From the IMG/VR virus record IMGVR_UViG_3300023174_000063: a DNA stretch of 64,000 nt, one strand, 5' to 3'. The stretch is from a virus. Below the pieces are notes generated by a model. The model saw only the letters and a program-made list of their open reading frames with translations, did not search any database and had not been told where the DNA came from. Of this stretch, positions 1 through 64,000 are shown in pieces (the stretch's first letter is position 1; each line of letters starts with the position of its first letter). Position numbers and translations under genes: made by a program.

Positions 1-252
1 GCGACACAGGCCCAATAGGACCGACTGGTCTACAGGGTTCAGTAGGAGCAGAAGGACCAACAGGTCTGCAGGGATCAGTAGGTGAAACAGGCCCAATAGG
101 CCCAACAGGTCTTCAGGGCGCAGTAGGCGACACAGGCCCAATAGGACCGACTGGTCTACAGGGTTCAGTAGGAGCAGAAGGACCAACAGGTCTGCAGGGA
201 TCAGTAGGTGAAACAGGCCCAATAGGCCCAACAGGTCTTCAGGGCGCAGTAG
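1..252 (+). repeat. Perfect 126-bp tandem duplication in the collagen block
   Basis: nt 1-126 and 127-252 are identical (42 codons, 14 Gly-X-Y triplets). Confidence 0.95.
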
Positions 253-3200
253 GTGAAACAGGCCCAACAGGCGCACAAGGTAATCAGGGTGAAGTAGGTT
301 CTACGGGTCCAACAGGCGCACAAGGTTTAATTGGAGCGCAAGGAGCAAATGGAAATTTTGGTGGCGCAACATTTGCATATCGATTCAGCTTTTTGACAAC
401 ACCTGGAGATCCAGGCACCGGCTACCTTAGATTTGATAATTCTGATCTTTCAATTGCAACACAAATGTTTATTGATGATCAAGATAGAGCCAGTATAGAT
501 ATTCAATCTTTCTTAAGAACTATTGATGACAGTACATCTACCATTAAGGGACATTTTAAAATCTCTAATGAGATCGATTCAAATGATTTTGCACTTTTTA
601 CAATCTCATCTATTGTAGAGCAGTCAGGCTACTTCGAAGTCAACTGCGCATATGTTTCAGGCCCATCACTTTCTTTTAGCAATAATGAAAATATTATTGC
701 AACATTTGCTAGAACAGGTGATAAGGGTGACACAGGTGCTCAGGGATCAGCTGGTGCTCAGGGATCAGCTGGTGCTCAGGGATCTCAGGGTATTTCAGGT
801 GCACAAGGATTACAAGGTCCTTCTTCTCTACAGGCAGCTTATGATGGTGGCGCTTCTATTAGTCTGACAGCCTCAAAAGGTACTTTTGATATATCACCTG
901 CAGTTGGTGAGACAGTTGGATTTAGTCTAGATGGTTCGACTGCTTCAAATGTCACTGTTGCCGGTGGCAATCTAACACTAAGTACTATTACATCTGGCGA
1001 CATTGGAATTACCTCTGCTGCAGCCTTGACAGCAACATCGCCCACAGGAATGACAATCAATACGAATGCTGCAAATTCTGCAGCAATTCTTGCATTGCAA
1101 AATTCTGCAGGTGATGCAAAGATTTATCGTGTTGATGCCAATCCTGAAAGCTCTATTGTTGGTTCAGTTGGTGATATTGCTGATGATACGACTAATGGTT
1201 TGATTTATGTAAAGACCTCGGGTACCTCTACAAATACAGGCTGGTCACCGTTGGCCAATCTCGGAACGAAGGTCTTCATGGTTGTTGAGGGTGGCCAATA
1301 TTCAACCATTCAGGCTGCGATTAATGCCACTCCTACAGGCACTAATACTGTTCCAGCATATAGCATTATTCTCGTTGGGCCAAAAGCAAATACCGGCGGA
1401 GGCTCTCAGGGTTCATGGGGAGCAGCTACATTAGCTGAAAATAAAGCGCTAATGATTGTTGGACTTGGCGGCGGTCAAACAAATAAAAATATTTTGATCG
1501 ATTCATTGACATTTAATTCCACTTCGGGCGCGCTTAATGCAAATATTAATGAAAATTATATTTCAGGGCTCTATATTGCTAGCTCATCAGCATCCTCAAT
1601 TGTCACACTTTCAGGAACAGGTGCAATTAGACTTCGATTAAATAATTGCTACATTGTAAATTCAGGCGCAGGAGATGCTGTTACAAATAGTAACACAAAT
1701 GTCAATGGAAGCTTATATCTTGACAGTTGCGTCGTATCTGCTTCTAGCACGACAGGCATTGCTATAAATCACTCAGGAACTTATACACTGATTAAAAATC
1801 GTTGTGATATTAGTACATCAACAGGTGGGACTAGTGCTAGCACAGGAAGAGCTATCAAATCTTCTCTGGGTGTTGTTGAAATCTATGACACAATTATTGG
1901 TGGTGTGAGCATACCTCGTCCTGTCGTTGAATTAACAAGCACAGCTTATTTGTCTGCAGGATATTCAACTATTAGCAATCCATCAAATGATGCATCTGCA
2001 CGATGTGTTTATGTCAATTCTGCAACTGCAACTTTTGCTGCTGGTGATGCAACACTCGCTCTTGGATCTAGCGTACTAGTTGCAGGTCAGGTTGTATCAG
2101 GAACAGGAACGCTAGCTTTTGGTAATATTACTTACTCCTATTCACCTCTTTTGACAGTTAGTACACAAACTCCAGCACTACGAACTGCTGGCTGGTTTAC
2201 AACTGACATAAAAGAAGGAATTTCTTTAACATCACCAGGAAATCCACTATTCAACCTGAATACATCAGGTCGTATTACTAGATATAATGACGCTGCACCA
2301 ACAAATGGGCAGGTACTTATTGGTGATACAGCTGCAGGTTATTTTAAAGCTTCAACACTTACGGCTGGTGCCAATGTTACTATTACAAATGGTGCAGGAA
2401 CTATCACAATTGCTTCGACTGCAGGAGCTCAAGGCGCACAAGGCGCACAAGGCGCACAAGGCGCACAAGGTGTACAGGGTTCAGCCGGTGCACAGGGATC
2501 AACAGGCTCAACAGGAGCTCAGGGATCAACCGGCGCAACAGGAGCTCAGGGATCAACCGGCGCAACAGGAGCTCAGGGATCAACCGGCGCAACAGGAGCT
2601 CAGGGATCAACCGGCGTAACAGGAGCTCAAGGTTCAACAGGAGCTCAAGGCTCAGACGGTGCACAGGGCTTCCAGGGCGATACAGGTGCACAGGGTTCAG
2701 CCGGCGCTCAGGGTTCATCTGGTGCACAGGGCTCAACAGGTTCTACAGGCGCACAAGGCGATTCAGGAGCTCAGGGCTCTCAGGGCTATCAAGGTGCTTC
2801 TGCCATTACTGGTTATTATGGATCTTTCTATGATACAACAGATCAGACAACTGCTTTAGCAAATACAGGCTATCCAATGGCGGTAGGCATTCAGTCTGAA
2901 GCAAATGGCGTTTCCATTGCAAATAATGGATCAGGTGATCCAACACGCATTACTGTTGCAAATTCAGGCGTTTATAACATTCAGTTTTCTGCACAGTTTG
3001 TAAATACTGATTCTTCTGAGCAAATTATTGATATTTGGCTTAAGAAGAATGGGGCAGATGTGCCCACAACAGACAGCCAGCTAACTATTCCTAAGGCACA
3101 GGGAGGAGCAGATGGATATGTCCTTCCTGCTTGGAATTTTGTTCTCACACTTGATGCAAATGATTATGTTGAGCTTTATTGGGCTGTTACTAATACTGCT

Positions 3201-4397
3201 GTAAGCCTTTATTCAGATGCTTCCAATGCAGTCCACCCGGCTATTCCTAGCGTCATAGTGACTGTACAGCAAGTCATAAATACACAAGTAGGCCCACAGG
3301 GTTCAACAGGTTCAGCCGGTGCTCAGGGTTCAACAGGTGCTCAGGGTTCAACAGGTGCTCAGGGTTCAGCCGGTGCTCAGGGTTCAGCCGGTGCTCAGGG
3401 TTCAGCCGGTGCTCAGGGTTCAGCCGGTGCTCAGGGCTCGACAGGAAGTTCTCTTGTCTATGATGTTCAAACTTTTACATCAAATGGCACATGGACGAAA
3501 CCCGCAAATACTACAAATGTAATTGCATATGTTATTGGCGCCGGAGGAGGTGGAGGAAGTGCGAGATGGTCTACAACGAGTACAGAAAATAGATATGGAG
3601 GCGGAGGAGGAGGAGGAGGAGAGTTTAGATTCCAGACTTTTACTGCTTCAAGCTTGGCATCAACTGTAAGCATTACTATTGGAACGGGAGGACCAGGAGG
3701 AACAGCACCTGCAAGTGCAGGAAACAATGGTAATTCTGGAACAGCTGGAGGAAATTCTACGTTTGGAACACACATCACAGCGAATGGAGGATCAGGTGGC
3801 GCTGGAGGAACAACAACTCTAGGCACAGGCGGTTCTGGAGGCACAGGTGGAAGTGGTGGAACTGGTTATGATGGAGGCGCCGGCGGCGCCGGAATTTCTG
3901 GAGGATCGACAACAACAGGCACGTCTGGCAATGCAGCAAGTATTTTTGGCGGCGGAGGCGGCGGCGGAGGCGGCGGAATTAACTCTTCTAATTTAGCTAG
4001 CTCTGCAGGAGGATCTGGCGGTGCCGGCAATACATACACGATTCCTACAGCAGGAATTGTCCCAACTAATCTTTTTGTTACGCCGATTGTAATTGAAACA
4101 CCTGCCGGCGGAGCAGGAGGATCATCGCCAACAACTGTATCAGATAGATCAGGCGCCGCCGGTGAATCAGTCAGCGGTGTCAATGCAGTCGGCGGCGCGG
4201 GCGGCGGCGGCGGGATGCCCCGAGCTGGTGCAACGGCCGGAAGTGATAATGCTTCAGGAGGAGGCGGAGCAGGTGGAAACTATGGAGGCGGCGGCGGCGG
4301 CGCAGGTTCTCTTGGCTTTACAGGAGGCACTCCTACTGCTTCACCTCGAGCCGGCGGAGCTGGAGCCGGAGGAATTGTGGTTGTTGTTTCTTACTAA
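1..4397 (+). CDS. Collagen-like tail/virion fibre protein, 5'-partial (Gly-X-Y blocks, beta-helix-like region, C1q/BclA-CTD-like domain, C-terminal glycine-rich domain)
   Basis: Frame is open from nt 3 ([15 protein letters not shown]...) through the called start at 393, so the true start lies upstream of the window. It has four Gly-X-Y blocks, a C1q/TNF-like segment YYGSFYD...[11 protein letters not shown]...DYVELYW, and the Gly-rich fibre tip [13 protein letters not shown]...IGAGGGGG. Confidence 0.8.
2430..2629 (+). repeat. Collagen-coding tandem repeats (9-mer x4, 27-mer x4)
   Basis: caaggcgca x4 at 2430-2465; acaggagctcagggatcaaccggcgca x4 at 2511-2618, the last copy with one substitution. 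Confidence 0.9.
3318..3436 (+). repeat. 18-bp collagen-coding tandem repeat x6
   Basis: ggtgctcagggttca(aca/gcc) repeated six times, encoding GAQGS[TA]. Confidence 0.9.
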
Positions 4398-4415
4398 TTA
4401 AGGAAAAATAAATCA

Positions 4416-4601
4416 ATGAAAATTTTAAATGTTTTTTTAATCAAAGGTGTTTTTCTTGTTGAAGGCAGTGAGACGATAACTTATCGACTAGTTTATGGAA
4501 ACAACAAGGAAGATGCCGAGACAAAATTTCGTTACATCTATTCTGATCTAGATATAATACAGGTAGAAGTCACAGATATAATTCATATCAATCTACCGTA
4601 G
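4416..4601 (+). CDS. Small hypothetical protein
   Basis: 61-aa ORF filling the gap between the fibre and GT genes, with an AAGGA SD-like site upstream. Confidence 0.6.
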   Translation: MKILNVFLIKGVFLVEGSETITYRLVYGNNKEDAETKFRYIYSDLDIIQVEVTDIIHINLP

Positions 4602-4608
4602 AAAATAG

Positions 4609-6006
4609 GTGCAGATGAGATTTTCGGTTTTTACACCTACTCATAATTTATCACATATTGCAGAAACTGCTCAATCACTTAGAAATCAAACAGCTTTATT
4701 TCTAGATCATGAAATTGAGTGGCTTATTGGTTACAATAATGGCATAACTGAAGATGATGTAAGATCATCAATAGGTGAAATGCCTTATAGCGTCACTGTT
4801 GTTTTTCCAGAAATTGACAGAACAACAAGATCTATTGGAAAGCTTAAGCGAGAGCTATGTCTATCTGCAAGCGGTGATGTACTAGTCGAACTTGATCATG
4901 ATGATATACTTTCATCAAAAGCATTTGAAAGAATTGCCGCTGTTCTTGATAATACAGACTGCGCATTTATTTACAGCAATTCTGCTAATTTTAACAGTAA
5001 AACAATTGCACCCCATATTTTTGACCCAATTTATGGTTGGGCAAGAGACAACACAATTGGAGACGCTCCTCGAACTCGAGTTCATGAAAAAGAACTTGTA
5101 GGTATGTTTGCTCATGAAGCAACAGCTCGTTCACTCTGTCAAATTCTTTATGCTCCTGATCACTTTAGAGCGTGGACAAAAAAAGCATACCAGATCTCTG
5201 GGGGCCATGACCCCAATTTGGACGTTTGCGATGATCATGATTTACTTTGTAGGACTTATTTAAATAGACAGATTGCTTTTATACACATACCTGAAACACT
5301 TTACTACTACAGAATGGGATCTGAATCAATTCCCAACACTTTTGCAGGAGCGCTCAACTCAAAAATTCAAAAGCTTTCAGGTGAAGGAGTTGAGAAGTAC
5401 AGCAGCGGAATCTCAAAGCCTGATTTCGCCCAGCCCATATCTTTGCGAGACAAATATCTACACGATCTAGTTCTTGCAGAGGGTCTAAGAAATAATGAAA
5501 TACTCTTAGACATTGGAGGTGGCGTCGGATGTCCTAGCGGATGGACATCTGTTGACATGAAAGGTGGGCATATCACAAGAGATGTAAGAAGAGGTTTGCC
5601 TTTTGCCGATAATTCAGTTTTTGCAATTAGAGCTTTTGATTTGCTTGAACATCTAGAGTCAAAAGAAGCTGCATGGTTTATTGGTGAATGTTGGAGAGTC
5701 CTTCGACACGGTGGCTGGCTCCTAACAAGAACACCGAGCGAAACAGGCGTCGGAGCTTCCTGCGACTTATCTCATATTAGTAGATGGAATACCAGAACCT
5801 GGGCTTATTTCTGGTCAGGACAATTAAAAATTTATCGAGAGCAAGCATTTCCAGGACTCAAAGCAGACTTTCAACCTATTAGAATTTTTGAAGAAAATAT
5901 CACTATGGGCCCGTGGCCATGCGAGTGGGAAGTACCCTTTGTAATCGCCGATTTAATTGCTTTAAAAGGCGGCAAAAAACTTCCTGGACGAGATTTTATC
6001 AAATAA
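4609..6006 (+). CDS. GT2 glycosyltransferase fused to class I SAM-dependent methyltransferase
   Basis: N-terminal FSVFTPTHN, ELDHDD (DxD) and CDDHDL. C-terminal LLDIGGG, DVRRGLPFADNSV, DLLEHL and ECWRVLRHGG. The start may be ATG 4615. Confidence 0.85.
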   Translation: MQMRFSVFTPTHNLSHIAETAQSLRNQTALFLDHEIEWLIGYNNGITEDDVRSSIGEMPYSVTVVFPEIDRTTRSIGKLKRELCLSASGDVLVELDHDDILSSKAFERIAAVLDNTDCAFIYSNSANFNSKTIAPHIFDPIYGWARDNTIGDAPRTRVHEKELVGMFAHEATARSLCQILYAPDHFRAWTKKAYQISGGHDPNLDVCDDHDLLCRTYLNRQIAFIHIPETLYYYRMGSESIPNTFAGALNSKIQKLSGEGVEKYSSGISKPDFAQPISLRDKYLHDLVLAEGLRNNEILLDIGGGVGCPSGWTSVDMKGGHITRDVRRGLPFADNSVFAIRAFDLLEHLESKEAAWFIGECWRVLRHGGWLLTRTPSETGVGASCDLSHISRWNTRTWAYFWSGQLKIYREQAFPGLKADFQPIRIFEENITMGPWPCEWEVPFVIADLIALKGGKKLPGRDFIK

Positions 6007-6032
6007 TACACCTGAATTATAGCACGCATTGA

Positions 6033-6060
6033 TGTACAAATTCAGAACTAAAGCGATAAT
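6033..6060 (+). promoter_or_regulatory. Putative sigma70-type promoter (TGTACA-N16-GATAAT)
   Basis: Same geometry as 51181-51208; lies in the intergenic gap before the 6076 GT gene. Confidence 0.5.
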
Positions 6061-6075
6061 ACAAGTATCTAAAAA

Positions 6076-8001
6076 ATGGGAGTCGTAATGTTTGACAGTC
6101 CTTTTGCGCAAGAAATTAAGTCCATACCTGCAAATGCAGAGATTGTTTTTGTTGCTGATCTTTTTGTTGAAGATTATGTAGGAGGAGCAGAACTAACTAG
6201 TGAAGCATTGATCAAATCGAGTCCTTTTCGAGTGCATAAAATTCATTCTAAGGACGTAAGAATCGAGCATTTATCAAATGCACATGATAAATTTTGGATT
6301 TTTGGAAATTTTGCTCAACTGGATCCAAATTTAATTCCTAGCATTGTCGCAAACATCAATTATTCGATTCTAGAATACGATTACAAATATTGCAAGTGGA
6401 GATCTCCACAGAAGCATGAATTAGCAGAAAATAAGCCTTGTGATGATGCCGAATCAATACAGGGCAAGATGATTTCAGCTTTTATGTACGGCGCAAAAAG
6501 TCTGTGGTGGATGTCAGAAGCACAAATGGACCACTATCATGCACTTTATCCGTTTTTAGCTGAAAAACCCAATACTGTTCTTAGTTCTGTATTTGACGAT
6601 GACTTTTTTGTGTCGGTTAAGTTACTAAGACAAAGTCAAGTCCAGGCAGACAGAAAAGGCTGGATTGTCTTAGGCAGCAATTCGTGGGTCAAAGGTGCCG
6701 ATGATGCTGAAGCATATTGCAAGACAAACAACCTAGACTATGAAGTTGTTTGGAATATGCCTTATGCAGATGTCCTTAAAAAGCTTTCGTCTGCAGAAGG
6801 ATTTGTTTATCTGCCAAAGGGCTGGGATACATGTCCGAGAATGGTTATTGAGGCAAAGCTGCTAGGTTGTAAGTTAGTAACAAATGACAATGTCCAGCAT
6901 TCAAAAGAAATATGGTTTAACACAGACAATCTTTTAGAGATTGAAGAATATCTTTATGCAGCAAGACAGCTCTTCTGGAATGGCATTAAGCATGCAATCG
7001 AATGGGTACCTCGAATTAGCGGTTATACAACTGCATACAACTTCATCGAGAGCACATATCCCTGGAAGCAGTGTATTGAGTCAATGTTGGGTTTTTGCAC
7101 AGAAGTTATTGTTGTTGATGGTGGTTCAAGTGACGGAACGCTAGAGTCACTCAAGGAATGGGCTTCGAGAGAAAGTCGTCTTAAGGTCCATGAAGTTCCA
7201 AGAGACTGGAAGGACAGTAGATTTGGCGTTTTTGATGGAATGCAAAAGGCCGAAGCTAGATCTCTTTGCACAGGAGACTTTTTGTGGCAGCAGGATGCAG
7301 ATGAGGTCGTTCATGAGAAAGATTATGAAAAAATTGTAAAACTCTGTAAAAATTTTCCTGACGTTGTTGATATTGTTGCACTTCCTGTAGTTGAATTCTG
7401 GGGAGGCCCGGAGAAAGTTCGCGTCGACGTCAATCCCTGGAAATGGCGTCTAAGTAGAAATAAGTCTAATATTACACATGGAATTCCAGGATCTCTGCGA
7501 CGTTACGATGATGAAGGTAAGCTTTTTGCAGCTCAAGGAACTGATGGTTGCGATTATATCTTTAAAGATTCACTTGAGATAGTCCCTCATGCAAATTTCT
7601 ACACTCAGGATGTTCATAATGCAAGAATCGCCGCGCTCGCAGGAAATGAGAATGCTCTTGCAGCGTATTCACAGTGGTTTAAATCTGTTCTAGACGCTTT
7701 GCCCTCTGTCTATCACTATTCGTGGTTTGACCTCGAGAGAAAGATAAAAACATATAAAAATTTCTGGTCAGGCTTCTGGCAGAGTCTCTACAATATTAAA
7801 CAAGAAGATATTGCAGAAAACAACATGTTCTTCCAGAGACCATGGTCTGAAGTTACAGAAAATGATATTGAAGAAATGGCGGCTAAACTTAAGAATGAGA
7901 TGGGCGGATGGATTTTTCATTCTCCCGTGGATTTCAATAAGAAAACACCCTCAGTAACTGCACAAATTGACCAGCCGAGCATCATGCTAAAAAAAGAATA
8001 A
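6076..8001 (+). CDS. Bifunctional glycosyltransferase (GT4-like N-terminal plus GT2 C-terminal)
   Basis: GGAELT and DTCPRMVIEAKLLG (GT-B, D/E-x7-E); ISGYTTAYN, VVDGGSSDGT and QQDADE (GT-A). Likely start is ATG 6088 after GGGAG. Confidence 0.85.
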   Translation: MGVVMFDSPFAQEIKSIPANAEIVFVADLFVEDYVGGAELTSEALIKSSPFRVHKIHSKDVRIEHLSNAHDKFWIFGNFAQLDPNLIPSIVANINYSILEYDYKYCKWRSPQKHELAENKPCDDAESIQGKMISAFMYGAKSLWWMSEAQMDHYHALYPFLAEKPNTVLSSVFDDDFFVSVKLLRQSQVQADRKGWIVLGSNSWVKGADDAEAYCKTNNLDYEVVWNMPYADVLKKLSSAEGFVYLPKGWDTCPRMVIEAKLLGCKLVTNDNVQHSKEIWFNTDNLLEIEEYLYAARQLFWNGIKHAIEWVPRISGYTTAYNFIESTYPWKQCIESMLGFCTEVIVVDGGSSDGTLESLKEWASRESRLKVHEVPRDWKDSRFGVFDGMQKAEARSLCTGDFLWQQDADEVVHEKDYEKIVKLCKNFPDVVDIVALPVVEFWGGPEKVRVDVNPWKWRLSRNKSNITHGIPGSLRRYDDEGKLFAAQGTDGCDYIFKDSLEIVPHANFYTQDVHNARIAALAGNENALAAYSQWFKSVLDALPSVYHYSWFDLERKIKTYKNFWSGFWQSLYNIKQEDIAENNMFFQRPWSEVTENDIEEMAAKLKNEMGGWIFHSPVDFNKKTPSVTAQIDQPSIMLKKE

Positions 8002-8014
8002 AGACTGTCTGATA

Positions 8015-8043
8015 TTGAAAATTAAGCGTAAGGCAATTACAAT
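8015..8043 (+). promoter_or_regulatory. Putative sigma70-type promoter TTGAAA-N17-TACAAT
   Basis: Near-consensus -35 and -10 boxes with a 17-nt spacer upstream of the nuclease gene. Confidence 0.55.
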
Positions 8044-8069
8044 AGAATTGCATTAAAGAAAGCAAAGCA

Positions 8070-8948
8070 ATGAATGAAGAGCCTTCGTTAGTCGTCATAC
8101 AAGACTTTCCAACAAAAAAGCCTCATATTTCTTATTCTGAAGTAAAGATGTGGAAAGAGTGTGCATGGCGCCACAAACTGACTTATGTTGATGGGGTAAG
8201 CCTTAATTTGCAATCTCAACATTTGGTTTATGGTACATTGGTACACGCATGTGTTGAGCACTATCTTATTAACAAGACACTGGATGGACAGCTCGAAAAA
8301 CTTGAGAATGAAATGACAGAAGAGTGGATCAAGTGCGGCTTTGATTCACCCGAATTTATTGAGCAGCAAACTGAAAAAGCAAAATTGCAAGGCTGGAATT
8401 ATGTTCACAGTCCTCTGTCTGAGTGGCTCGTTTGGGCAAAAAACTCGATTAATGATATTCCAGAGTTTCTTGACAACCAGTTTCCAGGATGGGAGTTAGT
8501 CTCTGCAGAAGAACCACTATATGAGCCAATTGATGGTAGATCAATCAAGTTTAAAGGTTTTGTTGATGCAATCATAAAGGTCCCTGTCAAAAATGACAAA
8601 TTCAAGTATTGGATTCTTGACTGGAAAACTGCTTCACCCAGGGGCTGGAGTCTTGAAAAAAAGAGAGACTTTCTGATGCACGCTCAGATCGCACTCTATA
8701 AGTCATTTTGGGGCAGAAAAAATAATATTTCACTCAAAGACATCAAGACGGGATTTGTCTTGCTCAAGAAAGGCCTCAAAAAAGGAAAATCATGTCAGCT
8801 TATTGAGATCTCGACAGGGCCTAGCGTTTTAGATAAATCCAATAAGCTTGTCGGCAATATGATTTCTACTGTTAGCAAAAAAATGTTTCTAAAAAATAGA
8901 AATTCTTGTAAATTTTGCGACTTCCAGGGCACAAATTATTGTACTTAA
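8070..8948 (+). CDS. PD-(D/E)XK nuclease, Cas4/RecB/AddB-like
   Basis: HISYS..KEC, GTLVH, AEEPL, GFVDAI, ILDWKT, QIALY and C-terminal CKFC-x7-C (four-cysteine Fe-S staple pattern). Confidence 0.85.
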   Translation: MNEEPSLVVIQDFPTKKPHISYSEVKMWKECAWRHKLTYVDGVSLNLQSQHLVYGTLVHACVEHYLINKTLDGQLEKLENEMTEEWIKCGFDSPEFIEQQTEKAKLQGWNYVHSPLSEWLVWAKNSINDIPEFLDNQFPGWELVSAEEPLYEPIDGRSIKFKGFVDAIIKVPVKNDKFKYWILDWKTASPRGWSLEKKRDFLMHAQIALYKSFWGRKNNISLKDIKTGFVLLKKGLKKGKSCQLIEISTGPSVLDKSNKLVGNMISTVSKKMFLKNRNSCKFCDFQGTNYCT

Positions 8949-9036
8949 TTTTTTAAATTTTTCAAAATTTACTGGATAAATAGTCTCTTCTGCGTGTATA
9001 GTAACTATTATGATTAATATGCGCTGAGGGATTAAA

Positions 9037-10281
9037 TTGAGTAAAAAGAAAATACTTTTATTGTCTGATCATGCTTTGAGTACTTCGGGTGTTGGCTGTC
9101 AATCTAGATTTTTAATTGATGGCTTGATCAAGACAGGAAGATGGTCATTTAGGCAGTTTGGCGCCGCGGTGCGACACTCTGACTACAGAACAGTCAAAGT
9201 TAATGATGACTTCATCATTAAGCCTATTGATGGATTTGGTGACCCAAAGCTTCTTAGAAGTGCATTAGCATCTGAGCGTCCTGATGTTTTAATGCTCTTC
9301 ACAGACCCACGTTTTTTCCATTGGGTATGGGAAATGGAAGATGAAATTCATCAAATCTGTCCAATTGCATACTGGCATGTTTGGGATAATTTGCCTGTGC
9401 CGAAGTTCAATCATGTTCTTTACGAGAGCACTGATCTTCTAAATTGTCATTCTCATTTGACATATTCATTCGTAAAAGACATGTTCCCTGAGAAAACACA
9501 TTTTGTGCCGCACACACTGCCGCCTGATTTGTTTTTCCCACTCTCAGAAAAAGAAATAAGACAGCATAAGTCTTCCGTCATTTCTAGCGACAAAGTAGAC
9601 CATTTTGTTGCACTTTGGATCAATAGAAATGCTAAGAGAAAAAGACCTAACGACGTCTTGTGGGCATGGAAGATTTTTATGGACAATCTCAAAGAAAAGC
9701 ATGCAAAAAGCGATGCTGTTCTCATAATGCACACTCAGCCTGATGATCAAGAAGGTCCAAACCTTTACGCAACAGCTGAAATGCTTGGCATTGAAGATTC
9801 GATTATTTTTTCTCCAGATCGAATCGATTTCAACAAGATGAATGTTGTGCACAACATAGCAGATTGTGTTCTTAATTTTTCATTTGCTGAAGGATTTGGT
9901 CTTTCGACGCTAGAAGCAATGCAGGCGGGCACACCAATTATTGCTGCCAAGACAGGCGGTCTAACAAGGCAGGTCGTCGATCACCGAGATGGTACAGAGA
10001 ATGGTGTCGCTCTCGACATTGATCTTAAGACGCTCGTCGGTTCGCAGACAGTGCCTTATATTTTCGAGGACTACGTCTCATCAGAGAACGTTGCAAAAGC
10101 ATTGATGAAGCTTTATGAAATGAAGCCAGAAGACCGCCGCGCGCTTGGTGAAAAAGCAAAAAACTATGTAAGTTCTGAATTTTCTTATAATAAAATGATT
10201 GAAAAATGGGATGAAACTCTTTTAGAACTCACAGAAAATTGGAAGAGCCGTTATGAGCGCTGGACAGTTAAGGAGCTATGA
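9037..10281 (+). CDS. GT4 family glycosyltransferase
   Basis: KILLLSDH...SGVG, NRNAKRKR and EGFGLSTLEAMQAGTPII. TTG start after GAGG. Confidence 0.9.
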   Translation: MSKKKILLLSDHALSTSGVGCQSRFLIDGLIKTGRWSFRQFGAAVRHSDYRTVKVNDDFIIKPIDGFGDPKLLRSALASERPDVLMLFTDPRFFHWVWEMEDEIHQICPIAYWHVWDNLPVPKFNHVLYESTDLLNCHSHLTYSFVKDMFPEKTHFVPHTLPPDLFFPLSEKEIRQHKSSVISSDKVDHFVALWINRNAKRKRPNDVLWAWKIFMDNLKEKHAKSDAVLIMHTQPDDQEGPNLYATAEMLGIEDSIIFSPDRIDFNKMNVVHNIADCVLNFSFAEGFGLSTLEAMQAGTPIIAAKTGGLTRQVVDHRDGTENGVALDIDLKTLVGSQTVPYIFEDYVSSENVAKALMKLYEMKPEDRRALGEKAKNYVSSEFSYNKMIEKWDETLLELTENWKSRYERWTVKEL

Positions 10282-11468
10282 AAAATATGAACAAGAAGAG
10301 AGTTTTAATTAGAGCCCCCTTGCTAACGATTTCTGGCTATGGCGTCCATTCACGACAAATATTTGAATGGGCAATTGGAAGAGAAGATTTTGATGTTTTT
10401 GTCCAGCCACTCCAGTGGGGAGCAACACCATGGCTGTTAAACCCTGATGATAAGTCAGGTTTAGTCGGCGAGGCAATGAAGAGAGTTGTCGACGTTAAGA
10501 ATGTACAGCCCTTTGACATCACATTTCAGATACAACTCCCAAATGAATGGGATCCTAGTTTGGGAAAATTTAATTTTGGAGTTACGGCTGCCGTAGAGAC
10601 AGATATTTGTAGCAAAGAGTGGATTCAAGCGTGTAATAAGATGGATGCAATTATTGTGCCATCAAATCATGCAAAGTCTGTTTTGACAAACTCAGGTGAA
10701 AATCTGGTCAAGCCTATTTTTGTTGTGCCAGAATCATATCACACTTCTATTGATAACAATAACAGCTCCCTTGATAACCTCAATCTAGACTTTAAGACAG
10801 ATTTTAATTTTCTAGTTTTTGGACAGATTACTGGCAATAATCCCGAAAATGATCGCAAGAATCTTTTCTATGCTATCAAGTGGATTTGTGAAGAGTTTAA
10901 AGATAGAAATGATGTTGGTCTTGTCGTAAAGACTAATTCCGGAAGATCGACTAAAATTGACAAAGCTATGACAACAAGATTGTTTCAAAATCTCTTGACA
11001 CAGGTAAGGGGTAAAAATCTTAATCCAAAAGTCTACCTAATGCACGGCAATATGACTGAAGACGAAGTTTCTCTGCTTTATAAGCACCCAAAGATTAAGG
11101 CTCTTGTTTCTCTAACACGTGGTGAGGGATTTGGGTTACCACTGCTTGAAGCTGCTGCATCGAGTTTGCCAGTTATTGCAACAGGCTGGTCTGGGCATAC
11201 TGACTTCTTGAATAAGGGCAAGTATATTTCAATTGACGCAAAAATTAAGCCTATTCACAAGAGCAGAGTTGACAACAAGATTTTCGTTCAGGATGCAAAG
11301 TGGGCCGAAGTTGACGAAGCAGAAGTCAAATCTAAGCTAAGAAAATTTTATGAGAAGCCATCAATGCCACAACAGTGGGCAAAAGATCTTTCAGAAGTCA
11401 TAAAGACTGATTACAGTATTACATCGATTAAGAAGCACTTAGACAATGTAATGAGTCAAACTAAATGA
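10278..11468 (+). CDS. GT4 family glycosyltransferase
   Basis: SGYGVHSR, DRKN and RGEGFGLPLLEAAASSLPVIATGWSGHTDF. ATGA overlap with the upstream gene. Confidence 0.9.
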   Translation: MKNMNKKRVLIRAPLLTISGYGVHSRQIFEWAIGREDFDVFVQPLQWGATPWLLNPDDKSGLVGEAMKRVVDVKNVQPFDITFQIQLPNEWDPSLGKFNFGVTAAVETDICSKEWIQACNKMDAIIVPSNHAKSVLTNSGENLVKPIFVVPESYHTSIDNNNSSLDNLNLDFKTDFNFLVFGQITGNNPENDRKNLFYAIKWICEEFKDRNDVGLVVKTNSGRSTKIDKAMTTRLFQNLLTQVRGKNLNPKVYLMHGNMTEDEVSLLYKHPKIKALVSLTRGEGFGLPLLEAAASSLPVIATGWSGHTDFLNKGKYISIDAKIKPIHKSRVDNKIFVQDAKWAEVDEAEVKSKLRKFYEKPSMPQQWAKDLSEVIKTDYSITSIKKHLDNVMSQTK

Positions 11469-11752
11469 TTGTTTATATTGTTTTTTTCTTGTTAGTAGTG
11501 GCATTGATATGGTCACTTTATATGAATTTTAAGCTTGGGAGAATAGTTCTCAAAGTCGAAGATGAAATCGAGAATTCTCTAGAGACGCTAGATGAAAGAT
11601 TTGCATCTATTAGTAAAATTCTACAAATACCCTTGTACTACGATAGCCCCGAGATTAGACAAATACTTGTTGATATTGAAAAAACACGCGGCGCAATACT
11701 TAAGATAGCTGCATCTTTGGGTGCAGCAATTGACGAAGATTCAATTGAGTGA
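11465..11752 (+). CDS. Small membrane-anchored coiled-coil protein
   Basis: N-terminal hydrophobic helix MIVYIVFFLLVVALIWSLY; ATGA coupling to the upstream gene. Confidence 0.7.
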   Translation: MIVYIVFFLLVVALIWSLYMNFKLGRIVLKVEDEIENSLETLDERFASISKILQIPLYYDSPEIRQILVDIEKTRGAILKIAASLGAAIDEDSIE

Positions 11753-11759
11753 GGCACTT

Positions 11760-12494
11760 ATGCTCGTAAATGATGATAAAAAGAAGATAAAAAGAAAGAA
11801 GTCCTCAACTCGTCAATATTTTCCTGAGGAAACGCAAGAACAAATAATTCTTTACCAGAACGAAGAAGATCTCAATAGACGAAGAGAAATTTATGTCGTA
11901 GGCATACAACCTTCATTTGACAAACTTGTTGAAAATTTAATTTTTGTTTACGGCTTCAAGACCCCATACGACTCATTTCAGACTCTAAAGACTGACTGCA
12001 TTTCTTTTCTCTATGAATCGATCAATAAATGGTCTCCTGATAAAGGGACAAAAGCTTTTTCTTATTTCAATGTTGTTGCAAAAAATTGGCTGATTATTAG
12101 ATCAAGACAGGCGACAAAAAGAACAAAGCGACACATCAGTATCGATTATCCTGCTGATATGACTCCTGCACAAATATTTGCGCTCGAAAATAGTGACGTT
12201 ATTCAGTCGCCTGACGATGTGATGATCGCACAAGATAGAGGCAAAGTCATTAATGACATGCTCAAAGAGATGCACCATTTTGTCTCAAATGATACAGAGA
12301 AGGCATGCCTTGACGCAATTCAATCTGTTTTTGACAATATCGATAATCTAGATTTTCTCAATAAGCGAGCGATCTTAGTCTACATTAGAGACATCTCAGG
12401 TCTTTCACCAAAGCAACTTTCTGTTTCAATGTCATCAATTAGAAAATACTACAAAAAAATGACAGGCAAAGACAGCAAGTTTGATCTATTTTGA
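11760..12494 (+). CDS. Phage RNA polymerase sigma-like factor (probable late sigma, gp55 analogue)
   Basis: Sigma region-2-like DCISFLYESINKWSPDKGTKAFSYFNVVAKNWLI and a C-terminal HTH-like segment (IRDISGLSPKQLSVSMSSIRK). ATG 11760 follows GAGG. Confidence 0.7.
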   Translation: MLVNDDKKKIKRKKSSTRQYFPEETQEQIILYQNEEDLNRRREIYVVGIQPSFDKLVENLIFVYGFKTPYDSFQTLKTDCISFLYESINKWSPDKGTKAFSYFNVVAKNWLIIRSRQATKRTKRHISIDYPADMTPAQIFALENSDVIQSPDDVMIAQDRGKVINDMLKEMHHFVSNDTEKACLDAIQSVFDNIDNLDFLNKRAILVYIRDISGLSPKQLSVSMSSIRKYYKKMTGKDSKFDLF

Positions 12495-12502
12495 GAGGAA
12501 AT

Positions 12503-12931
12503 ATGACAAAAACTAAAAAAGTTGATGCAGGTGAAACTCAAAAGCTTTCTAGCAAAGAGCAGGAATTACGCAAGAAAATCGAAAAATTCTCAGAAGTTTT
12601 AGAATCAATAAAGACAGCAGACACAAAGATTAAAACTCTATGGCTTGAAATCTATGAAAATGCTGTTCACGATAGAGAAAATGCTAGCATGATGTTTACA
12701 GATGCTTGGCAGAGAATGCAAAGCCCAGGGACTGCTGATCATATTGCTATTGGTACTACTATGTCTAAGTATCTTGAGAGAATGTGTAAATCAAATGAGC
12801 AAATCTTGAGATTGGCGGAATTAGTTGCAAAAAACGAAGAAGAAAGTATGCAGCTTAACTCTGATGATCTTTTTGCTCAAATCGGTGATTTAACCGAAAG
12901 GAAGAACAAAAATGGCAAGATCACCACTTAG
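12503..12931 (+). CDS. Helical hypothetical protein (possible terminase small subunit)
   Basis: ~142 aa and all-alpha, ATG after GAGG. The TerS idea rests only on size and helical character. Confidence 0.4.
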   Translation: MTKTKKVDAGETQKLSSKEQELRKKIEKFSEVLESIKTADTKIKTLWLEIYENAVHDRENASMMFTDAWQRMQSPGTADHIAIGTTMSKYLERMCKSNEQILRLAELVAKNEEESMQLNSDDLFAQIGDLTERKNKNGKITT

Positions 12932-14519
12932 GGACTTCAATACAAGTGCAGATGCTGGTTCTCAACCAACCTTACAACAAGTACAGCAGGCTGTTAGAAA
13001 TTCGCCCATTGTTTCAATTCTCAAGAGGGGAGTTGTCGTCGAAGCCATTAATGATGTTGCACTCCTCACACAAGATGAAATAAAAAGACTCTCAGGCAAG
13101 CTTGAAACACTTGATAGAATTAAAATGCCTGGAACAGCAGAAAAAGCTGCATCAAAAGCAAACAGTGCGCCAAGCGGAGCAAATAATTTAAAGCCGCAAG
13201 GAAGTGTTTCTTTTAAAGAAAAAATTGAATCAATGCCTCGTAATTCAATTATCGCTAGAATTGTTTCTCTAGGCGAGGATAATAATTCGACGTCTGATAT
13301 GGTTTGCTACCCGCTTTTTCCTCCCCATCTTTGTTTTCCTGTCAAAGCTGGAGAACAAGTCTGGATTATGCAAGAGTCGTTGGACGCATCTAGCCCAATC
13401 GGCTATTGGGTTTCTAGAATTACTGAACCAGACCACGTAGATGATCTTAACTTTACGCATGCAGACAGAAAATTCATTAATAATGTCGATCCTAGCGCTA
13501 GTGATAAAATAACAAATAAAAATCCACAACCACCTGGATTCAATAACGGTGATCCTGATGGCGCAGGAGGCGTGACTCTTGTAGTCAAGAATGAAAATGA
13601 GAAGCCCTACGAGGACATCTTTAACAACTCAACCGCTAATAAATCTTTTTCTATGGAAGCAGTTCCTAGATTTACAAAGAGGCCTGGTGATCTCGTGCTG
13701 CAGGGATCAAATAACACCTTGGTCTGCCTTGGTCAAGATAGAGGCTGGACGAAAAATGAAAGACCCGGCAACAAAAGCAATGCTTCATCGCCCGAACCCA
13801 AGGAAGATTCAGGCACAATTGACATTGTGACTGGAAGAGGCCGTCGCAAAGCAGGATTTGATTCAATTCTAGATACGTGTGCTCGTGTCATCAAAAATGT
13901 TAAAAATAAATTCGAAACAAATAAGAATCCACAAAATGATTCTTCAAGAGCTTCACAAAATAGATTTGATAATCCCGCAGAAGGTGATCCTGATTTTCTT
14001 TATGATGCCAGTCGAGTCTATGTTTCTACAAAGACAGATGGAGACAAGAATTTTAGCATTTTAGATAGCATTCATAATTTCATGAAGACAAAATATGATG
14101 TCAAAGAAATTGATGAATCTCCATACATTGTTTTAAAATCAAATGAAATTCGAATAATTGCGCGACATTCTCCTGGCGACTCTTCACGAGCAGCCGAAGA
14201 AGGCTCTATTAAGATTGTCAAGGAAGGGCCTGAGGGTAAAATTTGTTCGCTAGTCATGACTCATGATGGAAAAATTCTTATTGATGCCGACAAGATTGTC
14301 ATAGGAAATGGCAAAGCCGATCAGATACATTTAGGCAGTGATGCGTCTGAGTCAGCAGTTCTTGGAGACAAGCTTGTTACAATTTTAACTAATTTTTGTA
14401 ACACTGCTATGATGTCTAGAGATTCTTTTGCCGGCACAATTGTAGGATTACCAACTGCATGCACAACATTGAAGTCTGACTTAGCATCAATTAAAAGTAA
14501 AGTCACTAAAGTTCAATAA
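12912..14519 (+). CDS. Baseplate hub/central spike-like protein (gp5/gpV-like)
   Basis: YPLFP..FPVKAGEQVWI (OB-fold-like), PGDLVLQGSNNTLVCLG and a C-terminal beta-repeat KILIDADKIVIG...IHLG...AVLGDKL. Directly precedes gp25 and gp6. Confidence 0.55.
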   Translation: MARSPLRDFNTSADAGSQPTLQQVQQAVRNSPIVSILKRGVVVEAINDVALLTQDEIKRLSGKLETLDRIKMPGTAEKAASKANSAPSGANNLKPQGSVSFKEKIESMPRNSIIARIVSLGEDNNSTSDMVCYPLFPPHLCFPVKAGEQVWIMQESLDASSPIGYWVSRITEPDHVDDLNFTHADRKFINNVDPSASDKITNKNPQPPGFNNGDPDGAGGVTLVVKNENEKPYEDIFNNSTANKSFSMEAVPRFTKRPGDLVLQGSNNTLVCLGQDRGWTKNERPGNKSNASSPEPKEDSGTIDIVTGRGRRKAGFDSILDTCARVIKNVKNKFETNKNPQNDSSRASQNRFDNPAEGDPDFLYDASRVYVSTKTDGDKNFSILDSIHNFMKTKYDVKEIDESPYIVLKSNEIRIIARHSPGDSSRAAEEGSIKIVKEGPEGKICSLVMTHDGKILIDADKIVIGNGKADQIHLGSDASESAVLGDKLVTILTNFCNTAMMSRDSFAGTIVGLPTACTTLKSDLASIKSKVTKVQ

Positions 14520-14554
14520 CACCTGTAATTTGTTATGACAAATCCATATTTGTA

Positions 14555-14561
14555 ATATTTA
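14555..14561 (+). promoter_or_regulatory. Candidate late promoter ATAnTTA
   Basis: ATATTTA ~30 nt upstream of gp25; the motif recurs before other structural genes. Confidence 0.45.
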
Positions 14562-14591
14562 GATACGTTCTGCAAAAACTGGGAGGCTTGA

Positions 14592-15077
14592 TTGAATAAC
14601 AATGCAAAAAAATATAGCTTCCAATCAGTTGGAGAACTTGAAGAAGAATTCAATTCTAGAAACTCTTCAGCGCCAACTCAAACAATTCCAGTAGGCATTA
14701 GTGTACCATTAACACTTAGCGATGGATCGACAGATCTTTTAAAAATGCACATGTCATATGTTGATGCTGTTGCTGACAATTTTAGAAATATGATCATGAC
14801 AAACCACGGTGAACGCCTAGCTCACACTGACTTTGGTGCAAATCTTAGAGAATTAGCTTTTGAGCTGGGCACCGAAGATGGAGACACCAAGGCAATTAGA
14901 AGAATTTCTGCGACAACAAAAAAATATATGCCTTATGTATCTCTAGATTCTTTTGAGCCTATTGTTTTAAATGCTGAAAATTCTTTGGCACGTGTAGGCG
15001 TTAGAATTACATACACAGTTCCTAAGTTAAGTAATAAGCCGCGAATTATTGAAGTGATAATCCACTCAGCAGGTTAA
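14592..15077 (+). CDS. Baseplate wedge subunit, gp25/GPW family
   Basis: DNFRNMIMTNHGERLAHTDFGANLRELAFE matches the gp25 signature (LxTxxGERxxxPxFG). Confidence 0.9.
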   Translation: MNNNAKKYSFQSVGELEEEFNSRNSSAPTQTIPVGISVPLTLSDGSTDLLKMHMSYVDAVADNFRNMIMTNHGERLAHTDFGANLRELAFELGTEDGDTKAIRRISATTKKYMPYVSLDSFEPIVLNAENSLARVGVRITYTVPKLSNKPRIIEVIIHSAG

Positions 15078-15079
15078 AA

Positions 15080-16927
15080 ATGTCATTAGAAATTAAGAAA
15101 AAAATTAAAAAGGAGAGAATTCGCAACTATCTCGCAAGAGATTTTGGTAGCTTTAGAGAAGAACTCTTGCAATACGCAAGAACTTATTTTCCAAACAAAA
15201 TACAAGATTTTTCTGAAGCTTCATTTGGCGGATTGCTTTTAGACATGGCTGCAATGGTTGGTGATACCATGTCTTACTATCTTGATCACCAGTTTAACGA
15301 GCTTAACCCGCAAACAGCCGTCGAAAACAATAACATTCTTCGACATTTGAGAAATGCGGGTGTCAAAATAACAGGAGCATCACCTGCGTCTGTCGTTGTT
15401 GACTTTTATGTTGAAGTTCCCGCAGAAAAGAATATTAGCGGTGACTTTATTGTTAAAAGATCTGCCTTGCCTGTAATAATGCCCGGCACACTACTTGAAA
15501 GTGCGAATGGAACAAAATTTAATCTAGTCGAAACAGTAGACTACTCAGAACTTAAGTCGAACGGTGAGTATAAGGCAAATATTATTTTAAGTGAAGTAAC
15601 TGAAACAGGTGATCCCGCAACATTTATCATGATTTTGCCAGGACTTTGCGTCTCAGGTGAAGAAACTATTGAAACATTTACATTCGGCGTCGATCATGTT
15701 CCTTTTCGAAAAGTCACGATGTCAACAAGCAACATCACAGACATTATTGATGTAACAGACTCTAACAATAACAAATACTATCAAGTTGAGTCCTTATCCC
15801 AAGACACAGTTTTTAAGGGAGTTTTAAATTATAGCAGCGATGGAAGTCTTGTTCCATATAATCTTGAAATCATTCCTTGTCCTTATAGATTTGTTGCAAA
15901 TTTTGATCCTCTCACAAGATTGACAACACTACATTTTGGTGCAGGTGATGCAGAATCACTTGATAATGATATTATTCCTGACCCAAGTAAGTTAGCGCTG
16001 GATCTTTATGGAAAGACTAGTTTTTCGAGATTTTCAATAGATCCTAATTCTCTACTTGAGACACAAACTCTAGGAATTTCACCGAGAAATTCGACGCTAA
16101 GAGTCTCAATAAGATCAGGAGGAGGTCTTTCGCACAATGTTCCCGCAGAATCAATTAGATTTGTCAAAACGCTAAAGATGGACTTTAGAAATTCACCGTC
16201 TGCAAATGATGCTATGTTTGTTAGATCTTCGATTGACGTCAAGAATCTTTTTCCTGCTCGGGGAGGTGATATCGCACCTACAGTAGACGAGCTTAGAAGA
16301 AGAGTTACAGCGTCAAGACAGATGCAATCAAGAGTTGTTTCAAAGCAAGACATGCTGGCAAGAATTTATACTCTGCCATCAAAATTTGGAAGAGTTTTTC
16401 GGGCAGGAATTCGTGACAATCCAACTAATCCTCTATCATCTCAAATTCATATAATTTCAAGAGACGAATCTGGAAATCTAGCGGTATCACCTGATTCTCT
16501 TAAGCTGAATCTTAGTGAATATCTCAATGAATATCGATTAATTTCTGACGCTTTTGACATACTAGATGCACAAGTCATTAACTTTACTGTTAAGTTTGGT
16601 GTCATTACGCAACCCAGTGCCAATAAAGTTCTAGTTGTTGATACAGTTATTAAGCGTCTTTCAAACATTTTGACCATCGAAAACTTTCAAATTGATCAAC
16701 CAATAATGCTGGACGACATTGTTAATATTATTATTAACACACAAGATGTGATTTCACTAGTAAGTCTAGACGTCAATGCAATTTCAGGCCAGCAGCAAGG
16801 AAGAGTTTATTCCAGTAATTCGTTTAATTTTAAAAATGCGACAAAAAATAGAGCAGTTATCGGGCCGATAGGATCAATTTTTGAACTTAAGTTTCCACAA
16901 TTTGATATTATTGGAAGCGCAACATAA
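15080..16927 (+). CDS. Baseplate wedge protein, gp6/gpJ-like
   Basis: YLARDFGSFREELLQYA...DFSEASFGGLLLDMAAMVGD.MSYYLD, LHFGAG, ARGG and QSRVVSKQD; follows gp25. Confidence 0.88.
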   Translation: MSLEIKKKIKKERIRNYLARDFGSFREELLQYARTYFPNKIQDFSEASFGGLLLDMAAMVGDTMSYYLDHQFNELNPQTAVENNNILRHLRNAGVKITGASPASVVVDFYVEVPAEKNISGDFIVKRSALPVIMPGTLLESANGTKFNLVETVDYSELKSNGEYKANIILSEVTETGDPATFIMILPGLCVSGEETIETFTFGVDHVPFRKVTMSTSNITDIIDVTDSNNNKYYQVESLSQDTVFKGVLNYSSDGSLVPYNLEIIPCPYRFVANFDPLTRLTTLHFGAGDAESLDNDIIPDPSKLALDLYGKTSFSRFSIDPNSLLETQTLGISPRNSTLRVSIRSGGGLSHNVPAESIRFVKTLKMDFRNSPSANDAMFVRSSIDVKNLFPARGGDIAPTVDELRRRVTASRQMQSRVVSKQDMLARIYTLPSKFGRVFRAGIRDNPTNPLSSQIHIISRDESGNLAVSPDSLKLNLSEYLNEYRLISDAFDILDAQVINFTVKFGVITQPSANKVLVVDTVIKRLSNILTIENFQIDQPIMLDDIVNIIINTQDVISLVSLDVNAISGQQQGRVYSSNSFNFKNATKNRAVIGPIGSIFELKFPQFDIIGSAT

Positions 16928-16942
16928 TTTTCGAGGATTAAA

Positions 16943-18490
16943 ATGTACTTACTTTTGACAGCAAGCAAAGATGCTTATATCACCGACAAGATTATTAAAT
17001 CGTCTTATCGCGTGACTGATGCAAATACAGGCAGAGCTGGAACAATCGATTTATTCAAATTGTACAATGAGACACTACTAGAAGGAGAAGCTGATCAAGT
17101 AGAGCTTTCAAGAGCTTTGATTAAGTTTGATCTAGATCCACTCAAGAGTCTCACGGGTTCAATTTTAAACATTGATAACTTTAAGTGCTTTTTATCTCTT
17201 TCGTCTGCCAATACAGGGCTTCATACACCAAATAATTTTCAACTTGATGTTTTCCCGCTTTCACAGAGCTGGGATGAAGGCATCGGTAGAGATACAAGTT
17301 CTTTTAGTGACATTGACGTTGTTAATTTTATTACAGCATCCTATCGAGACGGCGCTGTTTATGCCTGGAATGAACCAGGCGCCAATAAAAGAGGCCTACT
17401 GGGTTCAGACGATATTGACATCATTTCGAGTGGAACGTTAGATGAAGAAATAGAAGATCTATTTGTCAGTCAAGACTTTGTTAGTGGCAATGAAGATCTA
17501 TACGTCGATGTCACAAAAATAGTTTCTGCGACATTAAGTGGAATTTTACCTGATTGTGGATTTAGAATTTCTTTTAGCGAAGCTGAAGAAACTGATCAAA
17601 AGACAAGATTTGTCAAGCGATTTTATTCCAGGCATACAAACAGCGCCTTCAAGCAGCCATTCTTAAGAGTTCTTTTTGATGACTCAATTAAAGATGATCA
17701 TAACACATTTTATTTTAATACTACCGGTTCACTGTTTTTAACGAATACAATTCTTGGCAAAAGCCAGCAAATACTTTCTGGTAGCGACTTAAGCGTTTTA
17801 GAAGGCGACGACTGCTTGCTTTTAAAGCTTACAACAGGATCTCATTATGAGCTTGTTGTTTCTGCATCAAACTTTACAATGTCTGCAACAGGTGAGCCGA
17901 TTCAAGGACTTTACCGCGCTAGTTTTTGTATCCCATATGCAGACACAAGTCTAGTAATTAGTGGATCTCAAAACGCTACAATTTATGATATTGCTTCTTC
18001 GAGTGGGTCAATTGAATTTAAGACTGAATGGTGCTCGATTGACCAGACTGTTACTTTTGCTACTGGGTCAGTTAAAATTAAAAAACCCAATACGAATAGC
18101 TACAATTCGATTAGTCAAAATCCGAGCATAAAGATTGTGAATCTAAAGCCAAAGTTTAGTACGTCAGAGTCTGTTAGATTTAGGCTTTTTGGTAGAAATT
18201 TAGACAATAAGATTCATCCCCCCGTAAAAATTCCAATTTACGCAAAAAGTGAGTTTTTCGAGGATGTTTTCTATCGAGTTAGAAGCAAATTGACAGGTGA
18301 AATTTTAATACCCTTTGATGCGGAATTTAACAGCACAAGAATTTCACGAGACAGTGAGGGTTTATTTTTTGACTTTAAAATGTCCAACCTGTTTCCAGGC
18401 AGAGATTATTATTTTGAATTTTTAATTAAAGTTGATGGAAGAGAGCACATTGATTCACAAGACAGTCTTAGCTTTAGGGTTGATAAATAA
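16943..18490 (+). CDS. Virion structural protein (DNRLRE-like N-terminal domain)
   Basis: ASKDAYI..., SRALIKFDL, PLSQSWDEG, VDVTKIV and FYSR...PFLRV; baseplate context. Confidence 0.55.
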   Translation: MYLLLTASKDAYITDKIIKSSYRVTDANTGRAGTIDLFKLYNETLLEGEADQVELSRALIKFDLDPLKSLTGSILNIDNFKCFLSLSSANTGLHTPNNFQLDVFPLSQSWDEGIGRDTSSFSDIDVVNFITASYRDGAVYAWNEPGANKRGLLGSDDIDIISSGTLDEEIEDLFVSQDFVSGNEDLYVDVTKIVSATLSGILPDCGFRISFSEAEETDQKTRFVKRFYSRHTNSAFKQPFLRVLFDDSIKDDHNTFYFNTTGSLFLTNTILGKSQQILSGSDLSVLEGDDCLLLKLTTGSHYELVVSASNFTMSATGEPIQGLYRASFCIPYADTSLVISGSQNATIYDIASSSGSIEFKTEWCSIDQTVTFATGSVKIKKPNTNSYNSISQNPSIKIVNLKPKFSTSESVRFRLFGRNLDNKIHPPVKIPIYAKSEFFEDVFYRVRSKLTGEILIPFDAEFNSTRISRDSEGLFFDFKMSNLFPGRDYYFEFLIKVDGREHIDSQDSLSFRVDK

Positions 18491-21400
18491 TGTCTAGGCC
18501 AACTTCAATTTTCTCGAAGAGGACGAGACTATTTAGCCCCGCAGTTACAAGACATTTAAGGGAGCGAGATTCTGCTGTTGTCGGAGTTACTTCTGCAAAT
18601 TTGAGCGGATCATTCCTTGATCTCAGTTCTTCTTTTCGATATGACCCAATTGGTGCACCCCTCAGATCCACACAGCAGATACCTGTAGATTGGTCTGATT
18701 TTTCAAGACATACTTTCTTTAATTCTGCAGAAAGCAAAGTCAATATTGCTTTTGACAAAATGATTAATGGTTATCCTTTTGACGGTACTAAAGAAGAACA
18801 CATACAGTTTGTTGATGGCTTGACTGGATTTGAGAAATATGTTCTAGATCTTTTTCCTAAAAATGTAGGTTTTATAAACCTAGGCGGGGTTAGAGAAGAC
18901 GGAAGTCTTAGATCGACTTATTTGGAAGTCAAAGATATCGCTGGAAGTCATGAACCAGATATTTCTAGGAATAAGACAGGCAATTCTGTCTTAGATTCAA
19001 AAAACAATTCAATTACATTTGAATTTTTTGTCAATCCTGCTCCGGCAGCTGAGTACGAAGTTAGTGATCAAGTAATTACTACGCCCTGCGACAATAGAGC
19101 CTTAATTCAGCGTCTTTCAAGCGATAAAAGAAACGGCATCGGCATTTATCTTCTTAGCGGAACAAATGACTCGTCAAATGAAACGCTTCAAATGATTGTT
19201 TCTTCTGGAACAATTCACATTAGCGCATCCTTTAGCTTAGAAAAAGATAAATGGACACATGTTAGCTGTCAATTTAATAAAACGCCTGGCATTAATAAGC
19301 TGCATCTCTACAGAGACGGTGAACTAGTTGCAACATCTTCGACAGCAGAGATAGGCTATTTTGACTTCCAGGACCAAAATATTCTGATAGGCGCCGGGGA
19401 AACACATCTATTTTCAGGCAGCTTTGGACAGCCTTCAAATTTGTCATTAGACATCAATCAAATCTTTTCAGGTTCGATAGATGAATTGAGAATTTTTCAT
19501 GTGGCACGTAGTTCATCTACTATAAAAGATGAAATGTTTAAAAATATTTTTTCTAGGAATTCTTTGAAACTTTATTACAAATTCAATGAACCACATGGCG
19601 AGTACTCAGGCGCAAATTTAGTTTTAGATAGTTCAGGAAATTCAATTCACTCATCAATTATCAATTATGATGAAAATGTTCGCAATAAGTTTAATATTTC
19701 TTTGCCCCTTCTTAATGAAGAGCTAATTTACAATCCTATTCTTTTCCCCAGAAATGAAAATCTAATTAATCTTAACGTTGGACTTCTTGAAACCGCATCA
19801 GTTTATGACACTAACAATCCAAATTTAATAACAAAATTAATACCGCAACACTACCTCGAAGAAGCGTCAATCTTTGAAGGACTTAATGCAGAAACAAGAT
19901 TGGGCAATGCCGGCGACCCTTATGGTTACAACAAAAATATGCCAGGCGGCGGCAAATTTGGCTCGCCACAGATTGTTGCAACACTTTTGCTAATGTGGGC
20001 AAAATATTTTGATGAAATAAAAATGTATCTAGACCAATTTGGCAAGCTTTTAAATGTTGATGTAATTGAAGAAGGCAGCATTGCTGATAATTTTCTTCCA
20101 TTTGTTGCCGAATATTATGGCTTGACTCTTCCGAGAATAGTTGATAATGCTAGTATTGGTCAACTTATTGAAAATGAAAGCCTTACGTCAGATGTCAGAA
20201 ATTCAAAAAAGCCGATTAAGAAAATACAGTACATCATCTGGAGAAGAATCTTATCTGACATTAGAGAGCTTGTCAATTCAAAGGGAACGATGCACAGCAT
20301 TAAGTCTTTGATGAGAAATATTGGCATAAACCCTGACAATAATTTTAGATTTAAGGAATTTGGAGGCGCTAAGACAAGGCGTATTAGCGATTCTCGGCAG
20401 GTTAAAAGTGCTGTTTATGGAATGATTGACATGTCAAGCACTTATCTGTCGACAGGGGCAATGAATGCTCAGGGCGTCTTGGAGGACAGTCCATTTCTTA
20501 CATCTAGCTTTCTTTCAACATTTAGAAACGAAGAGAATGAACCCGGCTTTCCAAACATTGACGTTCTTGCAGATGATTTGCAAAATGGGCTTTTTACATC
20601 AGGCTCATGGTCATTTGAAGCAATTTATAAATTCCCAGAACCTCTTAAGAATGAACCGCTGCACAATATAACGCAAAGTCTTGTTAGGCTATGTGCTACA
20701 GGCTCGCAACCAGCGCACCTGATATTTGCTAATCTTATTGCATTTTCAGGGTCGAATGATCTTGGTTTGACTGGTTCTTTATCACTATTTTTACGACCAC
20801 AGCCCAATCTGTCTCCCCTGACAATTCCAATGACTGGCGTCGATATCTTTGATGGCAATAAATGGCATATTACTTTCGGTAGACAGAGAAATGATGAAAT
20901 TAATAACACTCTAGCATCTTCTTACTTTTTAAGGGCTGCAAGAACATCAGGCGGAAAAATCGTCGAATACTTTAGCACTTCTTCACTCTTTAATGACCAT
21001 GATCCATCACAAATCAATGTTTTTGAAAAAATTGATGCTGATTATAATAGTAGCGGTCTTTTTGTAGCAATAGGCCAACAAAGACTTGAAAGCTCAGATG
21101 ACTCGAGCTATGGGACGACAGCAGGGCTTGGATCGATTAATGATTCTGATGTAGGCAATGAACTAAATTGCAGCACAATTTTTGGGGGAAGAATCGCCAG
21201 AATTAGATTCTGGTCAAAAAGTCTTTCAGAACTCGAAACTCGCGAACATGCAATGAACGTGGGATCACTTGGCGTAAAAGATCCTAAGATTAACTTCAAT
21301 TTTAATGTAAATGATCCAGGAACATTTGAGAGACTTAGAATTGACACAAATGTTGATCAAGCGGTTACAGAGTCGAATACGCTCGGAAACATACAGATTT

Positions 21401-22056
21401 TTGATTACAGCCAAAATTTATTTCACTTAGAGGGAAGTGGATTTTTGCCAAACGGGAGAGTTATTAAACCTGAGAATTTTGAATATTCAATACTTTCTCC
21501 ACACTTTGAGTCTTCTAACTCGAATAACAAAGTTAGAGTTAGAAGCTTTGTTGACCCCAAAAATGTCCAAAATTTTAATGCGTCAATTGCGCCACTCTTT
21601 AGCATTCCAGCGAACGAAACACCCAAAGACGACACAAGATTCAGTATTGAAATATCACTTGTTCAAGCTCTAAATGAGGACATTATTAATATCTTTGCAA
21701 CGCTTGATACATTTGATGATATTATTGGCGATCCAACAGCACAATTTTCGGATGATTACAGAGACCTCACATTTATCGCGGATATTTACTTTAAGCGTCT
21801 CAACAAGAAGATCAATGTTTCAAGATATTTTGATTTCTTTAAGTGGTTTGATACAACTATTGGTGACACAATAGAAAATCTTTTGCCAAGAAAAACAAAA
21901 TTCTTAGGCAGTAATTACGTGATCGAGCCTCACATTCTCGAAAGAGCAAAATTTAGATATAACAACTTTGATATTTATATTGGTCCTAATGATAGATATG
22001 GCTTAAAAGGTCAAATACTTTTACAGCAATTTATTGCAGAGATTTTGAGGTATTAA
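18490..22056 (+). CDS. Baseplate/tail protein with LamG (concanavalin-A-like) domains
   Basis: ITFEFFV...WTHVSCQ...LYRDGEL...GSIDELRIFHVARS, a second LamG (WSFEAIY...WHITFG...GRIARIRFWSKSLS), and SKGTMHSIKSLM (gp7/gpI-like). Confidence 0.65.
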   Translation: MSRPTSIFSKRTRLFSPAVTRHLRERDSAVVGVTSANLSGSFLDLSSSFRYDPIGAPLRSTQQIPVDWSDFSRHTFFNSAESKVNIAFDKMINGYPFDGTKEEHIQFVDGLTGFEKYVLDLFPKNVGFINLGGVREDGSLRSTYLEVKDIAGSHEPDISRNKTGNSVLDSKNNSITFEFFVNPAPAAEYEVSDQVITTPCDNRALIQRLSSDKRNGIGIYLLSGTNDSSNETLQMIVSSGTIHISASFSLEKDKWTHVSCQFNKTPGINKLHLYRDGELVATSSTAEIGYFDFQDQNILIGAGETHLFSGSFGQPSNLSLDINQIFSGSIDELRIFHVARSSSTIKDEMFKNIFSRNSLKLYYKFNEPHGEYSGANLVLDSSGNSIHSSIINYDENVRNKFNISLPLLNEELIYNPILFPRNENLINLNVGLLETASVYDTNNPNLITKLIPQHYLEEASIFEGLNAETRLGNAGDPYGYNKNMPGGGKFGSPQIVATLLLMWAKYFDEIKMYLDQFGKLLNVDVIEEGSIADNFLPFVAEYYGLTLPRIVDNASIGQLIENESLTSDVRNSKKPIKKIQYIIWRRILSDIRELVNSKGTMHSIKSLMRNIGINPDNNFRFKEFGGAKTRRISDSRQVKSAVYGMIDMSSTYLSTGAMNAQGVLEDSPFLTSSFLSTFRNEENEPGFPNIDVLADDLQNGLFTSGSWSFEAIYKFPEPLKNEPLHNITQSLVRLCATGSQPAHLIFANLIAFSGSNDLGLTGSLSLFLRPQPNLSPLTIPMTGVDIFDGNKWHITFGRQRNDEINNTLASSYFLRAARTSGGKIVEYFSTSSLFNDHDPSQINVFEKIDADYNSSGLFVAIGQQRLESSDDSSYGTTAGLGSINDSDVGNELNCSTIFGGRIARIRFWSKSLSELETREHAMNVGSLGVKDPKINFNFNVNDPGTFERLRIDTNVDQAVTESNTLGNIQIFDYSQNLFHLEGSGFLPNGRVIKPENFEYSILSPHFESSNSNNKVRVRSFVDPKNVQNFNASIAPLFSIPANETPKDDTRFSIEISLVQALNEDIINIFATLDTFDDIIGDPTAQFSDDYRDLTFIADIYFKRLNKKINVSRYFDFFKWFDTTIGDTIENLLPRKTKFLGSNYVIEPHILERAKFRYNNFDIYIGPNDRYGLKGQILLQQFIAEILRY

Positions 22057-23055
22057 ATGCCGACATCACCGAGAGTCGAAGATGGTTCCTTGACAAAAGG
22101 CACAAGAGCAGTTGTCGTTTATCCCACAGAGTACTCAGGATCAAATGCGACTAGTCGCTATTTGCAAGGAGTTGAATGCAAAACTTTTGATTCACTTTTT
22201 AAATATGTCAGTATTAAGCCGAGATCAAATATTGACTTTCTCAAAATAAAAGGTGATAAAATTGTACTACCAGATCAAATATTCGATGACACTGATCAAG
22301 AGAATCTAAGAATTGATTTCAAGACAAAAACAGGTGCTAAATTAGCAATAAATCATGCATTTGATAAAAGAGATCTTGGTCAGCCAATTTTTAGATTTCA
22401 TGATGGAACACCTTTCTTAGACCACTTTATTGACAGTCCTGTCGAAATTATGCGTCTACTTGACAATGACATACTGCCCGACAGCTTTTCAGTTGACTCA
22501 GAAGGCTTTGAGGTCGATGATGCTTTCATAGAACCTCTCGGAGCGCGACCCTTCTCTAAAAAAGAAAAAGTTGAACGTCCTTTTAAGATGAATGGGACAA
22601 AGGGCGATCTTTCTGCCGTTGACAACACAGGCAAGTCTTGTTTTATCGAACAAGTCATAGAAAAAAACAACGTTAGAGTGATTAGTCTTGAAAATATTAG
22701 GGCAGGAATTCAGAGAAGAGAATTTTACCTTGCAGGTTTTGACTTCTACATTGATGGAATTGAATACTTCGCACAAGACTCAGAAATTACAGGTGAGAAT
22801 ATTTACATTGAAGGTTTCATAGAACCAAATAAATCAGAAATTTTACCATTTGTCGACGGTGACGATTCTGAAATATTCTTCCCTAACATCACAGATAATG
22901 AAACGCAAGACATGGAAAGTGCACTTTTTAATATGAATTCACCTCTAGGCGGCAATATATTTGATAGAAATCATATTTCCTGTACAGCTGGTTTTGTGTA
23001 TAATAACGTTGAATACGGATCTGATTCGGTGTCATTTGGAGGTCTTAAGAGATAA
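22057..23055 (+). CDS. Hypothetical virion protein
   Basis: 332-aa ORF coupled to both neighbours in the structural operon. Confidence 0.6.
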   Translation: MPTSPRVEDGSLTKGTRAVVVYPTEYSGSNATSRYLQGVECKTFDSLFKYVSIKPRSNIDFLKIKGDKIVLPDQIFDDTDQENLRIDFKTKTGAKLAINHAFDKRDLGQPIFRFHDGTPFLDHFIDSPVEIMRLLDNDILPDSFSVDSEGFEVDDAFIEPLGARPFSKKEKVERPFKMNGTKGDLSAVDNTGKSCFIEQVIEKNNVRVISLENIRAGIQRREFYLAGFDFYIDGIEYFAQDSEITGENIYIEGFIEPNKSEILPFVDGDDSEIFFPNITDNETQDMESALFNMNSPLGGNIFDRNHISCTAGFVYNNVEYGSDSVSFGGLKR

Positions 23056-26000
23056 TGTCTACCTACAAAAGAGGAAGAAGCGACAAGCTTGAGATAAATT
23101 TAACGTCATCATTTATAGCCGGCGGCACTCAATATACGCATCATGATGGAAGTCTTGTTGCGTCTTATAGATTTGAAGAGCCTTTTGTAGTTGACATTGA
23201 CAATCCTGACTCCTTAAAAGTCAAAGACGTTCGAGGCGATGTTGAACTCGAGGCTGTGATAACTTCTGGATCTTTTTCACCCGCAGAAGAGGTCGATGAG
23301 AGTATTGTCTTTCTACCCAGCCGAACAGCTGCTAGCACACCGCACGCTTTTAGCAGAAATTCAATGCCGGCATCTAATTACACAGATGAAGAAAAACTTA
23401 CAACCCCCAATGAAACGTCAGGCTTTCAGATTAGATCGCTTAACTTTGGTCAGGGAATGTCTGAAAGAGTAGAGCTTCCGGAAGCTATTTCGACTTCACT
23501 GAATGATATCGAGAGAGAATCTGTTTCACAAGAAAAAGATGCTTTTAGCTCTGGCGCATCTTTTGCATTTTGGATAAAAATTGACGGAAACGATGCGCTG
23601 TTTGAGACAGTATCTGAAGGGTATAATGTTAAAAACCCATACACAGCAAGATCTGTTTTCTCAGCAGATCGCGAGAATTATTTTGTTTCTGACGGGCCCT
23701 TGCTTGGAGATGAAATAGATTTTGGAAGAGCCTTTTCAATTAGAGTCATTAATGACCCAACGTCTAGCAAGCACAGAAAAGTCTCAGTTATATCAACTTA
23801 CACTTTGCTTGGAGAAAAAAGTCAATTTGAGTGGCTGTCGAAAGATTCACTAAGCGAAAATGTTTGGACGCACATTTGCGTCGTGTTTCCCTTCACAAAA
23901 AAAGCAGATGTAATAATCATTGACCCTGATGTTCAGGATTATAATATTGCGCCTAGAGTATATTTTGATGGTAGGAATGTCGGCGTTAATTTACAATTTA
24001 CAGATGTTAAAAATACGATCGATCTTAGAGTCATTGATGCGAGTCTTGACAGTCCGGACTTCATCAATGTCTATATTGATACGCCCTACAAGAGTGGCAT
24101 AAAAACAAGTCTTCTAAGACTTGCGAAAGATGACACCGAGATTTTTCCAAGTGCATCAATAAAAGTCGATACAGACTTTTTAACAGACATTAATCACATG
24201 TCGACTTTTACGATAAAAAATGATCGAGGTGAACCTGCAAATTTCTTATTTGACTTTTTTCATACGGGTTCTATTGCTAGATATCTCAATGAGAACGTGG
24301 AGTTAGAGTCTCCTCAGATGGTCAATGCTCAGAGTTTAAATTTAGCTACTATTGAAATAGCATATGATCCTGATTCTTCTTCTTTTGATAGCGCTATTAA
24401 TCCTGCTAATTTGTCTTATTGTAGAATTACTACTCCAAATAATCTTACAAGAACATATATGTTCGACAACAGCCTAACAGGTTCAGAAGCAATAGAAACA
24501 ATCACACCAACTAGCTGGCCCCTTACAGGAATTAGGGTCGCAACAGCTAAATCATTGCCGAGCAACACATACTTAAATGGCGTCGACGGCGTTGGCGCAA
24601 CAATTACTGCCACTGATGATAGTGCACTCAGCGTCGATGACATTCTAGTCTCAAGCGGCAATTTGATTCTCGTTAAAGATGAGCCCGACGGCTATAAGAA
24701 CGGCATATATGGAGTCACAAGCGCCGGGTCAGCTGGATCTACGTGGTCTTTGATACGACACCCAGATGCCAATAGTTCTGGATCTTTCGAAAGAGGAAAA
24801 TTGACTCCATCAATATCAGCAGGGTCTGTCAATCAAGGCAAGAAATTCATTCACATGACCCAGTTGAATGTTGTTCTAGGAACAACGCCCTTACAATTTG
24901 TCGAAGCATACACAGGTGCAACAAGCTATGCTTATACTACTATTAAGCCTGTTGTTAGTGGAGGTTTAAATCCCTGGGCACAGGATGTCTCTTTCTGCAT
25001 TTACCACAAAGAACATGACAACAGCTACGTTCGTTTTCAAAATGCTCCATTTGCTGCTTCCCCTGTGCAAGGACCTGATGGTCAATGGACTTATTACATT
25101 GACACAACAGGTGTCGCTAGTCTCGGTCAATATGCCAATGCCATTCTGGCTACACTTTTTAATGCTGCTATTGACGATGAGATCTTAGATTTAACAGTTG
25201 CAGGTCTTAACGCTTCAAATTCTTCTCCCGGAGCTCAAATTGTAGCTGGGCTTGTCGCAGCTGGAACTTACACAATACCCCTGAGACTAAATTATTCAGG
25301 CGCGCCAGCGCGCCCGCATCCTGCTAATATTCCTGACACAAGATCAATGACGATCAGTGATGAATCGGTTGTAGAGAGGACAGTAATTACTGCACCTGCG
25401 ATCGGTGTTGATCATGTCGTCGATTTTGATTTTAGTGGTGTGCCTACAAATGGAACTTCTTTTAGTTTTATAAATTATAATTCTCGTATAGAAACAATCA
25501 CTTTCGTTGCAGGCTCAGCAGGCCCTAACGAAATTAGCATTGATACGCTAGACGCTGCTGGAGCAATTCTAGCGCTTGAAGAAGCAATTAATAATTTTAC
25601 AATGTCGGGTTTTTCTGCAACTAGTGCCGCTAATCTTTTGACCGTGACATGTAGCGCATCATTCCTGACAGCACGCCCGGGAGACATTTTTTTTGAGGAT
25701 GGAGCAGACTTTTTTGATGTTGCCTTTAATGGCAGTTTTGGAATGGGAAATAAGTCAAATAACATAAGCGCAGTTTTTAATACGGGAAGCTTATCGTTTG
25801 GTTTCGATCATAGTCAAAATGTTTTTTTTGAAAGTCTTTTGACGCCGGCCACTTTTTACAACTATAGTGGTTTTCCATTTTATGATAAGCTTAGAAACAC
25901 AATAAACACTGTCTGTAATTACAAGGGAGATCTCTCAGGAACGCCTTCTCCAGTCGAATTAGTTCGTTCAGGTTATCCTGTCTTTATTTTTGGAGATGGA

Positions 26001-29000
26001 TCTTCTCAAACAGACACGGCAGGTGCATTTAATAGTACAAGTGTTGTCGAAGGAAAAGATTTTGCTTCCAATAGATATATTAGAACAACACAGAAACTCA
26101 AAGGCGATGCAGTCGTTAGATTTAGCTGCATACCCGCGAAATCTCAAAGTGACTTTTCTGACAAAATTTCAAAAAAATTAATTAATCCTCCTGAAGGCGA
26201 TGACAAAGGACTTTGTGTACAAGTTTCTTATGACGGGGTTACATGGTTTGGCGCAAAGAGACTAGTTAGTGAAATCAGATATGACAATAATATTTCTTAC
26301 GCACGTGTCAATGATGCTGATCAAAGCAAGCTTAATCTTGTAAAGTGTACAACTAGCACAACAGATGCAAATCGCGAAAAAATAATTTATGACGATTTCA
26401 CTGGCATTGATGACAGTGACTTCGTGTGGCAGACGCACGCCTTTTATTGTGATTCTCGCAAGATAGTCGATGATGAAACATATTTTGACTATTACGTTAG
26501 AATAATACAAGAGGGATATGATAGTTCTTATTCTGACAACTGGGCTATTGCAAATATTACAATTGAAGGAACTTTTTCTCACGACATTAGACGAGAGACT
26601 CCAGATACGATAACACTTGTTAAGATTGGTGATACAGCCGAAGACACATGGGACAATTTTGTAACTGGAGTCAATGAAGCACATTTAGGCGAAATTACTG
26701 CTATTCGTTCTAGTCAAGAAAAAACTATCAAACTACAGTTTAATAGCCCAATTGGCATAATTGACGAAGGCGTATCGGGAGGCCAGATTCTTTCATCTAG
26801 TTACAGGACTAGACAAAAAAGCTTAGACAACAATGCTGGATTCGCTGCAGCTTTTGCGAAACAAGAAAGAGTCAAGCTTATAAATTTTGACGGGGGTGGA
26901 ACAAGCAAAGCGCACAATGATCATATTAGAATCGGCCTAAAAGATATAAGTGATCTATCGAGCGCAGTTTATAAAATTAGCACAGTTATTAATAGCTCGA
27001 GCATGACTTACGCTCTAAATAAATCATTAACGTCGACATCTAAGAATACATACGTAGACATCTTTAGTGAACCTTCAGTATCTGCTACTACAAAGAGTCA
27101 TTTATCAAATATACTGACAGTTTCTGGAGAAATAGCGGCTAATATCACAGCCAGTGATTTTACAGACTTTAGATTTGCAAAATCAATTGATATTAGCTCA
27201 ATACCTGCAGGTCCTGATTACAACAGCCTCGTTGCAGCTAACATTAGAGATACTATTAATGAATATTCATCTTCTTTTGGAGTCAAAGCATGGGGCATTG
27301 GAACAGCAACAGACTTAACTGAATTTGTCACTCTCGAGCATTTGGAAAATAACGCAGATGCTGATAACTGTGAAGTCAATGTCTTCTTTGCAGATAATGG
27401 AAATGACATTGTTGAGACAACAGATCAGATTTTGACAAATCCGATAGAAGAAGACTTAGACGAGCCTGGGCCGAATCTTTTCAGCGGGGGTATGTACAGT
27501 AAGTCAGAGCCTCAGGGCGATGTGCTTGATTTTGGAAAATGCTTTTTAGGGACATCGCCAAATGATCTCGAATATTACATGGCGAGCAGCTATCCGATTA
27601 GAGGTTATCAAAACAACGTTTTGCCCACAGACCCATCAACAGATTCAGAATTTGCTTCTAAGCTGGCCGGCCGGACGCCTAAGTGTCTTATTGATGATTT
27701 TTCTATCTGGTCTAGGTGTCTTTTATCGACAGAGGTTGCCGCTATTGTCGCTGCATCAAGGGGTGCCTACGAACCGATCACTGGCTTGTCAAGTCATGAC
27801 CCAAGAATTCAAATAAGAGAACAGGATAATTTTTCTGGTATTTACCCAACAAATTCTAGAATAACAGACGAAGATTTTACCGGAAGATTTTCAGTTTTTT
27901 ACGACTCAAAATTTGAAATAAATGACGAGACAGGGTCAAGCGAAGTCGAATACCCTTACAGAATTAGTAACGACCACCCGCTGATTAGTTATTTAACAAC
28001 ATCGGGGCATGCTAGATCTACGCTGGATGTTGAATCGCCCATGAAGCAATTCAATAAGATTAATTTAGAGACTCTAGGTGAAATCATTACACCTTACAGA
28101 GAAGAAGGACAATTTGCAGCATTTGGCGTTGCAATACACGATGATGCTGATACTAATTTTACAAATAGCGAGAAATTTGGAATTCGTGGTGGATTTTGGT
28201 CCAGCGGTTCTAGCACACAGTCAACAGGAGACGGTAGAACAGGTCCAGTTTGGGCAAAACATAAAATTGAAATTGATCTAAAGCCTACACAGTCAACAAA
28301 ACTTTACAAGCACACAACTTTGGGGTCAACAACAGCTTATTTTAACTTTGAATCTAACGTCTGGGAACCAATTGGAACAATTTCATCTGGTTCTTATTTG
28401 ACAGATTCTAGTGCCCATGAAGACTCATACGCAAAAGTTCGAATTCTCTTCTCAAATATAGAAATTACAGGCAGCATTCCAAATGGAGGCGCCGCAACTA
28501 CATGGTATAGCTCCATGGCAGTTGATCGTCGTGAAATATTTCACTTGCAAGATGCTTATGGAAAAAGAGTTAAATTTTGCTTAATAACAGATGAGGAATT
28601 AGAAATCGAGAGCACCTCTTTTAGAAGATACGGCAGTGGTCTCTATGGAATTCTAGTAGATTCTTTTGGCTTTACTGCGCCCGATTTTTGTCAAAGAATT
28701 TATTTGGCATTGAATGCAGCATTTCTTATAGGCGACCTGAATATTAAGCCTGTCTATACAGCCAGTAATAGATACGTTGATCTAATACAGGCAGACTTTG
28801 GCTCCGAGGGAAACACTGAAATTTACTTTAATAGCGATTTTGTTCCAAACAATGCTGGTGCGCCCTCCAAAACAGTTAGTGACTTTGTCTCATTTTTTAT
28901 TCCAGAGACAGAAAATTTTAATTCGGGCACTCACACTCTTGTATTTGTAGGAGGTGATAGAGAACAGATAGACACAGCATCAACGCATGGAAAGCAAAGT

Positions 29001-32000
29001 CTTTATACCCTCGATGCTTCTGGAGATTCACAAGACAATAACTTTAGAAAATGGATGGATACGCTGACCGTTGGTTTCGGCCCTTCTATTGGAATGCTAG
29101 CTGTCAAGAGTGATGCTAGCGATTTAACAATCCTAAAAGGTGATCACACGCTAGCTGGAAAATATGTTTTTAGAGATAGTGGTCTTGCAACACCTGTCAC
29201 AACATTTGGCTTTCCGTTTCATCCTAAATTTCATGCAACCAGTTCTCAGACGTTTAATGTCACTGATGTCATTGACAGGCCCTTTGTTGTTGAGAAAATA
29301 GTTTATCAGTTTAGAGCAGATCTTTTTGAGTCTGCTTCTATACAGTGCGCGAGTTATGGTTCAACAAGTAGTTTTACAGATCCCGCATTCATCAACATGC
29401 CGACACCCACTTTCTTCATTTTGAATCAACGCAAGTGTGTGCTGCCGAATGCCATTGAAAATGACATTAACTTGCTCTCACTATTTGATGCAAATGCAGA
29501 AGCAAATACAAGCTTTAATTACTCTGCAACAATTCCAAGTAGTTTCTATTTAACAAGCATGTCAAGCGATAGTGGAAACGTTACACATGTCGACACGCTT
29601 CGTGATCTGGTGACTTTCGCAAGATTTTCTAGCGTTCCTGGAGCTTTTAATAGCAGTGACTTTGAAAATTTTGTCCCAGACGCAAGAGAGAATATTGATC
29701 TTGTGATAGTCCCGTCAGACTCTGCAGAGGCTAATGATGATAAGCAGCTTTTGCAAAGTAACGAGCCTGCTGCATCATTTACAATTGCAGCTCCTGTTAG
29801 AGCACCAAGAAGAAACACGTCAGCTGCTGCCTTCAAGACAGAAGGTGACTTTTTTGGTAGTGATAAGAGCGTGTACACGTTTGAAGTGAATGAAATTGAA
29901 TCTCCAATTAAGCCATATTCTGATGGAATAATTTTAGAAGATTCTGCCGGAACAATTCGTAGGTTTATTTTTTCAAATGGTAGTGCAGCAAAATTTGAGA
30001 TGCCTGGAGCTGCTCCGGGTCTTGTAAACAAAGCTGACCTCCTGGCCGGCCCTGAGTGTTTTGTGCTTATAGATAGTGCTGGCAAAGTCGTCACTTTTAC
30101 ATTTAAAAATGATTTGATCTGCAATGAACCTGTCAAAAATGATGCAACTGAATATTTTGTCGGTATTAAAGATCTTCCTCTTAGTAGCAGTGACCCATCA
30201 TACATACAAAAACTTTACGAGACTATCGCTGCGTCTGTTAACCTGGCTTATCTCAATGAAGACCTAGACATTTTTGCTGTGGTTGATGCAGTTGTAGATA
30301 TTTTAACATCTGTAACAACATATTTTATTACCTTTTACCAGGGCACAGTAGGCAATGATGGCAATACTGAAATTCAATGGCTGGCAGACACATATAATTT
30401 CACGGGTGGTAGTTCGCCCACTGAATCGAGCATTGTCTATAAATCCTTCGGAAATTCCTTCGACTTAGGATATGAGTCTGTCTGGATTATACCTGTATTT
30501 AAAAACGCATCGTCACCTGGTGGTGCTGAATACTACGCATCAAGATTCTATGACGCACTATCGATTGCAAATGAAACTCTTCCTGAGCGCGGCGGATTTG
30601 CATGTCCTTTCGAGCTTCAATTGACAGGATCGTCGCCCACGTCTAACTTTACATTTAGCCAGTGTATTGGTGGCCGGCGAGGATACAAGAATATCGCAGG
30701 AACCCAAGGCGTCGAATCATTTAAGGATTTGTATTTTGCAAGTTTATTTACAACTTGGTACACTGACTATGCCTCAATCGAGTGTACAACAGGTAGCATC
30801 CAGGCTGACACACTTAAACTAGGATGGGCAGGTAATAGAACGGGCATTGACGTACTGCTTTCAGGACGATCACCCTTCGGAGGAGAAAACTCTTCAGCAG
30901 ATTTTGTTTATACACTCAAGGACGGTACACAGACATGTACAATAAATCATGTCGACAGCGACAGTATTGAATCTCCTTACTTGCTGATGCCTGGCGATAA
31001 ATTAGTTTTTGGCTGGCAATCACCTATTGCTACAGGCTCACATTTGCAGCACTTGCCTCTAGAGGCAGTGACACCTGATTCTGGTAGCTTTGAAATCTTG
31101 CCTGGCGCCGGAAAAATTACTATTTACGGCGCCGTTCTCCAGGGTGGCGACGAGAAAAATAGAGTTACAAGCAACCAGCCGTTGACGAGCGAAGCACTTC
31201 ATGAATCAATTTTTGGAGATGCAGATGTTTTTGATATTTTCGACACAGACCCATATGTTTTTCATGCAGACAACTATCTAGATCAGCATGTCGATGGAGA
31301 AATCAGTCTGAGCTCAAATCCTCCTGTCTATACAAGAAGAGTAATTAGCAAAGCAACAGACGGAAATCATGCGGTCGGACCAAAAAATGGAACCTATCCT
31401 ATTTTCTCGAAGCGCGCGAGCTTCTTTAGAGGGCGTCGTCTTGTAGACGAATCTGAAGTCTTTTATGATTCAATGTTGCCCAATGTGAGCGAGTTGATGT
31501 CAAGAGACAGTGTTGTCCCGCTAAGCCCTGCCAGCGGATCAGAATTTGACAGCGTTGCTAGAACGGGTGTCGTAATTTTGTCACATCCTTATCTTGAGAG
31601 TTCAGAAGACGATAATGATCTTAGCAATTCTGCGTGGAAATTGTGGATGTCTTCTTTTCCTTTCGAATCTAGGTATGAAGGAATTACAAGAACACAGGGC
31701 TTTGATACAGGAATAATTGGCAATGCATCTTTTGGCAGCATTGACGCCGGAAGGCAGAGAATTACGCATGTTTGGCTAGCTAACTCGTCTAAATTCCTAA
31801 AAGGCTATCATGATGATGACGCAGATCAGTCATATTATGCGAACATGCTTTACAATATCGAAGCTCCAAGACTCTACACACAGTCGACGTCTCTGACAAT
31901 TGGCGGCAAAGCACAGCCTTATAATTTAAATTTTTCAATTATCACAAATGAAGAAGGCGAGGGGTCTCCTGGAGAAGAATTAACAAATATTGACTTTGAT

Positions 32001-32510
32001 AGCAAGCTATTTGGAACGAAAATTGGCCCAAGAAGTCGCAGCTTCTTTAGCAAAATATTCTTCGGCTCTGGTGAAGGAACATGCAAATTCCCTAAGCTCT
32101 CTTACTGGAAGAATATTGTGCCGGCGTCTAATCAAGGATTTGGTACAAATGATACATTCCCTGCAACTAGAGGCGCTGTCATTAGAGGGTTTAAGTACGG
32201 TTTGTCAAACATCGAGCCAACGAAGACAAGCGCAATTTTCAGGAGAGATAGATTCGGACACTTTAGAGATATTTTGGAACAAAGACTCTTTGTTGTCTCT
32301 AATAAAAATAGAGACGCTTCACTAGATGAAATTCCTGTTACAGTTCAGTTTAGAAAGAGAGACGGTCAAATCCAGCTTGATCCTACTGAAGCCAACGGGT
32401 CGAACTTGAGCCTGTACTGCACGTCTTCGGTTCCATATGATGATGGCAATTACCGTGACAGAGCAACGCCAGGCCCTGACGATAGAGATGATATTCTAGT
32501 TGTACTCTAA
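23055..32510 (+). CDS. Giant multidomain virion/tail protein (3151 aa)
   Basis: Split LamG domain, a phage fibre domain (IRVAT...LILVKDE...KNGIYGV...WSLIRHPDAN), an Asp-box/reelin-like segment and repeated DxxG-xx-F modules. Confidence 0.65.
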   Translation: MSTYKRGRSDKLEINLTSSFIAGGTQYTHHDGSLVASYRFEEPFVVDIDNPDSLKVKDVRGDVELEAVITSGSFSPAEEVDESIVFLPSRTAASTPHAFSRNSMPASNYTDEEKLTTPNETSGFQIRSLNFGQGMSERVELPEAISTSLNDIERESVSQEKDAFSSGASFAFWIKIDGNDALFETVSEGYNVKNPYTARSVFSADRENYFVSDGPLLGDEIDFGRAFSIRVINDPTSSKHRKVSVISTYTLLGEKSQFEWLSKDSLSENVWTHICVVFPFTKKADVIIIDPDVQDYNIAPRVYFDGRNVGVNLQFTDVKNTIDLRVIDASLDSPDFINVYIDTPYKSGIKTSLLRLAKDDTEIFPSASIKVDTDFLTDINHMSTFTIKNDRGEPANFLFDFFHTGSIARYLNENVELESPQMVNAQSLNLATIEIAYDPDSSSFDSAINPANLSYCRITTPNNLTRTYMFDNSLTGSEAIETITPTSWPLTGIRVATAKSLPSNTYLNGVDGVGATITATDDSALSVDDILVSSGNLILVKDEPDGYKNGIYGVTSAGSAGSTWSLIRHPDANSSGSFERGKLTPSISAGSVNQGKKFIHMTQLNVVLGTTPLQFVEAYTGATSYAYTTIKPVVSGGLNPWAQDVSFCIYHKEHDNSYVRFQNAPFAASPVQGPDGQWTYYIDTTGVASLGQYANAILATLFNAAIDDEILDLTVAGLNASNSSPGAQIVAGLVAAGTYTIPLRLNYSGAPARPHPANIPDTRSMTISDESVVERTVITAPAIGVDHVVDFDFSGVPTNGTSFSFINYNSRIETITFVAGSAGPNEISIDTLDAAGAILALEEAINNFTMSGFSATSAANLLTVTCSASFLTARPGDIFFEDGADFFDVAFNGSFGMGNKSNNISAVFNTGSLSFGFDHSQNVFFESLLTPATFYNYSGFPFYDKLRNTINTVCNYKGDLSGTPSPVELVRSGYPVFIFGDGSSQTDTAGAFNSTSVVEGKDFASNRYIRTTQKLKGDAVVRFSCIPAKSQSDFSDKISKKLINPPEGDDKGLCVQVSYDGVTWFGAKRLVSEIRYDNNISYARVNDADQSKLNLVKCTTSTTDANREKIIYDDFTGIDDSDFVWQTHAFYCDSRKIVDDETYFDYYVRIIQEGYDSSYSDNWAIANITIEGTFSHDIRRETPDTITLVKIGDTAEDTWDNFVTGVNEAHLGEITAIRSSQEKTIKLQFNSPIGIIDEGVSGGQILSSSYRTRQKSLDNNAGFAAAFAKQERVKLINFDGGGTSKAHNDHIRIGLKDISDLSSAVYKISTVINSSSMTYALNKSLTSTSKNTYVDIFSEPSVSATTKSHLSNILTVSGEIAANITASDFTDFRFAKSIDISSIPAGPDYNSLVAANIRDTINEYSSSFGVKAWGIGTATDLTEFVTLEHLENNADADNCEVNVFFADNGNDIVETTDQILTNPIEEDLDEPGPNLFSGGMYSKSEPQGDVLDFGKCFLGTSPNDLEYYMASSYPIRGYQNNVLPTDPSTDSEFASKLAGRTPKCLIDDFSIWSRCLLSTEVAAIVAASRGAYEPITGLSSHDPRIQIREQDNFSGIYPTNSRITDEDFTGRFSVFYDSKFEINDETGSSEVEYPYRISNDHPLISYLTTSGHARSTLDVESPMKQFNKINLETLGEIITPYREEGQFAAFGVAIHDDADTNFTNSEKFGIRGGFWSSGSSTQSTGDGRTGPVWAKHKIEIDLKPTQSTKLYKHTTLGSTTAYFNFESNVWEPIGTISSGSYLTDSSAHEDSYAKVRILFSNIEITGSIPNGGAATTWYSSMAVDRREIFHLQDAYGKRVKFCLITDEELEIESTSFRRYGSGLYGILVDSFGFTAPDFCQRIYLALNAAFLIGDLNIKPVYTASNRYVDLIQADFGSEGNTEIYFNSDFVPNNAGAPSKTVSDFVSFFIPETENFNSGTHTLVFVGGDREQIDTASTHGKQSLYTLDASGDSQDNNFRKWMDTLTVGFGPSIGMLAVKSDASDLTILKGDHTLAGKYVFRDSGLATPVTTFGFPFHPKFHATSSQTFNVTDVIDRPFVVEKIVYQFRADLFESASIQCASYGSTSSFTDPAFINMPTPTFFILNQRKCVLPNAIENDINLLSLFDANAEANTSFNYSATIPSSFYLTSMSSDSGNVTHVDTLRDLVTFARFSSVPGAFNSSDFENFVPDARENIDLVIVPSDSAEANDDKQLLQSNEPAASFTIAAPVRAPRRNTSAAAFKTEGDFFGSDKSVYTFEVNEIESPIKPYSDGIILEDSAGTIRRFIFSNGSAAKFEMPGAAPGLVNKADLLAGPECFVLIDSAGKVVTFTFKNDLICNEPVKNDATEYFVGIKDLPLSSSDPSYIQKLYETIAASVNLAYLNEDLDIFAVVDAVVDILTSVTTYFITFYQGTVGNDGNTEIQWLADTYNFTGGSSPTESSIVYKSFGNSFDLGYESVWIIPVFKNASSPGGAEYYASRFYDALSIANETLPERGGFACPFELQLTGSSPTSNFTFSQCIGGRRGYKNIAGTQGVESFKDLYFASLFTTWYTDYASIECTTGSIQADTLKLGWAGNRTGIDVLLSGRSPFGGENSSADFVYTLKDGTQTCTINHVDSDSIESPYLLMPGDKLVFGWQSPIATGSHLQHLPLEAVTPDSGSFEILPGAGKITIYGAVLQGGDEKNRVTSNQPLTSEALHESIFGDADVFDIFDTDPYVFHADNYLDQHVDGEISLSSNPPVYTRRVISKATDGNHAVGPKNGTYPIFSKRASFFRGRRLVDESEVFYDSMLPNVSELMSRDSVVPLSPASGSEFDSVARTGVVILSHPYLESSEDDNDLSNSAWKLWMSSFPFESRYEGITRTQGFDTGIIGNASFGSIDAGRQRITHVWLANSSKFLKGYHDDDADQSYYANMLYNIEAPRLYTQSTSLTIGGKAQPYNLNFSIITNEEGEGSPGEELTNIDFDSKLFGTKIGPRSRSFFSKIFFGSGEGTCKFPKLSYWKNIVPASNQGFGTNDTFPATRGAVIRGFKYGLSNIEPTKTSAIFRRDRFGHFRDILEQRLFVVSNKNRDASLDEIPVTVQFRKRDGQIQLDPTEANGSNLSLYCTSSVPYDDGNYRDRATPGPDDRDDILVVL

Positions 32511-32530
32511 GAATATTATGACACAGTGCA

Positions 32531-32537
32531 ATATTTA
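32531..32537 (+). promoter_or_regulatory. Candidate late promoter ATAnTTA
   Basis: ATATTTA followed by GAGAGG SD and the GTG start at 32556. Confidence 0.45.
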
Positions 32538-32555
32538 GACAACTGAGAGGTCTAT

Positions 32556-35500
32556 GTGTCACAAAATAACAAGAAATTAACGCTAACTGAGCTTAAAAAG
32601 AGCGAGCAAATTGTTGTGCGCTCAGGTAGCAATAATTTTATTGACAAATTAATCTTCCCTAATCCAGTGACAATTGGGCTCGGAGGAGATCTTAAAAGCC
32701 TTTTGACGACCGAGGGCGGCATTAAAATTAACCCAGCCGTCCCTATTGATGTGACTAATACCCTTTATAGCAGCAATGGCGAACTTTTTTTCAATGGTTC
32801 TCCTTTGGTTAACGGTGGTAAAAATAGTAATTTTCTTTTTGACTCAAATAGTAAAACTCTTCGACTTACAGGAAGCTTGGACGCAGGTAGCACAGGAAAT
32901 ATTATTAGCAAAGCTTTGACAGGCTCACTTACAACACTGCTAGATGGATCACAATTTATAAAATCAGGCGCTGGCATTAGCGTTTCTACTGGCACAAATG
33001 GGCAGATAACAATTAGCGCGCTAGTTCAAGATACAGGCATTAGGGCATCAATTGTTGCAACTACAGTCGGCAATGTTGCAAATTCCCTGCATGAAAAAGA
33101 AATTAATTTTACTGATGCAGACGGTAGAAATGTCACATTTACCTATGATAAAAATGTTGATGTCGGAAGTCCTGCAAGGAATTCTGCAATTTCTTACACG
33201 ATTGGATGTAAAAGTGTCGCTAACGATACAACGCATGCAGCGGGTCTCGAAAACGCACTAAATCTAGCTTCAGACAATAATGATCTTGGATTAAATGTCG
33301 CAAGATCAGACAATGTTCTTACCATTACGCAACAAAAAGGCGGTGAGACAGGAAATACAGAGGTGAATGGCACAGCCATTGAAACAAGCTTAGTGTTACT
33401 TAGCAACGCAAATTTCTTTTCCGGAGGATCTGCACTGCTTTCGTCAGTTAACGCTAACTATTTGACAACGTCGCCCTCCGGAGACTTAAACAATGAGAGG
33501 GTTTTAGCGACAGGCGTAGGACTAACATCGGTTGATGCTGGGCCAAATTCTTCTTTTACGCTCTCAATTGATACCAATGTTGTGCCTAGAAAGGGCGTCG
33601 ACAATGTTTTCGCCGGAACGCAAACATTTTCAGGCGAAATTAAAGCAAAACATCACAAACTGCCCAATGGCAGCGACGCATTTGTTGCAGGCAAAAATAT
33701 AGTAATAACCAAAAACGAAAATGGTTCACTTACTTTTTCATCTGTCGATAGCGACACAAAGTATACAGCGGGCGAAGGACTTAAGCTTTTAGGAAATCAG
33801 TTTGCAGTCAAGACAGGCAACGGGTTGTCAATTGTCGGCGGCCAACTCGCAATTAATTTGTCTTCGATGATTGGAAGCTTTTTGTCAATTGACGCATCTG
33901 GAAAGCTTAAAGTTAATGTCACATCAGGCAGAGGGCTCTCCGGAGATGAAAATTCTCTTTTTGTTAACACGTCAGACTTTGCCGGTGAGGGTCTTGTCTC
34001 TAGCGATGGTGATCTTCAAGTAGATCAAAGTAAGATAGCATTCTTAGCAGGGTCAACGTTTACAGGCGATGTAAAATTCAATGCAGGACTCAGCGGCTCT
34101 CTAACAAATCTGGCAAGCGGAGAAAGCTATCTAATCGCAGGTGACAATGTCACCATCGTAACCCAGTCAAGTGGTCAAATCGCTATATCATCTAGTTATG
34201 TTGACACAACATATTTACCCGGACCAGGCCTTGAACTGTCTGGGACATTGTTTAGCGTAGCCCTTAAGGAATATGGTGGTCTCACTTTCGATGACACAGA
34301 AGTCATCCTGGACAAACAGGCAGTTATTGGAAACGGCCTCAAGGAAGGCACAGAAAAAATTATTGATGTTGATGAGTCAGTTGTTGCATTTTTGGATGGA
34401 GCAACATTTACTGGAAATGTCGATTTTGCAGGAGGTCTGAGAGGTTCGTTGACAAAGCTAGTTGATGGTACGGACTTTATTGTCGCTGGTGATAATGTTC
34501 AGGTTGTAGAACTAGAAAGCGGCGCAATTGAAATTTCAGCATCATCGACAGGTATCACTAGCCCAGCGGGTAACTCAGATGAAATTCAAATTAATTTTGA
34601 AGGCAACTTTGCCGCATTTGAAGATTTTCGCTACGACAGTGCTGAAAAAGCGTTATGTGTAACAAACATTAATTGTACAAGCCTAACAGGCTCCTTGACG
34701 CGTCTACAAGACGGTACAGCTTTTATTAGCGCAGGCACAAACATTACGATTACGACAGGCACCAGCGGTCAAATAGTCATTTCAGGCGCTCCAACTACTC
34801 TAGTCGCTGCAAGGAGTAGGTTTGTTCAAATAGTTGACACTCTCCAGCCAGCAAATACTCCATTCGAGATTGATGGCGCCGACTTTAGCTTACCTACATT
34901 TTCCAAAAATCTTATTGACATAAATCTTAATGGTTCACTTCTCTACTCCGGAACTGCAGAACAGTGCAGCTCTGGAACGGCTGATTATAGCATCTATGAT
35001 TCAAATAAATTAATTTTTTCATTTGAACTCGTCCCAGATGACGTAATTCAAGCAACAATGCTCACATCTGGATCTGATACGTTGACACTTTTGCCGGGAG
35101 GCATCACAGGGCCACAGAACTCTATACAGTTTAATGATTCCGGAAATTTTGGAGGAGACTCTGATTTTGTTTACAATTCTTCGAGCAAGACACTCACAGT
35201 CCCAAATCTGTCAGGGTCGTTGACAAACTTGTCAACTGGTGAATCTTTTATTACGACAAGTGGGTCAATTATTAGCATTGTCACTGAGTCTAATGGGAGC
35301 TTGACTCTATCTGATTCATTTGCCACAGTTCCAGTAATTGTTTATGAAAGTGAATCTGCTGTTGGATCTGCAAAATTTTTAAATGTTGAGTCTCCTCTAG
35401 TTCTTACTTCAACAGAAAATTCAATAGACCTTGCTGTTCAACGAGAAAAAGTTGTCTTCGAAATTGTTTCTAGCCACCCTTCTAATGAGTCAATCTCAAT

Positions 35501-35678
35501 ACCTGGCGCAAATTTTTCATATGCAAATTTTGAAAACAAGAGAATTGATATCTTTGTTAATGGTCAGTTGCTTGTTTCAGGTTCAAGCAAAGATTATGTA
35601 TTGGATGGCTCTGATGATGGCATCATTGTGTCCTTTGATTTATATGCAAATGACACGATTGTAGCTATTATTCAATAA
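32556..35678 (+). CDS. Tail-fibre-like repeat protein
   Basis: Six L[ST]GSLTxLxxG...AGxNxxI...GQIxIS repeats, YTAGEGLKL fibre-shaft repeats and a duplicated C-terminal beta domain. Confidence 0.7.
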   Translation: MSQNNKKLTLTELKKSEQIVVRSGSNNFIDKLIFPNPVTIGLGGDLKSLLTTEGGIKINPAVPIDVTNTLYSSNGELFFNGSPLVNGGKNSNFLFDSNSKTLRLTGSLDAGSTGNIISKALTGSLTTLLDGSQFIKSGAGISVSTGTNGQITISALVQDTGIRASIVATTVGNVANSLHEKEINFTDADGRNVTFTYDKNVDVGSPARNSAISYTIGCKSVANDTTHAAGLENALNLASDNNDLGLNVARSDNVLTITQQKGGETGNTEVNGTAIETSLVLLSNANFFSGGSALLSSVNANYLTTSPSGDLNNERVLATGVGLTSVDAGPNSSFTLSIDTNVVPRKGVDNVFAGTQTFSGEIKAKHHKLPNGSDAFVAGKNIVITKNENGSLTFSSVDSDTKYTAGEGLKLLGNQFAVKTGNGLSIVGGQLAINLSSMIGSFLSIDASGKLKVNVTSGRGLSGDENSLFVNTSDFAGEGLVSSDGDLQVDQSKIAFLAGSTFTGDVKFNAGLSGSLTNLASGESYLIAGDNVTIVTQSSGQIAISSSYVDTTYLPGPGLELSGTLFSVALKEYGGLTFDDTEVILDKQAVIGNGLKEGTEKIIDVDESVVAFLDGATFTGNVDFAGGLRGSLTKLVDGTDFIVAGDNVQVVELESGAIEISASSTGITSPAGNSDEIQINFEGNFAAFEDFRYDSAEKALCVTNINCTSLTGSLTRLQDGTAFISAGTNITITTGTSGQIVISGAPTTLVAARSRFVQIVDTLQPANTPFEIDGADFSLPTFSKNLIDINLNGSLLYSGTAEQCSSGTADYSIYDSNKLIFSFELVPDDVIQATMLTSGSDTLTLLPGGITGPQNSIQFNDSGNFGGDSDFVYNSSSKTLTVPNLSGSLTNLSTGESFITTSGSIISIVTESNGSLTLSDSFATVPVIVYESESAVGSAKFLNVESPLVLTSTENSIDLAVQREKVVFEIVSSHPSNESISIPGANFSYANFENKRIDIFVNGQLLVSGSSKDYVLDGSDDGIIVSFDLYANDTIVAIIQ

Positions 35679-35751
35679 AAGCATGCTACTAAAAAGACCT
35701 AATAGCATAATTAAATCTTGACACCTGCTTTAGATTTCACGAGGTTTTATT

Positions 35752-35985
35752 ATGTCAAAAGACTTGAGTTCTGGTTCTGTCTATGAAACATCTGACATTG
35801 CCATTGCTGCTTACTTGATGCTTAGATCGCTCACAATGATTAGCGCTTTAAAGCCGGCAAGAGGACCTTATCAATTCGTATTTAGCGACCCAGACAATAT
35901 TGCTAGAAAACTAGCATTTGAATTTGCGTCAAGTGATTTTTGTAAATTTGACGCGCATTTGAAATATTTACGTCGGCTGCAGTGA
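35752..35985 (+). CDS. Small protein resembling DUF5659
   Basis: YETSDIAIAAYL...YQFVFSD pattern; GAGG SD; ATAATTA at 35707. Confidence 0.55.
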   Translation: MSKDLSSGSVYETSDIAIAAYLMLRSLTMISALKPARGPYQFVFSDPDNIARKLAFEFASSDFCKFDAHLKYLRRLQ

Positions 35986-36017
35986 GTCTGTACAGTTAGC
36001 TAGATTGAGGTGTCTCG

Positions 36018-36968
36018 GTGGCTGGAATATTAGATAGCAAACAGAGAATCATGGACGTCTTGGTGACAGCAGAGGGCCGAGCGCAAGCTGCAGCCGGAGA
36101 ATTTTCTATAAAATTTGCATCTTTTACCGACCGACACGCTTTCTACGAAACAGATGCACCGTCTAGCGATAAATTGATTGCAAATGACGCTTCGAGTCGA
36201 ATTTATTTTGAATGCGCTAGTCGACACCAAGATCAAATTATTATTGAAACAATTGACGGTGGTGCAATCAAGCCATTTAGATCAACCGATTTTGATTTAT
36301 CGACACCACAAGCTGCGCGTTTTTTTGATAATGTTACATCTACATTTGTTTCGAGCAGCAATTTCATTACTAGTTCTGATGCCATCATTAACACTATCAT
36401 GGACAGTTTTAACGAACAGCAAATAATCGGCACAAACGACCCATTTTCAGATTCGACAGACTTTATAATTGATCCAGAAAAGATTGCATTTGAAATTAAC
36501 GAGAGACAACCTTTTAACACCACAAGACCAGATGCAATTTTAGAGCTACCATTGGAAAATATTGAAAGCATCTTCCAAGATAAGCGCTTCTCTCACTTGC
36601 CGAACTTCGTTTATCTCCCGCCAAGAAATAAGCCTAGATTGGGACAGCAAAGAGGTGGGCTTATGGGAAATTATGTCAATTGGAATCAAAGGGCGCCCAC
36701 TACGCTACAAGAACTGATGCAAGATTTACAGGGCAAAGAGTACAGAGACGTAGAATTTATCGATACATCGAGAGACAACAATCTCGTAATTCAGCCTTTC
36801 GAATTTACTGAAAGTGAAGTCAAAAAATTGTGCGTTGTTGATTTTGGAGAATTTCCAGGCGACAACTCAGATTCACTAGGAAAAAGAGTTTTTTTTGTCG
36901 GGAAGCTATATAAAGACAGTAATGGCTTTTCAACTTTTGTCAATATTTTTACTGTTGTGATGGAATAA
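36018..36968 (+). CDS. Virion structural protein, N-terminally paralogous to 45835
   Basis: MAGILDSKQRIMDVLVTAEGRAQAA versus MGFLDHSTNNIIVDAVLTDRGRELLA. Confidence 0.6.
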   Translation: MAGILDSKQRIMDVLVTAEGRAQAAAGEFSIKFASFTDRHAFYETDAPSSDKLIANDASSRIYFECASRHQDQIIIETIDGGAIKPFRSTDFDLSTPQAARFFDNVTSTFVSSSNFITSSDAIINTIMDSFNEQQIIGTNDPFSDSTDFIIDPEKIAFEINERQPFNTTRPDAILELPLENIESIFQDKRFSHLPNFVYLPPRNKPRLGQQRGGLMGNYVNWNQRAPTTLQELMQDLQGKEYRDVEFIDTSRDNNLVIQPFEFTESEVKKLCVVDFGEFPGDNSDSLGKRVFFVGKLYKDSNGFSTFVNIFTVVME

Positions 36969-36969
36969 A

Positions 36970-39951
36970 ATGGCATTTAGAAGACAAGAAGAAAAAACTT
37001 ATAAGCTTGAGGATTTGTTTCTCATCGACGACGAGCGTGGATTTGCTGTAATTGACAACATTGTAATAAATCAAAATTCTGTACTAGATGAAGATCCTGC
37101 CAGAAAAAACAAATCACCACTCGAATCTAATGGTGATTTTCATTATGAACTTAAGTTTTTTGTTCACGTTGAAAAATGCGCCGAGCTGGCGATTGATACA
37201 GCTGTTGTTAATGTCTACACTGCTCCGCCGCCTGTCTTTATAAATCGATTTGCTGTGATACCAAAAAATCCTGAGGCCCAAGTTAGAGATGTTATTGCCA
37301 AGAAGCAAAAAAATACGACTGCAATATCACCCGTCAATCAATTCGCTCAGGGCGCATTAAATAATCTTATTGAGACATCTACGATAAGACTTGGAATTAT
37401 TCCAAAAGAAACGAATCAAAATAGAGTTAGTCCTACAGGCCTCGTTAAAGAACCGCCACTTAGCTCTTCTAGAGCTAATCCTCCTGCAGGTGGAAGGACA
37501 CCATTGGTACAGACGTATCGAATGCATGTTGCTAATCCAAGCTCTTCTAGAGAGTTAGCAAACTCAAGCCTTGATGTCGTGAGTGTCCAGGGAAAATCAA
37601 CATCAGGTTTTTCAAATTCAACAGTTAAAAAGATTCTCCAAATTGATGAAGGTACAAATCAAGAAATAGGAGCGAGGTCTGAAAGGGCTGGTGCGGCTGC
37701 TGTAGGAATGAGTTTGATGAAAAATGCAATACACCCTGCAGAAGTTATCGAAGCCTTCTATCCAGGTGAAGCGAGAGAAGATGTTTCGAGCTATGGTCCT
37801 TCATCAACTGGTACAAGAGACAGTTTGACAAATATTAGAGAGCCTATCAAGCAATTTGTGCCGACTGTCTTAAACTTAGGGATTGAAAATAGAAGAGGAA
37901 CTTTTAGAGACCCTATTGCTTACAGCAGAAACACACAAGAAGACAGCACTGACTTTTTAAATCTCAAAGGGCAAGCAGGAAAAGACGTTGCAGACTTATG
38001 TAAAATAACTGTCAATAAAAGAAATAATATTCAAGACAAAAACGTCCTATTGACAGAATTTAGTTCTAAATATTTGACAGTTTTTAAAACAATTACAGTC
38101 GATATTCAAAAGGCTGCTACTAGACCTAAGCTCTATTTTGAGATCTTACTGCTACAAAAAGACAAAAGAGAGACAGATTTTCGTAAGGTTTTCTTTGTTG
38201 ATCATGCACGACAGGTTGAAGAATTTACAGTGCCTGACATAAGGCCTCGACTCGTCTGCGTCAATCAAAGCTTTGGAAAAAATGCTATTTCTGTAAAGCA
38301 ACTCGATCCATTCGCGACATCAATAATAGTCGAAAAGAGAACTGTGCACCCATACGATGCTTTTCCAGCACCATTTACGGTTGTTAAAACAGTCAATCTT
38401 ACATCGAAAGATGCAGCAGAAATTATTCAAATTCCAGAGCAGAACATGCACCCTAATGTTTGCATTTATCGTGCTGTCGCTGTAGGCCCGCTGGGCCAAA
38501 GAGGAAATAATTTTGCAGTAAAAACAGTCAAGGGCTTGTCTCCTCCTACAGGTGTACGACTCGATCCTGTTAAAATACCAAACGCTTTTTTTGCAAAAAG
38601 TCTGCCTGATGGTATTGTTTTAACACTCTCAAACTACCCAGCAGATGCTAATTCTTTTTTTGTCAACAAGATAGCACTCAATTCACCTGATTCAATCAAT
38701 AACACACCAGAACCTGTTGCAATTGATAGCAATGGCACATCTCTTAAATCTCTTAGAAGCAAGAGCAGTCCAATTACAATATTTGACAAGAATGTTCAAG
38801 ATGGCAGAATGTACTTCTACGAATGCAACATCAAAATGCCATATGGAAATATTATTTCTTGTCCCAAGATTAATCTTAAGTACGTCAAGCCACTTCGTAA
38901 GATTCCTTTTGAATTTAACATTAAAAATATTGTTATTGAATCGAGCAGTGCAATTGTAAGCGATGTTGCAAATATTAACAACTCCGAAGACACACGAAGC
39001 ATTTCATTTGAAATCGAAACAATTCCTACAGAAAATGGCATTGAAGAAATAATCCAGCTTTTAATCGAGAATGGTGTCGACGACGTTTTTACAGACGCGC
39101 TTAGAAGAGATAGATCTAGAATCTCAGGAATCGTTTTTTATGAAATTACTAGAATTAATTTAAAGCGTGGGCTTAGAGAAAGTTTTGGAATATTAAGAGG
39201 CAGTAAGTTCTTAGATACACCAGATGTTAGACGACGCCTAGGGATTAGCAAGATTGAGAGAGACGATAGATTTCAATATTTAATTAGCATGCACCTTTTG
39301 AGCCCAGAGTCGCTATTTAGAGGCGCTACAACTCAGACTGGTGATCGGTCTTCGACAGACTTGCGCAAGAATGAAGCTTCTGCGAAATTTCTTTCTCAAA
39401 AATTTGCTAGACTTTACACTAAGTCCAATAGCCTTCCAAGTGAACAAGATCTTCTTGATACAACACCTGCGAAGCTTAGAAAACAGATTAGACAAGGAGA
39501 GACGGGGTACACACAGACAATTGATGTACAAATGCCGCCCTCGCCTCTCTCTGTAGGCAATGTAAATGTGACAAAAACTGCGCTGGGTCACAATGAAATC
39601 TCATGGAGCTTATTGCAGGGAGATAAGAGCTTAATTGATCATTATGTAATTTATGCGTCTACGCAAGAAATTATGCAGCCTATTGGGACAGTCGCACCGA
39701 GTGACTCTCAAACCGAGAGATTTTTTGATCGAAGACTTTGTAGCACTGTCGGCACAGTCACTTATCATGTCGAGATTGTGACGCTTGATTTTACAAGAAT
39801 ATTAAATAGCGAAATCACTAACATCACGAAAACACAGACGCTACCTAAAGAATTAGTCGATAAGCTTGTGTCTGACAAGGGTCGAGTGCTAGCACAATCA
39901 CAAGACTCTCTTGAAAATTTTCAATCGATCATTCGATCAAAATTAATGTAA
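36970..39951 (+). CDS. Large hypothetical protein with FN3/Ig-like segments
   Basis: IFDKNVQDGRMYFYEC and NEISWS...DHYVIYA...VTYHVEIV. Confidence 0.55.
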   Translation: MAFRRQEEKTYKLEDLFLIDDERGFAVIDNIVINQNSVLDEDPARKNKSPLESNGDFHYELKFFVHVEKCAELAIDTAVVNVYTAPPPVFINRFAVIPKNPEAQVRDVIAKKQKNTTAISPVNQFAQGALNNLIETSTIRLGIIPKETNQNRVSPTGLVKEPPLSSSRANPPAGGRTPLVQTYRMHVANPSSSRELANSSLDVVSVQGKSTSGFSNSTVKKILQIDEGTNQEIGARSERAGAAAVGMSLMKNAIHPAEVIEAFYPGEAREDVSSYGPSSTGTRDSLTNIREPIKQFVPTVLNLGIENRRGTFRDPIAYSRNTQEDSTDFLNLKGQAGKDVADLCKITVNKRNNIQDKNVLLTEFSSKYLTVFKTITVDIQKAATRPKLYFEILLLQKDKRETDFRKVFFVDHARQVEEFTVPDIRPRLVCVNQSFGKNAISVKQLDPFATSIIVEKRTVHPYDAFPAPFTVVKTVNLTSKDAAEIIQIPEQNMHPNVCIYRAVAVGPLGQRGNNFAVKTVKGLSPPTGVRLDPVKIPNAFFAKSLPDGIVLTLSNYPADANSFFVNKIALNSPDSINNTPEPVAIDSNGTSLKSLRSKSSPITIFDKNVQDGRMYFYECNIKMPYGNIISCPKINLKYVKPLRKIPFEFNIKNIVIESSSAIVSDVANINNSEDTRSISFEIETIPTENGIEEIIQLLIENGVDDVFTDALRRDRSRISGIVFYEITRINLKRGLRESFGILRGSKFLDTPDVRRRLGISKIERDDRFQYLISMHLLSPESLFRGATTQTGDRSSTDLRKNEASAKFLSQKFARLYTKSNSLPSEQDLLDTTPAKLRKQIRQGETGYTQTIDVQMPPSPLSVGNVNVTKTALGHNEISWSLLQGDKSLIDHYVIYASTQEIMQPIGTVAPSDSQTERFFDRRLCSTVGTVTYHVEIVTLDFTRILNSEITNITKTQTLPKELVDKLVSDKGRVLAQSQDSLENFQSIIRSKLM

Positions 39952-39966
39952 TTTGGAGCACGAAAG

Positions 39967-42900
39967 ATGCCGTCGAATAATTCTGCAAACAATAACCCTT
40001 CTTCACAATCGAGCATCCGACGCGCGTGGGGGCTTAATCTCCGCAATTTTAGAGAAGTAGATTTGCTTAACAGACGCGATAGAGACGTGTGGTATGAAGC
40101 ATTTGATATCAATCGTGACGGCCGCATAGACAGATCAGACGATCTAAACGCTGACGGTATTATAAACAACGATGACTATCAAAGACAGCAGATTCGCTCA
40201 ACGGCAAGAATAGAACGAGAAGCGGCCGAAGCCAAAGCAGAACTTGAAGCTTTAATAGAGGCTGAAGAACAACGAAGAAGAGAAGAAGAACAACGAAGAA
40301 GAGAAGAAGTTGGAGCGAATAGCATTCGAAGAACGACTGCCATGCTAGAAGATACAAACACTAGTGTCGAAGAAAGCATTTTAAATGTTACAGAAGCAAT
40401 TGGTGCAGCTACGACAATTCAGTCTGATGCAGCTAGCCAATTTAAATTTGCAGACAATGAGGCAGTCACGTCGGACGAGGGCCGTCTCGTGATCGATTCT
40501 GGATTTGACATAGTTAGAGCACTAAATGAATCTTCAATGTCATTTTTGCGTCCCGAAATTATCGCTAAGATTTCATTGCTGCCTTTTGTGTCAAATGTCA
40601 ATAGCAATCTTTTAGACTTACATGATTTAAAAATATTTGAAAGGTATATCGCTCTAGAGTCTTTAGACAAGGATTGGCAGCAGGTTTCATCTCTTATGCA
40701 ACCTGACATTAAACAATCAATTTTAGTATCAAAATCTGCTGCTAACGCAAATATGATCAGCGATATCGAGTTTTATTCCAATTTAAACGATATGATGAAT
40801 ACAATTGTTAAATTACTCGACATTAAAAATCAGTCTAGACAAACAACAGAGCATGCGAAACTATTTTTACAAAATTTTGTTGAAAATCGAGAGCAGAGTC
40901 TTTTTCCAAACCCAGACAGCCTTGAAGAGTTCTTAGAGTTCTCATGTGGGCTAATTAGTTCGAATTATTTTTCCAACACTAAGCTCGTGCATTCATTAAT
41001 TAGAGAATTTGCAAATTCAATTATTCGACATCATCCAAAACTTTTAAGCAATTCGACTCGCATGGACAGATACTCTGTTAAATTTAACAGCTACATGCCC
41101 GAGGGTGCCTACACACATGACCTCAGTATTAAAGCACTAGGTACTAGAGATATTACAAGCACAGTCTATGCAGACGGAAGTATTTCTGCAAATATTTTAA
41201 ATAGGCGATGCCTTGATGCAACTTATACTAACGCTCTACCTGGCATTACGCAATTAGACAGATCAAGAGACCGTCTAAAAATACTCGCATGCTTGCTGCA
41301 TAACGAGCTATCAGTGTCCGCAGGAATTGGAAAATTAATTGGAACTGTCATTGGCAATAAATTTAATATTGCTGGAAATGACCCTATTGAGACAGTGCTT
41401 GGAGGCTTTTTTAAAAATGAAGGCAATGTTCTATTAGGCACTGGATCTCCAATGAGTTACGCAGACTTTCTTGTTCTAAATGAGAGCAGTGAGAGTCTCG
41501 GTTCTGAAAGCGTAAAAATTCTACCCTTTGAAGTTTCAGCAATAGTGTCAAATGGTAAGAATTACTTGCCAGGATCAAAATACTTCGTTCATCTTCCTGT
41601 CCAAAAAGGTTTGCCAGCAACACCCTTAGCACAGTTTGCCAAAAAGTTTGAAGATCTTAATGTTGATGCGCAAGATGCACTTAGAAAACTTTTAAGTTTT
41701 GACAGTGAGTGTAAATTTACGCCCGCTGATATTGTCATTCGTTGTCTTAAAGATGTTAGAAAATCTTTAGATGTCTTGCTGGATGATTCTTCTTCGCTTA
41801 ACAAATCCCTTACGGCTGCTTTCCTGTCAAAATTAAGGTGGAATAGTCGTCGATCAAATACATCAATTGTAAATACCCAGGGCACACCGGGTGTTAGCGC
41901 GCTCGATTTGCTTTTTATTTCTTGCGCCAATAAACGTGACGTATCAGATAAGAATGCATCGCATGTTCCTAATTTTTCTTTTCCTGTTTTTGCCGCAGGC
42001 TCTAGAATTGATGATTTTGTCATTGAGTCAAAAATTAGTTCTCAAGAAGGCTTGACGGGAAACTATATTGAACGACTCAATTCGATTCTCTTTGAATTAG
42101 GGCAGGGTGATGTTGCCTCAATTTTTCCTTCTCCGCAAGACGATTTTGAAAAAGCAAATTTTTTTGGTTATGAAAAAACAATTCTTGATGATATTATTGC
42201 TAACCTTCGATCGATCCAGCAAGAAGCATTTAATGCTGGAAACTATCTAGATAATGATAAATTTACTAGATACAATCGCTGGGACGATAATACTCTCTTG
42301 GCGTGCATGTTTGAAATTACACGCTGCTTAATGAAGGAATTAATTAGAATTGATGATTTGAGTGTTCGTTTTGACGGAAGAGATGGTAGTAAATACCGCG
42401 TCCAGATTACTGATGTTAACAAGGTGGACTTGATCAAGCTTAGAGACTTTTTAGACATTGTTATTACGACATTTGAGTCGGGAATTGATCTTAATAGCAT
42501 TTTTGCAAATCAATTAAGCTCTCCTGTCGCTGGTGTTTTTTCTTCGACACGATTTAAAGAGGGCGGACTTTCTGCGGGAGATTTAATTGATATTATTAAT
42601 TCTCTCATAGATCACAGAAAGTTTTTTAAGATGTGTCTAGGCTATCTAGACGGCTTTGCGCAAAATATTATTGAAGCAAACGTCAAAATGACAGAGTTTT
42701 TTCAGAGAAAAAATTCAAATGAGAGCACTTTCGCGGAAAGATTTCAAAGACTATACCAAGATGAAAATGGTAGAATGTCAATTGAAATGATAACAAAAGA
42801 GCAGAATTCACTTAGAACTGCTTACTCTCTCGCTAGTCAACCTATGCAAAGGCCTTCTAAAATTAAAAAAAGTACCATTAACACAAAAATGGAAGATGAT

Positions 42901-43887
42901 ATTCAAGAATTTTTCATTAAAAATATTTCAAATTTAGTTGAAAATGATGACTTGGCGATCATCTTTGGACTTCCCGCTGGTTTGCTTAATGGTCTTAGGC
43001 AGAAAAAGTTTGTAGAGGAAGCGACACGAGACAATGCCGTTCCTCGACTCACTGCAGATTCGCAGCAAGACACCAAGATTTTTAGCTTAGATATTTGTAA
43101 AATTAATGAACTCTACCCCGAGCGAGGTATTGCTGAGACTTCTGTCAAATTTGACTCAGAACTCTTCATACTCCCGGGTGATCTTTCTTTCAATACGAAT
43201 GCTTTGACAGGAGATATCATTGAGTCTCTCATGAGTGTTATTGAAGGGACAACTTTTACTAGAATTGTTAATGGAAAAATAGAAGAAAGACTAAAAGGCT
43301 ATGAAATGGTTGCTGCAGCTGCCAACGAAGACGATCTTTTGTTGACACTTCAAAATCATGTTATTGATAGAATTTATAAGAATTTTATTAACTCTACATT
43401 GGGCATATGCATTGAAGATCATTTGTGGTTCGCAAATAATGCGCTTAGTGAAATCTTGATTGACGATGTGACATTTGATAATCTGCAAAAATTGCTGCTT
43501 GACAGCTCAATTTCTTCAACATTAAAATTAAGTGTCGATTCTTTGGTGGCAATGTTTGAAAATGCTGGAGTTAATTCTCCTGCTGGAATTAGACGTCTAA
43601 AGTCACCCCAGCTTCTAAATGAAATCATTAAAAGAAATCAACTCAGTAAAAAAGATGTTGAGACACTAGTTAAAATTCTGAGCAACACAGACCTTAGTTC
43701 GCAAGTAGAGGTACAAAAAATTATTTCTCCTAGACTTTTTGATCGTATATTCGCAGTTTTATTTACAAAAAATCCTATTTTGCAAAATAGAGTTAACTTT
43801 TTAAGATCTTTTCCAGAAGATGAAAGCTATGCGACAGAAATATATTCAATGTCTGGATATGCGTACCGCATTACTAATATTTCCTAG
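39967..43887 (+). CDS. Large helical hypothetical protein with N-terminal EF-hand-like loops
   Basis: DINRDGRID and DLNADGIINNDD followed by an E/R-rich helix. Confidence 0.6.
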   Translation: MPSNNSANNNPSSQSSIRRAWGLNLRNFREVDLLNRRDRDVWYEAFDINRDGRIDRSDDLNADGIINNDDYQRQQIRSTARIEREAAEAKAELEALIEAEEQRRREEEQRRREEVGANSIRRTTAMLEDTNTSVEESILNVTEAIGAATTIQSDAASQFKFADNEAVTSDEGRLVIDSGFDIVRALNESSMSFLRPEIIAKISLLPFVSNVNSNLLDLHDLKIFERYIALESLDKDWQQVSSLMQPDIKQSILVSKSAANANMISDIEFYSNLNDMMNTIVKLLDIKNQSRQTTEHAKLFLQNFVENREQSLFPNPDSLEEFLEFSCGLISSNYFSNTKLVHSLIREFANSIIRHHPKLLSNSTRMDRYSVKFNSYMPEGAYTHDLSIKALGTRDITSTVYADGSISANILNRRCLDATYTNALPGITQLDRSRDRLKILACLLHNELSVSAGIGKLIGTVIGNKFNIAGNDPIETVLGGFFKNEGNVLLGTGSPMSYADFLVLNESSESLGSESVKILPFEVSAIVSNGKNYLPGSKYFVHLPVQKGLPATPLAQFAKKFEDLNVDAQDALRKLLSFDSECKFTPADIVIRCLKDVRKSLDVLLDDSSSLNKSLTAAFLSKLRWNSRRSNTSIVNTQGTPGVSALDLLFISCANKRDVSDKNASHVPNFSFPVFAAGSRIDDFVIESKISSQEGLTGNYIERLNSILFELGQGDVASIFPSPQDDFEKANFFGYEKTILDDIIANLRSIQQEAFNAGNYLDNDKFTRYNRWDDNTLLACMFEITRCLMKELIRIDDLSVRFDGRDGSKYRVQITDVNKVDLIKLRDFLDIVITTFESGIDLNSIFANQLSSPVAGVFSSTRFKEGGLSAGDLIDIINSLIDHRKFFKMCLGYLDGFAQNIIEANVKMTEFFQRKNSNESTFAERFQRLYQDENGRMSIEMITKEQNSLRTAYSLASQPMQRPSKIKKSTINTKMEDDIQEFFIKNISNLVENDDLAIIFGLPAGLLNGLRQKKFVEEATRDNAVPRLTADSQQDTKIFSLDICKINELYPERGIAETSVKFDSELFILPGDLSFNTNALTGDIIESLMSVIEGTTFTRIVNGKIEERLKGYEMVAAAANEDDLLLTLQNHVIDRIYKNFINSTLGICIEDHLWFANNALSEILIDDVTFDNLQKLLLDSSISSTLKLSVDSLVAMFENAGVNSPAGIRRLKSPQLLNEIIKRNQLSKKDVETLVKILSNTDLSSQVEVQKIISPRLFDRIFAVLFTKNPILQNRVNFLRSFPEDESYATEIYSMSGYAYRITNIS

Positions 43888-43902
43888 GCAGCTAGAGGGT
43901 AC

Positions 43903-45780
43903 ATGACTACTACATACATGTCTCGAGAGTTAATTTCGCTGGCAGTGCCAGATGTCACTAGTTTTACGGCAGAGTTTGTCTATAATTTTTTTGTTGTTGA
44001 CGAAGCAATATCTGAGAAAGAATCATTGCAAATTGATGCAATCAAGAAGTCTTTTCCAGAGTCTAGCCGTAGAAAGGATGCATCATTGACTAGGATTCTA
44101 TCTAGTCTGCCTAGATATGTTGATATTTCATTGAGAAAAGTAACTGGAGCCGACAGCACGTGGGCGTCGAGCTTCTTGGAAGAGCAACTAAAAATTTCAA
44201 ATTTTGACAATCTCTCCTTGGGTCAAACTGAAGATAATATTATGACAAGGGGCTGGTCAAAATTTACTTTTGAAGACGCAACAATATCAAATCGTCTGCA
44301 AACAATCGTAATGAGAGAAATTCAAAAATTATTTCCAGATACTAATATTAATACTGCGCAGATGTCACAAACAGACTTGGCAAAAGCAATTAATGATGCA
44401 ACATCTGGAAGAGTTGATGGCAACATTGCGCACAAATTAGTAAGTGATCTTTCTAGCGATGGTGTAACATTTTATGATCGACAAAATAGAGAAATAAAAA
44501 ATGAAATTTATGCCAATGCCGCCTCAGTTAAATTTGATGTCAACATCAACAGCCGGCTTATCGGTGACGCCTATAAATTAATGTCAAACAACATCTTTGC
44601 ACCGAGCGTTCTAAGTGGCGCGACTGAAACAGATGTGATTGTTTTTCAAGAGAAATTTAGAATGAATAGTAATTCTGCGATATCTCCTGACGATTATGTT
44701 CCTGACATTGTGTTTGTCAATCGAGAATTGATTAAAAAAACTCCTGCACAAAAAAATCAAGATATTTCTCCGAGGTACGGCACGTGCGGCTATGTTATTG
44801 ACAAATATGAAATCGATGCTCAGGGTAGAAGAGTTTTCGTAGAAAAGCTCTTTTTAAGCGGACATACAAATACAAATTTTATTGATGCAAAAGTTGCCTA
44901 TGGGAAAACTTACTCTTACGAAGCAAGAACTCTCAATTTAATTGAAATGGTTGTCGACGCAGATGTTTTTGAGACTAAACTTCGACGCGACAGAGTCAAC
45001 GAAGACTCGACATATCTAGTAAAGTTTTTTGTGTGTTCACGCCCTTCAAAGCAAATAATTGTCAAATGTGTCGACAATGTCGCGCCACCGCCTCCTGATT
45101 TAATTAATTATTTTTTTGACTATGAAAAAAATAACTTGCTCATTACATGGAAATTTCCTCATACGCCGCAGCGAGACATCAAAAAATTTCAAATTTTTAA
45201 ACGCTCAAGCATTGATGAACCTTTTACACTGATTGCGCAATATGATTTTAATGATGCAGTTGTTAAAATGCCTATGATAGAAGTCATCGATCCCAATTTA
45301 AATTTTATTGTCGAAAATGCAAAAAAATCACATGTTGATTATGACTTTGATAAAAGTGGCAGTGCAATCTACGCCATCGTTTCGGTTGATGCACATAATT
45401 TAACGTCTAATTACAGCTATCAAACACACGTCTCCTTTGATAGATCGAAAAACGTCATCGAAACAAAAAGTGTTTCGCCCTCGGGTGCACCAAAGCAATA
45501 CCCGAATTTCTTAATTAGCGCAACGCTGGCACAGAATACCGAAACAATTAGGTATACAGAAGATGTCATGAAAGACAGCGGGCATTCTAGAATGAGGATA
45601 TATTTTGATCCGGAGGCACTGTCTATTGAAGGACATGAATTTCTCGCAAGATCTCCTGACAGCTTTAATAGACAGATAAATAGAGCTGGTGTCTATAAAT
45701 TTCAAGTTTTAAATATTGACAGACAAAAAATGAAAATTATTGAGGTCAATATTAATGATAAGCGTGTTGAAACAAATTGA
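43903..45780 (+). CDS. Hypothetical virion protein with FN3-like domains
   Basis: FIDAKVAYGKTYSYEAR and DNVAPPPP...LITWKFP...KKFQIFKR...YAIVSVDAHNLTSNYS. Confidence 0.55.
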   Translation: MTTTYMSRELISLAVPDVTSFTAEFVYNFFVVDEAISEKESLQIDAIKKSFPESSRRKDASLTRILSSLPRYVDISLRKVTGADSTWASSFLEEQLKISNFDNLSLGQTEDNIMTRGWSKFTFEDATISNRLQTIVMREIQKLFPDTNINTAQMSQTDLAKAINDATSGRVDGNIAHKLVSDLSSDGVTFYDRQNREIKNEIYANAASVKFDVNINSRLIGDAYKLMSNNIFAPSVLSGATETDVIVFQEKFRMNSNSAISPDDYVPDIVFVNRELIKKTPAQKNQDISPRYGTCGYVIDKYEIDAQGRRVFVEKLFLSGHTNTNFIDAKVAYGKTYSYEARTLNLIEMVVDADVFETKLRRDRVNEDSTYLVKFFVCSRPSKQIIVKCVDNVAPPPPDLINYFFDYEKNNLLITWKFPHTPQRDIKKFQIFKRSSIDEPFTLIAQYDFNDAVVKMPMIEVIDPNLNFIVENAKKSHVDYDFDKSGSAIYAIVSVDAHNLTSNYSYQTHVSFDRSKNVIETKSVSPSGAPKQYPNFLISATLAQNTETIRYTEDVMKDSGHSRMRIYFDPEALSIEGHEFLARSPDSFNRQINRAGVYKFQVLNIDRQKMKIIEVNINDKRVETN

Positions 45781-45810
45781 TTGTATTTTACCAGCATGCT
45801 CTAGATACAT

Positions 45811-45817
45811 ATACTTA
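45811..45817 (+). promoter_or_regulatory. Candidate late promoter ATAnTTA
   Basis: ATACTTA followed by GAGGTG SD and ATG 45835. Confidence 0.45.
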
Positions 45818-45834
45818 CATGTGCGAGGTGAAAA

Positions 45835-46539
45835 ATGGGCTTTTTAGATCATTCGACAAACAACATTATTGTTGATGCAGTATTAACAGATAGAGGGCGA
45901 GAGCTTCTAGCCGCTCAAAACAGCAGCAGTGTTAGGTTTAATATCACGAAATTCTCACTTTCAGATGATGAAGTTGATTATACTATCATTAAAAAGTATG
46001 GTAGAACTGTTGGCAAAGAAAAAATAATAAAAAATACACCTATTTTTGAAGCACAGACAAAAGCCTATCTTGCACAAAAATATCGTCTAATTTCTCTTAG
46101 TGACGCGGTTCTAACAACACTTCCTACAATCACGGTCTCACCTGCTGCATTGACATTTAACAGACAGATTGTAGCACAACAAAGACAGACTGTTAGAGTT
46201 GACACCTTGATGTCAAACGCTGTTATACCTGCAGAACTTGCAGATGAAAATTATTTTGTTACAATACCGAGCAAACTTTTGTCAATTACGCCGAGCAAGA
46301 AAGAAATTGATATCGATGAATCAACTTCCTTGCTTAATGCTACGTACTTGGTAGAAGGTAATATCAAATCTGGCAATGCTACGGAGGCACAGTTTACACT
46401 GCAGGTAAATTCAACAATTGACGATACACTACTTTCTGTTTATGGTGATGGAAGCGGAAATATCAGTGCACTTATTTCAATTGTCGGTGCAAATTCAGGA
46501 TCACGTCAAGATTTGACTTTTACTATCACCAGTCTATAA
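45835..46539 (+). CDS. Virion/tail structural protein
   Basis: DAVLTDRGRELLA...ITKFSLSDDEVDY resembles the start of tail-collar fibre domains. Confidence 0.55.
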   Translation: MGFLDHSTNNIIVDAVLTDRGRELLAAQNSSSVRFNITKFSLSDDEVDYTIIKKYGRTVGKEKIIKNTPIFEAQTKAYLAQKYRLISLSDAVLTTLPTITVSPAALTFNRQIVAQQRQTVRVDTLMSNAVIPAELADENYFVTIPSKLLSITPSKKEIDIDESTSLLNATYLVEGNIKSGNATEAQFTLQVNSTIDDTLLSVYGDGSGNISALISIVGANSGSRQDLTFTITSL

Positions 46540-46565
46540 AATATAAGATTTAACAGGAGATAATA

Positions 46566-47831
46566 ATGACCCCGGGAAGTTTTAAAATACTTGGTTCATC
46601 TGATAAAAAGTCAACAAGGTCTGCACTTAATCAGCTAGTCGATGTCGTTCAAGAGGATATTTCAGGTTCATTTACGCGCAGGACGTACCAAGTGTTTGTT
46701 ACAGGCGGCGTTGGTCCCGGTGTCACTTCTTCGTTATTCCAGACTGTATACGACCAAGATTACACGCTGCAAACTGCAAATCCTGTTTTTGATATGACAG
46801 TAGGTCTATACTCTGGAAGTGATGTGGTCATGACTGTCAACGGCGGAGATCCTCCAGCAATTGACACTGCTGGAAAAATGCTTTTTCCATCTACGTCACT
46901 TATGATGCGTGAAAAAATTGATATCTATAAGCAGTTTGCAAAAAACTGCCTGGGCGATTCTAACGCGACATTTACATCTCCTTTTGGCGGAGCTGAGGCT
47001 GCCGATCGCATCGATGAGGCACTTTTTATTTCTTTCAAGCGACTTTTTGCCAGAGATCATATCAAGAAAGAAACAGTTGCGCTTAGATTTGCAAGAGAAG
47101 CAGTCGATACAATGAATGACGATCCGGATCCGGGCGTTCACACGTCAAACCTAGATGTGACAAGTGAAGATACTCCCAAGATCTATACAGATATTGGCGC
47201 ATCAACTTCAACAAGAAGAACTTTTGGCGGAGATGTTGCAAACATAGTAGATGCATCAGATACTACGTCAAAAGTGGGTTTGATCTTTTACGAGCAGGGA
47301 ACAATAGTACTAGATCTCAAGAAGATCATTAACGGCAATCAGCATTGCTCGGGTGTCATTGATGCAATGAACGCTGGCTCTCCTGATTCTGGTGCAGGTC
47401 TTCCAGTTGGGACAATGGTGATGGGAAGAGACGATGTTGATCTCGCAAATCCTGATGCTACATTTATACCAGACCTACTTGTTTCAGCATCTATTGATGA
47501 CATTGTTGACCATATTGCCTCGTGCAGGTTCAGTTCAGGTTCACTGACAGCGATGACATTTCAGAATTCTACGTTAATTCAGTCATCAATTTATTTCTGT
47601 CGGGCATCGGCAGATGAGTTTAACTATTCGACTAATCCTACGTACGTAACAGACGGCAGGATTAATGTTATTGATACAGGTGAAGAAGCTACTCAAAGAT
47701 CTTTTACATTCCCAACTACAATTGGTCTGCACAATGATGACGGTGAATTGCTAGCTGTCGCAAAGCTTTCACGTCCAATTGAAAAGAATGATGAGAGAGA
47801 CGTTACGTTTAGAGTAAGACTAGACTTCTAA
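46566..47831 (+). CDS. Virion/tail structural protein
   Basis: C-terminal FNYSTNPTY...TTIGLHNDDGELLAVAKLSRPIEK...FRVRLDF; GGAG SD. Confidence 0.6.
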   Translation: MTPGSFKILGSSDKKSTRSALNQLVDVVQEDISGSFTRRTYQVFVTGGVGPGVTSSLFQTVYDQDYTLQTANPVFDMTVGLYSGSDVVMTVNGGDPPAIDTAGKMLFPSTSLMMREKIDIYKQFAKNCLGDSNATFTSPFGGAEAADRIDEALFISFKRLFARDHIKKETVALRFAREAVDTMNDDPDPGVHTSNLDVTSEDTPKIYTDIGASTSTRRTFGGDVANIVDASDTTSKVGLIFYEQGTIVLDLKKIINGNQHCSGVIDAMNAGSPDSGAGLPVGTMVMGRDDVDLANPDATFIPDLLVSASIDDIVDHIASCRFSSGSLTAMTFQNSTLIQSSIYFCRASADEFNYSTNPTYVTDGRINVIDTGEEATQRSFTFPTTIGLHNDDGELLAVAKLSRPIEKNDERDVTFRVRLDF

Positions 47832-47845
47832 AAAACGGAGAGTCT

Positions 47846-50590
47846 ATGTCGATTAATCCGCTATCTCAAGAAAATTTTGAAAACTATACTATTAAAACTC
47901 ACACACATAGAGTTTTTAGTTCGTCTTCAACTGGACAGACAGGAGATTTGCGTGTTTTTTCTCGTGCTAGTGACATAGAGAAAGATACTGTCCCGGCAGG
48001 AGACAACATGCAATCTCCTGCTGTCAACGAAGAGACAATTGAGAAAAAATTGCACGATATAGTCGCAAACATTGCCGATTCAACTGATATTTTTTCTCAA
48101 ATTGAAAGCTATATGATCGCTGTTAATGGAACAGAAGTTTCAAAAACAAGGCAAAAAAGTGTCGGAATCTTAAGGTTTGAACCCAGTGTCAGGTTTACAA
48201 AAGATACAGGCCGTAAAAATACGGTAAGACAATGTCTATTTCCTTTTTATTCCGGAAAATACAGAAGCTGCGAATGGTCATATCCAAATTATCATACAAT
48301 TAACTTCTTTACAAGCTCTGACGTGCCAACGTCATCAGTTTTAATTTACCCGGCTGCATCAGGAACTGCGAGACCTGTTGCAATTACAGAAGGCAATCCC
48401 GAAGGATTTCCTTACTCACCTCATGATTCTTTTTCTTTTGAATTCTGGATTAATCCTAGATATACAGCAGATAATGCTGAGAGTGCATACACTGCTGGGA
48501 CTATTCTGCATCTGTCGTCTAGCTATGCAATTTCTTTAGTAACAGGCTCAAGTAGAGACGAAGATGAAATCCCTACGGGATTTAGAATAATGCTCCAACT
48601 AAGTGAGAGTGCTAATATTCCTCCTTCAAGCGTAGATCTAAACTCTCCACCTGAACTAGTTTTTGTTTCGTCTGACAATAGTCTGACTTATAACAATTGG
48701 CATCACGTTGCTATTAGATGGGGAGGTCTCCAGGTCAATGCCGGCACAGGCTCATTTGTTATTGATGGAAAAATAAACGAAGAGTTCTGTTTGCCTTATG
48801 CGTCTGTGATGCCGATGTCTTTTGACCCACCAATATCGGATCCGGATGGCTTGTTTGTTGGCAATTTTTTTGAGCAAATTACACCAGCGGCAGTAGTTTC
48901 AAGATTTTTTAATGTAAATGCTGCTTATAACGATGGAATTATTAGCTTTTTTCCTATTTTTGCTGAAACAAGGTCGATAGAAGTTTCTGATAGCAGTATT
49001 GTTAAGTTGACTGTGGTCAACGAAGCAGGCCCGGGAATTAATCTTGTAGTTGATTTGGATTTTAAGCATGTACCAGGAAATCCTGCAGCAGGAATTCCTA
49101 CTGCAGGAACTGTTTTTAGTTTTACTGATTACGCTTCGAACACAGTAACAATTACATTTGTTGAAGGCGTGGCAGAAGACAACCAAATCAGTATTGATTC
49201 ACTAGCGAGCACTGAAGATGCTATTGAGGCCCTCAAAAATGCAATTAATACTTTGATTGATGAGTTTTTTTCTGCATCAAGTTCTGGAAAAATTTTGACA
49301 GTGACAGGTTTGTCATATGCTTTTAGTGACGACGACGCAGCGTTCTCAGACCCGCCGACAGACTCATATTATCTTAGGCATCCTTTAAATGCAGAAATAC
49401 ATGAGATAAAAATTTACAACACGTACAGAAGTGTTGATAGCATTATTAGCGGATCAAAAACTAGTGTAACCGAAATAACTGATGACTTGCTTTTTTATCT
49501 GCCGCCCTTTTTTACCAAAACAACTGCAAAGCGCAATGTGTTGCAAACGCCATTTCAGTCTGCAAGAACGTCGACAAACGATCCTTTCAATGTTGCGCTT
49601 TCTTTTGGAATTGGCGGGCGAGAAATAAATCTTCCAAATTTTCTTAAAGAATTTGTGCAGGAAACACACCCGCGTCTACTTTATCTGACCGCTTCAGAAA
49701 TAGCATACGGTGTCAATGAAGGCAAGACTGCAAATGATTTGCTCTACGAGTCTCCAAACTTAAGAAAAGCAAATTTGACTATTTTACCAAACGACAATGG
49801 CCTTTTTTACCCCAACTATACGCTTCTTTCATTAGATCCAGAAAATTCTGATCGTTTTGTCAATCGATTTGGCGAAATTGAATATTCAAAAATAAGACTA
49901 GATGACATGGTTAGTTTAGAAAGTATTGCCAAAGGCACACCTTCCGATGACGATGCCGGCGGCTTTCTTCTAGGTGAAATTGCTACTCCAGAAGACCCAG
50001 GTTTGGCTCCCGGAAATATTTTGACTATTCTCAATAGAACCAGGGACACGTCTTCTAATGAAGTTGTATTTTTTGATGCGTCAAATCTCTATTATGGAAA
50101 TCAAATTAAAGTTAACTCTTTAACAATTTGTGATCCCTCTCTGACAGGCTCTGGTGGAAAAGTTTCAATTTGCTTAAAAGACAACGGCATTGGTGGCCTT
50201 TATAGGGCAGACTGCCTAACGAAGCAAGCAAACTGGAATGAAGTTGGAGCAATTCTCTATGAAGAAGGATTGCTCACCATTAAGTCACCTAATCTTCCCA
50301 TGTTCGGAAAAGACAGATGGGATATAGAATTCGATGGCGAACACAATGTCTATGTAATGGAAGTGAATATTCCCTGCGCAAAAGGACAGTTTAATTCATC
50401 ATCAAATCCTAACTGGCAAGCTTTGTACGCTAGCGACGATGCAAATCTCGTAGAAGATAAATTCTGCTACATAACAGGACTGAATCTACATGATGAAAAC
50501 TTTAATGTCATCGCGCGCATGAATCTGGCGCAGCCAGTTGTTAAAAAAGAGTCTGATAAATATTTGTTCAGAGTCAAGATAGACTTTTAA
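47846..50590 (+). CDS. Tail structural protein with LamG domain, C-terminally paralogous to 46566
   Basis: FSFEFWINP...WHHVAIRW...EIHEIKIYN; C-terminal FNSSSNPNW...ITGLNLHDENFNVIARMNLAQPVVK...FRVKIDF. Confidence 0.6.
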   Translation: MSINPLSQENFENYTIKTHTHRVFSSSSTGQTGDLRVFSRASDIEKDTVPAGDNMQSPAVNEETIEKKLHDIVANIADSTDIFSQIESYMIAVNGTEVSKTRQKSVGILRFEPSVRFTKDTGRKNTVRQCLFPFYSGKYRSCEWSYPNYHTINFFTSSDVPTSSVLIYPAASGTARPVAITEGNPEGFPYSPHDSFSFEFWINPRYTADNAESAYTAGTILHLSSSYAISLVTGSSRDEDEIPTGFRIMLQLSESANIPPSSVDLNSPPELVFVSSDNSLTYNNWHHVAIRWGGLQVNAGTGSFVIDGKINEEFCLPYASVMPMSFDPPISDPDGLFVGNFFEQITPAAVVSRFFNVNAAYNDGIISFFPIFAETRSIEVSDSSIVKLTVVNEAGPGINLVVDLDFKHVPGNPAAGIPTAGTVFSFTDYASNTVTITFVEGVAEDNQISIDSLASTEDAIEALKNAINTLIDEFFSASSSGKILTVTGLSYAFSDDDAAFSDPPTDSYYLRHPLNAEIHEIKIYNTYRSVDSIISGSKTSVTEITDDLLFYLPPFFTKTTAKRNVLQTPFQSARTSTNDPFNVALSFGIGGREINLPNFLKEFVQETHPRLLYLTASEIAYGVNEGKTANDLLYESPNLRKANLTILPNDNGLFYPNYTLLSLDPENSDRFVNRFGEIEYSKIRLDDMVSLESIAKGTPSDDDAGGFLLGEIATPEDPGLAPGNILTILNRTRDTSSNEVVFFDASNLYYGNQIKVNSLTICDPSLTGSGGKVSICLKDNGIGGLYRADCLTKQANWNEVGAILYEEGLLTIKSPNLPMFGKDRWDIEFDGEHNVYVMEVNIPCAKGQFNSSSNPNWQALYASDDANLVEDKFCYITGLNLHDENFNVIARMNLAQPVVKKESDKYLFRVKIDF

Positions 50591-50591
50591 T

Positions 50592-51158
50592 GTGCTAGCA
50601 CTCGGTTTAGACATTTCAACTAGTTGCACAGGATGGTGCATTATCGAATTCGATCAATCATCTGTCACGTCAATGTCAATGGGCGCTTTGCGCCTAGACA
50701 ACATCGAAAAAACTTATCAAAAAGCAAATGTTGTTAGAGACTTCTTCCTCTCAGTTAAGACAAGAAATTTTGATAAAATTTTTATAGAAGAGAATCTGCA
50801 ATCATTTTCTTCAGGGCTCAGCTCTGCGCAGACGCTTGTTACGTTAGCAAGATTTAATGGAATTATATCCTATATATCAGAAAACGTGCTCGGAGTTTCA
50901 CCTACATTTATAAATGTCAATACAGCAAGGAATTCCTTGGGACTCAAAACTATCAAAGAAAAAGTTTCAGGAATTCCTTTAAAAGAACAGGTTCATAATT
51001 GGGTTAAAAACGATCATATTCGTCGAAACTTAACAGTCGAGTGGCCCACAAAATGTCTCAAGTCAGGCTCAAGAAAAGGACAAGTGGTACTTGATAGCAG
51101 CGCATTTGATATGTCTGATGCATACGTCATCGCTTTAGCAGGATTGATAGCACTATAA
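50592..51158 (+). CDS. ruvC: RuvC-like Holliday junction resolvase
   Basis: LGLDISTSCTGW, IFIEE, LARFNG and FDMSDAYVIA give the RNase H-fold acidic tetrad. Confidence 0.8.
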   Translation: MLALGLDISTSCTGWCIIEFDQSSVTSMSMGALRLDNIEKTYQKANVVRDFFLSVKTRNFDKIFIEENLQSFSSGLSSAQTLVTLARFNGIISYISENVLGVSPTFINVNTARNSLGLKTIKEKVSGIPLKEQVHNWVKNDHIRRNLTVEWPTKCLKSGSRKGQVVLDSSAFDMSDAYVIALAGLIAL

Positions 51159-51179
51159 AACAACAAGTTTGATATGCCA

Positions 51180-51208
51180 TTGTACACATTTTCTTAGCCT
51201 CATACAAT
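51180..51208 (+). promoter_or_regulatory. Putative sigma70-type promoter TTGTAC-N17-TACAAT (TGTACA-N16)
   Basis: Intergenic; the -10 box ends 7 nt before the primase ATG. Confidence 0.55.
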
Positions 51209-51215
51209 ATGAGAG

Positions 51216-52199
51216 ATGAGTGCTACTTCAATCGATAAAATTTCCCTTCTGACACGATCTTTCGGGAGTATTGAGGTTTGTCGAGATGACACTAATGTTA
51301 CGGCTCTTTGCCCTATTTGTGCCAAACAGGGTTCCTCAAAGAAAAAGCTTTCAATTAGATTAGATGATGGACGCTATCATTGCTGGGTTTGTGGCAGCAA
51401 AGGTAGAACAATCGTACATTTGATCAAGAAGTATCATCCAAACTTTATTGAAGAAGCAAAAAAATACTTTAAAATTAAAGGTGGCAACTTTGATCTCTTT
51501 GGCGAAGAAGAAACTCCTGAAGTCGCTGAGGAAAAAGTTGAAGTGCCTGAAGATTTTCGACTTCTTGGAACACTCTTGGAGTCCAAGAGTCCTGATGTGC
51601 GCGCTGTTTTGCAATATTGCTCCTCTAGAGGCTTAAGCGTAAGAGATCTGTGGTACTACAAACTAGGCATCAGCTCTGAAACTAGGTTTAATAGACGAGT
51701 CATTATTCCTTCATTTGATGATGCGGGTATTATTAATTTTTATTCGGCGAGGTCAATTGATAAAGTTCGCAGAATGAAGTATTTGAACGCATCAATTCAG
51801 AAAACAAAAATAATTTTTAATGAGATCAATATCGATTGGTCAAAAGAACTTGCTCTAGTTGAAGGCCCATTTGACTTAATGAAGTGCGACGAGAACTCAA
51901 CGTGCCTTTTAGGGTCGCAGCTATCTAAAGAATCAAAACTATTTAGACAGATCGTTAGAAACCAGACGCCCATTGTGCTTGCACTTGATCCTGACGCAAT
52001 TCAAAAGACGCATAAGATTGCAGCAGAACTCACTTCATTTGGAGTTAGTGTAAAACTAGCTTCCATACCTGAAGACAAAGACGTTGGTGACATGACTCAC
52101 GAAGAATTTTCTTCAATTAGAAAAAATTCAAAAATTTGGAACACTGACTCTCGACTTTTTACAATGATTGCGTCTATCAAGAGTGGATCACTAATTTAA
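51216..52199 (+). CDS. dnaG: DnaG-type DNA primase (Zn finger plus TOPRIM)
   Basis: CPIC...YHCWVC, RVIIPSFD, YSARSI, KYLN, LVEGPFD, ALDPDA and KDVGD. Confidence 0.88.
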   Translation: MSATSIDKISLLTRSFGSIEVCRDDTNVTALCPICAKQGSSKKKLSIRLDDGRYHCWVCGSKGRTIVHLIKKYHPNFIEEAKKYFKIKGGNFDLFGEEETPEVAEEKVEVPEDFRLLGTLLESKSPDVRAVLQYCSSRGLSVRDLWYYKLGISSETRFNRRVIIPSFDDAGIINFYSARSIDKVRRMKYLNASIQKTKIIFNEINIDWSKELALVEGPFDLMKCDENSTCLLGSQLSKESKLFRQIVRNQTPIVLALDPDAIQKTHKIAAELTSFGVSVKLASIPEDKDVGDMTHEEFSSIRKNSKIWNTDSRLFTMIASIKSGSLI

Positions 52200-52210
52200 G
52201 AGGAGACAAA

Positions 52211-55200
52211 ATGAGTTTTCGATGTCTACATATGAGCGATATTCACTGGCGTGGCCTTACACGACACGAAGAGTATAAAGAGGCTTTTGTACGCCTAATT
52301 GACAAGGCTAAAAATCTCTCTCCAGATGTAATTTTCATCGGCGGTGATATTGTTCACTCCAAGACACAGGGTATTTCTCCTGAGCTCATTGACTGCCTGA
52401 ACTGGTGGTTCACCAGCATGGCAGAAGTTTGCCCAGTCCACGTTGTGCTTGGGAATCATGACGGTTTGCTTATGAACAAAGATCGTCAAGATGCAATTAC
52501 GCCTATCATTAGAGCACTAGCAAATCCAAATATTTTTCTTTACAAAGATTCCGGAACGTACCCGACAGGCATTAAAGGCTACAACTGGTGTGTTTTCTCA
52601 TGCTTCGATGTCGAAGGCTGGTCAAATGTCAAGCCTGTTGCCGGAGAAGTCAATATTGCAACTTTCCACGGATCCGTTCGAGGCTCGCTGTCTGATCTAG
52701 ACTGGGCGGTTGAAGATGAAGTTGATGTCGACTTCTTTGGTGCATTTGACTTTGCAATGCTCGGTGACATCCATAAATTTCAGTTTCTTAATGGAAAAAA
52801 GACAATTGCCTATCCTGGTTCTCTAATTCAACAAAATTACGGTGAATCTGTTACAAAGGGCTTTCTTTTTTGGGATATTAAGGGGCCAAATGACTTTGAT
52901 GTCACATTTCATGAACTCGCAAATGAATATCCTTTCATAACAATTGATTGGTCTGGCGACACAGATGCGACAATCGCAGAATCTAAAAAATATCCAGATC
53001 GTGCGCGCTTTAGAGTTAGGACACTAGTCCCTATTACACAAGCAGAAATAAAACTTCTGTACAGTTCGCTTAAGGACCTTAAACATGCGACAGAGATTGT
53101 GTTTAAGAGTGAGATGCAAGTTGACGCATCAGTTTTTCAAACAGACAGAGGAATACTTCGAGCACAAGATCTACGTGATGTAAATACACAGATTTCTTTG
53201 ATGCGTGACTTCTATAAAGACGTCAAGATTAATGATGAAGAGAGGAATAGAATCGATGCGCTAGTCCAGCGTTACACTCAGTCTGCTTCAAAGTCTGATA
53301 CAACAAGAAACATTAAGTGGTCAATTAAGAAGCTTGAATTTGATAATATGTTTGCATATGGCAAAGGCAATGTTATCAATTTTGATGACTTGAATGGTGT
53401 CACCGGTATTTTTGGCAGAAATAGAGCAGGAAAGTCATCAATTCCCGGGACGCTCATGTATACGCTCTTCAATACGACCGATCGTGGCCCGATGAGCAAT
53501 CTACATGTCATCAATTCTCGCAAAGGACATTGCCAAACAAAGCTTACACTTAGCGCAGATGGAAAAAATTACGTCGTCGAACGCCAATCAGTCAAGAAGA
53601 CCAATAAGGCAGGTGATGAAAGCGCTTTGACGCATGTCAATCTCTATGAAGTCGATAATATGGGTAACTGTATTAAAGATCTAAACGGTGAGCAGCGTCG
53701 CGAAACAGATACACTTCTGCGATCTATCGTTGGAACGTCTGAGGACTTTTTGCTTACTTCCTTGGCCGCGCAAGGAAGCATGAATAACTTTATTTCCAAC
53801 AAGGCAACACAGCGCAAGTCTATCTTGACAAAGTTTCTTGATCTCGAGATATTTGATGAGATGCATTCACGTGCCAAGGAGGACTCAAGCGTCATCAAGG
53901 CAAAACTTTCTGACATCCCTGATCGTAATTGGGATGCACTGATTGATGCGTGTCGGCAGCGTCGTGATGACTTTGAAGTCCAAAGATCTTCGCTCGAGGC
54001 AAAAATTGCAACTCTTCGAAGTCACCTAGATGAAATTAAAATACAGCATGCCACCAGCGACAGCAAGAATGTTGTCACGCAAGCAGATATTGAAGGACAA
54101 GAGAAGTTAATCGAGGGACTTGTGCTTTCGATTGCAGGACAAGAAAAATTAATTGCCGATTCTCTAGAGCAGATTAACAAGCTCAATGATAAAATTAATA
54201 CCATCGCAAAAATGAAGAGTGAATTTCCTATCAAGGATTTGCGTGATCGTTTATCTGCGCAGCAAGATCTAGAAAGAACGATTGTTTCACTTAGTCACTC
54301 TCACGAAAGTGAAAAGCAGAAGCTAAAGACGATTGAGAAGTCTATTAAGCTTCTTGATGAAGTGCCGTGCGGAGATAGCTTCCCAACATGTAAATTCATC
54401 AAGGACTCGCATAAAAACAAGAAGTCATTGCCCGATCAGATACGTCACGTTGATGAGACGCTTGACAAGCTCAAGGCTGCAAAGAAATCTTTGACAGTGC
54501 TGCAGTCAGAAGATTTGGTTTCTCGTCTAGAGAAATATGATGAGATCCTCAAAAAAGAGACAGATATGCACATAAAGTCCGGACGACTCAACTTGGACTT
54601 ACAGACATTTACCCAGCAGCTTTCTTCTATGAATCACACTCTTGAGGAATCTAGAAGAAAACTCACGACAATGAGGCTCAACGTTGCAACTGAAGAGACA
54701 GCTGTAAAGATTTCGAGTGTTCGACGTGAAATTCAGCGTCTTACAGATGAAATGAATTCTTTTGATGCACAGCGACTCAAAGTGTCTGAGCAGATCGGTC
54801 AAAACGAGTCAGATATTTTAAGATACGAAGCCGAGAGAGTCAAGTACAGTGATCTTATTGTGCAATGGCGGGCTTATGAGCTCTTCATTGAAGCTGTATC
54901 ACATCGCGGCATTCCCTTGAAGATTATGTCAACCCAGCTGCCTGTTATCAACTTGGAAATTTCAAAAATTTTGCAAGGAGTTGTTGGTTTTACAGTTGAG
55001 CTTGAGTCAACTCCCGGCACTAACGACATGGAAATTTACATTAATTACGGCGATTCTAGGCGAGTAATTGAGTGCGGATCAGGAATGGAAAAGATGATGG
55101 CTTCACTGGCTATTCGTGTTGCTCTAATTAATATATCGTCTCTTCCCCGCGCCGACCTCTTGATTATCGATGAAGGTTTTGGCGCTCTTGATGAAACAAA

Positions 55201-55360
55201 TGTTGAATCCTGTAATCGATTGCTAGCATCTTTCAAGAAGTGGTTTAGAAATATTTTGGTAATCTCTCACGTTGATGCTGTAAAAGATGCTGTTGACAAT
55301 GTTTTAGATATTACGCATCACAATATGGACTCTAGAATTATTTATGAAAAAAATATCTAA
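52211..55360 (+). CDS. Fused Mre11/SbcD phosphoesterase - Rad50/SbcC ATPase (gp47-gp46 equivalent)
   Basis: SDIH, GGDIVH, GNHD, FHG, GDIH and YPGS, then Walker A GRNRAGKSS, Q-loop AAQG, coiled coil, GSGMEK, IIDEGFGALD and VISH. Confidence 0.92.
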   Translation: MSFRCLHMSDIHWRGLTRHEEYKEAFVRLIDKAKNLSPDVIFIGGDIVHSKTQGISPELIDCLNWWFTSMAEVCPVHVVLGNHDGLLMNKDRQDAITPIIRALANPNIFLYKDSGTYPTGIKGYNWCVFSCFDVEGWSNVKPVAGEVNIATFHGSVRGSLSDLDWAVEDEVDVDFFGAFDFAMLGDIHKFQFLNGKKTIAYPGSLIQQNYGESVTKGFLFWDIKGPNDFDVTFHELANEYPFITIDWSGDTDATIAESKKYPDRARFRVRTLVPITQAEIKLLYSSLKDLKHATEIVFKSEMQVDASVFQTDRGILRAQDLRDVNTQISLMRDFYKDVKINDEERNRIDALVQRYTQSASKSDTTRNIKWSIKKLEFDNMFAYGKGNVINFDDLNGVTGIFGRNRAGKSSIPGTLMYTLFNTTDRGPMSNLHVINSRKGHCQTKLTLSADGKNYVVERQSVKKTNKAGDESALTHVNLYEVDNMGNCIKDLNGEQRRETDTLLRSIVGTSEDFLLTSLAAQGSMNNFISNKATQRKSILTKFLDLEIFDEMHSRAKEDSSVIKAKLSDIPDRNWDALIDACRQRRDDFEVQRSSLEAKIATLRSHLDEIKIQHATSDSKNVVTQADIEGQEKLIEGLVLSIAGQEKLIADSLEQINKLNDKINTIAKMKSEFPIKDLRDRLSAQQDLERTIVSLSHSHESEKQKLKTIEKSIKLLDEVPCGDSFPTCKFIKDSHKNKKSLPDQIRHVDETLDKLKAAKKSLTVLQSEDLVSRLEKYDEILKKETDMHIKSGRLNLDLQTFTQQLSSMNHTLEESRRKLTTMRLNVATEETAVKISSVRREIQRLTDEMNSFDAQRLKVSEQIGQNESDILRYEAERVKYSDLIVQWRAYELFIEAVSHRGIPLKIMSTQLPVINLEISKILQGVVGFTVELESTPGTNDMEIYINYGDSRRVIECGSGMEKMMASLAIRVALINISSLPRADLLIIDEGFGALDETNVESCNRLLASFKKWFRNILVISHVDAVKDAVDNVLDITHHNMDSRIIYEKNI

Positions 55361-55625
55361 TCGCATCGATAGTTTAACGCCTCAAGATGATGATGTAGTT
55401 CCACTAGACTGCCCAGTCTGTCTCCTTCTCATGAGAGATGCATCTGATGCAAATGCTTTTAGGGCGTTTTCTTGCTGTGCAGAGTGTAAATTAATTTGGG
55501 CAGAGCCAAATGAAAAAATTTGGCTAGAAGGGTGGCGACCAAGTGTTGAGCAGCTCAATAATTATAGACACAAACTAAATCAACATCCTACATATTTATT
55601 GAGCAGTAATTTCAGGAGTCAATAA
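55344..55625 (+). CDS. Small Cys-rich (putative Zn-binding) protein
   Basis: CPVC...CCAEC; overlaps the end of the Mre11-Rad50 gene. Confidence 0.6.
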   Translation: MKKISNRIDSLTPQDDDVVPLDCPVCLLLMRDASDANAFRAFSCCAECKLIWAEPNEKIWLEGWRPSVEQLNNYRHKLNQHPTYLLSSNFRSQ

Positions 55626-56032
55626 TGCAAAGCGATTTAGAGGTTTTAAGCACAATACTTAATACTACGTTTGGTAAGTCATCGTCTAATAGCGGAACAA
55701 GGTCGATAACAGCATCTTTTAAGGGTGGTGAGGATGGATCACCTGAGCTAAGTCTTCGCTTCCAGACAATTTTTCACTTTGCTGCAGCTGACAAATATCG
55801 ACAGCAGCATACTTTGCGTGAACAAACAAATCGCGCGATTGATGAGGCTGCGCAGCTTGTCAATGAAAGAGTCAAAACGCTTAAGTCGCTCTTTAAAGAG
55901 ATTACCGGCAAAAATCTTAAGATCAAAGAGATTGATTATAGCGACAACGTTGAATTTTTGCCAAGCACAATGCAAGCTCAAAGAAAAACTGCATATTATC
56001 GAAGAACGTACAGGTTTAGCATTTTGAGCTAA
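55625..56032 (+). CDS. Hypothetical protein
   Basis: 135 aa, AGGAG SD, ATATTTA at 55592; immediately upstream of terL. Confidence 0.65.
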   Translation: MQSDLEVLSTILNTTFGKSSSNSGTRSITASFKGGEDGSPELSLRFQTIFHFAAADKYRQQHTLREQTNRAIDEAAQLVNERVKTLKSLFKEITGKNLKIKEIDYSDNVEFLPSTMQAQRKTAYYRRTYRFSILS

Positions 56033-56033
56033 T

Positions 56034-57623
56034 ATGACAATTATTTCAAAGCAGCACCAGGTTTCTGAAATTATTCGCTGCGGCAAAGATCCAGCGTATT
56101 TCATGAACAGGTACCTGAAAATTCAGCACCCAACGCGCGGTCTGATTCCGTTTAAAACGTATAAATTTCAGGATGATTGCGTTCAATCATTTAATGATCA
56201 TCGCTTTAATATCATACTCAAGTCTAGACAGCTAGGTCTTTCTACGCTTGTAGCAGCATATGCAATCTGGATGGCTGTTTTCTTTAAAGAAAAAAATATC
56301 CTAGTAATTGCCACAAAACTTTCTGTTGCACAAAACTTTATTAAAAAAATTAAAGTTGGTGTTCGCAATATGCCTAAATGGCTCTTGCTACCAGAAATTA
56401 TTGGAGATAATAAGCAGGCACTAGAATTTAGTAATGGCTCAAGCATCAAGGCCGTGCCTACATCAGATGACGCTGGTCGCTCAGAAGCTCTTTCTCTCCT
56501 GATTATTGATGAGGCGGCGTTCATTAGGAACTTTGATGAAATTTTTACCGGTCTCTATCCGACACTTTCAACCGGCGGTCGCGCGATTATTTTGTCGACG
56601 CCTAACGGTGTCGGTGGGCAGTACCATGAGCTTTGGGTTAATGCTATTTCAAAAAAGAATGAGTTTAATCCAGTCAAGTTGCCATGGGATGTACATCCAG
56701 ACAGGGATGATGCATGGTTTGAAAATGAATGTAAAAATCTAACTAAGAAACAAATTGCGCAAGAGCTTCTTTGTGACTTTGCAGCATCAGGTGATACTGT
56801 TCTTAACATCAATGATATTGAGTGGCTTGGAGCAAATATTAAGCGGCCGCTCGAACGGTGGGGCCCTGAAATGGATGCTTGGGTATGGAAATACTCTCTT
56901 GCGTCGCATCAGTACATTATTTCTGCAGATGTTTCACGTGGTGATGCAAATGACTGCAGTACATTTCATGTAATTGACACTGGCGAGTCTGAAGTCGTCT
57001 GTGAGTTTAAGGGGCGAGCGCCCCCTGATCAATTTGCTTCTATTCTTGCTGAGGCGGGCAAAAGATACAATAACGCACTGATTTGTCCAGAAAACAACAC
57101 ATTTGGTTATGCGGTCATCATGAAGCTCAAAGAGCTTGGCTATAAGAATCTCTACTATAGAAATGAAAAAGACAAGTATAATGCGCTCTACGGTGGCGAA
57201 GTAGACATTTCTAAAATAGGATTTTCGACTCAAGCACAATCTAGAAATCAAATTTTGACAAAGCTCGAGCAAGTCATTAGAAATAGAGAAATTAAGACAT
57301 ATTCATCTAGGCTCTATGAAGAAGCTAAAACATTTGTCTGGCATGGTAATAAAGCGCAGGCGCACAAAGGCTTTAATGATGACTTAATCATGTCTTTAGC
57401 AATTGGCGTCTGGATTTATGAAACGTCTCCAGTAAATAGCAAGTCATCATATGACATTAACAAGGCAATGTTACAGGGCTTTGCCGTCAATAGCACACAA
57501 GATATCCCGAAGAACCCATTGTCAGGTTACAGGAACAATCCATTTGCACCTGTCTTTGTAGAAAATATTCCCAACAAAGGTGATAAAAAATCAGAACTTA
57601 ATGATTTTAAGTGGCTCCTTTGA
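56034..57623 (+). CDS. terL: Terminase large subunit (T4 gp17-like)
   Basis: C.KDPAYF, YKFQ, KSRQLGLST (Walker A), GRSEA, LIIDEAAF (Walker B), STPNG, QELLCDF, SADVSRG and DDLIMSLA. Confidence 0.95.
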   Translation: MTIISKQHQVSEIIRCGKDPAYFMNRYLKIQHPTRGLIPFKTYKFQDDCVQSFNDHRFNIILKSRQLGLSTLVAAYAIWMAVFFKEKNILVIATKLSVAQNFIKKIKVGVRNMPKWLLLPEIIGDNKQALEFSNGSSIKAVPTSDDAGRSEALSLLIIDEAAFIRNFDEIFTGLYPTLSTGGRAIILSTPNGVGGQYHELWVNAISKKNEFNPVKLPWDVHPDRDDAWFENECKNLTKKQIAQELLCDFAASGDTVLNINDIEWLGANIKRPLERWGPEMDAWVWKYSLASHQYIISADVSRGDANDCSTFHVIDTGESEVVCEFKGRAPPDQFASILAEAGKRYNNALICPENNTFGYAVIMKLKELGYKNLYYRNEKDKYNALYGGEVDISKIGFSTQAQSRNQILTKLEQVIRNREIKTYSSRLYEEAKTFVWHGNKAQAHKGFNDDLIMSLAIGVWIYETSPVNSKSSYDINKAMLQGFAVNSTQDIPKNPLSGYRNNPFAPVFVENIPNKGDKKSELNDFKWLL

Positions 57624-57691
57624 TGACTATTTAAAAATTACTGTATGCGATATATTATTAAAGCAATATGAGCTAAAGGTGGTGGCATGTC

Positions 57692-59749
57692 ATGAAAAAA
57701 GAGAGAAGTTTATTTTCACGTCTTACGAAGCTCTTTCGTTCAGGACCTGTCGTCAAGAGGAAGATTAGAAATCCTGAAAGCAAATCTTCATCATTTGCCT
57801 CGACGCTAGAGATCTTTAAGCGATCTCACAGCGACGTCTATAGCAGCACGCTTTCGGCATACGGCTCCTACGATAGAATGTCTCGATACAGCGACTTTGC
57901 CGAAATGGAGGCGACGCCTGAGATTTCTTCTGCGCTAGACATATATGCAGAAGAATGTGCCGCAGCAGACGACAAAGGTCGTGTTTTACACATCTATTCA
58001 GACAACAGAAAAATTAAAGAAATCCTTGAGACGTTGTTTCATGACACGCTAAACATTGAATTCAATCTTTCGATGTGGGTCAGAAACCTCTGCAAGTACG
58101 GTGATTTCTTCCTTTTCAATGATGTACACCCTGAGTATGGCGTGACTAATGCCTACCCAATTCCTATTTCAGAGATGGAAAGAGAAGAGGGTTTTGACAA
58201 GGATGACCCGTCTGCCGTTAGATTTCGTTGGATTTCTCAAGGAAATCAAGTCTTAGAAAACTGGCAAGTCACTCATATGCGCCTTTTAGGCAATGATGCA
58301 TTTTTGCCATACGGTTCATCTGTTCTAGAGGGAGCAAGAAGAATTTGGCGTCAATTGATTCTTATTGAAGACGCCATGCTTGTCTATCGTGTCGTTAGGT
58401 CGCCAGACAGAAGAGTCTTCTATATTGATGTCGGTAATGTCCCCCCAGAAGAGGTTGGAAATTATTTGGAGCAGGCTAAGACGGCACTTAAGCGTAATCA
58501 GATTATTGATAGAAATTCTGGAAGAGTTGACTTGCGCTACAATCCCATGAGCGTCGACGAAGATTACTACTTGCCTGTCAGAGGAAGTGAATCTGGAACA
58601 AAAATTGATACTCTTGCAGGCGGCACAAATGCTGCTGCAATTGAAGATGTTCAATATATCCAGAAAAAGCTTTTTTCTGCGCTCAAAATTCCAAAAGCAT
58701 ATCTTGGATATGATGAAGATATTGGCGCCAAAGCTACATTAGCTCAAGAAGACATTAGATTTTCTAGAACAATTGCGCGTATTCAGAAGACAATTATTGC
58801 TGAATTAAACAAGATTGCAATGATTCATCTTTATATTAATGGTTACGACAGTGAAGATCTTGTTGATTTTGAGTTAAGACTCTCAAATCCCTCGTCTATC
58901 GCACAGCAGCAAAAGCTAGAATTGATTAAAATGAGATTTGAAATAGCAAGCGGTGCACCCGAAGGTCTTGTGAGCAAGACTTACTTGCGCAAAAACATTC
59001 TAGAAATGACTGACGAGCAAATTGAGCAAATTCGCAAGGAGCGCATTAAAGACACAGATGAAGAAAAGGGCGTTGAAGTTGGAAGTCAAGCAGGGCCCGC
59101 AGGCTCTGAGGCTCCAGCTGATGCCGGCGGTGGCGCAACAGACATGTTCGGCGGTGGCGGTGGCGGTGGCGGCGAAGCGGCTCCAGCCGGTGGGGGTGAA
59201 GAAGCCGCCGGCGGAGACCTTTTCTCAGGCGCAGTTAAGCCAGGAGATCTCCTCAAGACCGCTCCTAAAAAACTAAGCATTGCTGCTGAATCACCCGCAG
59301 AACTCTTTGATGATGATGATGAATTAGATGAAGATGTTCTTATTAATGTCGACATTGATGACAAACCAATTAAGCCGACAAATAGAACACAACGTGGAGA
59401 AAAAGGCGGTCATGGGCGAAAGGGCGGCGAAAATAAATTAACAAGTGCAGTTAATGCAAAAGTTAATATTAGCGGCATGCTTAGAAATTCAACAAAGAAC
59501 GACAAAGATGTTTTTGGAATTTCAGGAAGCACATTTGAAGCTTTCGAAAGAGACCCATTTGATCAATTTCTAGAAAAAAGTGAATTTCAGCAGACAAGAA
59601 TGACAAGAGATGCAGAATCTTTGCTTCAGAAGATGAAAAATGGATTACGTTTGCAAAAGAAAGCCATACTTAGAGAAGGTAATGAGTCACATGAGAGACT
59701 TGAGAAGCTTCGTCTAATTGATCTCATAGGTGCCGGAGATGATGAATAA
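57692..59749 (+). CDS. Portal protein (T4 gp20-like)
   Basis: PEISSALDIYAEE, LIEDAMLVYRVVRSPDRRVFYIDVGNVPP, EDYYLPVRG, IDTLAGG and LFSALKIPKAYL. Confidence 0.95.
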   Translation: MKKERSLFSRLTKLFRSGPVVKRKIRNPESKSSSFASTLEIFKRSHSDVYSSTLSAYGSYDRMSRYSDFAEMEATPEISSALDIYAEECAAADDKGRVLHIYSDNRKIKEILETLFHDTLNIEFNLSMWVRNLCKYGDFFLFNDVHPEYGVTNAYPIPISEMEREEGFDKDDPSAVRFRWISQGNQVLENWQVTHMRLLGNDAFLPYGSSVLEGARRIWRQLILIEDAMLVYRVVRSPDRRVFYIDVGNVPPEEVGNYLEQAKTALKRNQIIDRNSGRVDLRYNPMSVDEDYYLPVRGSESGTKIDTLAGGTNAAAIEDVQYIQKKLFSALKIPKAYLGYDEDIGAKATLAQEDIRFSRTIARIQKTIIAELNKIAMIHLYINGYDSEDLVDFELRLSNPSSIAQQQKLELIKMRFEIASGAPEGLVSKTYLRKNILEMTDEQIEQIRKERIKDTDEEKGVEVGSQAGPAGSEAPADAGGGATDMFGGGGGGGGEAAPAGGGEEAAGGDLFSGAVKPGDLLKTAPKKLSIAAESPAELFDDDDELDEDVLINVDIDDKPIKPTNRTQRGEKGGHGRKGGENKLTSAVNAKVNISGMLRNSTKNDKDVFGISGSTFEAFERDPFDQFLEKSEFQQTRMTRDAESLLQKMKNGLRLQKKAILREGNESHERLEKLRLIDLIGAGDDE

Positions 59750-60596
59750 AAAAACAACGCATAACAAGAAGCGCAATGTTGGCATTATTTATGAGCAACT
59801 AATGCGAAAGATTTCAGAGCACATTGTCGATGGTGACAATGAAAGTGCAATTAAAGTTGTTAATATCGTTAAAAAACATTTTAAGCCAGGCACTGAGCTC
59901 TACAAAGAATTTCGTCTATTTAATGCTCTCGTAAAAACACAGGTTTCTTCTAGCGAAATTGCTGCTAAGATTCTTGTCGAAGCAAGAGAAGCTGCAAAAG
60001 ATCACAACAGTGTCAAATTAATGCAAGAAAAATCAAGACTTATCAAGGAAATTAATCACACAATTTCTAGTCGAGATTTCTACACAACAAGAGTTCCAGA
60101 GTACAGAACTTATGCAACAATTCAGACACTGATGAATGATTGGCGCGACACAAGGACTAGCGATATTTCTAGAATCGCGATTTTTGAAGACAAGATTCAC
60201 AGCTGGCTTCTTGAACCCAAGTCTAATTTAAATGTTAGCGAGCTTAAGACTGAAAATGTTGACAACCTCGTCGTAAGCGTAATGAGAGAAAAATTAAATA
60301 AAAAGTATGAGACTATTTTGACACCTAAGCAGATGGTTCTTGTTAAAGAGCATGCGCTGAGAGAGTCAAATGGTGATAATTTTACCAAATATCTTGGCAG
60401 CGTCATTAATGAGTCACTCAAGGGTCTCGCTGATTACAAGAGATCGTGCAAGAGCTCTTTTGTCGAGGCAAAAATTCCAGGAGTTACATCTCTAATTGAG
60501 TCATTAAATCCCGGCGATCACAGCGATGGAAATATTGCCAAGTTTATGACTGTTCTCAAGCTTTGTGACGAAATCACAGGGGGCAAAGATGAATAA
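59739..60596 (+). CDS. Head-associated hypothetical protein
   Basis: HNKKRNVGIIYEQL...; lies between portal and protease, with short ATG...TAA overlaps at both ends. Confidence 0.6.
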   Translation: MMNKKTTHNKKRNVGIIYEQLMRKISEHIVDGDNESAIKVVNIVKKHFKPGTELYKEFRLFNALVKTQVSSSEIAAKILVEAREAAKDHNSVKLMQEKSRLIKEINHTISSRDFYTTRVPEYRTYATIQTLMNDWRDTRTSDISRIAIFEDKIHSWLLEPKSNLNVSELKTENVDNLVVSVMREKLNKKYETILTPKQMVLVKEHALRESNGDNFTKYLGSVINESLKGLADYKRSCKSSFVEAKIPGVTSLIESLNPGDHSDGNIAKFMTVLKLCDEITGGKDE

Positions 60597-61194
60597 GCAG
60601 CTTTTAACAGAATGGCAAAACTTTGAGTATACAAAGGAGATGATTGCTGAGTCAAGGGAAAAGAACGCAGGCAAGATTATCCTTAAGGGAATATTGCAAA
60701 AGTCTGATACTTTGAATCAAAATGGCCGCATTTATCCTGAGCATATTCTTTCTAGAGAAGTTAGAAATTACCAGAAGTTTATTAATGAGAATCGCGCACT
60801 TGGTGAGTGTGATCACCCAGAAAGTTCTGTTGTCGAGCTTAAGAATGTCTCTCATATTGTAAGATCTGCTTACATGCAGGGCGGTATCTGTTACGGAACA
60901 GTTGAGCTATTAGATACACCGTCAGGCAAGATTCTTCAGAGCCTTGTTGAAAATGGAATTACACTGGGTATTTCATCTAGAGGTGTTGGGTCAACAAAGT
61001 CTTCTGGTGATCACCAAGTTGTGCAAGATGACTTTCAATTAATCTGCTGGGACTTTGTTAGTGAGCCTTCGACACCTGGCGCTTTCATGATGAAGGAAGG
61101 CCGTAGAATTTCCGAAAATGACTTAAAGCGTCACTTTACTAAGTCAGATAGAGTTGATAGAATTTTCAATGAAATTCTAACCTGGAAGGAATAA
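60589..61194 (+). CDS. Prohead core protease (T4 gp21-like)
   Basis: NQNGRIYP, ALGECDHP, NVSH, TPSGKIL, LGISSRGVGS and WDFVSEPSTPGA. Confidence 0.93.
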   Translation: MNKQLLTEWQNFEYTKEMIAESREKNAGKIILKGILQKSDTLNQNGRIYPEHILSREVRNYQKFINENRALGECDHPESSVVELKNVSHIVRSAYMQGGICYGTVELLDTPSGKILQSLVENGITLGISSRGVGSTKSSGDHQVVQDDFQLICWDFVSEPSTPGAFMMKEGRRISENDLKRHFTKSDRVDRIFNEILTWKE

Positions 61195-61195
61195 A

Positions 61196-61564
61196 ATGGC
61201 TATTCAACACGTCTATTCAAACCACAATAATGCAGCCGAATACCAGGTGTCATCGATACCTTTCGTTAAAGCTTATTCAATAGGAGCAGGAAGCACACAA
61301 CACATAGAGCTTCCTTTTGTATCTAGATTTATTGTTGTCAGCACAGATGTAGAACTTAGATTAGGATTTAGTTCAGCAGGTGTTGCCGGCACTAATTATT
61401 TTATTGTTAAGGCAGGTACTTCACCTCGCCTAGAGATTAAATGTCGCGAATTTTGGTTAAAAAACAACACAGCAGGTGCAGCTACCTCTTCTGTTCTTGT
61501 AGGTGTTACAAATGTTCCACATAGCCAGTTTCCTATTTTGGATGGTATTGTAGGTATAGGATAA
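61196..61564 (+). CDS. Small beta-rich protein, possible head decoration
   Basis: AEYQVSSIPF...LRLGFS...PRLEIKC; AAGGAA SD; head module context. Confidence 0.5.
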   Translation: MAIQHVYSNHNNAAEYQVSSIPFVKAYSIGAGSTQHIELPFVSRFIVVSTDVELRLGFSSAGVAGTNYFIVKAGTSPRLEIKCREFWLKNNTAGAATSSVLVGVTNVPHSQFPILDGIVGIG

Positions 61565-61572
61565 TATCTGCT

Positions 61573-62025
61573 ATGACAAAAAGCGAACTAAAAAATATTG
61601 TCAAAGAGTGCCTTGTTGAAATTCTCAGTGAGGGAATTGGTTCTTCGAGCAGAATTGTTGAGGCAAAAAAAGAGATGCCTGTCACTGCAGCCAAAACTCA
61701 GGATAGAAGTATTCAAGAAATGCTAAAGATGAGGCAGACAATTGCCAATAAGACTCAGTTTGGTCAAAAACCAGCTAAGCAATCATCGGCGCCAACTGTC
61801 AATAATCTGGTTAAAAGCGTCACAAATGATGCAGTAATGGCTGCATTGTTTGCAGATACAGCTGAAACAACACTTCAAGAACAAATTGAAAATGATAGGC
61901 GAGTTCTCAAGGGCCATTCATTAGACAATGAAAATCATGATGATTCTCCCGTAGGTGGTTCAGGTTTTAGCGAAGAAATGGCAAAGCACTGGTCTGCACT
62001 TGCTTTTAATCAATCAAAAAAGTAA
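61573..62025 (+). CDS. Hypothetical head/internal protein
   Basis: MTKSELKNIVKECLVEILSEG with several [ILV]-x-E sites. Confidence 0.6.
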   Translation: MTKSELKNIVKECLVEILSEGIGSSSRIVEAKKEMPVTAAKTQDRSIQEMLKMRQTIANKTQFGQKPAKQSSAPTVNNLVKSVTNDAVMAALFADTAETTLQEQIENDRRVLKGHSLDNENHDDSPVGGSGFSEEMAKHWSALAFNQSKK

Positions 62026-62095
62026 AAATAGTTTCCATTTATTGAGCGACAGCGATAAGTAATTTTAAGCACTTCGTTTTGGAGACATGTAAATT

Positions 62096-62374
62096 ATGCA
62101 CAAACTTTTGACACCACACGTACTTCGCAAAATTATTCTTGAGGAAAAAGCTCGACTTATGTCGGAAGGTGACCCGTTCATGGACGGCATCGAAGATGTT
62201 GAAAAAGTCAAGGCTGAAGAAGTTGATCCCGAAGATTTGGCCGACACTCTTGCAAAGGAGATCGATCACATCAAGGCTCTCAAGATTAAGGAGTCAAAGC
62301 TCCACAAGGAAGTTCAAGCAATTAGAGAAGCTCAGAATATACTGCGCAAGAGAGTCCTTAAGAGACTTTCATAA
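62096..62374 (+). CDS. Hypothetical head/internal protein
   Basis: LTPHVLRKIILEE...IKES...IREA; GGAG SD. Confidence 0.6.
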   Translation: MHKLLTPHVLRKIILEEKARLMSEGDPFMDGIEDVEKVKAEEVDPEDLADTLAKEIDHIKALKIKESKLHKEVQAIREAQNILRKRVLKRLS

Positions 62375-62394
62375 TACCCTAAAAGGAGACTCAT

Positions 62395-62871
62395 ATGCCT
62401 ACGCATAAACAATATACGACAGAAGCAGTTGTGACAGAGCGAGGTCCGGGTCGTTCTGCATCTAATTCACTTAGGGCTGCATTTGCTAATTCTCCCCTCT
62501 ACAAGGGCGAGTGGTCTGACGCAAAGGTTCATGAATATTGGATCGAAAACGTTCAGGAGAGAGCTATCAATGACGGTGGACATACGTTCGGATTGTTTGT
62601 TCAAAATTACAAAGGCGCTCCCGATGTTGAAGATGTTAGAACCGGCGGCGGTGGACTTCCAGCCGGTCCTTATGTGCCTACAACTGCATCTCCCGGCGTA
62701 GAAGGCTCGATGAATCCTTACGATTTGCCCGAAGTTGATCCGACGCCCAGGACCAATATCTATGGCACAGGTCCAGGTATCTCTCTGTCATCCAAAGATG
62801 CATCAGCTAATATCGCAAAAGGCACACTTGGTTCTTATTTAATGGGAAAGAGTGGCGGAATTCCCGAATAA
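62395..62871 (+). CDS. Pro/Gly-rich hypothetical virion protein
   Basis: AAGGAG SD; GAPD...TGGGGLPAGPYVPTTASPG. Confidence 0.6.
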   Translation: MPTHKQYTTEAVVTERGPGRSASNSLRAAFANSPLYKGEWSDAKVHEYWIENVQERAINDGGHTFGLFVQNYKGAPDVEDVRTGGGGLPAGPYVPTTASPGVEGSMNPYDLPEVDPTPRTNIYGTGPGISLSSKDASANIAKGTLGSYLMGKSGGIPE

Positions 62872-62876
62872 TCTTA

Positions 62877-63524
62877 ATGAAACTTCTTGCATCTAAAACT
62901 AGGCAGAAACTTTTTGAAAAGCTCTCGTCTTATGGAAATACAACGGGCGCTTCTCCTAGTTTTAAAGATGCAAGAAGTGATTTAGGTTACGGTAGAATTG
63001 ACAATAAATGGCATGATCAAAGAGGAAGAAACAATTATTTTCCTTACATAGATCCTGTTAACGAAGATGAAGCCGAAGATGATGAATCCCTAGAAATAGA
63101 AGATCCACATCTTCTGTCTTTAATGTCTAAAAAATTAAATACTGATATTGCTGTTAATGATCCTCTCGGCGGATATAAGGCAGATCCTTTTTATTTTGCC
63201 GGAAGCAATACTAGTCTTTCAATTGCAGACTGTTTCTATAGAACAGATTATGTACTTAACGAGATTGCTGCAATGAATTCATCTCTTGTTCCAATGCCAG
63301 GAATATGGCGCAAAGCTGTAAAATCTGGTGGGCAAGGAGCAGCTGTCTATTTGACTGTTGCGCACCCAGTTAGAACAGGAATGCTCAGAGGATGGTCTAG
63401 CGCGCCTTTCGAAAATGATAATATTTTTGACAATGTCGAAGATTTCGATGACGTCGATGAAGGCGATGAAGACGAAGATTTTATTTCTATTTGGGATGTC
63501 ATTAAAAAAAATGCAGTTTTTTAA
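62877..63524 (+). CDS. Acidic hypothetical protein
   Basis: 215-aa ORF in the head module with D/E-rich tracts. Confidence 0.6.
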   Translation: MKLLASKTRQKLFEKLSSYGNTTGASPSFKDARSDLGYGRIDNKWHDQRGRNNYFPYIDPVNEDEAEDDESLEIEDPHLLSLMSKKLNTDIAVNDPLGGYKADPFYFAGSNTSLSIADCFYRTDYVLNEIAAMNSSLVPMPGIWRKAVKSGGQGAAVYLTVAHPVRTGMLRGWSSAPFENDNIFDNVEDFDDVDEGDEDEDFISIWDVIKKNAVF

Positions 63525-63562
63525 TTTTTTTTAATTGTCTCAAATAAATTGTTTTTCTTGTG

Positions 63563-63569
63563 ATAATTA
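63563..63569 (+). promoter_or_regulatory. Candidate late promoter ATAnTTA
   Basis: ATAATTA upstream of the scaffold gene start at 63611. Confidence 0.45.
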
Positions 63570-63610
63570 AGCTTATAGAATTTGTCATAAGACATTGATG
63601 AGTGGGGATT

Positions 63611-64000
63611 ATGAGCCAAAACCTTTATATTGAATCAATTGCAGATGCTCGACAGCTTCGTGAGATTGCCGAGGCTAATGCACGTAATAAGATCATTGAT
63701 GCAATTACGCCGCAGATACGCAAGCTTATTGAAAAGAAGCTTCTTAGCGATGAGGATGAGATTGAAAGCTCAGAAGAGTCTGAGCTTATCGATATAGACT
63801 CAGACGCCGGCGAAGAGGCTGGTGAATTAGCCGAGCCAAGTGATGACATGCCTAATCCACGTACGACCAATATTGAAGACTTTGAGGACGAGGATGAGAT
63901 GGGCGAGCTCGAGCATGACGAGGACGACGTTTCAGTCACACCCACGTCATCTGGTGCACAAATCAACGTCAAAGATGATGGCAATATTAGTTTGACACTT
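63611..64000 (+). CDS. Prohead scaffold/core protein (gp22-like), 3'-partial; absent from the ORF track
   Basis: ATG 63611 after GGGGA reads MSQNLYIESIADARQLREIAEANARNKIIDAITPQIRKLIEKKL, then a very acidic tract, open to the window end. Position is downstream of portal and protease. Confidence 0.7.
   Translation, partial: MSQNLYIESIADARQLREIAEANARNKIIDAITPQIRKLIEKKLLSDEDEIESSEESELIDIDSDAGEEAGELAEPSDDMPNPRTTNIEDFEDEDEMGELEHDEDDVSVTPTSSGAQINVKDDGNISLTL

Follow-up and report, generated by a model that had tools for sequence, protein, structure and literature searches.

Why does one tripeptide, serine or threonine followed by glycine and serine ([ST]GS), recur so often in the tail proteins of a virus, and what might read it? 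The question is raised by the window, a stretch of 64,000 nucleotides of viral DNA (IMGVR_UViG_3300023174_000063), in which an initial annotation had counted about 43 such sites in six genes. We found 44 (7, 7, 14, 9, 3 and 4 in gene order, the third count having been put at about 13), and the excess stands after composition-preserving shuffles, which lead one to expect only 11.3-11.5 (observed/expected ratio, O/E, 3.8-3.9; z about 10). When local composition is kept by shuffling within blocks of 10-100 residues, 11.2-12.4 +/- 3.3 sites are expected and the maximum in 2000 shuffles is 26; global and block shuffles alike give a z of about 9.5-10. Among all 8000 tripeptides, TGS and SGS occupy the first two ranks in the six proteins (p about 1e-7 each). 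The signal is specific, since the partial motifs [^ST]GS and [ST]G[^S] stand at O/E 0.91 and 1.06, and it is directional, with 20 occurrences of TGS whereas the five other orders of these residues occur 4-9 times each (SGT, 9). The 44 sites are written in 32 distinct nine-base codon strings that draw on both serine codon families, and thus [ST]GS is not a DNA word but acts at the protein level. Variants such as TAS, SAS and SGT had also been called common, a claim that fails in these six proteins of the window, where neither [ST]AS (15 vs 9.6, p 0.06) nor [ST]GT (11 vs 8.1) is significantly over-represented. The [ST]GS enrichment itself is confirmed.

The genes of the window that are given here with start and end lie on the plus strand. 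Directly after a gp6-like wedge gene comes that of a 515-aa peripheral baseplate protein (16943..18490), a chain of beta-sandwich modules with sites at residues 71, 261, 279, 298, 340, 354 and 374 (7 vs 0.72 expected); its family has more than 1200 homologues in metagenomes, and in 44 homologues, each with 3-8 sites where about 0.9 would be expected, five of the sites are positionally conserved. The next product, of 1188 aa (18490..22056; 7 vs 1.26), contains a Laminin_G_3 (ConA-like) domain at residues 165-345 (PF13385, E 8e-14), and 10-11 sites, where 1.6-2.4 would be expected, are found in the homologous proteins of relatives. A giant tail/baseplate protein of 3151 aa (23055..32510) has 14 sites vs 4.72 (p 0.0005), and its partial homologue in the relative L001 has 13 vs 2.7. 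These are followed by a fibre-like protein of 1040 aa (32556..35678; 9 vs 3.07), whose motif residues are conserved above background, by a conserved structural protein of 421 aa (46566..47831; 3 vs 0.55), and by a 914-aa protein with Laminin_G_3 (47846..50590; 4 vs 0.99; PF13385, E 6.5e-6). The 421-aa family numbers more than 5700 metagenome homologues with a mean of 4.1 sites vs 0.73 expected, and is present in the cultured phages immuto, Mel-JY01 and RM378. The sites had been described as spread over unrelated folds, with no single repeat family behind them. As regards repeats this is correct: five of the nine sites of the 1040-aa protein belong to a unit of about 40 aa that is repeated within the protein (L-[ST]-G-S-L-T-x-L-x-D-G ... 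N-I-x-I-x-T-x-S-N-G-x-I-x-I-S, visible in the consensus of six homologues and recovered by flank clustering), and the remaining 39 of the 44 share no flank similarity. The folds are less diverse than was thought, Laminin_G_3 being found in the 1188-aa and 914-aa proteins and, as a weak match, in the 3151-aa one.

The enrichment has sharp limits. What had been said of structural proteins at large holds for these six and not for six other genes of the same interval (22057, 36018, 36970, 39967, 43903 and 45835), which together have 4 sites vs 2.4 expected, while the non-structural genes of the window are indeed poor in the motif (3 vs 5.4). The gp25-like and gp6-like inner baseplate wedge proteins (14592..16927; phrog_43 and phrog_6) have no site (0.14 and 0.52 expected). 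Their genes form the upstream edge of the enriched block, and the same edge is seen in 80 metagenomic relatives, where proteins downstream of gp6 have 1131 sites vs 223 expected and those upstream 44 vs 68. Among cultured phages, SGS and TGS rank 1 and 3 of 8000 genome-wide in Flavobacterium phage immuto, 3 and 9 in Microcystis phage Mel-JY01 and 5 and 14 in Rhodothermus phage RM378, as opposed to 4847 and 6948 in T4, 208 and 249 in cyanophage S-IOM18, and 3707 and 4504 in Ma-LMM01 and 967 and 2025 in 11b, the last two being host-matched comparison phages. Thus, the enrichment is explained neither by the host nor by a property common to fibre proteins; the baseplate and fibre proteins of T4 have 7 sites vs 8.4 expected. 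In immuto, which also over-uses SAS and TAS, the enriched parts are the outer domains of the sheath, peripheral baseplate proteins and fibres, and the sheath sites all fall between residues 62 and 275, which align with the outer domains of T4 gp18, with none in the inner C-terminal domain. The tube, hub, tape measure, portal and head-completion proteins of immuto are not enriched, nor is its major capsid protein (1 vs 0.59), so that an address code covering the entire exterior of the virion, as was suggested, is too broad a reading. It is the outward-facing tail proteins, in the window phage, which is uncultured, aquatic and T4-like, and in a whole clade of relatives, that carry the motif at four to seven times chance level, and the enrichment is confined to the tail exterior and to this clade.

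The hydrophobic neighbours noted at many sites are part of a compact sequence footprint. In 805 non-redundant sites, hydrophobic residues occupy positions -2, -1 and +3 in 44-47% of cases (vs 32%), charged residues are depleted at -1 and +3, Pro is absent at +3, and no signal was seen past +/-3. Both motif hydroxyls are under purifying selection: positions 0 and +2 remain Ser/Thr in 84-89% of homologue cells, as compared with 56-60% for Ser/Thr elsewhere, and substitution by Asp or Asn is rare in the alignments. The positions of the sites turn over between subfamilies at a held density of about five per protein, as in two subgroups of the 515-aa family (each about 5 vs about 0.9 expected) that have one site in common, six specific to one and four to the other. 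The conserved sites of this family have conserved hydrophobic flanks as well. In the AF2 model of the 515-aa protein (pLDDT 82, CBM/FN3-like folds), on which all statements about structural context rest, 298-300 forms a hairpin turn, strands begin at 261 and 354, short strands precede 279 and 340, 71 is in coil and 374 lies within a strand. Many sites are thus not the free surface loops that had been proposed: they have hydrophobic neighbours and are placed at strand starts, in the hairpin turn or within a strand of this model. Hydrophobic flanks and the in-strand site 374 would also fit a structural role, and we count this against modification.

Which enzyme could read such a motif? Between 4609 and 11468 Pfam matches reveal two family 4 glycosyltransferases (GT4), one or two GT2 domains and a methyltransferase. 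GT4a (9037..10281; Glycos_transf_1, E 1e-15), the candidate reader and priming enzyme, overlaps GT4b (10278..11468; Glycos_transf_1, E 5.5e-9) by four bases, and the two form a triad with a PD-(D/E)XK-type exonuclease gene (8070..8948; phrog_1218); in L001-L003, too, a PDDEXK_1 gene precedes the pair. The E-x7-E signature is kept across the clade in GT4a and, except in the RM378 copy, where it was not found, in GT4b; E-G-[FWY]-G-x4-E is intact in both copies from the window phage, its relatives L001-L003, immuto and Mel-JY01. In the phage database GT4a has homologues only in immuto, Mel-JY01, LR756508, RM378 and, weakly, TJE1, and immuto, Mel-JY01 and RM378 have an adjacent GT4b homologue, i.e. 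a homologous pair. In a BLAST comparison of ORFs of 120 aa or more, limited to homologues within the reach of BLAST, GT4a is the sole enzyme gene common to these three phages, whose genomes are complete, and absent from T4, S-IOM18, Ma-LMM01 and 11b.

Enrichment thus co-occurs with the GT4 pair wherever both can be tested: the window phage, L001-L003, immuto, Mel-JY01 and RM378 have both, T4, S-IOM18, Ma-LMM01 and 11b neither. To this extent the earlier idea of a glycosyltransferase acceptor is supported, although the unenriched capsid and the sites outside loops do not fit it as first framed. All positive genomes may belong to one clade, in which case the association could reflect shared ancestry, both features simply being clade traits; we found no clade member demonstrably lacking the pair among contigs that are 8-37% complete. 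Genomes with a single GT4 homologue, LR756508 and TJE1, show weak enrichment or none, and the O/E of only 1.65 in LR756508, a 484-kb phage that has a GT4a homologue, counts against glycosylation. So does the location of the pair outside the window, where in immuto (48-52 kb), Mel-JY01 (81-86 kb) and RM378 it is linked to nuclease and not tail genes: a homologous nuclease gene lies upstream of it in immuto and Mel-JY01, and in RM378 it follows a Pol I-like exonuclease gene and adjoins ribonucleotide reductase. Also to be counted against it is the resemblance of the GT4s by sequence to enzymes with small-molecule acceptors; in a phmmer search of the PDB, GT4a matched TreT, MshA-like and BshA types only, and GT4b had no match at E<=0.01.

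The explanation we consider best, at a probability of roughly 0.45, is that phi-phi-[ST]-G-S-phi (phi being hydrophobic and uncharged) is a short linear recognition motif of the tail exterior that is O-glycosylated via the GT4 pair. Selection would hold it dense on the sheath outer domains, peripheral baseplate proteins and fibres of these aquatic 'far-T4' myoviruses, the most likely reader being the clade's conserved cytoplasmic GT4 pair, which, as assembly proceeds, would glycosylate one of the two hydroxyls at strand-turn-strand positions of the beta-rich tail proteins; products of the GT2 and methyltransferase genes nearby could then extend and cap the glycan. Three steps in this are inferred, namely the reading of the motif by an enzyme, the assignment of that role to the GT4 pair, and a sugar as the modification, and the case for glycosylation is circumstantial. 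In its strict form, with [ST]-G-S as a true linear O-glycosylation sequon read in the host cytoplasm by the GT4 pair and its glycan extended by the GT2 and methyltransferase products, the proposal is tentative and falls somewhat short of an even chance. A search for publications on these phages that might report a glycan covalently attached to virion proteins turned up no literature on them.

One may also consider explanations other than glycosylation. The motif could be a clade-specific structural idiom, a favoured strand-start or tight-turn element in shuffled beta-sandwich and fibre modules that serves folding or trimer assembly and involves no covalent modification. We think this unlikely but worth serious consideration: the hydrophobic flanks, conserved where the sites are, the exclusion of Pro at +3 and the strand-start, hairpin and in-strand sites of the 515-aa model would all suit it, as would the repeat of the fibre protein, in which the motif is part of a longer module, and the beta-rich character of the enriched proteins (LamG, CBM and FN3-like folds). 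Exchange of tail modules between genes is, moreover, known to occur and might look like turnover of site positions. On the other hand, the equally beta-rich baseplate and fibre proteins of T4 show no excess, nor do S-IOM18, Ma-LMM01 and 11b; the local contexts are varied and not of one turn type; no signal extends past three residues; Asp and Asn, the usual replacements for Ser and Thr in capping turns, seldom replace the motif hydroxyls; and new sites arise at differing positions of homologous proteins while density is held.

Less probable still is that the motif is a tag for some other trans-acting factor, such as an assembly chaperone peculiar to the clade or an enzyme of phosphorylation or acylation, with the GT4 pair acting on something else (for example DNA, a small molecule or the envelope of the host). 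A motif that is short, directional, turning over and restricted to the tail exterior does not name its reader, and both the synteny of the GT4 pair with a nuclease gene and its nearest solved relatives would be compatible with such a division of roles, yet within the scope of the BLAST comparison no other enzyme gene fits the pattern of positive and negative phages. As to DNA, a search with PF00303 detected td and gp42 in the T4 control, one typical thymidylate-synthase-like gene in immuto and no ThyA-fold gene in Mel-JY01 or RM378, a pattern that makes a shared hydroxymethyl-pyrimidine acceptor unlikely and that speaks, in these three phages, against DNA glucosylation of the T-even type as the role of the GTs. 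Obviously, the motif was picked after viewing the sequence, in proteins rich in Ser, Thr and Gly, but an artefact of composition, low complexity or cherry-picking has a negligible chance of being the answer and is refuted by the tripeptide ranking, the shuffles, the unenriched permutations of the same residues, and replication in 80 relatives and three cultured phages.

Should the glycosylation reading be correct, a very large environmental group of phages (the 515-aa and 421-aa families alone indicate its scale), a globally abundant freshwater and marine T4-like clade, would coat its host-recognition apparatus, the tail exterior, with glycans of its own making at predictable positions. It would be a new cytoplasmic O-glycosylation sequon, with sites predictable from sequence, and the first one defined for virion glycosylation in tailed phages; such a coat would matter for adsorption and for resistance to proteases, grazers and defence systems, as well as for the interpretation of tail-fibre structures. 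The cultured phages immuto and Mel-JY01 make the idea directly testable. Even a purely structural motif, if that is what it turns out to be, would give annotators and structure-prediction programs a usable sequence rule for beta-rich tail proteins, unusually sharp and specific to one lineage.

Several known systems invite comparison with the proposed one. The GtfA/GtfB O-GlcNAc transferase of serine-rich repeat adhesins is encoded by two adjacent GT4-family genes, as in the window phage, and has Ser-small-Ser acceptors, recalling the over-use of SAS and TAS in immuto; its targets are long Ser-rich repeats, in contrast to the isolated sites in folded domains of the phage. GtfB is non-catalytic, and a pair of one active and one dead subunit was rejected here because both phage GT4s keep the catalytic E-x7-E; no sequence kinship was detected either, with no match to GtfA/GtfB chains in the phmmer search and no DUF1975-type domain by Pfam. 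The Bacteroidota sequon D-[ST]-[AILVMT] and the N-x-[ST] of the cytoplasmic N-glycosyltransferase are likewise acceptor motifs of three residues found on many surface proteins that are otherwise unrelated. Neither is meaningfully enriched in the six proteins (39 vs 35.9, O/E 1.09, z 0.5, and O/E 1.19, respectively). General O-glycosylation in Bacteroidota is periplasmic, and host-matched phages have no [ST]GS signal. In mycobacteriophages glycosylation reportedly targets the capsid and tail-tube subunits, and we know of no defined tripeptide sequon for it; in immuto, by contrast, capsid and tube are not enriched, and the hosts of the present phages are Gram-negative or cyanobacterial. Phage-encoded GTs have been proposed or shown to decorate mycobacteriophage virion proteins (Freeman et al. 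2023, cited in PMC12801897 and PMC11256854), and the presence of two GT genes as a pair is read as a sign that the phage has a glycosylated structural protein (PMC11256854). According to PMC3835316 (citing Charbonneau et al. 2012), Aah/TibC, which acts on AIDA-I, TibA and Ag43, is a soluble cytoplasmic enzyme that O-glycosylates many Ser/Thr of a beta-rich surface protein with no linear consensus. Its acceptor Ser/Thr, at the start of a loop that joins two beta-strands, recall phi-[ST]-G-S-phi at strand boundaries in the window phage, where the contexts seen in the 515-aa model are mixed. The differences are the sharp tripeptide and the virion tail proteins as targets. Membership of the window enzymes in the autotransporter heptosyltransferase family was ruled out, Pfam matching them to Glycos_transf_1/GT4 and Glycos_transf_2 only.

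Genes for sugar-nucleotide enzymes, GT2s and FkbM-type methyltransferases accompany the GT4 pair. In the window, the products of a GT-like gene with weak GT2 matches and a methyltransferase domain (4609-6006) and of a GT2 gene (6076-8001), both recognised by Pfam, are possible glycan-extending and capping enzymes. The relative L001 has a GT2 and an FkbM-type methyltransferase at the position that matches 4609..8001, and in Mel-JY01 a 1226-aa FkbM/GT fusion adjoins a structural protein with 13 sites.

The Ser/Thr-Gly-Ser tripeptide ([ST]GS) occurs 44 times in six proteins of the window, encoded by genes starting at 16943 (515 aa), 18490 (1188 aa), 23055 (3151 aa), 32556 (1040 aa), 46566 (421 aa) and 47846 (914 aa), and the per-gene counts of the initial annotation were reproduced exactly or within one. 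The enrichment survives composition-preserving shuffles, which, when done per protein, predict only 11.3-11.5 sites (observed/expected ratio, O/E, 3.8-3.9; z 10). Shuffling within blocks of 10, 20, 40 or 100 residues, whereby local composition is kept, still predicted 11-12 sites, and none of 2000 trials exceeded 26. TGS was found 20 times, versus 4-9 times for each of the five other T/G/S orderings, and the block shuffles together with such permutation controls rule out local compositional heterogeneity. Nor was the motif cherry-picked, since TGS and SGS are the top two over-represented among all 8000 tripeptides. The signal is specific, with O/E of 0.91 for [^ST]GS and 1.06 for [ST]G[^S], and requiring a hydrophobic residue on each side raises it to 10.9. 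The sites are encoded by 32 different codon strings, which excludes a DNA-word explanation and therefore places selection at the protein level. The variants TAS, SAS and SGT, also described as common in the initial annotation, are not significant in the window, unlike in the cultured relative Flavobacterium phage immuto, where SAS and TAS are enriched. T4 under-represents [ST]GS genome-wide (17 observed vs 25.9 expected), and the neutral baseline may therefore lie below 1.

Every long ORF of the window is on the + strand, and genes were named from PHROGs and Pfam. A collagen-like tail fibre (393-4397) precedes a GT2-like/methyltransferase gene (start 4609), a GT2 gene (6076), a PD-(D/E)XK exonuclease (8070), two GT4 glycosyltransferases, GT4a (9037-10281) and GT4b (10278-11468), and two baseplate wedge proteins, one gp25-like (14592) and one gp6-like (15080); a long run of large proteins without family assignment occupies 16943-50590, and the window also encodes a RuvC-like resolvase, a primase, an SbcC-like nuclease, a large terminase and a portal protein. 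Because its terminase shares about 40% identity with those of immuto and Microcystis phage Mel-JY01 and about 32% with T4-like cyanophages, we assign the window to an uncultured "far-T4" myovirus. Enzymes and head genes are poor in [ST]GS, as originally claimed (3 vs 5.4). Within 16943-50590 the enrichment belongs to the six proteins with 44 sites, but not to six others in the same interval (4 vs 2.4). Inside this tail block, 36018-45780 encodes four proteins (316, 993, 1306 and 625 aa) with neither family matches nor [ST]GS enrichment; Atlas look-ups gave weak FN3-like leads for the 993-aa protein and nothing for the 1306-aa one.

Three relatives found via the 515-aa protein retain both synteny and enrichment. 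A single-protein scan of viral contigs gave nothing, whereas an alignment-based scan with a gp6 profile succeeded, and in the resulting 80 IMG/VR relatives (31-70% identity) the regions downstream of gp6 contain 1131 [ST]GS where 223 are expected and those upstream 44 where 68 are expected, with O/E at least 2.9 in all 51 loci having at least 1000 residues downstream of gp6. The observation is confirmed and extends to a whole clade. Among cultured phages, the three carrying a GT4 pair have high genome-wide O/E values, namely immuto (2.55; SGS and TGS ranks 1 and 3), Mel-JY01 (2.82; 3 and 9) and RM378 (2.65; 5 and 14), and the block downstream of gp6 in Mel-JY01 alone reaches 7.4. In four phages with no GT4a homologue the values are 0.66 for T4 (ranks 4847 and 6948), 1.43 for S-IOM18 (208 and 249), 0.92 for Ma-LMM01 (3707 and 4504), which shares its host genus with Mel-JY01, and 1.36 for Flavobacterium phage 11b (967 and 2025). 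A host-driven explanation is ruled out by Ma-LMM01 and phage 11b, and a generic fibre or baseplate property by T4; the enrichment is therefore neither host-imposed nor general to myovirus fibres.

The initial annotation had read the motif as an address code for the virion exterior. That is too broad: the tag marks the tail exterior and not the whole virion surface, the capsid and sheath figures coming from relatives and not from the window phage itself. In immuto, proteins downstream of gp6 have 61 sites vs 13.3 expected and the tail sheath 7 vs 1.28. All seven sheath sites fall within residues 62-275, the stretch that aligns with the outer T4 gp18 domains, and the inner C-terminal domain is free of them; the Mel-JY01 sheath has 4 vs 0.92. 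No enrichment was seen in the immuto major capsid, tube, hub, tape measure, portal or head-completion proteins. Two hypothetical proteins of the immuto morphogenesis region are also enriched. The densest protein of that genome is a hypothetical one of 373 aa (locus L030, 16176-17297; record 135075-136196; 12 vs 1.26), whose 139-aa neighbour has 4 vs 0.43; neither has a PHROG family. The motif-dense spike of immuto, used as a tblastn query, matched immuto strains only, and PHROGs left the majority of the enriched RM378 ORFs unassigned.

When the flanks of the 44 sites were compared with the sites as anchors, a single family emerged, five sites in a repeat of some 40 residues within the 32556 fibre protein, and the other 39 were singletons, which agrees with the view that one repeat family does not explain the motif. 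The accompanying statement that the folds are unrelated needs correction, since two or three of the proteins have Laminin_G_3, although a single domain family is insufficient for the signal. The fibre-like protein itself (32556-35678), for which no Pfam or PHROG family was found, repeats L-[ST]-G-S-L-T-x-L-x-D-G ... S-N-G-x-I-x-I-S, and has a second repeated element, N-G-x-L-L-x-S-G-S-S-x-x-D-Y.

Homologues of the 515-aa protein number more than 1200 and hardly vary in length. In 44 of these (45-69% identity), each with 3-8 [ST]GS vs about 0.9 expected, five of the seven sites are conserved in position together with their hydrophobic neighbours. In the 515-aa and 32556 families Ser/Thr is kept at motif positions 0 and +2 in 84-89% of cells, compared with 56-60% for their other Ser/Thr residues, and is rarely replaced there by Asp or Asn; members of the 46566 family (more than 5700 homologues) carry 4.1 sites on average, against 0.73 expected. 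The 515-aa family contains two subgroups, about 24% identical to each other, that have only position 374 in common, with six further sites specific to one and four to the other, and yet similar densities (4.7 and 5.2 per protein). Given such turnover at steady density, selection seems to favour possession of the motif, and not only retention of ancestral positions. Across 805 non-redundant sites in relatives, positions -2, -1 and +3 are hydrophobic in 44-47% vs 32%. At -1 and +3 charged residues are under-represented, Pro never occurs at +3, and no signal extends past +/-3, so that [ST]GS with its flanks is a compact linear motif.

The interpretation offered in the initial annotation is partly supported. 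Tentatively, with a probability of about 0.45, we read [ST]GS as an acceptor tag by which phage-encoded enzymes would O-glycosylate the tail exterior. Among 50,697 phage records, nine alone contain a GT4a homologue (immuto strains, Mel-JY01, the 484-kb LR756508, RM378 and, weakly, Tetrasphaera phage TJE1). Of the immuto ORFs, just 16 have BLAST homologues in Mel-JY01 as well as in RM378, and eight of these are absent from all four negative phages: GT4a, the sole enzyme, and seven in tail, baseplate or other morphogenesis regions. The terminases of RM378 (30.5% identity) and GT4-negative S-IOM18 (32.2%) are about equally far from that of the window. The nuclease-GT4-GT4 triad is kept in immuto and Mel-JY01, and in RM378 the pair follows a Pol I-like exonuclease gene; alongside the GT4s there are additional GT2, FkbM-methyltransferase and sugar-nucleotide genes. 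Mel-JY01 and RM378 have no ThyA-fold genes (a T4 control recovers td and gp42), and therefore a common role of these GT4s in hydroxymethyl-pyrimidine DNA glycosylation is unlikely. Both GT4s carry an E-x7-E signature. The closest mechanistic precedent for the phage GT proposal, the cytoplasmic O-heptosyltransferases Aah/TibC, differs in belonging to another enzyme family and in having no linear consensus (PMC3835316). In mycobacteriophages, GTs encoded by the phage are known to glycosylate the virion (cited in PMC12801897 and PMC11256854). Its targets differ from those considered here. We know of no tripeptide sequon in that system.

A purely structural idiom is less likely, but hydrophobic flanks would suit a structural element just as well. 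In an AF2 model (pLDDT 82, pTM 0.76) the 515-aa protein forms a string of beta-sandwich modules that resemble carbohydrate-binding and FN3/macroglobulin-like domains, with sites where strands begin (261, 354), in a hairpin turn of two to three residues (298-300), inside a strand (374), after short strands (279, 340) and in coil (71), that is, in more than one predicted structural context; the model of the 421-aa protein was left out (pLDDT 61, site regions below 50). That the motif is a tag for some other factor is less likely still. Several observations weigh against the GT link: the pair is not beside tail genes outside the window, the closest GT4 relatives with solved structures use small-molecule acceptors, and among GT4a carriers enrichment is weak in LR756508 and absent in TJE1. 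The former, an uncultured phage (locus L010) with gp6-like, terminase and GT4a homologues of the clade and 12 vs 7.3 sites in its baseplate vicinity, is a possible discordant case. We found no clade member demonstrably without GT4, and the association is therefore inseparable from common descent; GT4a is on three of 15 distant contigs, which are all only 8-37% complete, so its absence from the other 12 is uninformative. An analogy with GtfA/GtfB fails its defining tests (E-x7-E in both GT4s; no PDB match to either GtfA or GtfB), the six proteins show no enrichment of the Bacteroidota or NGT sequons, and the literature searched yielded nothing on Mel-JY01 and no experimental sign of virion glycans for these phages.

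The exonuclease-GT4-GT4 triad (window 8070-11468; immuto 48008-51927; Mel-JY01 81375-86302; RM378 8212-11893) is conserved across phages with few other common genes, and adjoins baseplate genes in window-type genomes only. In Mel-JY01 (locus L058, 3065-8430) a protein annotated as structural, with 13 [ST]GS vs 2.5 expected, precedes a 1226-aa fusion of FkbM methyltransferase and glycosyltransferase, and in RM378 (locus L154, 1-137; record 112985-114136) about 2 kb separate a UDP-galactopyranose mutase-like gene from homologues of the window's structural genes at 45835 and 46566. The collagen-like fibre of the window (393-4397), whose ORF runs open to base 3, is 19% Gly, matches tail fibre and collagen-like minor tail phrogs, and is not enriched in [ST]GS (4 vs 7.5); the GT2-like/methyltransferase and GT2 genes (4609-8001) follow it directly, and the fibre is a possible glycosylation target in its own right.
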